A DNA stretch of 63,829 bases, counting the filler, from Lenisia limosa (lineage: Eukaryota > Protista > Breviatea), in NCBI GenBank assembly GCA_001655205.1. It is 16 parts of 16 records of this genome, joined end to end, with 100 filler letters (N's around TTAATTAATTAA, not from the genome) between each part and the next. Parts side by side here need not be neighbours in the genome. Positions count along the whole stretch, not along the records: positions 1 to 2,896 come from LPNZ01011058.1; positions 2,997 to 8,665 come from LPNZ01009127.1; positions 8,766 to 10,816 come from LPNZ01004580.1; positions 10,917 to 12,112 come from LPNZ01008540.1; positions 12,213 to 16,387 come from LPNZ01009256.1; positions 16,488 to 21,391 come from LPNZ01007613.1; positions 21,492 to 25,404 come from LPNZ01009702.1; positions 25,505 to 26,505 come from LPNZ01001625.1; 8 more parts are not named here. One strand, written 5' to 3'. The notes beneath the pieces were generated by a model. The model was not told the origin of the DNA, did not search any database, and was given only the letters and a program-made list of their open reading frames with translations. The position numbers and the translations under genes were made by a program. This document shows, piece by piece, positions 1 to 63,829 of the stretch (its first letter is position 1; each line of letters begins with the position of its first letter).

Positions 1-1266
1 AGTGACAGGAGCAGGAGATGCTGTTTTACAGTGTACCTCCGAAGGACTTCAAGGAGACGTCCTGACCTGTAATCCGCGTGGGTGGTGAATTAATACGGCT
101 TCGGGCACTATTTTAATTGAGTTATCAGCTAACAGAGTTAGTTGATTTTGGGCTTTTTTTTGTTTCATAAATTTCTAATTTTACCCCCCCCCCCCCNNNN
201 NNNNNNNNNNNNNNNNNNNNNNNNNNNNNNNNNNNNNNNNNNNNNNNNNNNNNNNNNNNNNNNNNNNNNNNNNNNNNNNNCCAGCTTGCCCAGCATCACA
301 ATATTTACTATTATTACTCCCTAGCTTGTGCGGCGCCACAAATGGCAGAAAACCTGGATACGTCCAACTGCCCATCTAAGGAATACCAACATGGTGAACA
401 GTGCCTTGTGGCCTGTCTTGATGGGTTGGTGGTGTACGGTGTGTATCAATACTACTCAGCATTCGCGGTAGGTTATCAATACTACTTGGGCTCCGTGCAA
501 TTAATTGAAAAATTATTTTCAAAATTTTGAAGTAGGACATATTGTAACGAGAACCCATTTCAGACAGTTATTATCTAATTTTGTCAATTACACGGAGCCC
601 TATTACTAACCTTTAATAAAGCAATAAGTGCCAATAGAAGCATAGGAAGAAAAGTCGAAACACCCAGAAGCTTTTCCAGTTCTTTAACAAGTTGTAAATA
701 ATGCTTATTTTGGTCAAATATGATACTACTAAAGACTGCATAACATGTACAGTGACCGGGATGTCTTGACCGATTTTTCTTGGAAATTCATATCAAATCG
801 GTCAAGACTTATCCCGGGCACTGTATGTAGTATAAAGGATTTTTTGGATTTGATTTTCACTGAAAAATCTTGATGAACACCCACTGGACCTGATAAACAC
901 TTGTTTGATGGATATTTTTTTTAAATATTTTCACTTCACCCCGTTTTATGTTGTTTTTGTTTTTTTCAGCATTTACATATATCTTCACTGTGGATGTATT
1001 GGGTCATTTCACACGAATTATTCTTGAATCATCTTACTAATTACTTGTACATATATATGTGTTAAATAAATATATATTTGGATCGGCAATAGCTTAATAT
1101 TTGACGGCAAAGAACATTCTAGAAGGGGAGGCATAGGATTTTCCCGAGAGTTTTGGGGGTTTCCATTTTTTTTACTCCCTGCACAGATACACGATCAAGT
1201 CAGGCTATGGTGAACTAGAGTGTACGGCAGGATCTTGGAGCAACTCCTTGCTCGTTTGTGAAAAAG
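1..1266 (+). CDS. Sushi/CCP-repeat protein, partial (exons <1-77, 325-424, 1187-1266)
   Basis: Phase-consistent GT-AG splicing gives VTGAGDAVLQCTSEGLQGDVLTCNP|PCAAPQMAENLDTSNCPSKEYQHGEQCLVACLDG|YTIKSGYGELECTAGSWSNSLLVCEK. The Cys spacing, C..GY and G.W...C match the CCP pattern; an extra Cys is present. Confidence 0.75.
750..823. mobile_element. Tc1/mariner-type MITE (family D)
   Basis: TA|CAGTGACCGGGAT..GTCTTGACCGATTT...AAATCGGTCAAGACTTATCCCGGGCACTG|TA; long TIR with TA flanks. Other copies at 15350-15427, 56408-56485, 48603-48666 (partial). Confidence 0.85.
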
Positions 1267-2442
1267 GTAAGGGTGGTATTCTCTTAATTTTGTTTGGAGA
1301 AACTCTGTGCTCGTTGTGGAAAATGGAGAATGAAAATGTAGTTTCTGAACAAGGTTTGATGAAGAGCACAGAGATTTCTTATTCACAATATTATGCTTAT
1401 TTCATACCTTTTATACCGTAAGGGTCCAACGACCTTCGTGTTGATAAACATCAAAGAGAAAAAGGCACTTGATTTGAAGGGATTGGTGTGGTTTTTTATG
1501 TTTCATAAAGTTATTGGGAGGAATAAATGGTGCTGTGTGAAAAAGATACTTGGATAGGCGTGACTTGGCAGGATATTTTCTAATATCAAGATATTTTGAG
1601 CCTTTTTGAAATCAAACAATTAAAAGAAGTATTAGAAACGCCTGTACCATTTTTCGGGAGATTCTATTTCACTCTCTACCCCAATCATTGATCGGAGTTT
1701 TCCATTTGCCTCACTCTCTATAGAGTCCTCCAACTCGGGCCTTTTTGGACTCAGTACTTTTCTGACCTTTGTACTAACTGCCGTTTTTGGTAAGTATCGT
1801 ACTAACTGCTGTTTTTGTAAGTACATGTATATCATAACAGATTGTTTTTTGAGTTAAGGGTAAATTTTCTATTTGGATGTGATGCGGGGCTGCAGAAGCG
1901 ACTGGCATGGGCTTTTTTTGTTTTGTTGTTATCAACCCTCGTGTAGTTTCAGCCAATAGTGTTGATTTTGAGCTTTTTTTNNNNNNNNNNNNNNNNNNNN
2001 NNNNNNNNNNNNNNNNNNNNNNNNNNNNNNNNNNNNNNNNNNNNNNNNNNNNNNNNNNNNNNNNNNNNNNNNNNNNNNNNNNNNNNNNNNNNNNNNNNNN
2101 NNNNNNNNNNNNNNNNNNNNNNNNNNNNNNNNNNNNNNNNNNNNNNNNNNNNNNNNNNNNNNNNNNNNNNNNNNNNNNNNNNNNNNNNNNNNNNNNNNNN
2201 NNNNNNNNNNNNNNNNCAGACACTTTAATTTCTAATTTTGTCAATTGATTTCCTCAAAACAATTAATTGCATGGAGCACTACTTTTCTATGATATCATAT
2301 GACTGTGTGTGTTAGAACCTACATATTTAGAATTAGGGCTTTACTTCTTATAAAAAAAAGACTAATTTACTCAATAAAGCGAAAATACCGATATTTTACT
2401 GGGTTTTATATACCAAAGTGAAGCTCTAGTTATATTGCGACA

Positions 2443-2557
2443 GGCCTGGGCTTTGTTGTTATCAACCCTCGTGTGTTGTCAGCCAACAAAGTTGATTCTG
2501 GGCTTTTTTTTTGTTCCATAAATTTTCTAATTTTACCCCCCCCCCCTTACACCACAG
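2443..2557 (+). repeat. Family A element ending at a probable acceptor
   Basis: GGCCTGGGCTTTG..ATCAACCCTCGTGTGTTGTCAGCCAACAAAGTTGATTCTGGGC-Tn-GTTCCATAAATTTTCTAATTTTAC-Cn-TTACACCACAG. Confidence 0.85.
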
Positions 2558-2655
2558 ACACAGCAAGGCCGATATCCTTCGGAGACACATCAGCGAGTGT
2601 TCCAGTTATGGCTGATCTTAGACCCCAGCTGAAGGACCTAGAGGAGGAGGAAAGG
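2558..2655 (+). CDS. Isolated exon, unknown protein
   Basis: AG acceptor after family A and GTGGGG donor; reads TARPISFGDTSASVPVMADLRPQLKDLEEEER. A minus-strand reading is also possible. Confidence 0.4.
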
Positions 2656-2809
2656 GTGGGGTATATGTAGGCCCTACGTTCCCAAAAAAAGACTGAATTT
2701 CCTGATAAATTCCCAATAAATATTGATATTTTGACTATCTTTTTCGGGCCCTTGGTATAATCCGCTTAGTCTATCATATTTTGATAAAATATACTAAAGA
2801 TAGAATATC

Positions 2810-2896
2810 GTATCACTTTTTGTATCATTTTCACATGTGTGAACTATCATTTTCCACGCAGTGATATGATACCTCATATCCACTCGTATGATAATT
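2810..2896 (+). repeat. Family E dispersed repeat
   Basis: TATCACTTTT..CATTTTCACA(C/T)GTGTGAACTATCATTTTCCAC.CAGTGAT..TACCTCATATCCACTCGTATGATAATT, also at ~10700-10785 (+) and ~27300-27365 (-). Confidence 0.75.
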
Positions 2897-2996
2897 NNNN
2901 NNNNNNNNNNNNNNNNNNNNNNNNNNNNNNNNNNNNNNNNTTAATTAATTAANNNNNNNNNNNNNNNNNNNNNNNNNNNNNNNNNNNNNNNNNNNN
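2897..2996. other. Artificial scaffold-joining linker (first of 15)
   Basis: 44 N + TTAATTAATTAA (stops in all six frames) + 44 N. The 12-mer starts at 2941, 8710, 10861, 12157, 16432, 21436, 25449, 26550, 32937, 40011, 42250, 54625, 57962, 60312, 62607. Confidence 0.98.
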
Positions 2997-3011
2997 CCCC
3001 CCCCCCCCCAG

Positions 3012-8552
<5,541 letters not shown>

Positions 8553-8791
8553 GTGAGTTGCCTTATCTAGAAGCTGCCTTATATGGAGGATAACCTTAGC
8601 TGGAGGTACCAATGGCAGTTGCCTTTTTTAAAAAAAGTTCCTTTTTTGACTATGAAATTTGTTGTNNNNNNNNNNNNNNNNNNNNNNNNNNNNNNNNNNN
8701 NNNNNNNNNTTAATTAATTAANNNNNNNNNNNNNNNNNNNNNNNNNNNNNNNNNNNNNNNNNNNNCCCCCTGCCGTGGCCTCCCCCCACAC

Positions 8792-8961
8792 CGGGTGCTC
8801 TGACGATGATTATGTCGTACTGATACCCCATGATTGGACCGGCGATATCTGACGATATTTGACCGTGGGACTTTGTTGAGTGTTTTTGATGTTATGTAGA
8901 CTTTGAGGGAACTTGCCCACCTTCATTTCCAGTGTCATTGCAATTCTGCCTCCGGAACCCC
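8792..8961 (-). CDS. Two possible small exons of an unidentified gene
   Basis: AG/GT-bounded GC-richer blocks reading GGSGGRIAMTLEMK and SHGQISSDIAGPIMGYQYDIIIVRAP; no family recognised. Confidence 0.3.
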
Positions 8962-9427
8962 CTACATATTAAACTGGGCGAGGGTAATGACTCGATCTCA
9001 GTGAACATATGAAATGAAAATGAGTAGTTTGACCTCAACTGCTCGATGACGTTCATATTCAGGAATTATATGTGATTAACATCTAAATTGTATTAAAAGG
9101 CAAGGATTGAAAGGCATAGCTCCCTCAACTGGATAGAAAATAAATAAAGAAACGATAAATAACAAACTTATACTCAACCATATTCTTATACCTGAACTAC
9201 CTACCTACATACTTATATAGTCTAGCAAAAGGGCAGTAACTCGCGGTAAGTACATATTCCCGTTGAACTATGCGGACATGAGGAGTGTAAATGCTCTGGT
9301 AAACTGTATAAACACCATCACACTTTCTGATACTGGAAAAAGTGAATAATAACCTTATGATATTCTGATAAATTTGAACTTTACTGTAACGTTATGTTGA
9401 ATAGTATCATTCCACTAAAAATCCCAC

Positions 9428-10632
9428 ATTAGTAACGTCTTTGATATCCGCACCCTTCTCAATAAGGTACTGTGCAGTTTGAAGGTCATACTCAGTAGCA
9501 TAGTAGAGGGGAGATCTTCCCTATAATATTGAGAAACTTATTTCATAAATGAAACTCACCAATACGCTGTAATGGTCATATTTACAGTGACCATGATACG
9601 TCTTGAACTATTTTATATAGAAAATCGGGCAACACTTATCCCGGTCACTATAAAGCATAGTCAAATAAAAACAGAAAATTTGCAGAGATTTTCAGAACGT
9701 ATTTTAAGGTTATTTTACAAAGCCTTTAATACGAGCGCAAGGATGACAAGTGCTATTCTATGTATGAACATTTGTTATTTCGTGTTCAAAATGCCTTTCT
9801 CACATATCTATCAGGTATTTCTAAGTCAATATCATCGCGTTCGTCAAGTAAGCACCGCGCGACATGAACTTTACCATCCCTGATGGCTAAGGTCAATGGT
9901 GTTGAGGACTAAATAAATAAATCTGAATAATATGCATTATCAGATAGCCATAAATGGAAATTTAACAAGAGGTAATACGATAATCACGCAAAATTACAAA
10001 ATAATACAACATTATTCTGGTATATGGTATGTATGAAAAGTTCACTCGCCTTTAATTTTGACTCCTCGATTTTGATCGAAAACTACTATTTCGAAATATA
10101 TGGGGGAGGTTTTACAAGACCGAGCGATTTTCTTTCAGCTTTTCATTTGGTCATTTTAATAATTTGAACATACCAAAGAGTTGGTTTTGTTAATGTCAGC
10201 ACCGTTCGTGATGAGGAACCTTACTGCATCCAATCTGTTATGTATCGTAGCAAAGAAGAGAGCAGAGTTCTTCTAATTCATAAAAAATGAATGGTCTTAT
10301 GCTATCATTGTCACAACGGATGATCATAAGAGACAACTATTTGAAAAAAAATAATAATATCTATCAAGGAAATAGTGTTTTATATTAACGTAAATTGATA
10401 ACATCCCCAAAGGAGAACAGATTGAATGGTGATTTGTTAAAGGTACCCTGTGTCCTATGTATTCATTTGTTTCCCTAGATTTCTCTTGTTCAAAAAAAAA
10501 CAAAACAGATTATAGCGAACTGCCTACAGCTGGATTATCCGCATTGTTGACGTCAGCCCCCTTCCCAATGAGGTACTTCACGATATGCAGGTGGCCTTTC
10601 CTGACGGCATGGATGAGGGGCGTGTGGTACTG
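9428..10632 (-). CDS. Ankyrin-repeat protein, partial (exons 10528-10632, 10174-10272, 9804-9908, 9428-9520)
   Basis: QYHTPLIHAVRKGHLHIVKYLIGKGADVNNADNPA; KNSALFFATIHNRLDAVRFLITNGADINKTNSL; SSTPLTLAIRDGKVHVARCLLDERDDIDLEIPDRY; GRSPLYYATEYDLQTAQYLIEKGADIKDVTN; all phase 0. Confidence 0.92.
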
Positions 10633-10916
10633 CTTTCAAGAATATTAGCCAGGGTAAAACGTTTTTTCCAAAATCCAAAATATTACCAAAGGAGAATCAT
10701 ATCACTTTTTCGGACATTTTCACACGTGTGAACTATCATTTTCCACTCAGTGATGTTTTACCTCATATCCACTCGTATGATAATTGACCGACAAGTCTTA
10801 TTGACACTCTGATACANNNNNNNNNNNNNNNNNNNNNNNNNNNNNNNNNNNNNNNNNNNNTTAATTAATTAANNNNNNNNNNNNNNNNNNNNNNNNNNNN
10901 NNNNNNNNNNNNNNNN

Positions 10917-11829
10917 AGTAACCTTGGAAACACGTGCTACCTCAATTCCGTCCTGCAGGCTCTCAGACACGTCCCGGCCTTCTACGAAATTATGATGGTG
11001 GGTGGGGGATAAATGTTATGAATGGTCACCTACACCCAAGAAACTTAATAAATGAAAAAATGAAAGTTTGAGGGATGTAGTCATATATGATTGTATATAT
11101 ATACTATATAACTGAACTCTTCAACCCTATACGGAAATTTTCAAATGAACTGAACCCATCTTCACTTTCCATATGGCAATTTCCACTTGAAATGGAAAAT
11201 GAACTGAACTCTTCACTTACCATACAAGGACCTTGAAATTCCGGAGGCGGTAGAGAGCGTCTGCGCCACAATTGAGCCAACGGCAGCGTCACCTTCCCTC
11301 CCCTCCCGCCGCCGGCCGCGGAAGTCCGAGCCGGCTGCTGGCAATTCGTCCAGGTGGGGGGGAGNNNNNNNNNNNNNNNNNNNNNNNNNNNNNNNNNNNN
11401 NNNNNNNNNNNNNNNNNNNNNNNNNNNNNNNNNNNNNNNNNNNNNNNNNNNNNNNNNNNNNNNNNNNNNNNNNNNNNNNNNNNNNNNNNNNNNNNNNNNN
11501 NNNNNNNNNNNNNNNNNNNNNNAGTTGTAAGGCAAATGACTGGGTTTACAAGCGTGATGGTGTGGACGGATTCGGCCAGATACAGCCTTGTTTTATTAAC
11601 GAGGTTTTACGAAGGTTTATCGAGGATTCAGTAATGTGAAGCTGTATACAAATTTCAAAAATGTTATGAACATGGTTGGAAATAATGAAATAGGTTCAGG
11701 CAAAACCTTGTGTGCAAATACAAAAGAGGCCGTTATTATTATTATCCTGATTTGTTTACTTTTGCAGTTCACTCGGAGCTGAAACGAGGGAAATGTTTGT
11801 GACCATGGACGAGCTTATGGCCAAGAAAG
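10917..11829 (+). CDS. Ubiquitin-specific protease (USP), partial, Cys box (exons <10917-10997, 11229-11353, 11768-11829)
   Basis: SNLGNTCYLNSVLQALRHVPAF is the USP catalytic Cys box; following exons are phase-consistent. Confidence 0.9.
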
Positions 11830-12502
11830 GTGGGAGGCTAAGGGGAGCTGGTGGTTTCTTTTTTATGTCATCGCTTCATAATCTGGTAATGAAGAAAGAG
11901 AAAAACTCAATCATAACTCATAACCCCAGGATCTGTCAACCCATAATCTGATAATGACGAGAGATTTTGATGTAATACTAACATTATATCATCATATTAT
12001 GTCTTGTTCCCAAAACAGAGAAAACTCCCATCAGAACCCATCAGAACCCCGCAGGATCAGAGTTTTTTTTTTTTTTTTTTTAAGTATTATATATGCTGCT
12101 GCACGGAAACCGNNNNNNNNNNNNNNNNNNNNNNNNNNNNNNNNNNNNNNNNNNNNTTAATTAATTAANNNNNNNNNNNNNNNNNNNNNNNNNNNNNNNN
12201 NNNNNNNNNNNNCCCAGGCCAGTCGTTCCTGCAGCACCGAAATTGGAAAATTTATGAAAAAAGAAAAGCCCAAAATCGGGAGCACCCCTTACCCCTCCCC
12301 CCCTTGGCACTAACCTATCGCTCAAATTGAAGCGGCCCCTGAAGTTGTGAGAATAATAATAATACTGTTTTTGAATTCATAGACAAAGGAGAGAAATAAT
12401 TGGGAGGGGCAAGAGAGATATATATATAGTATACTGAATAAATATGTATAGTATATGCATATGATATCATCTGATAGTATTAGTATATATTAGTAATATT
12501 AC

Positions 12503-15500
12503 ATGAGTAATGGCCAATCTTTTCCTTGTCGGAGTGACACCATAATCATGACTCATCCGGAACGATTCGTCATCTCGGTCACTGTGGGTAATATGCTGAA
12601 TATTTGAGCTTCTCCATAAGATGGTAAATTATCGATATTTATCGAGGTTTCATCGAAAATGGTCTTTTTTGGAAACAAAAGTGCATTTCTACTTTGTGTG
12701 TTCATAAATCTTTATCTTCTTTGGATTTCCTAACGTAATTTCCACCATTCTTTTGAATTATCTCAAATTTTAGTTGATGATGTTATTACCGAAACCCTTG
12801 AACCCCAACTAATCGTCGCCGCAACCAATGAGTCATCGGGCTACGACGAAGATGATGCTCCTTTGCCCTCTCCTTCAATGTTGCATCTCAGTTTGAACTG
12901 GTATTCACTGATTACACTGAAAAGGGAAGCCACTGTCCTTGTCAGGATGACATCGACCTGGAGACCCGTGTCCTGCTGACTCGTCTACAGTAAACTGGCC
13001 GGGACCTGTGACCAAATGTGGTCTCCAATTAGGCCTTCACCACCGTCAGCGGTTGGAAAGACGCTGTGGACCTTGCAACGGTGGGTGGTTGTCTGTTATT
13101 CTGCTCGTCTCAGCGGGGCCATTTGCTGGCCACAAGGCCTGTCAAGATCAGCGATGTAATCATGACCAGGGCTGCTGCTTCACTTGCTCTTGATATAATA
13201 TGTTGCTAAACCCGTTCAGGCTATTGAGACAGTGGCAGAAATGGCAACTGAACTTTTTCAGGCTTCGCTTGTTTTGATATTTTTTTGCTGGTTCACATAC
13301 AAAAGTATCACGAGGTATGTGATACTCGAAATCTCTTCTGGGCTTGCCTCTTTCGGCGCGATTCCGCCTACTCTAAAAGCAACTCACTCTCCGACTACTA
13401 AAGTCTCACAAGAACAAACGCGGCAACTGTCCGAACACTCATCCTCTCATTCCCCCACACCTGGGGCTAAGTCGAAACAAGGTTCAATGATGATTTAATT
13501 CATTAAGAGTAATAATTTGATTTTGAGTTGTGACTTAGTGGAGCTCTTCGCTCGTTTAACTTCTTGTATCGGATGGTTGTGCTCAAAAAATCACCATCAC
13601 CGATGCTGAAGGGTTTTGACATAAACGCAATTAAGTAAAACATTGTTTTCTCCTAATTATTAGCTTAAAGCTGTCTTGAATAATCTGAACAGATTTCTAC
13701 TGTTCACGTTTCTACAAAGGATGCTGTAAGGATGGAAGTTTTCCGTCTTTTGAAGAATCCTCAACGCAAAATCCGAATTATCTTTGCATCTATTATTCTG
13801 GCAACCGTATGATCAACTTAAAATGCTATCATACAACACCTTGCATGTTTTCTTGCTTCAGCTGTCGGCGGAGGGATTGACTTGTAACACTCTAGGTTTA
13901 TGGGCTTTAGGACCTCTGCAACCAAACTCCTCCAGAGTACCTTTGTTATCATTTTTTGGGGTCATTTTCTCACCCAGGAAACGAACACTTAATCACTGAA
14001 CGAAACTCTCGCCTTTCAATCCAAAATACTAAAGTGCAAGAGAAAAGTGGTTGGAGGGTAAATATATAAATGATAAAAGAAAAGAAGAATCATAAAATGA
14101 GATCAGCCTTATTCGAAAGGAAATAATGGGATAAAAGGAATAAAATGAGAAACCACAACCAACCAGGCACTTCCTTTTAATTTCTAAACTTAATATCCCC
14201 CGGCCCACTCTTAATATCCCCCTGCCCACTCTTCCACATCAACGTCTTGAAGCGGGAGCTGAACAGTAAGTGGGAAAGGGGCAAGAGACTTCTATTGTCA
14301 TAACATGTTTACTTGTAATCAACTGCGTGTTGTCAGCCAACAAAGTTGATTTGGGCTTTTTTGCAAAATAAATTTCCCAATTTTACCCTTCAGGGTTTTG
14401 TTTCTTTTTTGTTTATTAATTCAAAAGTAGTGCTCTAATANNNNNNNNNNNNNNNNNNNNNNNNNNNNNNNNNNNNNNNNNNNNNNNNNNNNNNNNNNNN
14501 NNNNNNNNNNNNNNNNNNNNNNNNNNNNNNNNNNNNNNNNNNNNNNNNNNNNNNNNNNNNNNNNNNNNNNNNNNNNNNNNNGACCCCTCCCACCATGGAC
14601 TGTATTTCGTCGACAAGGGGGCGATACACGTCATCGTTTGGTAGTATCTGCGTCCTGGGCCGGATTAATAACCACAATGTCAAAAAAAGCAAAAATACAG
14701 AACCTTTATCTTATTTTTGTTTGAAAAAAAAAAATCAACTCGGAAACTGGAATTTATTCTATTTGTTCTGAAACAATCTTTGTNNNNNNNNNNNNNNNNN
14801 NNNNNNNNNNNNNNNNNNNNNNNNNNNNNNNNNNNNNNNNNNNNNNNNNNNNNNNNNNNNNNNNNNNNNNNNNNNNNNNNNNNNNNNNNNNNNNNNNNNN
14901 NNNNNNNNNNNNNNNNNNNNNNNNNNNNNNNNNNNNNNNNNNNNNNNNNNNNTTCTTCTCTGCCTCCAAATCCTCAGTCAGACCTGTTGGGTCGGTAAAT
15001 ATCATTATCATTTAGATCTAATATATATATCATATGTACATAGGTCTTTTTGATAACCGAAAAAAACGCTCGTGGTAAATAGAGCAAGGCTCTAAATAAA
15101 TACTCCATCCCAGAAACAGACTTGAAACTCTCTGGGCGATATGCCGACGGTAGAGGATCGGTTGTGAGTTCAAACTGCAACATGTAAAGAATGCAAATAA
15201 TGGTGATGTGGTGAGGGGTGGGGGTATGGGAAATGGGAATGTCAGAGTTTTATGCAGAACACAAAAATCTTTCTGCACTAGAGCTTCACTTTTGATAATT
15301 TACAGAGAACCGAGGTGACGCACACATAATATTAAATTCAGGACACATACAGTGACTGGGATAAGTCTTGACCGATTTTCCTTGGGAAACCACATTGCAA
15401 ATCGGTCAAGACTTATCCCGGTCACTGTATGCATGATATCATAAATATCATATATATAATACCAAGTCTCCCCAACAAGAGGCGTCGAGGGATGAAGACT

Positions 15501-16387
15501 AGGCCGAATGACAGGAGCAAGATCAGTAAGATCAGCCCGTAGGCGGTGCTGCAAGAAACAAAGAACCCGACAAGGTCATTTCTGGGGGGAGTGAAATTGG
15601 AAAATTTATGAAACAAAAGCCCAAAAATTATGTTGACATTACACAAGGGTTGAAAACAACTGAATAAACAGGCCAGTCGCTTCTGAACTAATACCCCTCC
15701 CAATAAACAGTTTGATGCCCTCCATCCCCCCCAACAGTTCAATGCCATTTGAGAGGCCGAGATAAGCCAAGAAAAGAACCATTATTCCACCTGGGGGGGG
15801 GGGGTAAATTGGANNNNNNNNNNNNNNNNNNNNNNNNNNNNNNNNNNNNNNNNNNNNNNNNNNNNNNNNNNNNNNNNNNNNNNNNNNNNNNNNNNNNNNN
15901 NNNNNNNNNNNNNNNNNNNNNNNNNNNAAACAAACAACGCCCAAGCCAGTCGCTTGGTCAAATCCTTGACGACATTGAATTGGTATTATTTCATCTTTTC
16001 TATGGATGATTTTCTTTGTATGGAGTCCTTAGTTTCAATAGAAACTTTACTGCAAAAAAGAGTCTCAATGATGAGCGGAGATAGCACCAGGGTAAACCCA
16101 GTGTGTATCATTGAGACTGTGGATGTGAGTTATCTTATCTACAGTAAAAAGAGTTGCATATAACCCCCGTCCAACCAACAATGCCAAAGTATGTAGAGGG
16201 AAATGAAAAAAATGATTTTATCTGGCCGAAGCCGTCTAAATCATTTGCCTTATAACACTGTGTGTACAGCTTTCTGCGAGCCTCCACAGCATACCGACAA
16301 TGCCATAGTACACGGAGTTTATTTTTAGGGCGTCCTGGAAGCGCTGTCCAGTAGTGAATTCTCCGCTAACAGCCATTGACTGTTGCA
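12503..16387 (-). CDS. LMBRD2: LMBR1-domain protein 2-like, partial (exons >16387-16295, 15790-15736, 15581-15477, 15174-15122/15104, 14983-<14953, 14654-14594, 14258-14230, 12581-12503)
   Basis: QQSMAVSGEFTTGQRFQDALKINSVYYGIVG; LNDLVGFFVSCSTAYGLILLILLLSFGLVFIPRRL; QILPNDDVYRPLVDEIQSM resemble remembered LMBRD2 motifs ([42 protein letters not shown]). Confidence 0.82.
12770..14000. pseudogene. Decayed coding-like insertion inside an LMBRD2 intron
   Basis: GC-richer tract lacking the usual intronic repeats, with broken 60-90 codon frames; no family recognised. Confidence 0.3.
15582..15690 (-). repeat. Family A element forming an LMBRD2 acceptor
   Basis: Minus strand ...CATAATTTTTGGGCTTTTGTTTCATAAATTTTCCAATTTCACTCCCCCCAG|AAATGACCTT; the exon frame continues the LMBRD2 similarity exactly from this AG. 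Confidence 0.9.
16205..16294 (-). repeat. Family C element starting at a donor site
   Basis: Intron begins GTATGCTGTGGAGGCTCGCAGAAAGCTG..TAAGGCAAATGATTTAGACGGCTTCGGCCAGATA. Other copies at ~11523-11600, 25505-25612, 33125-33175, 34327-34465, 46985-47092, 53590-53650, 54770-54815, 58905-58932, 61768-61795, 62822-62967. Confidence 0.85.
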
Positions 16388-16487
16388 NNNNNNNNNNNNN
16401 NNNNNNNNNNNNNNNNNNNNNNNNNNNNNNNTTAATTAATTAANNNNNNNNNNNNNNNNNNNNNNNNNNNNNNNNNNNNNNNNNNNN

Positions 16488-19400
16488 CTTCTTCGATCCG
16501 GGTATCAGCCTGCAGGTAGACCGTCTGCTCAATTGAGGCCGTATTGGTGGTCGGGTCAATTTCAGTAACTTCTCCATCACCGTTCTGGGGTGGAGTCATG
16601 GATAATTTATGAAGAACGCTGAAGTCAAAATGGGGGTTGGGAAATTTGTGAAACAAAAATAAAAAAAAGGTCACAAATCAACTCTGTTGGATAGCAACAC
16701 ACGAGGGATCGCCAAGCCTACCAAAGCCACGGCAAAGAAGTCCACGGGTCCGAGGACAATGTCAATATCAGTGAGGACGTTGATGATGATCTAGGGGGAG
16801 GGGGGAGGGGGGTAAAAATAGAACATTATATGAAAAAAAAAAATGAAAAAATAAAAAAAAAGAAGCCCAAAATCAACTCTGTTGGCTTGGTTAAAATGGA
16901 AATATTATGAAACAGAGTGACAGAGCGGCCTAAAGTAATTCAAAAAAGCGTCCGCCCTTTAACCTGTGTCGAGGCCTGTCTTTCGATGCTGCCGGCTTCA
17001 CAGGAGAGGGCTGAGCTCACGTCCCCAACAGTGATGTTGGAACTGCAGCAGAGTGAAAATAGAAAATTTGAACATCAACAACATCAACAACATCAACAAC
17101 ATCAACAACAACAAACAACATCAACAACATCAACAACATCAACAACATCAACAACATCAACAANNNNNNNNNNNNNNNNNNNNNNNNNNNNNNNNNNNNN
17201 NNNNNNNNNNNNNNNNNNNNNNNNNNNNNNNNNNNNNNNNNNNNNNNNNNNNNNNNNNNNNNNNNNNNNNNNNNNNNNNNNNNNNNNNNNNNNNNNNNNN
17301 NNNNNNNNNNNNNNNNNNNNNNNNNNNCACTTCGGATCGAAAAAGTCTGCTGAAATATCGATAGTTTTCGAGGATTTATCGAGAAATTCAGTCTTTTTTC
17401 GAACTGAAGAGAAGTCCTACATATAACCCAACATGTAATTCATAACCTCCCACATCAAATACGGGTGGATTGTGAGGGGCAACACTTCAGTACAGTTCAC
17501 CTCAACAGAGGACCCGTCATCAAAGAAGGCGGTGGCTGAAGCAAACGAGACGTCTGGGGGGAGGGGGTGAAATTGGAAAATGTATGACACAAACAAAAAA
17601 CCCAAAGTGAAATTGGAAAATTTATGAAAAAAAAGAAAAACCCCAAAATCAATTCTGTTTTTGAGGGAGTAAAAATGGAAAACGGGAAAGGGTAAAACAA
17701 GGGAAATTTAGATTAAGAATATGAGCGTAAAGGAACAAATTAATCACGAACCGAATCTAAAAATCCAAACAAAAGCAAAAAAAGAAGCAAAAAAAGAAGC
17801 AAAAAAAAAAAAAGGGAAGCAACAGTAGAAATGATCAAAAAATCTTACAGACATAAAACTAACCCATGCCAAAAAGGTTCCAAACCCCCTGTTACCCTGG
17901 GGAAGGTATATTTCGAGCATTGTGTTGGTGTGAAGAGCAGGACCTGCGTTTCGGATAACCTGGGGGGGGGGGGNNNNNNNNNNNNNNNNNNNNNNNNNNN
18001 NNNNNNNNNNNNNNNNNNNNNNNNNNNNNNNNNNNNNNNNNNNNNNNNTTATATTATACAATTATATCCCCATATCATACCATGTTGAGAACGGAAGCTG
18101 TGCCTGCCGGGAGGAGGGCCGTGGTGGAGGAGGCAGCCAGGAATATGTCGGACTTCCGGATGGTCATGGGAACCTGGGGGTGTTAGGGGCTTTGCTTCTT
18201 AGCTGGAACCCGGGGTATGAGGGGCTTTGCTTCAATATTAGCTGGAACCCGGGGGTATGAGAGGCTTTGCTTCAATATTAGCTGGAAATCAGAAGTGGTA
18301 CACGGGTTTGTCTGGTCTAATCCATCCACGCAATAAGAGATATTGATGATAATATCACACTACTGCTGAAGATAAGCAATTAAAAATATGACCATCTCAT
18401 ACAACAAAAATCAGTCCACAACATCCCCCCCACACCAGGCCTGAAAAGAAGACACGGAATTTGAAGGGACATGTTCCATTATACATTGATACAATACCAT
18501 ACACGGATATAATATCTCTGTAAACATAGCTATGTAGCATTTACAGCCACCAAATTATCGTCATTACAGCATATCATATATAATAATTAGTATTTGCACA
18601 ATCATGCCCCACAGACCTGGAGAGTAGACACGGAGTTTGACGGAACATGGTCGGTTTCGTTGGCAGTGCCGGAACAGACAAAATCAATGGTTCCAGAGGT
18701 GCGGTTGGTGTTGGTCGAGAATGTGGCTGTCACCTCCGCAAACTGGGGGGAAAGGGGATGAACATGGAAAGTTAGCTTCAATTTTCTTTTTGCATTTGCC
18801 TTATTTATGTTCTATATTTTCTTTTCTTGTGTTATTCATAGACGTTCCGAATACAGCAGCTTTACCACAAAAACGATAACCCCGTCAATCACAACCACCC
18901 ACGGAATAAGGCACAAAGTCGCCAATGTTACAGAGCAGATGGTCGGCCATGGCTGTGCAGTTTGCGTCAGTGCTGGCATAGGCCTTGAATACTGCAGACG
19001 TCACGGGTGGGAAGTCCACGCGGAGCTGAGAGGTGAAATTGGAACATTTACTGTATGTAACAAGAAAAAAAAGCCCAAAATCAACATTATCCTATAGATG
19101 ACCCCCACCTGGATATCGGAAGCATAGCTTGGGCCGAGGCTCTGTACCTTGACCACTACGGACACGTCATCGCCGCCCGCAATGTCGCCGGTCGGGCTTT
19201 GCGACTGGGGAGTTATGTATGAAGCTATATCATCATATCATATTTACATATTCAGTATAACTATGTCTGTTTGTGTGTGTGTGTGTGTGTGTGGGTATGA
19301 AGCTATAAGTGTGTTTGTGTGTAAATACTTGAGGGTAAACGAAGGAAATTGATGGAAAATGGAACAAACAAAACCAAAAGCTAAGTGTTGAACAAACTAA

Positions 19401-21189
19401 AACCAAAGTTAAGTATTGAACAAAGACCAGGGAGGGGGCTAAAAAGATACTAAAAAAAAAGTCAACAATGGTAAAAAAATACAATTGATTCAAACGGAAA
19501 ATATGACCGCTGCATTTGCTCACTGGAGTGATGGAAATATCAGCACGCCGGGTAACCGTTGTTGTCAAGACATTACTGGGGAATTAAGGAGGACGTCATA
19601 ACGGAAATCGTTTTTAAGGAATATCTTTATATACCTTAACCATATGATATGATATGTACAAACAGTCTCCGATTTGCTCTATGTTTCCCAAGGGAAAATC
19701 GGAACGCTTATCCTGGTTTGTAGTACCCCTATGTTTTCCCAAGATTTTTAATTATAATATATTGTTTCTCTTGTCACCCCCACCCCCCCACGTGACACCC
19801 TTGCCTGAATATGTGCCCTCGCGGTGAGAGATAGCGCTACTGATGGTGACCGGTGTGTTATCAGGCGTGCTGGCTGGGATGGCTGCAGGGGGTAAACGAA
19901 GGTAATTTATGAAACAAAGAAAGAGCCCAAAATTAACTATGCTTGCTAACAACACACGAGGGTTGATAACAACGAATAAATAACGAAAATATATGAATTA
20001 TCAATGAAAGTTTAAAGGCAGTCTACCCAGCTCACAATAAACGAAGGTACCAATAGAGGCTGATAAGGTAGTCATAGTACTGTTAGCCTCCAGTCCCGCG
20101 GGTGAGCCAATCTAAGGCATAGTTAATTGGGAAATAGGCATGACGTTTCGTTTGCTGAGCCACCCCCTCCCCACATTAGTGCACGTGAGCGTGGCGTTGG
20201 CGTTCACACATTCGCCCACGATGGGCAGCATGTATTTCGACTTAGGCACCAAAAACTCAGGGTACTCTGATACAATCTGGGGGAGTAAAATAGGAAAGGT
20301 GATGAAACAAAAAAAAGGGCCAAGTCAACTCTGTTGGCTATGTATTATGAAATAAAATAAAACAACCCTAGTTTACAAGCATTTTACATTAATTGCACGA
20401 GATCTAATATCCCCCCTCCCTCACGTCAACATCGAAGGAGTCATTGGGGCCCTCATTGATGACTATGAAGCCCAAAATCGCATCCAATCCGGCGTACTGA
20501 ATTGGTGAGTGGAGGGCTTTGAACACTCCTATTTATATATAATAGGAGGATGATTAGGGCTACTTCATTTCGAAAAAGACTGAAATTCTCGATAAATCCT
20601 CGAAAACTATTGATATTTTACTGGATTTTTTTTGAACCGAAGTGAAACCCTCGGGATGATGCCATTAGTTTGAGAAAACACAGACAGTTTTACGGGTTTC
20701 AGCCCTATTAACAATGTGTTGATACAGTGAGGGATTGGGGGGAGCAAAACAACAAACAAACGAGCTAATTGATGAGGGAAATGGAGACCTCTCTCCGTCC
20801 ACTTCCTCTTCCTATCAGACCCCTACCAATGAGGTTCTCAAGTCGACCGAAACGGTGGTATCGGATCTGCGATCAGCTGTGATCTGAGGCCGGTCAACTT
20901 AAATGCTATATAGGAGATCTCTAGGTCTACAAATGGGACATGACCATGAAGCCACACTGACAATGAATATCGGATTATTGCATAACTTAACCCAATTATT
21001 TGTTTAACAAATATTTGCACACAGCTTTCTGCTGTTTTGTGGTTTTCAACCCTCGTGTGTTGCTAGTCAACATATTTGACTTCGGGCTTTTTTTTTGTGT
21101 TGTTTTCATAACTTTTACAATAGACCACCCCCACGGAGCCGGTGGCATAGTTGTTGGCAAGACTCAGATCGGAGACGTCAGCCCAGGCC
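16488..21189 (-). CDS. DUF11-repeat (Ig-like) probable surface protein, partial (exons 21189-21135, 20883-20827, 20496-20425, 20276-20175, 20111-20051, 19882-19792, 19575-19524, 19204-19109, 19025-18903, 18742-18617, 18173-18081, 17959-17896, 17553-17454, 17042-16964, 16790-16722, 16584-<16488)
   Basis: Phase-consistent chain with recurring motifs INEGPNDSFDVDIVSEYP, RADISITPSQSPTGDIAGGDDVSVVVKVQSLGPSYASDI, VIRNAGPALHTNTMLEIYLP, C..(x)n..LLCNIGDFVP and DLSLANNYAT, matching the remembered DUF11 pattern (AD.si.k..V.N.GP..A..v.d.lP..C..lg.l..D...NN.a). Confidence 0.7.
17075..17163 (+). repeat. (CAACAT/CAA)n intronic microsatellite
   Basis: Direct inspection; runs into an N gap. Confidence 0.9.
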
Positions 21190-21491
21190 CTGGCTGAATG
21201 GTGGTGATTGTAAATGCTGGATATATGATTGTTTATGGATTAAGTATATTGGGTGGCGTCTGTAGTTAAAAAATAAACAGTGATTAAAAGGTTAATTTTT
21301 ACAAGCCAATCTTGGTCATATGATTGTTCCAAAAAAACTGAATTTCCCGGTATATCTTCGATAAATCGGTACGGATACCCCCCCCCCCCCCNNNNNNNNN
21401 NNNNNNNNNNNNNNNNNNNNNNNNNNNNNNNNNNNTTAATTAATTAANNNNNNNNNNNNNNNNNNNNNNNNNNNNNNNNNNNNNNNNNNNN

Positions 21492-22991
21492 TGACTAGTC
21501 AAAACGAGGACGCAGAGGATCTCATGCGGAACGTAGAGAAGGAGGAGGAAGCTATTGAAGCGGAAGACCCTACTAAACAGGTGACCCTCATCTCTTTGTT
21601 TATGCAGCCAATTATTTAACTCCATCTTTTTTTTCTTTGTTGTAGACATACATGTATATTTTTTAGAGATTTTGGAAAAGTGGGGATTGGGTCTCCCCCC
21701 CCCCCAATGGAGTTGATCGTGGGCTTCTTGCTTCATAATTTTGTTCTTGCTTGTTATTTTATTTTTATTTTTTTTATACTATATTTATTTTTAGGAGTTT
21801 CAGATTACTTTTTTCGTGATTANNNNNNNNNNNNNNNNNNNNNNNNNNNNNNNNNNNNNNNNNNNNNNNNNNNNNNNNNNNNNNNNNNNNNNNNNNNNNN
21901 NNNNNNNNNNNNNNNNNNNNNNNNNNNNNNNNNNNNNNNNNNNNNNNNNNNNNNNNNNNNNNNNNNNNNNNNNNNNNNNNNNNNNNNNACTTCGAGTTTG
22001 GCATCTCCAGGGTGATAAGGTCACTGGAACCTTACAGCAGGAAAGTGAGCTTTCCACAGGATCTTTTTTTATCATGAGAAGAAAAAAAACAAAAGGGGGG
22101 GGGGGTCTTTATTCTGTCCACACTGTTGCTCGAGGTTTTTTTTTTTTTTTTTTTTNNNNNNNNNNNNNNNNNNNNNNNNNNNNNNNNNNNNNNNNNNNNN
22201 NNNNNNNNNNNNNNNNNNNNNNNNNNNNNNNNNNNNNNNNNNNNNNNNNNNNNNNNNNNNNNNNNNNNNNNNNNNNNNNNNNNNNNNNNNNNNNNNNNNN
22301 NNNNNNNNNNNNNNNNNNNNNCTTCTTTTTTCTGACCACGCAGCTTTCAACGGACACGTGGTACTACGCCAAAAGGTGCTTGGTGGCGCTGATCGATCAG
22401 ATCGCCAAGCAGGTCGTTGTGCTGAAGGACACCGTAATGAACGACATCGTTGAGTTCTTGGTAGGGGGAGGGTACTGTCTTGGCTGGTGGCGGTGCTGCC
22501 GTGGTTGGTGGCGGTGCTGCCTTGGTTGNNNNNNNNNNNNNNNNNNNNNNNNNNNNNNNNNNNNNNNNNNNNNNNNNNNNNNNNNNNNNNNNNNNNNNNN
22601 NNNNNNNNNNNNNNNNNNNNNNNNNNNNNNNNNNNNNNNNNNNNNNNNNNNNNNNNNNNNNNNNNNNNNNNNNNNNNNNNNNNNNNNNNNNNNNNNNNNN
22701 NNNNNNNNNNNNNNNNNNNNNNNNNNNNNNNNGTTGACCCCACTGCCGACCCATCCACTCTCACCGGTCGGGGGTGTCCACTGGGGGAGACTAGTTTTCA
22801 AAGTAATTTTTCGATTCCTTTCGAATCTTCGCGGGGAGTGGTCAGATATTGGCAGCCTTCAGGGTTGATTATGATTGGTTTTGTTTTGTTTCATTTTCAT
22901 AAAATTGCTCATTATTATCCCATCTCACTCTGCAGTCTCCCACGAGGCTCGTCTAATGAAGAGGGTCATCCTTCAGATTCGAGAGTGGTAG
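21492..22991 (+). CDS. IFT70: IFT70/TTC30 (fleer), C-terminal part (exons <21492-21580, <21989-22044, 22344-22460, <22733-22766, 22936-22991)
   Basis: TSQNEDAEDLMRNVEKEEE; FEFGISRVIRSLEPYSRKLSTDTWYYAKRCLVAL; TVSHEARLMKRVILQIREW* match TTC30 (MTSQNEEAEELMRKIEKEEE; DFGISRVIKSLEPYNKKLGTDTWYYAKRC). Confidence 0.95.
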
Positions 22992-23486
22992 TAGTAGTTG
23001 TATTTCTTGTTGTTTTGATTGAGTTGTATTTATCCCTTTTAGAAATGGTTACAGTACTAGCTTATTTACATTGTACGAGCTTATTTACATTTATACGCTT
23101 TATTTACGTATCACATTTATTGTACCAATATATTTCATGTTATAAATCATTGTATCTTCAATCACACAATCGTGGTGGATAAAAATAAAAGTTGTTTGGC
23201 CGATTGTCCTTGAGTAAGTAACATACAAGGTTGCTAGCGACTGGCGCGTTTGTTCTCTTTTGTTTAATCTCCCAACTCCCTATCTAAAAACTGTCATCAT
23301 ATCGGTGTAACTAATCATAATGGACTCCATTATCTTCATCCTTCATCAAACCCTTGAGAATGCTAACATTGACAACTTAATGGTTTGAGGTTGAGCAGAG
23401 GATCTCTACAAATCCCTCTCCACTTGATAGAAGACAACATACATGAAACACATAGACTTAGATACCTTGGATAAACGAAAACGAGG

Positions 23487-25404
23487 CTACTGGTTCTTTG
23501 CAGCAAGAGCAACCTTGATCTTTTCCTGAGGCAAGTTAATGTTTTACAAATTGGAACTTGGGGGTGGGGGGACCTTTTCACAAAGAAAAATGAAAGGAGT
23601 TTACTATCATTGTAATACCCCAATGTTGTTCTATTATCCTATATCCCTCCACCACAGCCACTGCAAACCTTTCTATTGGCCTGGTACTTGATGTCTTTCT
23701 GGGCCAACTTCCTCTTGATCTTATGCACGCCCCTGTAGTGTCACAATAAATACATAGACCTTTCAATATTTTTTAGCTTTGTTCATAGAAATACCACTTT
23801 TATCACTTTCTATTTTTTTAACTCCAGACGCTATACATGGGGGCTCCATAGCTCCTAGTTATAAGGAGGGCTCAATATCCGTAGATTTTATTTTATGAAA
23901 TTTCGTGACCAAGCTCATTTCGTTACCCCTAAATGCTACTTAAGTCTTAAAAGATAAGAATCGTATTTCCCCGAGAAAAATTGGTCAAAACCTGTGTGTC
24001 CTGTTCACTCCCTTGCTTGCTCCCACCTTCTTCCTCTCTTCTTGCCCTTGGACGCCTCTCCATCCTCCATCAGCTTCGTCGTGTTTGCTATTTCAGCCTT
24101 GGTTACCTTGCCGCTGGTGATGGCCTGGGGGAGGGGGGGGGGGGGAATNNNNNNNNNNNNNNNNNNNNNNNNNNNNNNNNNNNNNNNNNNNNNNNNNNNN
24201 NNNNNNNNNNNNNNNNNNNNNNNNNNNNNNNNNNNNNNNNNNNGATAACAACAAAACAAAGCTGCAAAATGGACACTTCATGAATCCAGCAAAACATACA
24301 TGGCAAGAAACGATGCCATTTCAACAATTCTTCCACCCACCTTTCTGGCCTTCTTCATGAACTCAGGACGATAGAAGTTCACCTAGATGGTGAGCAACTA
24401 GTGAGGCTAGGTCTTCGTTGAGATGTTAATTTCAAAATTTGAAGTTTTTGTGATCTGATCTCCAATTCAAAAATTTTGCAATATGAGCCGTTCCCACATT
24501 ATTAGCGGTGTGGACGTTGTCCTGTGCTGTCTCTGCGTGATGCTCAATTTCACCAATCTAAAAACAGTTATATTAACGTAGATGTCTGTCAACATTTTGG
24601 AGATGAATAGAAAGAGCGCTTTAGTCGTGTGTGATCTCCACTTAACTATTCGTGAACATTGTGGGATGAATAAAACTAAGATATTCAACGTACAACATTC
24701 GCTTCATCCATTATTGGGGGTGCATAATGAGAAGAGAAGCAGTTTACTTTCGTTTTGACCAAGAGGTCATCTTTCCCTTCTTGTAGGAAAGAGCATTATA
24801 ATGATAGTAGATATTGTTTAGTATTTTCAGGAATCATTCAGTTCCCATTCGTTCGTACCTTCGTGTCATCGAGAGAGATAACGTCAGGTTTGATCTAAAA
24901 CAGTCAGCGTGATTATTGTTGTTTGTAAGAGCAAAACTACAATACAATAAAAGTGAATATATTGATGAGTTTATCCAGGTTAAATGCATTAAAGACAACC
25001 ATTATAATAACAACTCCCACCACCTTAACTTCTCCTCAAACTCCCCCCACATTACCCGCAATTACCCTCCACCTTGTCTCAGATTGACTCCATTTACCCC
25101 CGCCCCCACCTTGTCAAGAAGGGACCTGACTTCTTGGTTTCTGGACCATTTTCCGGTGGCGTAGGGGTTAACTTCGAATGAGTCGATGTTGGCCTGGCCT
25201 GCGGGGGGTAAGGTAATGGAACATTATTGAAAGAAAACAAAAGCAAACCCTGAAATCTACTCGTCCCCCCAACCTGAACCCGGAACTAGAAGGCTCTGGA
25301 ATCCAAACTGGTGACCATAGCCTGGGGAGTAAAAACAGAAAATCACAAAAATCAAAAACCCCGAATCCACCACCACCACCCACCAGCGAAATCCTCCATA
25401 GGGC
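23487..25404 (-). CDS. WDR46: WDR46/UTP7 (SSU processome), C-terminal part (exons >25404-25384, 25321-25274, 25198-25110, 24894-24859, 24557-24498, 24382-24341, 24124-24027, 23732-23669, 23525-23487)
   Basis: PMEDFAGYGHQFGFQSLLVPGSGQANIDSFEVNPYATGKWSRNQEVRSLLDKIKPDVISLD matches the BING4CT domain (CPFEDVLGVGH..SMLVPGAGEPNFDALE.NPY...EVKALLEK); basic tail ending in TAG. Confidence 0.9.
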
Positions 25405-25761
25405 NNNNNNNNNNNNNNNNNNNNNNNNNNNNNNNNNNNNNNNNNNNNTTAATTAATTAANNNNNNNNNNNNNNNNNNNNNNNNNNNNNNNNNNNNNNNN
25501 NNNNGTCCACATGATCAAGCTTCTAAGAGATATTGAATTATAGTAATATAAATTCACCCAATAATTCGCCTTACAACTCTGTGCACATAGCTTTCTGCGT
25601 GCCTCCCCAACACATCATATATGATATATGATATACACTGTATACGTATATATACTATGATATAACCATATCATGATATGTATATAGTACATTATTTACT
25701 GTATGTGTATGCACAATTGTATTATCCCAAGATATACACCCCCAATCCTTCCACCCCCTAC

Positions 25762-26412
25762 ACGGGCTTGGGATATGACTTCGCCCGCGTCCGCAGGGTA
25801 CACCCCGGCATGGCCTCCGATAAACTGGGAGTTGAGCGAGAGTAGAATTGGAATATGTATGAAACAAAAAAAAGCCCAAAACAACTCTGTTGGCTGACAA
25901 CACACGAGGGTTGATAACAACAAAGCAAACAAAGAAAGCCAGGCCAGTCGCTTCTGCAGGGAGGAGAGACAAAAGAGCCCAAAAGCAACTCCCCCTACTG
26001 CTGCGGAGTTGAAAGCTTTGCCAGTTCTTGAAATGGCTTTGAGAACGGCCGATCTGGGGATGTGAAGGAAATCAAATATAAGTAGATCACGTAATGGTTA
26101 TGTGAAGGAAAATTTGAACTAGATCACTATATGGGTGTAGGAAGGAAATAAGTTGAGATCATATTTTGATATGTGAAGCGCATGCAAAGGATACCAGATA
26201 ACTAGCCCTTCACTCCGAACCAGAAAATGAATAAATTTATCGATAAATCCTCGATATATTTCGGTTTACCGATCATTTTCATATCAAAGTGAAGCCTTGC
26301 AGATAACAAATAAAGCCCTTGTACATAAACAACCATGTATAAACACCACAGGAGAGAATGAAATTGACAAGTACCCCCCACCGGCACGTTGCAATTTCGA
26401 TGGTATAACCGG
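25762..26412 (-). CDS. Unidentified multi-exon gene fragment (3 exons)
   Basis: Phase-consistent AGYTIEIATCR|SAVLKAISRTGKAFNSAA|FIGGHAGVYPADAGEVISQAR. Confidence 0.55.
26203..26299. mobile_element. Family B hAT-type MITE with 8-bp TSD
   Basis: CAGATAAC|TAGCCCTTCACTCCGAAC...AAAGTGAAGCCTTG|CAGATAAC. Confidence 0.85.
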
Positions 26413-26821
26413 CTAAAAAGTCAGTAATGATCTTTAATCTCAAACAATTTCTATATCCGGTTACATAGTGGCACCCCCACCTATCAATTCAATCCCACTC
26501 CTACANNNNNNNNNNNNNNNNNNNNNNNNNNNNNNNNNNNNNNNNNNNNTTAATTAATTAANNNNNNNNNNNNNNNNNNNNNNNNNNNNNNNNNNNNNNN
26601 NNNNNGAATCCTAACAGCTCCTGTTCTTGCTGCCGTTGAGAGAATGTGGGAGCCAGGACCTATAGACGTCATTGTTGCCCATGCCAAGCACAAGAATCTG
26701 GAGGTTTATTGTCGTCTACTGTTCACTTGTTAAAATAAAACCATTTGAGTGAGGGGTTGGTATCATACTTCGTATATAACTTACACCAGAGTTCTTTCTT
26801 CCACTTACTTGGAGTCCTTCC

Positions 26822-27272
26822 ATGCACACCTTCGCTATCTCATTGCCACAACATCCTGTACGTCGCTGGACTTTCTCAAGAAACGAGATTGCCAAGGCGA
26901 GATACAATCTCTCTCGTTTAGAGACAAATGGAGGTAAGGTCCTTTGTTCCTTTTTACTTTCTAGTTATTCAAAAGGGCTGGCTGTCAAGGTACCTGTGGG
27001 ATTTGTCCAGCAAGACAAAGCCATTCGTAATGAAGAGGACTGGGAGGCACAAACTCAGTAGTGTCAAGAACTATCCCAATTTCCGCCAGAAGGGCTCACC
27101 TTGGCTTACCGAGTATTACGCCTTGCTGAAGCAGTCAGTGGAGGAGTTAGCTTTAGATCCTGCCAAAGACATCGGCAAGGGTTTGGTTGCCCAGCTCCGC
27201 TCAGAAGTGTTCGATGAAAGGAGGGGGTTGCGAGAGATAGCGCAAGCTCTTCGCCGGCTTCAGCTCAGTTAG
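26822..27272 (+). CDS. Unidentified ORF with a candidate 31-nt intron (26934-26964)
   Basis: Removing GTAAGG..TTTCTAG joins ..ARYNLSRLETNG to VIQKGWLSRYLWDL..REIAQALRRLQLS* in frame. Confidence 0.4.
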
Positions 27273-29269
27273 GGTCCTATGTCATTGAGACTTTTTCACA
27301 CAAGTGGAATGAGGTATTCACATCACTGTGTCGAAAATGATAGTGTACACGTGTGAAAATGACCAAAAAGCAATGTTTTTGTTTATTATTTGGAAACAAA
27401 AAATGCTGCCGACACTAAACCCGATTTTATCCGATTTTTTATGAACAGTTGCTCTCTTTCAACGTGAACATCAGTAAAAACCATTGGAAATATGAAATAT
27501 TAACTAAATGTAAAATTTCACACAAATTCCAGAAAGTTTGGCACTCTGAGCCGGGCGCCCGGGCAAATTTTCTTCAAAATCAGGACAAAATCTTGCTACT
27601 GTTGTCATTTTGCGATGTTCTTAGATTTGGAATTAAGTTTGCGGAAGTTTCATAACCTTTGCGATATTTTTTTGATTTGGGACCTAAATGTTCCAAAAAG
27701 TTTGATACTTGCCTAATTGGGAAACCAGGGTTGAAAAAGTCGAAAAAACTGTCATTTCTCATCATACAGCCCTTTAAAACTTCAAATGACGTCAGAAACA
27801 GAAAGCCAGACCCCCAAAACCCTTAAAATGGTCTAATCAGATTTTAAAATAGCATTAGTAGTCTCGAGATATAAATCCTAACTTATGTTACCACCTTCCT
27901 TCCCTTCCTGTTCACCAGTACGCGATTCCTTGGATCCTGCCAGGCACATTTTGAATTGTTCTTAGGTAAATAACAAAAGGTGATATTTGAAAAGAGACAT
28001 TCCGTTTTGTTTGACCGTGACTGTCTGTTCCTTTACAGTGGTTTACGTGGTTTCCGTTTCCCCTTCCCCNNNNNNNNNNNNNNNNNNNNNNNNNNNNNNN
28101 NNNNNNNNNNNNNNNNNNNNNNNNNNNNNNNNNNNNNNNNNNNNNNNNNNNNNNNNNNNNNNNNNNNNNNNNNNNNNNNNNNNNGTTGTTGTAGATGTTG
28201 AACAGATTGAGTGGATGAGTGGATAGTAGTACACTGATAAGCAACAGATAGATAAGGGAAAGATTAGAAGCTAAGAGGAGAGCCAAAGCACTGAGAAAGA
28301 AAGAGAAAGATAGGAGCTTCCTCTTCTTCTTCTTAGCGAGGTTGCGTTGTGCGCCCGTGCGGACCCTAACTAAACCATGTCCTTATACCCCTATTATACC
28401 CTTATTTGATCTCCTCAGTCCTTCAGAGCGATCCTTGAGACATTTTTTAGAAGCTCACTGTATGCGCAGGATTTCTAAAAATCTGAAAAAAATGTGTGAT
28501 CTGGTTTTTTTCCCCAGGATTGTTGTCCGCAGGATTTTCTGCCCCAAAAAGGTATGTTCAGGATCAGGGTGATCTTCAAGTTATCATCTTGCAAAAACCA
28601 AAAAGAGCTTTTTCCACTCTGAACCGCCGTTCCGCGGAATATCAAAATGGACTTTTGCCTGGGTTTGTAATTGGAGGCCAAACCTTTGAAACTTCTTTAT
28701 TAAACTTAATATGGAAGAACAGAAGGGTTTCGGTTTATTCGGAGGGACACCTTCAACCTGGTGAAACGCCAAATCAAGACTTTCAATATATTAGTTGAGG
28801 GTTTAATACCCCAAGTATTTATTTTTAATAATATTATCCATATATTTCCAAGAACAGCTCTCAATCAGGTGCCGGGACTTGCACTGATCTCCACCCGCTT
28901 TGTATTTACTAGTCAACGGTCTCTTCGCAGCTATTCGTTAAACCTATATGATACTTTGTTATTAAACAAAGTTGTTAGAGCCTTTAATCTGATTAAATCG
29001 CGCCTCCCCTCTGCCCCTTGCTGTCTTCAGAAAGTAAGATCTAGTATTCATCACCTCAAGCTTTTTATGCTTTGTTGTGACTGAGTTTTACATCAATATG
29101 TAATCCCACGCAACAAACAATAAAACCAAAACTACTTTTTTTAGGGCTACTATTTGGGAAACCTCTGCAAAAGTCTATAGTTCTATGTAACATCTTACCA
29201 CTTAGGCATGATATTGTGATGTTGTTTTCTCTTTCCCAGTGTGACCTTTTCTCTTCTTTCTTAAAAATT

Positions 29270-29590
29270 TTAGTGCCCAACGAAATATAAATGTGATATG
29301 TGCTCTCAGAATGTTTCTGGGAGAGAAGTCCGGGCAAGAATTTGCCATGGTTGCCTCACCATGCAGCGCACCAACACTGAAACTGATGCCAAAGAAGTGA
29401 GTGTACAGCATTTATTTCTGATTCCTTTAGTTAATTATGAAAGTTTATGAACAGCTTGAAATGGCTAATAGAAGGTGCCTCCAGTTGGAGAAGATCAAAG
29501 CTGATCAAACTGAACAGATTGAAAGTCTGAAGAAAGAGATGAACAAGAATCGAAGGAATGCTCAACGATGTTTGCTGACTGTGATTATTT
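29270..29590 (+). CDS. Zinc-finger plus coiled-coil ORF fragment with a candidate 34-nt intron (29397-29430)
   Basis: CPTKYKCDMCSQNVSGREVRARICHGCLTMQRTNTETDAKE|LIMKVYEQLEMANRRCLQLEKIKADQTEQIESLKKEMNK; two CxxC pairs followed by heptads. Confidence 0.5.
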
Positions 29591-29829
29591 AATATACTAC
29601 TACAGACTCCAGCTATCAGAGTCATTGAATTTCAATGAAGAGAAGAAAATGAATCATAGTTTTCAAAAAAGCGTCGTGGTCGGCCTCGAAAAGTTTGAGG
29701 TTTCAAAATCCTATGACTTTTAGACTGGATATCTCTATGAAGATTATGCCAGGTTCTTAAAAACCTCCGTTCAACCTCGGGCTCAGGAGTCCTCAATTTG
29801 GTTTGACAACTGTTTCACTTTTTTATCTT

Positions 29830-30900
29830 TAGTCTTATTGAAGGTGAAGCACGTGATGGATACCGTGCCACAAAGAAGAAGGTATTCCCCAAAGCAAGAA
29901 CTTAGGTTGTAGATTCGCAGCAGCGTTGAATTTCGGGTTGCATTGAAGTCCAGCCAGATCTCTTTCGGAGGTGGTGAAACTGTATGGAAAGAGCTTAACA
30001 AGTGGAACAAAGCAAGTTTGAACCCTTTGAAATTTCAAATGTTAGTTGAATTATATGATTTCAAATGATGGCACACAAGGTACGGTTGAATAGTGTAATT
30101 TCAAGTTTATATTTTAGAAAATGCAGTCGGATGACTACATTTGCCTACTCGGCACATTCAAGGGGAAAGAAGATGAGGGATTTGTTAGGAAGTGCTATTC
30201 GCATTTTATGGAAAAAATTGACAGATAATGGAGTGATTAATGCTGCTGGAGAACCACAAAGCACTAGCTGATGATCGGCTAAATCCAAATACTGAATTTG
30301 AATTGAATCAGGATTCGAACCCGAGAGCTGTGTATGGATTTAATTGATCTTAACTTTCAATCTAGGAGGCCTCCTATTATTTCCCACTCAGCAGGTACAT
30401 GCTTGACACTTTGCACTTTTGCCTTCGGACATCTGACGAAGTCGTGGAAGGTATTTTTTGCTCGTATGTAATGTTGACATTCAGCAATAATATCACAAGT
30501 AGATGCCCTTGGCGCCTATGTTAGGTTTAATTCTAACTTAACATCCATTGGTCATGCCAATGCGCATATTTGGAAGAGGTTTGACTAGTTTATTGTGACG
30601 TCTTTAGGAAGGAAGGAGGGTATGATTTCCTAAGTCTATATGAGAGAGACAGGATTGGGTTATTTGAAGATATTGACTTGGTTCAGTTCACAAAAAGTGA
30701 AACTACAAACGTTAATCAAGGTGATTAGGTTTGTGCGCTGTCACATTTAAGGATAGTAGCAGCGACCTGAACAGACAATGTCCCAATTCAGCCAAACGCT
30801 CAAAAATTTGCCGAGGTATTGATAATGCTTGGGCAGAAGCCAAAGGCAGAAGCCAAAGACATATACCGTTCGTTACCTCCCCATTGGCTGATTATTTTAG
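29830..30900 (+). pseudogene. Possible RAG1/Transib-like DDE transposase relic
   Basis: One frame from 30061 reads SNDGTQGTVE*CNFKFIF*KMQSDDYICLLGTFKGKEDEGFVRKCYSHFMEKIDR*. From 30331: CMDL..YMLDTLHF, then after a 1-nt shift in a T-run CLRTSDEVV. The order DG / l..f.GkE / D.LH..LR recalls RAG1-like transposases (from memory, not searched). Confidence 0.35.
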
Positions 30901-31091
30901 CATGATGCAATTTTCCTCTATCTGTGATTTTTTTGAAATATTCGGAAAATTTTGCTCAAAATATGGCATATAACTAAGAGAATTGTCATAACACTCTTGT
31001 TGCTAACAGAAATGACAATAACTTTTATTTGTTGAGACAATAATTAATGAAAATACGTTTAATAAAACAAATAATAGTGATGTAATCATAT

Positions 31092-31740
31092 TTGGAAAGA
31101 AGTAATGTTAATCAAGATATATTTATTGCCAACCATTCGACTCGAATTACTAATTTAGAAACAAATGACTTAACTAATGATGGTCGAATAACTGTTTTGG
31201 AGAGTGCACCTGGAACGGATATAAGTGGTGTTGAAACACGGTTAGATAATGTTGAAGGAACAAGCAACGCCCAACACCGGAGCTATTACAAACATCAATA
31301 CAACTTTAGGTACTCATACTACATCAATTTCAAATATCAATACTACAATTAATCCTTACGCTTCACATTTTAGTGTTATAAAGGAGAGAATAAATAATAT
31401 GATCTCATTTCAAGGGGTTGTTGGAATGAGTGCTCATCAGAATCACATTACAAGTGTTAGTGCAATTCCTGATGGAGTTACAAGTGTATCAATCCCTTTG
31501 AATTGTACTGGATAACCAATTTTGTCGAAGTAAGTAAAAACAAAGATGACTATTAAAAGACTGTACCTTCCTAGCTCAGATTAATTTGTCTTTTAATAAT
31601 ACTGTTAATGAAGGTGATCCTGACAGCTTTAACGTTGCTTTAGCTGTTAACGGGGTTGATAGTTAGTATCACACAGTAAGATCTGAAACAATGCCTACAA
31701 CGTTTACAATAAATTCTATTATAGGCGTGTTATGGTTGAT
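31092..31740 (+). pseudogene. Virus-fibre-like protein relic (trimeric coiled-coil stalk plus beta-rich head)
   Basis: HSTRITNLETNDLTNDGRITVLES..SGVETRLDNVEGT /frameshift/ GAITNINTTLGTHTTSISNINTTI, then CTFLAQINLSFNNTVNEGDPDSFNVALAVNGVDS*; AT-rich, intronless, with stops and a frameshift. Confidence 0.5.
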
Positions 31741-33015
31741 TTTATGCCTCTATATAAAAAAAGATAAAAGTCACAATAATTAATGCCCATACCCTTATAC
31801 GTACGATTACTCACAATAAGGTTACAGGCACTTTTAGTAAGACGTTATTTTGACTGCTTACAATGCAGATTTTCAAAGATGAAATCGACTGGTAATACTT
31901 CCTTTGGAGACTGTTTGATTGATTTTCAATCATCATTTTTAGCTTATTGCGAGCCTATCTTGACCATTTCGCTTGAAAAGCATACCAAACGATAGCTACG
32001 AGTTATAGAAAGTTGTTTCCGCTATGTAAACTCCCAAAGATATCAATACAATACTGATTTTTGGAATTTTCCGTTGTTTTTCCATATAAGGCAAGTCCTT
32101 TCGGTAGTGACATAAATTTTTACAGGAAAGCGTTGATTATTATCTGCAGCTTGCTTGTTTAGCCTTGGATTCCACTAAATTTACTTCAGTCGTTTATAAT
32201 GGCTCCTAACTTTTCGTCGGAAAAAGGAATGTAATTCATCCCAAATGTTGTGCGTGGAAAAATAATTTTTTGAAAAACTCAAAACAACCCAGAATTTGAA
32301 TGTGGTATGAAAAAAGGGCAAAAAATAGGTTTCTCCGGCTTTCATAAAAAAACAATTAATGACCTAATTACAATTTTCCTGTCATATCAGCTTCGGAGGT
32401 CAGTGTGACACCAGATTTGCCCAATTTTGTATCAAGTAGATATCATGCATGCTCAGTGTTCAAATCTGGACATTGTGCAGGCCAAATCATCAGTTCATAT
32501 TGAGCATTGTCAAAAATATATTTTTTACACAGCTAAACAGTTAGAATACGGAATTAAAAGGCGGATGAAAAGTGGCAAAGATATAAAATACACGCTTACT
32601 TTTGCCGTGTGCTTTGGGTCGTTATCCTGTTGAAACATTGATTTTTTAATTGGCACATGCTAAACTGCAAATTTCAACTTTTATGAAACCCATCTTTTTG
32701 ATATATTACGTCCGAAATAGTTCATAAAATGTTCAAGATACAGTCTCAAAACACTTTCAGGACTTATAACATAAAAATGCTCTGGAATACCAGGAAGTGT
32801 TTGGTACAAATAACGATTTCGTTTAACGTGCAGTTAGAAACTGTGGAAAATCATCAAATTTAGCCGTTTTTTTTTAAGATAAACTTGCCTAANNNNNNNN
32901 NNNNNNNNNNNNNNNNNNNNNNNNNNNNNNNNNNNNTTAATTAATTAANNNNNNNNNNNNNNNNNNNNNNNNNNNNNNNNNNNNNNNNNNNNTTAAGAAG
33001 CACATTATTCTGCAG

Positions 33016-36000
33016 AATCGACGAAGTGGCGAGAGAGATAGGAGAGATCATTGTACAGGATAAGGTTGAAGCTGATACAAAGATAATCACACTATTTAGT
33101 ATGATACCATAATCCAATATCTCTTACAAGTGTGATGGTGTGGACGGCTTCTGCTGGATTCTTATTTCTCATCTCAATATGATATAATAAATGATAAATC
33201 ACTCAGGTCACGTGCTCCGCAAATGGAAACATGACGGCGAAGAAGAAGGACAGTTTGATTCGGGTAGGGTTTTGGTTAACATGCTGCACTCTTATTGAAT
33301 CTTTGAACTTTAAAATATAATATATACATAGTTTAATATGTCACACTACAATAAACATAATATGAAATAGTAGGGGAGGTGGTGTGTTATCATGAGATGT
33401 GCTCTCTTACTTCTATTGAGGGAGAAGAAAATACCCCTCTTCACAGAGTGGTGTTTTTTTGAAAGCCGGGAAATGTCTTAGATTGACCCTCTTTCTTGTT
33501 ATTTAGAACAGCATCCGTTCAATCGTCGGATCTTTATGCTCACAGTTTCAATAGAGACTTAACTGCAAAAAATCAGTCTGACCACCTGCAGATCGACAAC
33601 GAAGAGACCAATTCCAATCATATGGACCTCGATCATGCCGTTCCAAAGCTAATGGNNNNNNNNNNNNNNNNNNNNNNNNNNNNNNNNNNNNNNNNNNNNN
33701 NNNNNNNNNNNNNNNNNNNNNNNNNNNNNNNNNNNNNNNNNNNNNNNNNNNNNNNNNNNNNNNNNNNNNNNNNNNNNNNNNNNNNNNNTAGTTTGTGATG
33801 TTGAATTGATTGTTTCTCATTAACATTGTGTTTAATCAATTCAAATTGCAAATTATGTTTTATTGTGTAATCCTCATCAACTCCACAATGTGATATGGTA
33901 TATTTTATCAACGTGTCTATTTTTGTTGTACTTGAATATTTTGCATTGAATCACCACCAGGGATCCTCACAACCGCTCCTCGACCACGTGGTGTTCTGTC
34001 ATCAAGAGTCTAGCTGTTGGCCCCTAAGTAACAGTGGTGACCTTAAGAAGATCTTCGATTCAATCCTCGAAGTATCAAGGTGGGTGAGGTGGGAAGGAGC
34101 CTTGGTGAGGTTGAGGTGGGAAGGAGTCTTGGTGAGGTTGAGGTGGGAAGGAGCCCTGGTGAGGTTGACGTGGGAAGGAGCCTTGGTGAGGTTGAGGTGG
34201 GAAGGAGCCTTGGTGGATTTTTATAGCTTCACTTCGGTCCGACGAGGTAGGAATATCAAGAAAATTCGTACCTCGTTGGACCGAGAGAACATAACAATTC
34301 TCTGGGGTGGCAATTTACCTGGGATAACACGCATAAAGCTGTGTGTATGTAAGGCAAATGATTGGGTGAATTATTAAATTCAGTATTTCAATAATCGTGA
34401 TGGTGTGGACGGTTTCTGCCGGATACAACCTAATTGTTTTTTTATTTTTCATTGCGATATATGTAGTTGCCTAATTTCGTAGATATGCCGATTGCCTGAA
34501 GGAGCTAGATAACCAAGCCAAACTATTGAGGGGACAGCTCAAAGACCTTGAGGTCGAGAAAGCGGCACGAGGTGAACGCCGAGTTCAGGCCAAAGATGTG
34601 GGAGGGGTGGTGGGGTACAGTGTTAAAGATGTGTGTGTGAGTGGGGGGATCAGGTTCAATACCTGGGAGATGGGCGGCAGTGAAATTGGAAATTTATGAA
34701 ACAAAAAAGCCCAAAATCAGGGGGATTAGGTTTAAAATTTGGTGTGTATAATTCAATAGAGAACCAGAAACTGGATATGAAATGTTGACATTGTAGAATG
34801 AGGACAAGATCAAAGAAATTTCGATCAAAATGGAGGAAATGTCAAAGAGCAATACGGGGCTTGAAGAGGTTTGTAGTTTTTACAATAATGATGAGGGGGA
34901 TTGAAGGTCTTTTTTTATTACTATTTCATGTGGAAGATTGCATTATCCACACTACAATAGTGTCCGTTTTTACTTCGTTATTCTAGATAGCTTTGACTAA
35001 ATACCCTATTTATAACTTTTTTTTTCATGTGCCCCCTCCCAGGATCACATATAATTACATACCCACCACCACCACTGCAAATTCACCACCACTGCAAATT
35101 AAAATATTCCTTATTTACGCAACTGGTCTGGCTTTGTTTTTTTTTTTGTTGTTGTTATCAACCCTCCTTTGCTCTCAGCCAACANNNNNNNNNNNNNNNN
35201 NNNNNNNNNNNNNNNNNNNNNNNNNNNNNNNNNNNNNNNNNNNNNNNNNNNNNNNNNNNNNNNNNNNNNNNNNNNTATCACCCCCTCCCCCCCAGGACCA
35301 TGCTTCTATCCAGACAGATATTGACGTCCTCCTTGAGACCAAGCGAAAAGTCGAAAGACAGACGGAAATATTTGAAGCAGCCTCGCGCGCACACGACGAC
35401 GCCAAACGTTTGTCGGGGTATTATTGGGATTTGGGATTAGTGAGACTATAATAATGTGATAAAAGTTGGGTTTTGAAGGGGAATAGAATAGGAATGCGTG
35501 TAGTGTGTCGTTAGTAGGGTAGGGATGGAATCTTGATACTAGAATGACTGTACTTATCCTTGCACTATCATGCATAGGATTTGATTTCAATCATAGTCTA
35601 AAATGTTATCGCCTGATCGCTTGTAAAATTATTTCTTCATAGTCTTTATAAATGCTCCTGCGCCAAAACCCTATCATTTTTGGGATATCCCGTCATTTAT
35701 GAATTTTTGGAGAAATACTCTTGAAGCACGATTTATGGCTGTGCTTTACGTTATAAAGGTATTAAATAAGCGATACAGGTAAACTACTCTTATAAAAACT
35801 ACAAATTAACAAAGATAAATTTACAATGTATTTTTTTAAAACAAAATTTAGCTCTTTTTGTTCTTTCAAGGTGCCCTTTTCTATTTCTGTTTGTCTTGAA
35901 GCTTCATGATTGTCTTGTTTGTGGGAACAAGGATACCTCCTTGATTGTTGCACCAGGCCTCTTGCAGTCAGCCTTCAGTTCATCAGTCTTTGCGATGATC

Positions 36001-39000
36001 TTGGAAAATGAAATACCATATTACAACAAACCTGTCCCTGATGGATCACGGCAACTTCCTCCCCCTTTTCCAAAACGAAAAACTTGACCGGCTGTAACAC
36101 CAAATCAGAAGCGGGTCCAGTTGATGAAACTGAGTGTAAAGCACCATCAGATATTGCTCTAAAGTCAAAAATTTAACAAATTACCGAGATATTAAAGGTA
36201 GCTTGGTAACCAATGAGGGATCCCTATGTTGTACGATTGCAAGCTGCAGCAGCAGCACCTTGTAGGTAATGTGAAGTTGCTTCATCAACTGTTTCAAGAC
36301 GTTCATCACATTGTAACATTAATTTGGCCTGGCTTCCAATTGCTTGGTCAGTCGCAAGATCATCACTAGATTCCAAAAGCTGATCTGACCTTCTGAAGTC
36401 CACAGTTTGGGACATAAAGGGCTTTTCTAAATATGTGGGTTTACCAGGAACAGGAAGGATATTTCAGAGCACTGGCAGCATCCTTTTCTTGCATATCTCT
36501 GCAACAAATTAAAAATGGAGTCATACCCACCTTCTTGAATTAACAGTGAAATACTTATTAAGCTCAAGCTGTTGCTTATAGTTAACCTTGGCATGATAGA
36601 AGCTGTCAGCAACCTACAAATAATGAATGATTTAGGATAAATACAGCAAACCTGAAGCGGGAATTATTTGAAATGAAACAGTATTGCTCTAAACACCCTC
36701 AAACTGTTTCGTCCAAGCGGGGTAATGTTGGAGCAGACTTCCAAGGCACTAGATATCTTTTGTTTTTCAAAAAAAAAGCAGCAAACAGTAGCTTGAGACC
36801 TCTTCTTCTTGATGGTGCAAAAAATAAAACGACAACAAAAATTACAACTTTTAGAACGTTAAAAAGAGGCGTTAAAAGAAAAAAATAATCCTGTGAAAAG
36901 TGGGTGAGCTGAACTAGTTGGTGACGTCATCACTTTTTTTAATATTGTTTTTTTTTGCTAATTTAGTTTTCTGCTGGTTAGAATTTGATAATAAAGGATG
37001 CTTGAGGAGATATGATGCCATTAATTCATAAATGACGGGATATCCCAAAAATGACGGGGTTTTGGCAGGAGCAAATGCACAATCTCAGACTATGCTTGTT
37101 TCTGCATTATTCATCTTGTTGTGACAAACTATCTTTCTGTTTTTCAATCATATTTATATTTTAATATAAAAATACCCAATCATTCTGCTCTTCACTCCTA
37201 GTAATGTTATTATAAACACTCACTCCTCAGACAAGTTACTAATATGTAATCAACATTCACTTTGTTTCCCCCAATTTCACTTCCTCAAACTACGTATTTC
37301 CCAATTTCACTTCCTCAAACTACGTATTTNNNNNNNNNNNNNNNNNNNNNNNNNNNNNNNNNNNNNNNNNNNNNNNNNNNNNNNNNNNNNNNNNNNNNNN
37401 NNNNNNNNNNNNNNNNNNNNNNNNNNNNNNNNNNNNNNNNNNNNNNNNNNNNNNNNNNNNNNNNNNNNNNNNNNNNNNNNNNNNNNNNNNNNNNNNNNNN
37501 NNNNNNNNNNNNNNNNNNNNNNNNNNNNNNNNNNNNNNNNNNNNAGCCAACAGAGCTAACTCAGATTGTCTTATATTTGTCGATTTTCACACCTCAGAGC
37601 CCGACCACGAGCTTGTCACCCGCCTGCGAGCCATCGAGAACAATATCAAAGATGTTGCTAGGTGATAAGGGGAGCGATAGATGTTGCTTGAGACTGATTG
37701 TTGATGGTACTGCATTTAAGCGCGGTAGTTTTAAAGTATGTTATTCGTCTTGTTTTCTTCCTGTCTTCCTATTCCTCCCTCCACGATCTCTAATATTCCA
37801 AGTTATCTTTGTATAATCCCGGTTTTGTTACTCTCTTTTATCATTAATTCAAAAGCAAATCAATTGCATGGAGCCCCAATAATTGCAATGTAGCGAGTTG
37901 GAAGCAGCGGTGGAGGTTGACGGCAAAGTGGAGGAGGGAATTGCTGACCATGAAGACAAGAAGCAGAAGTGTCTCAGTAAAATGGCCAAGTACTCTCTTG
38001 CTATCGAGGTCGGTTCTGGGTGTTGTGGGTATTATAATCAAGAAAAAAACAAAGCAAAAAAATTCATATTATCCAAAATCAAGAACTGAATATAAGCCAA
38101 GAATTCAATCTATGATACCAAAATCCAAAATAGATTGTAAGAGTGACCGCATCCAGACGAGGCAAAAGCGAATTGAAGAGCGAGACGCTATGCACAACGA
38201 CTTCCTCACAGACGTCGACAAAAGAGGCTTTGACGCTATTAACGTGCTGTAAGAGGCTATATGAGGAAGGGGACATGAATGAACCTTATTACGAAATGTT
38301 TTTGGGGGGTGCTTTAATGTTTTACGAGGCGTAAAATCAAATCATAACCGCCACCACAGGCATGAAATCACCCTCACAGACATGAAATTCGGCAGCTGTC
38401 CGCCAAGGAAACAGAGGACCTCAAAATGGCCAACCTGGAGGCGAGACAGGAGCTAGATTCGCATGTGTTAAACTCAGATGTGGGTGATTATAATGATATA
38501 ATATGGGGGAGTGAAATAAGAATCATGACGGCTAATACCTCATTCACACCGCTATTTATACATTCTACCATTTACGTATTACGCACTAATACCCCTCCCC
38601 CTTTTGACCGCACAGCATGAACTTCGGAGTGCCAAGGCTCGCCTTGCTGAACAGACGCGACGAGTGGTTCGGAGGGGTCTACTGGGTCCTATTTATATTT
38701 GGGGGGCTTAGGTGACCTGGATTGAGTCTTTTTTGGGTTTTTTCATTATAATTATTAAACACACAATTTAAGAACACGCCCATTAGATACACCGTTTAAG
38801 AACACGCTCATTAGACACACCGTTTAAGAACACGCCTATTAGACACACTGTTTAAGAACACGCTCATTAGCTAGCCCAATTGAGTCAGTATACTGAGAAA
38901 GAAAGAACAACATAGCAGCATCGCAAACCTCTTGTTTCGCTAGCCAACCTGTTTTTTTATTTTTTATTTTCTGGGGAGGTTTCATTCACAATTACATGTA

Positions 39001-39838
39001 GTAAAATAAAACCTTTCTTTACCAACCAACAGTGGTGCGTAACAACAAAGGACAGGTTTCCAAAGATGCTGAATACAATCAAAAATGTTGAAGGGTATGT
39101 TGTTCAGCAACCCCGCCCGAAAAAGGAGAAGTGATCGATACGTCCTCGACAGGTATCAATGATATTATATTGGACAATTCTGTGCGGGGATACACTTCAT
39201 TCAACCAATGGACTTCGATGTGGAGCTCCGAGCGTTGGATTCCGGAGGATTGCTGAGTTGAGGACTGGGGAGAATTCTGGGGAAAGTGCCCAAATGCTGA
39301 GGAGAAGACACCTTATCACTCGCATACCTCTTGTGAACTCTTAAACCTAATGGTGTCGTCACCTTTCGCCAGCCAAGCTGATTATTTCATTTTCTGGCGA
39401 GGTTTCATATCTTGACGGTGAAGAAAAAAAAATAAAATACAAAAACACCTACACTCTTCAAGATAAGATGCAACCTCCACAATCATTTCTGTGCCAAGTC
39501 AGATTTTGGATTCTTTTTTTCCCGAATTTCCCCCCCACACTTTGAATTTATCTTACTCATTTTGTTATTTGGTGTTTTGCTCTCTTATTGTGTTCTGTAT
39601 TTTGACAACACAGCGAGAACTGAAGAACGAACTGGATCGCCTACGACCCGAGGTAGGGGGAATAGGTATAGAAAGGGCAATAGTGTAAACGTCTTCGTCC
39701 AAATATCCTATTTCTCCGGGGCGTTGACAAAACCAAATTAGAATCTTATTCTGAATTTAATGATTAACTATGCAGCTCCGTGAGCTTGAAAAGGTCAAAG
39801 TCAACTTGGCCCGGTTTGAGAAGAACCTTGAGGATGCG
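33016..39838 (+). CDS. RAD50: RAD50, partial: N-terminal head and coiled coil (exons incl. 33016-33064, 33207-33263, 33592->33653, 33961-34079, 34483-34597, 34797-34868, 35296-~35410, and coiled-coil exons from ~37599 to 39838)
   Basis: LM|GSSQPLLDHVVFCHQESSCWPLSNSGDLKKIFDSILEVSRYADCLKEL matches [47 protein letters not shown]; long heptad exons follow. Confidence 0.85.
34080..34215 (+). repeat. 27-bp tandem repeat (~5 copies) at a RAD50 donor
   Basis: Unit GTGGGAAGGAGCCTTGGTGAGGTTGAG directly after AAG|GTGGGT. Confidence 0.9.
35638..37094. mobile_element. ~1.46-kb TIR DNA-transposon relic in a RAD50 intron
   Basis: Left CATAGTCT..GCTCCTGCGCCAAAACCCTATCATTTTTGGGATATCCCGTCATTTATGAATT and right AATTCATAAATGACGGGATATCCCAAAAATGACGGGGTTTTGGCAGGAGC..AGACTATG are inverted; CTT flanks both ends; broken ORFs inside. 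Confidence 0.8.
38765..38870 (+). repeat. 28-bp tandem repeat x4
   Basis: Unit TTTAAGAACACGC(C/T)CATTAGA(T/C)ACACCG, contiguous with no spacers. Confidence 0.9.
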
Positions 39839-40187
39839 GTGGGCTGAATTGTCTTTTTAATACATTACAGAATTAATTGTTCTTTTTTTTTGTTAATACA
39901 TAGATTCCATTCCCCCCCTCCCCGAACGTTTTTATTCTACACAATCATATCATATCATGTATTATANNNNNNNNNNNNNNNNNNNNNNNNNNNNNNNNNN
40001 NNNNNNNNNNTTAATTAATTAANNNNNNNNNNNNNNNNNNNNNNNNNNNNNNNNNNNNNNNNNNNNCTTCCGTTCGAAAAATACCGGTAAAATATCGACA
40101 GTTTTCGAGGATTTATCGAGAAACTCAGTCTTTTTTTTGAACCGAAGTGAAGCCCTACTAATATAATATATAAGCACCCCCCCCCAC

Positions 40188-41654
40188 TCCTTGCGAAAAC
40201 ATGTCGTTGTATAGGAAGCCAGTGTACATGGAGAAGATGCCCATCATTAGCACCATATAGCGTCCCGTGAAGACCATTTCAACCATCTAAAAAAGGGTGA
40301 ACCAAAAAAAAACCTCAAAAACCTCAAAAGCCTCCAAAAACCGCCGACCTCGTTGAGTTTGCCAGCGCCAAGCTGCTTTTCTTTCGCGATCAGGTAGATC
40401 GCAACGAGGGTCATGATGAACCCGTGGCCTGGGAGGGGGAGGAATGACAATTTGGACAACAACAAAAAAACGCACAATCAACTCTTAGTAATGTTTTTGA
40501 ATCAGGAAAAAAAAAGAGGGAAACAAAACTTTTCAATTATACAATATCAACTTTTTCTCTCTCTCCTCTCTCTTTCTCTCTCTCTCCCCCTTACCAACGT
40601 CACCGAACATGACAGCGAAGAGGAAGGGGAATGTGATGATGCTGAAGGGTGCGGGGTTTACCTCACGGTACGTGGGAATGGCGTACTGCGCGGGGGGGGG
40701 GGGNNNNNNNNNNNNNNNNNNNNNNNNNNNNNNNNNNNNNNNNNNNNNNNNNNNNNNNNNNNNNNNNNNNNNNNNNNNNNNNNNNNNNNNACCTAATAAT
40801 CTGAAACTCTCAACAAAAAACAAAAACAAAAAAAAAATTGGAAAATTCATGAAACTTAACCCCATAATCATCCCTGTTGGGGGAGTAAAGATGGAAACAA
40901 AACCAAACCCAGAATCAACTCTGTTGGCAAAACGGAATTATTACTGTTTTTCTCATTATTATCACTCTAAGAAAGACGAAGAAGAAGAAGAACAAAAGCA
41001 AAAACAACACAAAGAAGAAGAGACGACATTTGCCCCTCCTCATCCACCAACGGAATTAACGATGTTTTGGAAGGGGTGAAGGAACTTGTTGACGGTGAAG
41101 TGGGTGGGAGGGGTGTCGTAGGTCTGAAGCTTCACTGCAGTGGAGGGGACAAGGGCTCCTGATCTCTCCTGAGTGGTCAATGTGCAATGTGAGGCAATGT
41201 GTAACTAATGTGAGGCAGTATAACTAATGGAAGGCAATGTGTAACTAATAGGTCGGGTGGTAAAAATCAAATCTAATGAAATGAAATATCTTGATATCTC
41301 CTGGGTGGTCCATGTGTAACTAATGTGGGGTGAAAGAAGAGCAATTGGTCTAATGTAACTTATATAAGGCACGATGTAACTAATATAAGGCACGATGTAA
41401 CTAATATAAGGGGTTTTGTCACAATAGTAAAAGTCATGGAACTAAATGTCCGTCAACTTTATCCAAGGAGATCTGGCCGAAGCCAACCCCCCCCCCCCTA
41501 ACATTCGCTCTTCTAATTGCTGAAAGGANNNNNNNNNNNNNNNNNNNNNNNNNNNNNNNNNNNNNNNNNNNNNNNNNNNNNNNNNNNNNNNNNNNNNNNN
41601 NNNNNNNNNNNNCCTCCCCAATTAGGCATCTTCGTGACACGTCCACGTTGAATT
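40188..41654 (-). CDS. ATP6V0A: V-type H+-ATPase V0 subunit a, partial (exons 41654-<41613, 41168-41052, 40685-40595, 40428-40349, 40286-40188)
   Basis: [13 protein letters not shown]; [63 protein letters not shown]; [26 protein letters not shown]. Confidence 0.96.
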
Positions 41655-42331
41655 CTGAGTGGAGGCACGGGGTAAATAAAAAGGCATGTTTGTTTTTTTA
41701 AGAAAAATAATAATTGTATAAACTAAGAAAAGGGCAAATACAATATTATACAAGTTCCGATTGGTAAAATTGAAGTTATAGAAAGGAAGCCCCAAAGGGG
41801 GGAGGAAGGATGCATTTGGTAATTAATAGAACGGAATGTAAACGAAACCGGCTGGTTAACCACAGATGTAAATGAAACCGGCTGGTTACCACATATTACA
41901 GCATTTTGTGAGACTGAAGCTTTAAGAGAAATACGACATATAAGAGTGTTAAAGAGAAGACAATAGTGGAACCGCAGTCGATAAATATTCGCCAAATGCA
42001 TCCTTCTGTTATAATCATCACGAGATCAAATCGAGTTATTTTAATTATTTCATACATTTTCTCTGTTATACCCCCCCCCCCTCCCACTGTTCAATTCTAT
42101 GTAAATTGCTCGCTCTTTTGACACCTAAAATAAGGTCAGAGAAGCAAAAAAAAAAGGTCAAAGAGCAAATAAATAAGACCCGAAGACCCATAATGGAGAA
42201 ATATTNNNNNNNNNNNNNNNNNNNNNNNNNNNNNNNNNNNNNNNNNNNNTTAATTAATTAANNNNNNNNNNNNNNNNNNNNNNNNNNNNNNNNNNNNNNN
42301 NNNNNAAGAAGCCCAAAACTCAACGTTTCAC

Positions 42332-45300
42332 CGATCGGCTCCTTGCTTACAAAGGAGTTTGACAGACTGGCGAGCAATGGGAGAAGGGCTTTCCCTCAAA
42401 GTATCAAGGGCCTTCAAGAAGGAAACCTGGAGTGTTGGGATTAGGGCTGGAATTAAGCCCTCACTTCCCTTCGAAAAAAGACGCAATTTCTCCATAAATC
42501 TTAGAAAAAGAAAAGTTATCAAAAACAAAAAAGCCCAAAATAAACTCGGTTGGCTAGAAACTGATGGTTGAAAACAAAGAAACCACCGGACCTTTACGAT
42601 CCGAATATGTTTTATTGCAAAAATAGGACCTATCCTAGGAAGACAATGTCATATTAAGGCCCTGTCCCAACCTTGCTGGGAAAGAATGCTAAGGAGAATG
42701 ATGAAGGTGAAGTGAGTGAAGAATTAAGGTGACGCATGCCCCAACCTGGAGGGCCAAAAGCCGGGTTGTGATAAGAGTACACAGGCCTGAATGGGCCTTT
42801 TCCTTCTCCAAGCTTGATTTCTCCAGGGGGCAATACGCAAAGCCAAGGTCAGCAGTAACTACAATGGTGAAATATAATATTATATACTATATGATATAGC
42901 AATGAGAAATAAAAAACAAGGTTGTACAATTAACGCTTCACTCAAAGACTGAATTACTCAATAAATCCTCGATATAATTCGATATTTTACCGATCTTATT
43001 CGTACCGGAGTAAAGCCCTATTGAGAAGGAGTTGGGCAGGGAAAATGAATATTAACCACTCTCCTCTACTATCATGATTGAAAATCCCCTTTTACAACAA
43101 CACGTCACCAATCATGCCAACTTTTGAGCACGTCTTTCAGCTCTAAAGTGTTCCTGCCGACGTCAGCGCAGAGTTCTCTAAACAATCGGTGGAGATTGGA
43201 TGAAGGAATAGGCGCGTTGACCTTCTTGCAGGTCTGGGGTGTTAAAACGGGTAGATATGGGAAGGCACGCAAAAAGCTACGTGGGAGGGGTTGGAGAAAC
43301 CAATAAAAACGAAAATATATAGCCGATTTTTTTAATATTAACAAGCTGAAAGCAACAAAAAGCTAAAGAAATGCCTCCCCATTGCCCCGCTTAAAAAACA
43401 CAGCATTATATAATATACTTTTGGAATGAGTGAAGCTGAACCTCCCACCCCCACTTGAAAAAACTGATACATGTCATACATGTAGATATATGTACTATCT
43501 ACATAGTATGCATATACCATGGTATCATATGATAAGGTATAATATATATCCCCCCTCCCATCCCATCACAAAAATATAGCATTAAATGTACCTAGTAGTA
43601 TAAGCCTCACTCACACTTAATAAGGTACCACCTCCCGTCTATTTGAGAACCACAGCATACAACCCCTCCCACCTCCTGGAACCCCGTGTAGCTGACTCGG
43701 CCATCCTCAGACGAAGACTGGAAGGCGTCGAGAAGTGGCTCGAGAGTTGGCACTGCCGCGGCTGTGAAGTTGTGTGAAGATGATCAAGAAAGTGGTATCT
43801 ATATGATATTTGTATAAAAATGACGACGATAGGATTAGTTGTTATCAAACCTTTTTTACCTCCCTCCTAATTTGCATTATTTGAAGTAGTTATTAACTTT
43901 ACCCCACTATTTCTCATTGGAATTAATTTACCTCCGCTGCGAAGGGTGAGGCAAGGTTAAGGGGGGGGGGGGTAAAANNNNNNNNNNNNNNNNNNNNNNN
44001 NNNNNNNNNNNNNNNNNNNNNNNNNNNNNNNNNNNNNNNNAACAGAGAATCAACTCTGGTGGCTAGCATTTGAGAACATTGGGAAGCCATCCATGCCAAC
44101 CAGCGTATTTATCGAGGGCAAGTACCAGGACTTTGTTGAGAGGAATCCTGCGATTTCGAGGGAAGTGCTGGTGTTTCGGGTTCCTTTCAATGACAGCTTC
44201 ACCATCCTATTGGGTTAAGTTAGAAAACATCAAGACACCTCACTGCTGTTGAACAAAACAGATATACCTAGGGCTTCACTCCGATCCGTTCCCACGCACC
44301 TTAGACTGTTGATGGTATGCACGATTTTCAAGATGAAATGCGGGAATTGATCTGCAGTGCGTTAATATGACGACAACAATGAAAAACCGGATTAGCAAGT
44401 CTTACTTAGTTTCTAGAGTAGACACGAAGAGCGAAAATTCATCCGAAGACAAGAAATTGAGGTTTTGCTGGATGAGTAAGTGAACAGTATTTCAGAAGAG
44501 TACGAAAGGGATACTGTCTGAAATGAAACAGATTTTCTTGGGTTCACGAAAAAAATATCAATATTTGCCTCCCAAAAAGGCAAAATCATAAGAATGGTCA
44601 GATCAAAAGTAGAAGAAATAGAAAATTTATCTGATATACTCCTATGACTTAGCGTACCTTTATGAGAAAACTGTTCAGAAAGTGTACTGACCACCTTCAT
44701 ACCTTAGCAATATCATTGGCACGCACAATGTCCAAATACTGCTCAATAGTGGCATATGGCCCAATGCGGACAAGGGGGTATAGGAAACCCTGAGAGATTA
44801 GGAAGAAATAAATTGCTTTTTTCATTTCCATTTCCAACTCAAGATAACGATATATAAAACAATTTTATGTCGGATTTTGGGCCGGAACTCCGACATAAGG
44901 CCCAAAATCCAACTGTCTGGTCCTTTTGTATATGAAACTATAAAAGGGGGTAATAAGGAATCTCTGAAAGATTAGAAAGAAAGCGGGTGTGTTCAGTTTG
45001 GTCAGAAAAAGACTGATGAAATATCGATAGTTTTCGAAATATATTGAGTATTTCAGTCGTTTTTTGAGCCGCAGTGAAACGCAGGTAAAACCCACAATTG
45101 TAGAAAGGAAAAGGACGCATTAATGGAAAGTTTGGTGAGATTCAGCTTTGGTGGAGTAAAATGGAAAATGTATGAAACAAAAAATCCCAGAATCAACTCT
45201 GTTGGCTACGAGCATTTGGGAAACACACAAGGGTAAAAACAACAGAACAAACAAAGCCCAGGCCAGTTCTGCAACAGTGTACCCCATCACTCCTGCTTAC

Positions 45301-48300
45301 GTTGGTTGAGTTAATTGAGGTTTTTGTGAGCTGCATGAAGAAGGTGAACTGATCTGGAGACAGTAAGTCGGAAAGTTGGAACACCGGAAGGTGAGCACAT
45401 ATAATACTACATATGATATCCGATATGCATATTGTACCAAATATCAAATAATATAGAAGTCCAACTTTCACGTTGAATTAATTTTGAAATCACGGAGTCC
45501 TAGGTCTTACTCTGTGGAAGTTCTTCGATAAGGAAGTCAATGAAGAGGTCAACTTCCTCATCAGTCCCGGCCTTGTGAGGTAAACAAAGAATATGGGGGA
45601 AAGGGAAGATGCGAAAAAAATACCTTAAAATCGGTTGTATGGTTTCGAGGTAATTTGTTAAAATTAATATTAAACTGAAGCAAAAACATCTTTATAAGAA
45701 AGCAAAGGAGGTAAGGTGAAGATAGACAAGGAAGATAGAGGATAGCGTATTAGAGTACCAACTGTAGAGAATGAATCCATTACTATATAACTTTCCCCAT
45801 TTGCTTACTGCAATCAAATGTATTTTTTAAATGCTAGCCACACGTATAATTATATTGTCAAAATAAATTAATTGCAACAAGACGCTTACGTAATGTGCAG
45901 CTGTTGTAATCAGTTCCCACGCGTGTTGGTCAATGATGGACCTGAAATGGTAAGGCCACGGGTATTTCGTAGGATTTCGTGCGATTAATTGATAAAATAA
46001 TACTTGAATTTTGAAGCATACAACCTGTTGTAACTAGAGACCCTATTGTAACTAGAGACCCTATTAAAATTTCTTCAATATACCATATTAATTTTGTGGT
46101 GTCATATTTTGATACATTGCAAAAATGAAGAGCAAAAGTCAAAAGAAGGAAGGTTCAGTAGCCTACCTTAAACCATATTTCTGGGTCAAGAGGTGATATA
46201 GAAAATCGGGGAGCCTTGATTTGCACAAAGGGTCCAACTAATCCGTAAATAAAGGCAGCACAAGTTGTGATTTCAAGGCATGGAAGTAGGGTTTTACTTC
46301 GGTTAGAAAATTGACTGAATTTCTCAATAAATCCTCGATAAATATCGATATTTTATCTGATACCTCCACTGTGCCTTGTGTATTTGTTTCCCTCGTCTCG
46401 AATTAACGCACATGGGCGAGATTGATTTTTATTTTTTATTTTAAAATAAGTACAATTTTATAAAAAAAATTGTATCGACCTCCCAGGAGGAGGCAGATAA
46501 AAAATAGTTGAAAATATATTTTGTTTATATCAATATTTTTAATTAATATTGTTATAAACCGCGCCTGGTGCCTACTTCTAGAACAGCCTCATAAATATCG
46601 CGTATGGACCGGGTCAGCCAGGGCTTAGGATGGGGCGGCCTGGCTTTTGCTGGCGCCAAAGTAAACCGGCGGAATCTGAAGTTTATTATTCACGAAAACA
46701 AAAGAAAAACAGCTAAACATAGAAAAAGAAGAAAAAAAGTGGTATGTTGGATTCTAAAGATCATTATCCACAAGAAGAAAAGAAAGACCAAAAATAGTAA
46801 ACCAAAAAAAGATACAAGAAAGTAAACTGCGAGTGCACACACCTTGAACGGAAAAGAATGCTTGCCCGAGTGTTCGTGGACTAAAACGGTAAAACAGTTG
46901 AATTGGAGCACAACTGAGTGGCGCTTATTGATGAGAAATATGGGACTATTGTACTGATTCAATGCCGCTACTCAATTTAAATATTTAGCCGAAGCCGTCC
47001 ACACCATCACACTTATTTGAGAACAGGATTATAGAATAATATTAATTCACCCAATCATTTGTCTTACAACTCTGTGCATACAGCTTTTTGCTCACAATTT
47101 AATACTTACTGTGATTGCATCAATACGTATATATTATGCTACATATCCGACCCAGATTCTCAAATAATAGTTTTTTTAAAAAATAAATGGAGGGACGGGA
47201 CAATAATCCCTTCCCACGGCTTGGTACTTCATTTCTAACTCGTGCTCAATATCTTCAATATCTTCAACACCAATGTTGTCGCTGAAGCCGATTTTACCCC
47301 TTTTCATTCGGGAGGTTTGGACCCCCACATTACGCAAGCCGTTGAACTCAATTTGTTCCTCGTCTGTGGCATAAGAAAAAGTTTTATGGGGGGGGGGGGG
47401 CNNNNNNNNNNNNNNNNNNNNNNNNNNNNNNNNNNNNNNNNNNNNNNNNNNNNNNNNNNNNNNNNNNNNNNNNATATTATATCATCGTGAATCAATTCTT
47501 CTAGTTCTTGGAGATCCATGACCTTTAGGGATCATAGAAATTTCTCAAAAATGAAAAATCTCTCAAAAAACCATTCAAATATTAAAAAAGATAACTAGAG
47601 CATACTCAAACTGGCTAAAGACACCATTTTAGGGTCACGTGGGAAATAGTCATCATCGTGTCCATCAAGAGTGGTGGGGGCCGAAGGGGTAAGTGATTCC
47701 TAAAAAAATTAGTAGAGCTTCACGTTAGGCTTCAAAAGACAGATACATCGTTTTAAACAATCAGCTCACCGTGCTATTGACCTGGGAGAAAATGGCATTT
47801 AGCCTGTTTTCAGTGATGGCGAGGTTAACAGCGGAACTTTGGGTAGAGAGAACCGGCCTGATAGCGTAAAACAGTCGGAAAAGAGTTCTGAACGAGGAAA
47901 ACTTTGGCTATGTGAACAGGATACTAATATATATATAAATTATACTATGTATACTATCACATTCAATAAAATCAGAGGGGTATAAAACAGGATTTACATA
48001 CTCCAGAACGTAATATAAGAATTAAAGAATATATAATTCACAATAGCATATTATCCATATCAAAGTTGGAATTTGTGCCATTCAAACGTGAGCGGGGTTG
48101 GTGGGGTTTCCACTTCGGTCATGACTTCCAACGGGGTGATTTGCTTCGATTTAAGCAAAGAGCTGAAATGAGCCTGCAATAGTAACACAGATTTTCCCCA
48201 CTTATATAATATTATATTGATCGCTGACATATACATGTCGTCTACGATACATTCTGCTCTATTTANNNNNNNNNNNNNNNNNNNNNNNNNNNNNNNNNNN

Positions 48301-51300
48301 NNNNNNNNNNNNNNNNNNNNNNNNNNNNNNNNNNNNNNNNNNNNNNNNNNNNNNNNNNNNNNNNNNNNNNNNNATTAACCCCGGTCTTTATGTGCCCTGA
48401 GTTAATCCCAAATCGCAATAATTTCCCAGCAAACTTGGGGCATTGAGAGGGAACGGCTAAACGGAGATTTTGGGGTATGGGGGGTTCTGGGGGTATTCCT
48501 ACAAGGAAGTCAACGGACACTATTAGATAAAAATGATATGAAAAGGTTTTTTTTGTTCTATGTGTCTAAAAAAGGTGATATAATATAATATCATATAATA
48601 TACAGCGACCGGGAAAAGTCTTGACCTATTTTCCTTGAAAAATCTTCGTGCAAATCGGTCAACAGTATAAGTAATTAAATGATATCTACTTTTTACTTTA
48701 CACTCTACATTTATTGGGAAGCTATTTTATCTGGTCTGGTCCTTGTTATATTGCAACGGATATGGTGTCCATGCAATTCAGAATCAGAATTATTTCAAAT
48801 TGTATAAATGAACGCAGGGCTATATTGTAACTATTATGCCTGGAAGTACTATAAACCCATACAAATTGCGCTATGCAGTTTACTCCCCGTCTACAGAGCA
48901 GAAGAATGCTCAGGACTGAGCACGTTGAGAAGGTTGACGAAGGAGTTTTGTAGGGTGGATTGCACCTACAGAATCAGTTTTGTTCAATAGTTTGAATGGA
49001 ACACATTTGAATTTGAGAGAAAGACTCTGTATGAAGAATAGAAGAGAGAAATTACAAACAAATTCGAAGTCATGAACGAAAATAAGAAAGACTAAAACAA
49101 ACCTGCTTAAGTGACCTAAGCTTCTTTTCATCAACGTTGTACAATGCCGATTTGTTGGAGATGATGAAGGCCATTCGGGCGGTTAGGATTTTCTTACTGC
49201 ATTGCATGAGTGTTTGAAACTCTTTGAAAACAATTGGTAGATACTCAAATGCACCCCTGAATCGATATAATAGTCTACTTAGTATATATGTATGTGTTTG
49301 TATGTGTGTAATATATGTACCAAATATCGATAAATTCTTGATGTTTACAACAGGGGCTTTTCGGGCCAAAGTGAGCCTGTCGCAATTGCTTTGATCTTAG
49401 TGACTCCGTGCAATCAATTAAAACTATTCACACAGAGCACGAGATATTAGCCTCTTTGTTGCTACTTTGGATCAATATTTCTTAGTCCTTGATCCCACCT
49501 TTCCTCAATGAAATGAACCTCTGAGTTTTTCAGCTTTTCAATGAAAGGTGCGTCTGGAGGTGATCGCTCCGCTCTGAAACAGTAAACAGATCCAAAATTA
49601 TTTCAATTTTTGGAACAAGAATAAAATAATAACAAATACATGTTAAAGTTTCCAACGCTGTTCAAATAGATCCAGTATTATATCATATGCATAATTTTTA
49701 TCATAGTACATATAATATCATATATAAGACTATTATGATATTAAAATAAATCAAAATCTATTTAAATAATATTGAGTCACTTTTTTTTGACATTTGTTAA
49801 AAAACCCAAATGCTGAGCTTACAGAGACAGTGAAAAGGTTGATAAATATTCTGATAATCTTGCGTGTTCAAGGGACAAGTCATTGCAGCCAGACGAGTCT
49901 AAAAAGGGTCAAAGAAGCAAGGTAATTTGAATAATTAGGCCTTCCCTCAGGAACAAAAAAGATCGGTAAACTATCTAAATAGATGCAGGCATTTTATTAA
50001 TCAGAGTGAAACGTTCCTAGAAATAACTCAACTGAAACGAAGTCTAGTCCCTAAACAATCCTGATGGGTAAAATCCAATATTGACAATAGCATCACCCAC
50101 ACTGATAGTAATACTAACACTAAAATAGTAAATTTATCAATAGAAAGTGCAATATATCACACATAATTGCTCCGAAGAAGTCCTATTAGGGCTTCACTTC
50201 GGTTCGAAAAAAAGACTGAATTTCTCGATAAATCTTTGAAAATTATCGATATTTTACCGATTTTTTTGGAACCGAAGTGAAGCTTTAAGTCCTATTCTTA
50301 GATAATTAATCTGATATCCAAGACAACTTTCCCATTTGAAACCCTGCCTAAAACCTCCCACCACTCTCCACCAAGATTCTAACGAGAAGCAAGGACTGCG
50401 ACTGCGCTAATCTGGCCAATTCCTCAGCTGTATCGAGGACGTTCTGCTGATGCAACTCTGAGGCCTGGGGGGAGGGGGGGGAATTGGAAATTTATGAAAC
50501 AAATAAAAGCCCAAAATCAACTCTGTTGGCTGACTATAAACTGCCTACCTCATTCATGAGTTCCTTCGCAGCGGTTTTCAAAGTTCGAAGACACGCAGCC
50601 TGGGATGACAGGCATTTTGCTCCGGAAAAGGTCGTGACATCATGACGACATGACTAAGAGGGAGTAAAATTGGAAAAGCGGGGGAAGATTAATCCCCCCC
50701 CCCTCCCGCGAAAATCAATTCCGTTGGCTAAACATTTGCGAAACATGATATATTTTTTTTTGACAAGAGAAATACTATTCATTAGAAATCTAGAAAAACA
50801 AATTAATGGGCCCATAATTTAGGGGATAACTTTAGGGGATATGAAATTAATCATATAAAGAAAAATAAATAGAGAAAATGGTGGGGGNNNNNNNNNNNNN
50901 NNNNNNNNNNNNNNNNNNNNNNNNNNNNNNNNNNNNNNNNNNNNNNNNNNNNNNNNNNNNNNNNNNNNNNNNNNNNNNNNNNCGATGTAAGAGGAAACGA
51001 CCAACGCGATAAAATAGTGGACGGGGAGGTGGGGAGTAAGATTGGACAATTTATGAAATAAAACCCCCCCCAAATCAACTCTTTGTGGTGGTGGTGGAGG
51101 GGGGACGATATTCAGTTACCAGGACTCACATCAGCTCCGACAGCGGAATTGCTCAGTAACTCCGCAATCCAATCAACATCATTCTTTTCAATCGTCACCG
51201 CGTCCATCTGTAACGTTATTATGAAATGGGCGCTAGACAGAGTAATGTGTAGACTTCACTATTGTACGAGGAAATGAATTGATAGAATTAGAAACCGAAT

Positions 51301-54300
51301 GACATGTCCCACTTCAAATTTTAAAATTATTATTATTTCCCCTAGATTTTCAATGGATCTTGTTTTTTTGTTCAAAAAATAAAAGGCGAAATGTGAGTAG
51401 ATTTGCTGGCACTGAGTCAACGAAAGTGCAAGTTTTGTTGTAGTACAATCTCGATTGAAACTAAGATCACAAAGATTCGGCGGTTGAACTGTCCAATGAT
51501 GATCTTATAATGGGTTGCAGAAGAATAGGGTTTTTAGGGAAATATGCTGTAAAAGATATGTTGTTCTTGGGTTATATACATGTAGTATGTATTTTTTTTT
51601 TTAAAAAATGGGTTTAAGAGTTGTACTTTTTGGGATTTGTATATTTTGATCTTGTACTCTTTTCGGACCGGAGAGAAGTCCTACTTACAATTAGGGCTTC
51701 ACTTCGGTTCGAAAAATACCGAAAAATATCGATAGTTTAAGAGGATTTATTGAGAAATTCAGTCTTTTTTCGAACCGAAGTGAAGCCCTACTTACAATGG
51801 AATTGATTCGGTTTGAAATGAGCGACAAGTGAGTCTGAATTTCACCAACAAGAACGCCGGCACTGTCTTGACCTGAGGGAGGGGAGTCAGATGAGGAAAA
51901 TTATGAAACAAAAAAAAACACAAAATCAACTCTGTTGGCTGACANNNNNNNNNNNNNNNNNNNNNNNNNNNNNNNNNNNNNNNNNNNNNNNNNNNNNNNN
52001 NNACAAAATATGAAATAAGGAGGTTGTATCAGAAATGGTAAACGAAAGTACAGAACTATTCCCAAGGTATGAAGGTGAAAAGGATGTTCCGCCTTCTCTT
52101 GAGTAGGGGTTCACTTCGGTTAAAAAAAAAACTGAATTTCTCGACAAATCTTCGAACCCTATCGATAATTTACCGTTATGTTTCGAACCGAAGTGAAGCT
52201 TGAACTGCACAGAAAGTTGTTTCGTATTATTTAATTTAGCTATTCGTGATGGGTGAAGACGGCTTTGTCCAGATTCCACCAATTTTATTTCGCACCCGTA
52301 ACAGCCTACCAGTAAGCCGAGTTGACAGCATGTTGGCGGTGAAACGGCAAGAAGCCTCCAGTTTTGATAGGGTCGGGCCAAATGGAATGTACGTCGTACC
52401 CCCAAGTTCAATTACCTAGGGGGAGGGGGAGTAAATCGAAGGAGATTTCGATGACAAATACTGGCGTATGTAATAATCACGAAATCATCAAAAACTCCAA
52501 AATAATAATAAAAAACAACTTAGGGAGAGGGAGAGTGAAACATGGGAATATTATGGAAACAAAATAAGCAGAATAAAGTATGCTGGCCTAACGAAATCCT
52601 CTACTCACTTTTTGAAGGGACGTGGACAAATTCTCAGTGACACCTGAAAGGATGTTGCTGGCTGTTGTTGGAACTTCACCGTTGGTGCACACTTCGGATA
52701 ATTTAGCAAGCCACGTATCTAGACGTGTTACAAATGACTGAATTCTAGATAAAACCTCTAAAATTATCAGTTTTTTTGGTACCGAAGTGAAGCCCTGAAT
52801 ACTGTGATGTTTTCGTAGAAAAATGGAACTTATAAACGAAGGTCGGAAATATCCCAAGACGATGAGCAGTTTTGTAACATACAGGCTTCCCTGCGGTCCG
52901 AAAAAACCATCAAAGTATCGATATCTACCGAAGATTTATCGAAAAATTCGGTCTTATTTGGGACTGAAGGGAAGACCTACTCACCAGTGTCCGCAAGGAG
53001 CTGTTTGAACACTGTTTTTGGCAAAACCGCATCATCTCTTGAGGCCTTGAAAGGTCAAATAGTCAAATGCTGTAATACTAGAGAGCAAGAAGTATTCAAA
53101 TAAGGGATCCAAGACAAAAAACGTAATACCACCACGAATTTGAGTGGTAGGATTGTATTTTTTTTTATCACCGAAAGGAAATACACTCCTTTCACAACAA
53201 CATAAATGTAACTCCGGATTATATCGAGACATATGTATAATAAGTCTGCAATTCTAGAGCCGAAGTATTGTGAAAATAAAAGAAAAACAAAGAAACGTTT
53301 AGTTTTTTATGCAGTAAAATCTATTGAACCTTGGTTCAAAACAAAGGCCCACCTTTTTGAAGATGGTATTCCACATTTCAGACCCGTTGGCTATAGTGGA
53401 CAGCGCCGCCTCCACTGAAAGGTCAGAAACCGATCCCAATTTAGTTTTTCATGTTAAATGTATCATATTTTCCTTTGTTTGAACGTTTATTTGTTCAAAA
53501 AAAAAAAAAAAATTTTGAAATAAATTTTAAAGTTGAAATAACTAAAGAGTAAACAATCGTCTTTGACAAGATATCACAAAGATGAGAAATAAAACAAGTC
53601 TCTGGCCGGAGTCATCCACACCATCACGCTTATAAGAGATATTGGATCACCACCATATGCAAAATAAAGGAAACAATATTCTTTTGAGTACATTTGACAG
53701 GATGAACATCTAGAAGATGCGAAAATATGTAAAAACTAGATATTATACCGATATTTTTCGAACCGGAGGGGGAAGCCTTATCACAAACAAATATTTGAGG
53801 ATACCAAGTAGGGCTTCACTCCTGTCTCAAATAGACCGGTAAAATATCGATAGTTTTCGAGGATTTATCTAGAGCTCAGTCTTTTTTCGAACCGAAGTGA
53901 AGCCCTATTAAGAGGAAAATAACACAATATCCAATTCCACGAACGTGAAGACACAACACTCCAAGTTTACATTGAATATCGTCAAATTATTAACCTCTAT
54001 CCAGTTCTACCATCAGCCTCCCTATTTTCTTTTTCTCAGAGAACCCAGCTTACATTGAATATCGTCAACTTCACATTTGGAAATCAGGCCTTCCACGACC
54101 TCCATCCAGTCATTATCTACAGTATGATTGGTGAACCATCTCGATACTCAAAAACAATAATCAAGATGCTCAAAAACAATAAATCATTCTAAGAGCCGTT
54201 TGTTCCAGCAACGAACCATATGTATAGCAATGAGAAATATTAATTCACCCAATCATTTGCCTTACAATTCTACCATAATAAGACCATAGTGATATTTCAA

Positions 54301-54423
54301 TGAAGACTGGTAGGATCAATCCCCATCAGACAGGTTCTTTGGGAGTTTTCAATGCTTTCCGTCGTGATTTTGTTGGTTTTGTTTACGCTGATCTGAGCAC
54401 ATTGCTCCCATTTGGTTGATGCA
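42332..54423 (-). CDS. Large unidentified multi-exon gene (>25 exons) with degenerate EF-hand-like segment near the C-terminus
   Basis: Many minus-strand AG/GT-bounded exons, e.g. RIQSFVTRLDTWLAKLSEVC..STSLQK|VIELGGTTYIPFGP..STRLTG|QDSAGVLVGEIQ; AGTDEEVDLFIDFLIEELPQ|NQFTFFMQL|GFLYPLVRIGPY; LLDAFQSSSEDGRVSYTGFQE|TCKKVNAPIPSSNLHRLFREL. Could be more than one gene. Confidence 0.6.
50187..50287. mobile_element. Family B hAT-type MITE with 8-bp TSD
   Basis: AGTCCTAT|TAGGGCTTCACTTCGGTTCGAAAA...GGAACCGAAGTGAAGCTTTA|AGTCCTAT. Confidence 0.9.
51692..51790. mobile_element. Family B hAT-type MITE with 8-bp TSD
   Basis: CTTACAAT|TAGGGCTTCACTTCGGTTCGAAAAA...TTTTTCGAACCGAAGTGAAGCCCTA|CTTACAAT; about 25 copies or fragments window-wide. 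Confidence 0.93.
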
Positions 54424-54680
54424 CTGAGAGGTGATAAAAAATAGAGGCGGAGGCGATAGTAAAATTGGAAAAAATGTTACAAAAAAAAAGCCCAAAATCA
54501 ACTCTGTTGGGGGGTGGGGTTTCCCCAAAACTCCTCGATAAATCTTGATACTTAAAAACTCCTCGATAAATCTTCGACAANNNNNNNNNNNNNNNNNNNN
54601 NNNNNNNNNNNNNNNNNNNNNNNNTTAATTAATTAANNNNNNNNNNNNNNNNNNNNNNNNNNNNNNNNNNNNNNNNNNNN

Positions 54681-57600
54681 GGGCAGGAAACCTCTTTCCA
54701 CAGTGCCGGATGTTCGCATATCCTTCGTGTCTCTAACATGCGCTGGAAAAGTCACCCAAATAACAAAGAAGTATCTCGCTGAAGCCGTCCACATCATCAC
54801 ATTTATTGAGGAATTATATATTGACTATAAGGCTCACTTCGGTTCAAAAAAAGAAGACTGAATTTCTTGATAAATCCACGAAAACTATCGATATTTTCCT
54901 GGTCTTTTTCGAACCGAAGTGAAGCTCTAATTGACTATCGTACAATAGGATAATATATCGAGTTGAAAGCAGAACAAAATACCAACATTTTTCTTTTGCG
55001 AAGATACTGCGCCTTCGGCCCTTACGCGCGTCTATACAAGGTGAGGAATCAGGTTGCCATAGACAAAACTAGCGACATATTCTCGATAAAAATCGTTATT
55101 CAAACATGAATGATGATAATAAAAATAATGTCAGCACACATTCTGACAAAAACAATAAACACAGAATAACAATGGAAGAAGAGAGACGGGGGGGGGGGGG
55201 CTTNNNNNNNNNNNNNNNNNNNNNNNNNNNNNNNNNNNNNNNNNNNNNNNNNNNNNNNNNNNNNNNNNNNNNNNNTCTTACGGGCCTTCCAGAATGTTTG
55301 CACCACCTTGGTGAGTGAAAATGGAAATGTGATGAAAAATAGAGAAACCAAAATGCCACCGTTTTGTTAGATGATCCAAAAGTTCTCCCTTCCACCACCA
55401 CAATAAAGTCCTAAAGTCTGTATTGCCCCTACCTGGGCAGCATATGATTGGACAACTGTGAATTGGGGGGCCTTGTCCAGTGTCTTGAGGGAGGCGAAGG
55501 GGCGGGGGAATTTCTTTGATAAGGACTCTTGTAATCGTGGTGCAGAGCTGAGCGGTTAAAGGCGAATATTGTTCTTTTGGAATGGTGGAGAAAAACGAAA
55601 ATTATTATGAGACTTTATCTCTATGATCCTAGTTTCAATTGAGACTGAACGGTCAAGCCACTTTACTGCAAAATAGCAAATTTCTTTGCGTCACTTCCCC
55701 CCCTCCCCCACTCTACACCAGTCGCGTGCTGTACTAGCGCCAAAAGAAGCTCGAAAAAGTGGACACTATCGCCCATAGGGGTGATGTGAATGGGGACTGT
55801 TAGCTCCTCTAAGCATCGCAGAACACTCACTCCAAACCTCTTGGGACCTGGAAGAGGTCAGTGTGTGTGTGTGTGTGAGTGTAAGTGAGCAAGTGAGTAT
55901 GTGAGAGTTGTGTTGGGGGGCGGGCGGATGTGTTGTGTGTGAGTGGGGTGGTGTCATTGTGTATTTGGGTCTGTGAGTGGGGTGAGAAAAAAGAAAATAC
56001 ATATCAGAGAAACTCGCTCTTCAAAAAACAAAAAAACCACCAAGGCCAAGCATACCAAGGCCAAGCGGAGGATCCAATTCATGGAGGAAGGAGGAGAGTT
56101 GGGTCTAGATAAGTAAGTGAAGTTCAAAGATAACGTCAGACAGTTGCAGAAGCAAGGTAATTTGTTTATGGTATCCCTATGTATTTAATTATTTCCTATT
56201 TCTAATGTATATTATTTCTATTGCCCAAAAAAAGGGGGTGTTCATTTTTAGAGAACATTTGGTTCGGTTGTTTTGGAAAAAGCTAAATAGAATGTAAAAT
56301 ATAATCCTTGGAATATATATGATTTGTTTTTTTTAAAAAAGACAGCTGGATATTCAAAAAGGAGTGAAAGCAATGGTTTCATGATTGTTTTATCAAAGAA
56401 ATATGTACAGTGACCTGGATAAGTCTTGACCGATTTGCTATATAATTTCTCAAGGAAAATCGGTCAAGACTTATCTCGGCCACTGTATATCGATGAAGGA
56501 AGCCGTCATGCGAAATAACAGTCTTTCCCCCTGGTTTCTACTGGACCACAGTGAAGACCTATCAGTCCCTTTAATGGGCAAGGAAGTAGGGTAATTTATT
56601 GGCATCCCTATGTATTTATTTGTTTCCTGACATTTCTGCTCAAAAAACCCCCTTACAGCGGGGATAAAGTGGGAGGCTCGAGGATCGTAGTAGGCCCAGA
56701 GCAAAGTGAAGAGCGATAGATGATGGGTGGATAGAATGTCATCGCGCTCGGTCGAGTTGAATTGGCTAATGATGACTGCAATGAGAATGTTCAGCATGAT
56801 GAAGGACCTGAGGAAGGGGTGTCAAGGTGGGCGACAAGGAGCGTGGGCGCGGAGGTATGGTAATTTGTTCATGGTGTCCCTATGTATTTATTTCTCATGT
56901 ATATTATTTCTCTTGTTCAAAACAGATAAGCCTTGGGATGAATGAATGTTTAAGTTATCTCCTTGAAACAAACAAATCGACATAACTACTAGGGCTTCAC
57001 CATGGTTCAAAAAAAGACTGAATTTCTCGATAAATCCTCGAAAACTATCGATATTTTCGTTTTTTGAACCAAAGTGAACCCTCATAATTGCTCCCCACCC
57101 CCCCTACCCGACAACGATGAACGTGAGGAAGTAGACAGGAGCCCATGGGTAGTCCTCCCATGTCTCGTGCATGATACCGTTCCAGTCCTCTCCCGTTGAT
57201 ATTCTGAAAAATTAAAAGGCTTTTTTTAATCTTTATTGTTCTGTTAACAGAAAAAACAATACAACAATGGTGGCTCTTTAAACGTATGTACTTGCAAAAA
57301 CTAGTCTTTTATTTTTAAATTTGTTCATAAAAATACCACTTTTACCACTTTTTATTAACTACAGCCACTGCCACTCCCTTTTGAGATGAGCCAAAAATAT
57401 ACACTGACGTCCTGTCACGAAGGACTAAAGATAAAGCTCAATATACTTATCGCGGTCAGTGTATTCATAATTTTGACTCAAAGGTTGTCCATTTGACCAT
57501 ATCATCAGGAGTGGGAATAGTACATCAGCGTCTGGCTGAATGACAACAAAACATTTAACTAACAAAACCAAACACTACCAATACCGAGTAAAAATAACAA

Positions 57601-57763
57601 AAGAATAGAACTACTAATAATGAAAACCACCCATACTACATAGAAATAACAAGAGAAGATTCGCTGGTAACAAACCACCCCCACCGAAATAGTGTAAAGA
57701 AAGCAAGAGGGAAAGTCTCGAAATTGGCATTGTTGTTGAGATAGACGTTACGTTCAACAGAAC
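54681..57763 (-). CDS. CACNA1: Voltage-gated Ca2+ channel alpha-1 subunit (Cav type), partial: domain IV pore to IQ (exons 57763-57685, 57203-57108, 56807-56657, 56104-56056, 55847-55719, ~55540-55433, 55310-<55277, plus tentative tail exons)
   Basis: LNNNANFETFPLAFFTLFR|ISTGEDWNGIMHE; SFIMLNILIAVIISQF; ILSTHHLSLFTLLWAYYDP; FLHELDPPLGLG; VHFFELLLALVQ; FTVVQSYAAQ|VVQTFWKARK follow the Cav1/2 order: P-loop, S6, EF-hand, pre-IQ, IQ. Confidence 0.88.
54828..54929. mobile_element. Family B hAT-type MITE with 8-bp TSD
   Basis: ATTGACTA|TAAGGCTCACTTCGGTTC...GAACCGAAGTGAAGCTCTA|ATTGACTA. Confidence 0.9.
56855..56930 (+). repeat. Family H dispersed intronic repeat
   Basis: GGTAATTTGTT.ATGGT.TCCCTATGTATTTATTT..TTCTCTTGTTCAAAA shared with ~10432-10510, 56155-56200, 56568-56610, 51330-51385. 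Confidence 0.65.
57290..57480 (+). repeat. Family G dispersed intronic repeat
   Basis: TTTGTTCATA.AAATACCACTTTTA.CACTTT..TTAACT(A/C)CAG.C.CT..CA..CCC and AAAGCTCAATAT blocks shared with ~23765-23900, 61030-61065 and 61480-61570. Confidence 0.65.
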
Positions 57764-58184
57764 CTGTACGGGTGATGGGCGTTGTGGGAAGAGGGGTGAC
57801 GAGGAGTAAAATTGAAAAAAAAAATAAAAATAATAAACATATGGTCCTCGGAATTTATCGTGGATTTATCAAGAAATTTAGTCTTTTTTTGGGACCTTAG
57901 GGAAGCCCAGATACAATNNNNNNNNNNNNNNNNNNNNNNNNNNNNNNNNNNNNNNNNNNNNTTAATTAATTAANNNNNNNNNNNNNNNNNNNNNNNNNNN
58001 NNNNNNNNNNNNNNNNNTCCAGCGTACTGTAAACGAAATCGGGCCAAAGCCGTCCACACTCATAGCAACAGCCTCCTTCATTCATTCACTTTGTTTCGAA
58101 AAAGTAGTGGTAATATCGATAGTTTTCGATGATTTATCGTCTTTTTTTGAACCGAAGTGAAGCCCTATTCACACCCCCCCCCAC

Positions 58185-59937
58185 CAGACGAAGTGAACAT
58201 AACATCAGGCTTGTCGTCTAGCTCGACAGGGGCTGATAAGTAGGGTGCAAGTTTGCTTTGTTTGTTGGAAGAGATCACCATTTCTAGGTGGGGTAAATAT
58301 GGAAAATGTAAAAGAAAAAGAAGGGCCTAAAATCAACTCTGTTGGCTGACAACACACGAGGGATAACAACAACAAAACAAACAAAGCCCAGGAGAGTCGT
58401 TTCTTCAGCACAGCATCCCATCACTCCAGCGTAAGTAATTTTAAACAGGGGGGCTTCGCTTATCGATAGTTTTCCGATCATTTTCGAACCGAAGTGAAGC
58501 CCTACCAATACCCCACCTTTCCACGGCCCAAGACCGCTATGCAGGTCTAAGAATGCAGAGGACTTTGGATGCACACTTTCAATCTCTCTCCCCAGGATCT
58601 TCAAATCTGTTTGTGGTTAATTGAGAAATTATATAGAATGTATTACACGTATATATACATAGTATTACATGTACTATGTATATAGGTAATTATATATGAT
58701 ATGATACGATATGATATACATATGATATAGGATATGTGTATGCGTAGTGATAGACAAAGCAAGGGGTATTTGCTTATTGCTAGTTTGCAATTACCCAGGA
58801 CTTTTAGATCTGTTAACGATTTAAGAATTGCAAATATAATATAAAGCTACATATAATATGCATATCAAGATATTATATCATATCATATGAATAAAAAAAT
58901 AAGATTGTATCTGGCCGAAGCCGTCCCCACCANNNNNNNNNNNNNNNNNNNNNNNNNNNNNNNNNNNNNNNNNNNNNNNNNNNNNNNNNNNNNNNNNNNN
59001 NNNNNNNNNNNNNNNNNNNNNNNNNGCAGACTGCCTAAAAGAAATGATACGCCTTCAAGAATCGCTCATAAAATTCCTGTAAAATACAAAATGCAAGAGT
59101 AGTAAATGTGAACAAAGCCTTATCAATAACTACCCAAAATATTATCAATAAATTATGTTTATTGCAAATTATCAAAACACAAGCCCTCAAAAAGTAATAA
59201 ATAAACAAAACAAAAAAACAGAAGGAAAGTAAGTCAAATCACCTGTTTGACGGCGACGTAACCAAGGCTAATCGTGTAAAACACACACTTCATCATGAAT
59301 AGCAGCGGCCTGAAAAACGGAATCCATGATTCTGGCGGGGGCGGGNNNNNNNNNNNNNNNNNNNNNNNNNNNNNNNNNNNNNNNNNNNNNNNNNNNNNNN
59401 NNNNNNNNNNNNNNNNNNNNNNNNNNNNNNNNNNNNNNNNNNNNNNNNNNNNNNNNNNNNNNNNNNNNNNNNNNNNAAAATAAAAAATTAGAGAGTAAAA
59501 TTGAAATCTCTTGATATGTAGAGATAAGAAATAAGAAAAGGGGAAAATTGGCTGAAGCTGTCTAAACTTTCCCCTTTAGTGGATAGGGCTTCACGTCGGT
59601 TCAAAAAAGACCGCATATCTCGATAAATCCTCGAAAACTATCAATACTTCTACTTCAACCGAAGTGAAGCCCTATTAGTAGGGCTTCGGAGTGAAAGTAT
59701 TATATGTATGTAGAAATGAGAAATCAAAATAGGTGATATCACCTTTAAGAGGGCTTAGGTCCGAAAAAGAAAGGTAAAATAGTGATAATCATTGACGATT
59801 TCTCGAGAAATTTATTGTGACCGCTTTTCGTCACAACCCCCAATACCCACTTTTCCCTGTTAACGTCCTTCATTACTTCGAACGCTCCCTCCTCGAAAAG
59901 TGCGTTTCGGTTAAGGTCTACATCCTCCTTGGAGCAC
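58185..59937 (-). CDS. Unidentified multi-exon gene fragment
   Basis: Exons read CSKEDVDLNRNALFEEGAFEVMKDVNRE; PLLFMMKCVFYTISLGYVAVKQ; LKILGREIESVHPKSSAFLDLHSGLGPWK|EMVISSNKQSKLAPYLSAPVELDDKPDVMFTSS. Confidence 0.55.
58284..58427 (-). repeat. Near full-length family A element from GGAGTGATGGG to the acceptor AG
   Basis: Minus strand GGAGTGATGGGATGCTGTGCTGAAGAAACGACTCTCCTGGGCTTTGTTTG..CCCTCGTGTGTTGTCAGCCAACAGAGTTGATTTTAGG..CATTTTCCATATTTACCCCACCTAG|exon. Confidence 0.88.
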
Positions 59938-60530
59938 CTGAGGTTGTAAGGGGGTGGGGGGGGGGGGGATAAAATTGGAAAATTTATGAAACATTAAAGC
60001 CGAAATCAACTCTGTTGGCTGATAACACACGAGGGTTGATATTAATAAAACAAATAAAGCGTACTATCGTGCTTTATCGAAATTTGTCGATAACTATCGG
60101 CAAGACATCACAACTTTATCGATTCATCGGTAAAGTACACGAAATTATCAATAGTTTAAAGATATTTCTCGAAAAAAGATGACAATCATCGGTTTTTATC
60201 AGTAAAGTTTCCGCAAACCCACCGTCTCAGCCAGTCCATAGGGGGGTTGAACCCACCGTCTCATCCCNNNNNNNNNNNNNNNNNNNNNNNNNNNNNNNNN
60301 NNNNNNNNNNNTTAATTAATTAANNNNNNNNNNNNNNNNNNNNNNNNNNNNNNNNNNNNNNNNNNNNAACACACAAGGGTTGTCAACAACAAAACAAAAC
60401 AAAGCCCGGGCCAGTCGCTTTTGCAGCACCGCACGCAATTTATAAAACAAACACCCGAATCAACATTATAAAGTCTACGACAGGCGAATCAACATTATAA
60501 AGCTACGACAGGCGGATAGACTGTCCCCAC

Positions 60531-62476
60531 CTGTTGGGTGCTTCTGAGATCATGGCTTCGACCTGAATGCGTGTTAAAATTGTTGTAAATGCTTGATAAA
60601 ATGTTGCAAACCAGATAAGGGTGTTATAATTGTTTTAGACAAGACAGTACAGGAAAATTGAGGGATATATACGTATGTACAGTATTACAGTCTACACATC
60701 CAATTGTTATAAGTTACCTGAATAATCCACCATCACGTTTTGTTCCAGAATAATTTCGAGTCAAGTTCTTTTGAATGTTGTGGTTTGAATACTGTGTTTT
60801 GTGTATTTCAATACACCCCCCCACGTATTCCCAGGGCAGCGACTTGCCTTGGAGTGCATAATGCGGTAACAGCACCATGCTACTCAGGAAGATCAGCGGG
60901 CCTGCCGTGTGGAATACCGGGTCTGTGGGGGTGAGAGAAATATAGGTAATATAAAATATATCCATATTGATCAAGAGTCATTGGGATGAGAGAACGGAGC
61001 TGAGGGTCTTAAAAGAATGTAAATATATGCACAAAGACAGCGATAAGTCCTAACGAGAAAGCTCAATATCCGTGTAATGATATGGTTATAATCATGCTCA
61101 GTTGCAAAGTGTTATGTCACCTTTGAAAGCGATGGCCATGTTGTCAACAAGTTCAAGGTAGCTGTTACTGAACGTCATTCTAAAAGGGTCATAAACAGGT
61201 ATTTCATTCTCAAAGGGTCATAAACAGGTATTTCATTCTCAAAGGGTCATAAACGTAGAGGTGTCTTCAAAATGGAACGAGGACAGATGTTTAATTCATA
61301 TGTCATTTCATTATTATCAATATTGGTATGAGGCTTAACCGATCAAATCAGCATTTTTTGGGATCGTGGGGTGTCTTGACCGATTTGAAGGTCAAGAATT
61401 ACCACTGTCACTGTTGTACAATCCGGCATGGCAGCTGATGAGAAGACCAGTGGGTTGGCTCTTTTAAATACATCTGTAGTTGCAAAAATTAACCTTTTAT
61501 TTTTTAATTTTGACCACTTTTAACTCTTTTTATTTTTAAACTACAGACGCTGCCACCCCCTTGAGATGAACCCAACAAGTGGCCACTATCGGCACCTTGT
61601 TCTTTGTTTCTTGTGTACATAAAAAAGCCCCACGAACACAGTAGGAGGGAGGGCCGTAACATAGTAGTTGAGGTAATGCATGAGACCACTTTCTGCAAAA
61701 GATCAAGGCAATAAAGCAGGATACGATGTTTTGCAATGTTCATAGAGATGAGAAATAAAACAAGGAGGTATTTGGCCCAAGCCGTCCGCATCATCTGCGC
61801 CGTGATAGAGATTCGACAAGGCTTACCTCTAGCACTGATTTTAACACACTGGAAGAGCTTTCGCGATTCCTTGGGGAGTAAAAATGAACAATTTAATCAA
61901 GCAGAATCATCTCTATTGGTTTGATATTTGCGAAATATAGTGTGTCCTTTGACCCACATCAGGTCCCTTGAGCCACCAAGCTGAACACATGGCAAGATAG
62001 AACTCTGAGGACACCCTGGCTTCGGGTAACATCTGCCCGCCTAATCGCGCGTAAATGCGGTGACCCGCCTAGGAGGGGGAGTAAAACGAAGGAAATTTCG
62101 ATGAAGAATATTGGTATAAAGGTACTAATCACGTACCGAATAATCTGAAACTCCAACAAAAAAACAATAAAAAAACAAGCAATAACAAACATGAGCTGCC
62201 AACTGGGGGGGGGGTAAAATTCTAACATTACCGAAACAAAGAGAGTCCACATCAACTCTGTTGGGTAGCAACACACTAGGGTCAAACAAAGCCCAGGCCA
62301 GTAACTTCTGCAGCACCGCATCCCATCACTCCATCGTGCAGTAAAACGAAGGAGCTACGTGTCATCCCCACCTTAGCTACATAGGCTACATGCCTTCCCC
62401 ACCTTAGCGAGCTGCAGAGCAAGGCTGTACTCATGGCGATACAAACAGAACGTTGCCACTTGGGAGAGACATGAAA
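60531..62476 (-). CDS. Unidentified helical (TPR-like) protein fragment, 6 exons
   Basis: Phase-consistent SCLSQVATFCLYRHEYSLALQLAK|AGHRIYARLGGQML..WWLKGPD|KVVSCITS..LLLCS|MTFSNSYLELVDNMAIAFK|DPVFHTAGPLIF..LPWEY|VEAMISEAPNR. Confidence 0.6.
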
Positions 62477-62703
62477 CTGCAAATACCCCTGACCTGAATT
62501 CGTAAGAAAAGGGATAAAATTGGAAAATTTAAGAAAGACAACATGAGGTGGGGGGGGGGGGGNNNNNNNNNNNNNNNNNNNNNNNNNNNNNNNNNNNNNN
62601 NNNNNNTTAATTAATTAANNNNNNNNNNNNNNNNNNNNNNNNNNNNNNNNNNNNNNNNNNNNAAAAAAAAAAAAAAAAAAAAGTCAAAGACACAACATCC
62701 CAC

Positions 62704-63676
62704 CTTCGGGCTTTGAGCAGGTTTTGTGATTCGCTGGTTGATCTAGTGGGGAGTAAAGTTGGAAAATTTATGGAACAAAAAAAAGCTCAAAATCAACTCT
62801 GTACATATTATACTATATGATACAATATAGCAATGAGAAAATAAGTCGTATCTGGCCGAAGCCTTCCACACCATCACGCTTATCAGAGATATTGGATTAT
62901 AGTCTACTATTAATTCACCCAATCATTTGCCTAACAGCACACAGCTTCCTGCGTGCCCCCCAGCATACGATATTACATCATATACCCCTTTACTTTGGGT
63001 GAGAAGCTGCAGTCCTCCATTTCCTTCTTGAGCTTTGAGAGCCGCGCCATACTAAGTCGACTGTCGGCGTCCCTCTNNNNNNNNNNNNNNNNNNNNNNNN
63101 NNNNNNNNNNNNNNNNNNNNNNNNNNNNNNNNNNNNNNNNNNNNNNNNNNNNNNNNNNNNNNNNNNNNNNNNNNNNNNNNNNNNNNNNNNNNNNNNNNGA
63201 TGAGGCACGCACAAACACAAATACCCCCTTAAACACACGCAAATACCCCCTTAAACACACACAAATACCCTACATCAGTTCCACCCTTACTAACTCACAT
63301 AAACACACTGACAAACAACAACCCCTCAATAATAATCTCATACCTGTCTCTGTAGCATCAACTCCACGCGGTCTTGCTCGCTGATAGTGGGGTTTCGAGC
63401 GCACATCAGAGCCGTGGATTTTGATTCGTACTAGGGAGTGAGGTAAGATAATACAATATGAGACCTGGGGGTAAAAAAACAAAGGAAAAGGAAAATTTGA
63501 GAAAGTAAGGATTTCTATTTGTACACCACCACACACTTCAATAGCATCAGTTATTAACCCCCCCCCCCTTCTACCAGTTTACTCCTCCTGTTCATCAAGG
63601 TGTCAGGCTTTGGGGGGTGTGATGTCTCCATGACCTTCTGCACGTGACTCGACATTCGCTCCTGATGCTCTTCTCG
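62704..63676 (-). CDS. Unidentified charged protein fragment with a CxFxPxIN motif
   Basis: REEHQERMSSHVQKV..RRSKL|YESKSTALMCARNPTISEQDRVELMLQRQ; RLSKLKKEMEDCSFSPK|INQRITKP. Confidence 0.55.
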
Positions 63677-63829
63677 CTGGTTTTGGTTAATTATACTGTA
63701 TGTAGGAGTATGATTCGGATATATTGATATGGTGACATTTGCTAGCGCTCTTCTCGATGGTTTTGGTTAAAAAAAAAAAAAGAGAACGAGAGAATGATTT
63801 GGGCTGTCTTTTTACCCCCCTCCCCCCCC

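Follow-up and report, generated by a model that had tools for sequence, protein, structure and literature searches.

A 146-bp repeat at intron 3' ends of Lenisia limosa that likely lands in pre-existing introns

The window analyzed here, a stretch of 63,829 nucleotides of Lenisia limosa, consists of 16 scaffolds joined by spacers, and many ends of the repeat described below, family A, fall into N gaps. Pfam supported the identification of TOR, V-ATPase a, LMBR1, BING4CT/WDR46, IFT70 and RAD50 as host genes. The genes named in the original prediction (TOR, RAD50, IFT70, LMBRD2, WDR46, and V-ATPase) were recovered, except for DUF11, for which Pfam searches of single exons gave no confirmation, and TOR corresponded to positions 2997-8665 rather than to scaffold 1 (1-2896). 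LMBRD2 similarity did resume at an acceptor AG as claimed, the LMBR1 Pfam match running from residue 8 of window:15452-15598, one residue past the AG; a search for LMBR1 orthologues gave nothing at E<=1 and PDB was likewise empty. In TOR trees, the organism formed a long branch without placement.

Family A is non-coding and present as 44 copies or fragments in the window (Table 1; profile matches at >=6 bits), close to the roughly 40 previously proposed, versus a mean of 0.6 matches expected by chance from 10 local shuffles. The 146-position profile gave 36 matches at E<=0.01 in the window, the 16-nt core of the repeat had 20 matches versus 0.05 by chance, and weak matches were also numerous (53 at >=2 bits versus 6.8 expected). 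Contig depth across family A was 12,786 versus about 30-45, which suggests very many copies, depth not being itself a copy number. The exact 26-nt core had no match among metagenome contigs, a result that says little on relatives. The repeat occupied 4 of the 19 TOR introns and 7 of the 15 introns of the gene on scaffold 6, a scaffold without read support. Local tandem duplications are common here (17659/17607).

Table 1. Copies and fragments of family A along the window.
Feature	Position	Strand	Context
A fragment (model 75-146)	118..192	+	C-run enters N gap; weak host model
A copy with head (9-113)	1876..1980	+	End in gap
A copy (31-145)	2437..2543	+	Then second branch motif and AG 2557
A copy with head, internal deletion	3630..3718	+	TOR intron, donor 3493; 3' end at gap
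A head	6393..6459	+	TOR intron, donor 6330; position common to L070
Degenerate A 3' half, 7.8 bits	6827..6918	+	14 nt upstream of TOR acceptor 6932
Stack: weak 3' remnant, then A copy (10-127)	8182..8370	+	TOR intron, donor 8018
Head-to-tail junction, A 3' part directly then A head	12213..12277	-	Scaffold end
Antisense A copy	14306..14389	+	Intron of minus-strand LMBR1-family gene
A copy, 2 nt from acceptor 15582	15582..15691	-	Intron 15735-15582; LMBR1 match begins there
A copy over N gap	15791..15957	-	3' end = acceptor 15791
A copy, then decayed 3' remnant	16585..16731	-	Short intron 16721-16585 nearly all A-derived
Weak remnant and A fragment stack	16791..16934	-	End 15 nt from AG 16791
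Stack: family E, remnant, two A 3' fragments	17554..17773	-	AG 17554
A 3' fragment	19026..19086	-	In 83-nt intron 19108-19026
A fragment	19883..19977	-	End 5 nt from AG 19883
A fragment	20277..20340	-	End 2 nt from AG 20277
Antisense A copy	21024..21133	+	C-tail exactly = G-run of donor 21134
Weak A fragment	21704..21742	+	IFT70 intron
Weak A fragment	22847..22895	+	40 nt upstream of IFT70 acceptor 22935
Degenerate A 3' part	25199..25262	-	WDR46 acceptor 25199
Stack: remnant, then A copy (23-144)	25825..25991	-	AG 25825
Antisense A 3' fragment	34674..34719	-	G-rich start, RAD50 intron 34598-35295
A copy over N gap	35117..35295	+	3' end = RAD50 acceptor 35295
Weak A 3' part	37544..37593	+	Acceptor 37597
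Degenerate A 3' part	40429..40485	-	V-ATPase a acceptor 40429; protein alignment gap-free there
Two A 3' fragments stacked	40835..40928	-	V-ATPase intron 41051-40686; AG ~150 nt away
A fragment	42506..42588	-	3' end cut by family B element
A copy over gap	43962..44069	-	Intron 44100-43762; RNA junction at AG ~200 nt beyond
Complete A copy	45146..45295	-	Starts 5 nt past donor 45300, ends in AG; candidate whole intron
A 3' half	50465..50541	-	Fills 84-nt intron 50548-50465
A 3' part	50654..50731	-	End 5 nt from AG 50654
A 3' fragment	51031..51082	-	No AG within 48 nt up to next gap
A 3' part	51873..51945	-	End 7 nt from AG 51873
Stack: weak A remnant, then family E	52416..52587	-	Family E ends at AG 52416
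A 3' part	54456..54510	-	32 nt from AG 54424; second branch motif between
Weak A 3' part	55308..55359	-	AG 55308
Complete A copy	58284..58429	-	Head 88 nt from donor 58516; ends at AG 58284
A copy running into C-run	59962..60060	-	24 nt from AG 59938; second branch motif between
A head	60368..60439	-	Scaffold end
Stack: complete A copy with own AG, then family E	62069..62334	-	Family E gives acceptor 62069
A 3' fragment	62743..62802	-	End 5 nt from AG 62743

The orientation of the repeat had been said to follow that of the host gene; this held for 41 matches, whereas three (14306-14389, 21024-21133, and 34674-34719) were antisense. Orientation alone is weak evidence, because the matches of another repeat, family D, were also sense (13 of 13) without any link of their 3' ends to acceptors.

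The 3' ends of 19 of the 41 sense matches, candidate acceptor 45146 included, lay at most 15 nt from a curated acceptor AG, and a further two reached acceptors across N gaps (15791 and 35295), so that the more than 20 copies announced within ~15 nt of an AG amount to 19 directly, plus these two. The 15 coordinates originally put forward were all AG ends and 11 lay 2-15 nt from a profile match; that at 35295 follows a family A 3' end over the gap, as judged by eye, whereas 16585 (51 nt), 54424 (32 nt), and 59938 (24 nt) are farther from the match. In an element-blind test, 12 of 19 measurable family A 3' ends were at most 20 nt from an exon start, versus 15% of random places (p=2e-6), and the same test gave 0/16 for family B, 0/4 for family C, and 0/10 for family D. 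A second family, E, likewise ends at acceptors. The last bases of family A match the branch-plus-C-tract signal of the genome; a branch-like YYNAC was recovered 6-18 nt before the end in 14 of 19 introns bearing the repeat and, for introns devoid of it, in 20 of 29, at a distance of 5-14 nt, a few intron boundaries in this set being off by 1-8 nt.

TOR and V-ATPase proteins align without gain or loss over the A-bearing acceptors, and this protein continuity supports the use of the acceptors supplied by the repeat. RNA contigs, compared with scaffold 12 only (12,275 of the 63,829 bases), yielded two junctions, none via an A-supplied AG and one skipping the AG of an A copy; with RNA reaching just 11 of 30 bins, absent junctions are no evidence here. 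Family A likely serves as the branch point at intron 3' ends, and our observations agree with the suggestion that it targets, or was co-opted as, branch point and pyrimidine tract.

Most copies were 5'-truncated, with heads kept in 9 of the 44 matches and cover, only 4-8 copies deep over the head, climbing to 36 copies over positions 91-120. This truncation, together with a shared 3' end and a C-run tail, is as in SINEs and non-LTR elements, although Rfam detected no tRNA-, 7SL- or 5S-derived Pol III head in family A. Among 76 open frames taken from long stretches outside exons, Pfam detected neither a reverse transcriptase nor a transposase, and no partner LINE sharing the family A 3' end was present within the window. 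The target-site duplications that the original prediction proposed to look for were absent from the flanks of all three complete copies, including those of variable-length SINE type, although a duplicated C-run could be hidden. The bodies of complete copies were uninterrupted, and truncated copies were as near the consensus as full ones (identity often 87-100% for short fragments and 77-96% for long copies). Stacks of 3' ends, some with family E among them, were observed at 8182, 12277, 16934, 17773, 25991, 40928, 52587, and 62334, the best copy not always being the last (16731 and 40928).

The ends of family A are imperfect 7-nt inverted repeats (GGAGTGA and TTACTCC) that pair in the fold of one copy, and family E shows similar GGAGT and ACTCC motifs. 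These features recall a small MITE-like DNA transposon with wide insertion, selection retaining copies that lie sense at acceptors, with the terminal repeat as branch point there, and deletions eroding the 5' part. The abundance of the MITE families B and C in the same introns, and the sense bias common to family D, which suggests strand-specific selection, also agree with such an origin. We nevertheless consider it unlikely: about four fifths of the matches are without head, yet no more decayed, high-identity copies being headless where young MITEs should keep both ends; no target duplication was observed; families B, C, and D have no 3' ends at acceptors; and antisense copies, giving no new acceptor tract, are rare. 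Among 27 family A 3' ends, the motif was ACTCC in 7 and ACCCC in 9, being constrained by the splice signal.

Spread by ectopic gene conversion that starts from the branch and C-tract common to intron 3' ends, with variable tracts and no transposition of its own, would account for the sense orientation, the fixed 3' end, the variable 5' end and the absent duplications, as well as for the continuum of faint copies at >=2 bits. However, conversion replaces and does not add, so that stacks, the fixed 5' terminus in nine copies and antisense copies need another cause, which makes this scenario improbable. We give very little credence to the idea that family A is a functional small RNA of snoRNA or snRNA type, encoded in introns, multiplied by retroposition and retained close to acceptors for the sake of its processing. 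The sense bias would agree with it, as would short box C-like and Sm-site-like motifs visible in family A, but Rfam gave no gathering-level match in the window (two copies had chance-level matches only), the fold was no more stable than those of shuffles (z -0.7 to 1.1) and the head is missing in most copies. Neither a known-family match nor a conserved structure supported such an RNA origin. A Helitron, for which a GC hairpin before a CTRR end and insertion between A and T would be expected, was not supported either, the 3' 30 nt being unpaired or weakly paired in folds and the first exon base after the AG being variable.

Of the nine intact heads of family A, one lay near a donor and the other eight were 52-609 nt away, and in 17 of 18 introns truncated copies left no head close to the donor. 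The repeat came within 12 nt of a donor in three introns only, each time at another element position, and has no consensus donor itself, whereas 21 copies reached the intron end. An acceptor-like flank preceded 5 of 8 heads versus 21% of random places (p=0.013; criterion chosen after looking). The A-bearing TOR intron 2183/0 is common to an unrelated eukaryote (metagenome locus L070). This comparison was based on the best 80 of 228 metagenome loci, chosen as unbroken over positions 2198-2243, a span holding the A-bearing 2209/0; with no close relative among them, 1 of 3 A-bearing TOR positions was shared versus 2 of 14 for the other TOR introns, 12 of the 14 being unshared. For V-ATPase, 0 of 2 A-bearing positions were shared in read-through proteins, again with no close relative in the comparison. 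A human MTOR exon boundary that we presume to lie at the codon of intron 2209/0 obtained no support from the literature and was not counted.

The far heads, the absence of target duplication, truncation without decay and the shared TOR position do not support, for most copies, the initial proposal of intron creation by family A followed by burial under other insertions. One copy, 45295-45146, may be an entire intron, which leaves room for intron creation: it starts 5 nt past a consensus donor and ends in AG, and a stop-free path via that AG exists, but the direct path skipping it is also stop-free and the path through it requires a GAG acceptor. One may imagine an introner with its own acceptor and a donor borrowed from the target, which made introns before later insertions or deletions split off or removed its head. 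In introns 50548-50465 and 16721-16585, similarity to family A extends up to 7-12 nt from the donor, introners carrying just the 3' site are known (PMC9860276) and fungal introners lose length as they decay (PMC3609843). Four of the five A-bearing positions tested (2 TOR and 2 V-ATPase) were seen nowhere else, but unshared positions were equally common for introns without family A, and one A position was shared. With the remote heads, the lack of head remnants and duplications, and the absence of a stable fold, we regard this introner scenario as quite unlikely; family A likely lands in pre-existing introns rather than creating them.

The copy number in the window, orientation, acceptor position, 5' truncation with shared 3' end, stacks and intact proteins are directly seen, and we tentatively favor as their explanation a non-autonomous element, likely RNA-copied, that inserts at the C-tract of existing acceptors, replaces the branch signal and leaves stacked old 3' ends. 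Family A RNA, probably out of excised introns, would pair via its C-tail with the G-rich strand of the host C-tract, and reverse transcription from that C-tract primer would often stop early, giving 5'-truncated copies. An insert at an acceptor would bring along its own new branch motif, 6-18 nt from the AG, shifting the older signal upstream, and would be harmless because of this replacement; rare insertions at donor G-runs would produce antisense copies.

Acceptor proximity, the signal shared with introns lacking family A and truncation without decay argue for insertion at existing acceptors, as do the antisense copy 21024-21133 on a donor G-run, the TOR position 2183/0 in L070 and the absence of target duplication; the far heads, acceptor-like flanks and stacks argue more specifically for existing introns. 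Several points weigh against it. In the 29 introns without family A, G-runs at donors and C-runs at acceptors are equally common (11 and 12 introns), so that C-tract priming does not by itself account for 41:3, and selection or AG pairing is needed; family D is entirely sense without acceptor ends. The imperfect inverted ends suit a DNA transposon, and retro-insertions usually leave target duplications, none of which was seen at family A. Stacks can be local tandem duplications, their order is inconsistent, and parallel gain at a G|G site may explain the shared TOR position. The RNA junction skipping an A copy's AG, the lack of a junction through an A-supplied AG and the absence of reverse transcriptase or transposase in the 76 frames also count against it. 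The broader proposal that families A and E are "half-introners", mobilized through RNA, which settle at 3' splice sites already present and replace, one insertion after another, the branch point and C-tract in a large share of the introns of a genome, mobile DNA setting and renewing the acceptor consensus with intron positions unmoved, is possible but rather doubtful.

Word matching in the open-access literature retrieved no report of a repeat supplying acceptors to existing introns. Introner screens require similarity at both intron ends (PMC9860276), so that an acceptor-only renewing element would escape them. Such a takeover of splice signals by mobile DNA would be unusual. If family A inserts at existing acceptors, it would offer a testable route for genome-wide rewriting of the splice-signal consensus, and, for mobile DNA, a safe-harbor strategy in genomes dense in genes and introns. 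Should it instead be a decayed introner, it would still be a candidate source of the very high intron density of this genome.

SINE-like retroposons such as Alu resemble family A in their high copy number, non-autonomy, 5' truncation, common 3' end and simple tail, and in the ability to donate splice signals. Unlike them, family A has a C-tail instead of an A-tail, no detected tRNA/7SL/5S head, and internal T-runs; unlike Alu-supplied pyrimidine tracts, it is used in sense rather than antisense, at constitutive acceptors and not for new exons. MITEs resemble family A in size, copy number and intronic habitat, but the MITE families B and C have long palindromes, keep both ends and show no acceptor link, whereas the imperfect ends of family A measure 7 nt and most of its copies keep one end only. 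Acceptor-only introners are similarly short, non-coding and sense, with acceptor signals only and short inverted ends; in contrast to them, most family A copies have no similarity reaching the donor, target duplications are absent, at least one intron position is shared and stacks occur at one acceptor. The introner-like elements of fungi and the TIR- and TSD-free IE of Micromonas (PMC3609843; PMC10996645) are whole introns with donor, branch, acceptor and stable fold, whereas family A has no consensus donor and a fold no better than those of shuffles. Like family A, these elements lack TSD, are shorter than 200 nt and gene-associated, and decay to ordinary-looking intron ends, an RNA route having been proposed for them as well.

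The iterated 146-position profile of the dispersed repeat family A had 44 matches at ≥6 bits in the window (58,586 non-N letters on 16 scaffolds of an intron-dense eukaryote, with spacers between them), versus 0.6 in ten local shuffles, and weaker matches extended below this cut-off (53 versus 6.8 at 2 bits). The depth of a DNA run reached 12,786 in a bin over one A copy versus about 30-45 in unique bins, a sign of very high copy number, although depth is not equal to a count. Family A starts with a G-rich head, followed by a T-rich middle, a conserved core and a T-run, and closes with a tail composed of a branch-like motif and a C-run. It matched no Rfam family, and eight copies folded no better than shuffles; that A is a small RNA seems very improbable.

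Homology supported as host genes TOR, a UCH protease, an ankyrin gene, an LMBR1-family gene, an ion channel, WDR46/BING4CT, V-ATPase a, IFT70 and RAD50. The DUF11 host of the original prediction was not confirmed on check, and scaffold 1 proved not to be TOR. In TOR trees the organism formed a long branch without placement. Exons are mostly 50-130 nt long, with the donor pattern GT(G/A)(G)G, and the C-terminal part of TOR has a very high intron density (19 per ~560 codons). A fragment with 16 exons probably encodes a surface protein; its single exons had no Pfam match. Three long stretches without called exons, whose open frames are broken, also had no Pfam match and are possibly decayed mobile elements. 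Tandem duplications containing splice sites were observed as well, among them a TOR acceptor (~4x) and a RAD50 donor (~5x).

Host genes, repeat families and other features of the window
Feature	Positions	Strand or orientation	Description
TOR	2997-8665		homology-supported host gene, C-terminal part
Gene fragment	16488-21391	(-)	16 exons; Thr/Val/Asp-rich, repeated motifs
Stretches without called exons	26606-32892, 12340-14200, 35420-37330		long, open frames broken
Tandem duplications	4092-4280, 34079-34210, 62345-62402, 7080-7150		contain splice sites
Antisense A copies (n=3)	14306, 21024, 34674	opposite to host gene	
Family E	17690-17773, 52422-52513, 62072-62170	(-)	sense repeat, ~100 nt
Family E	21789-21822	(+)	sense repeat, ~100 nt
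Family D	13 matches within 11522-62953	13/13 sense	~125 nt
Family B	~30 copies within 2335-59819		intronic; 98-nt palindromic MITE, TAGGG-type ends
Family C	748-825, 9583-9652, 15348-15429, 19665-19717, 48601-48664, 56406-56487, 61373-61414		82-nt palindromic MITE, TA flanks; presumably Tc1/mariner-like

Host strands were taken from homology, from RNA or from a parser blind to A, that of scaffold 1 being based on a weak parse. The originally noted agreement of A with the direction of its host gene held for 41 of the 44 matches and broke down for three antisense copies. Family D is in sense in all 13 matches, so this orientation is not special to A. In the antisense copy 21024, the C-tail coincides with the G-run of donor 21134, which belongs to an 11-exon chain that is stop-free over 319 residues.

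The original observation of a dispersed repeat at intron 3' ends was largely right. Nineteen of the 41 sense matches end at most 15 nt from a curated acceptor, and two more across N gaps; the remaining ones run into gaps or scaffold ends, lie upstream in stacks (successive element 3' ends before one acceptor) or end 24-200 nt before the acceptor. Because circularity had to be avoided, exon starts were also called without A, with YAG, the coding score and the presence of a downstream donor as the sole criteria. With this procedure 12 of the 19 measurable A ends (out of 31, the other 12 meeting a gap or no call) fell within 20 nt of an exon start, versus 15% for random places. None of the 30 ends of families B, C and D did so.

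Exon chains passing through A-adjacent acceptors are stop-free. As originally noted, protein similarity resumes at an A-supplied AG: the LMBR1 match begins at 15582, the strongest homology support for a strong A copy. The TOR acceptor 6932 was recovered by a spliced aligner, and a gap-free alignment of V-ATPase with the comparison protein P0261, 108 residues long, spans acceptor 40429; the A copies at these two sites are degenerate (7.8 and 9.5 bits, respectively). RNA contigs of scaffold 12 exhibited two GT-AG junctions, neither using an A-supplied AG, and one of them (44101 -> 43761) skips past an A copy whose tail lies ~200 nt upstream. The A tail is this genome's ordinary acceptor signal: of 29 non-A introns, 20 have the same branch-like motif at a distance of 5-14 nt from the intron end.

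The accessible text of PMC9860276 defines introners by similarity reaching both intron boundaries. Family A contains no consensus donor, and eight of its nine intact-head copies begin 52-609 nt from the donor. The introner label is unproven for A, and unlikely for most copies. The head of the ninth, 45295, lies 5 nt from the donor; for this copy the reading path is stop-free both via its AG and when that AG is skipped. In 17 of 18 introns no head remnant was detected between the donor and the breakpoint of truncated copies, and these diverge from the consensus no more than long copies do. Direct repeats, which target-site duplications as considered in the original prediction would leave, flanked none of the three complete copies. 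We regard A being an introner as rather improbable.

For TOR, 61 of 80 metagenome loci (the best 80 of 228) could be aligned, the other 19 having no room for an intron; for two A-bearing positions, whose acceptors fall in gaps, the assignment was made manually from the donor. Most window positions were not seen in these loci, and three of the 17 testable ones are shared (permutation p ~0.01, preferred sites not being modelled). One of these three is the A-bearing intron with donor 6330, which has its position in common with locus L070, where a 47-nt GT-AG intron is found. Loci L010, L013 and L031 each carry an intron at 2181/0, and the A-bearing window intron at 2183/0 is two codons away. Read-through proteins (6/10 TOR fragments and 11/22 short V-ATPase proteins), judged from the point where similarity breaks, point to an old age of two non-A positions. 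The two V-ATPase positions that bear A were not found in such proteins. In these small numbers, A introns do not appear demonstrably younger than others.

Several introns carry stacks in which A and family E occur in either order. Family E, like A, has a branch motif with a C-run at its 3' end, which lies at the acceptors in two cases (52416 and 62069); short GGAGT/ACTCC motifs are common to both families. Family D, with a GC stem and a TTCG loop, is located 37-835 nt upstream of acceptors and has no sequence similarity to A; a family B element interrupts the A copy at 42506. Five of eight intact A heads follow an acceptor-like flank (a weak, post hoc observation), and in DNA contigs an A head lies immediately behind the T-run of another A copy. 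From the one-ended copies with a common tail, the sense bias, the stacks and the copy fused to a donor G-run, we tentatively infer that A insertion could be primed by pairing of the element C-tail with G/C tracts, the template being most simply RNA, a scheme to which we give slightly less than an even chance. Against such priming, donor G-runs are as frequent as acceptor C-runs, and neither a duplication nor an enzyme was found. Some stacks could also come from local tandem duplication; a spread of A by gene conversion seems rather improbable. The ends of A, moreover, form a short inverted repeat, which also speaks against priming; that A is a MITE filtered by selection is unlikely.

In the open-access literature, supplements aside, we found no repeat described as providing the acceptor signal for large numbers of introns that already exist. 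A survey of introner mechanisms (PMC12130899) defines introners, in its accessible part, by exon insertion and contains there no case of acceptor replacement. Whole-intron elements lacking a TSD appear in the available portions of PMC3609843 and PMC10996645, as does the proposal of a reverse-splicing route; the available portion of 10.1101/051292 gives only a general both-ends test. Although family A departs from introners and from SINEs in defining features of each, it resembles 3'-site-carrying introners in what it supplies and SINEs in its truncation.
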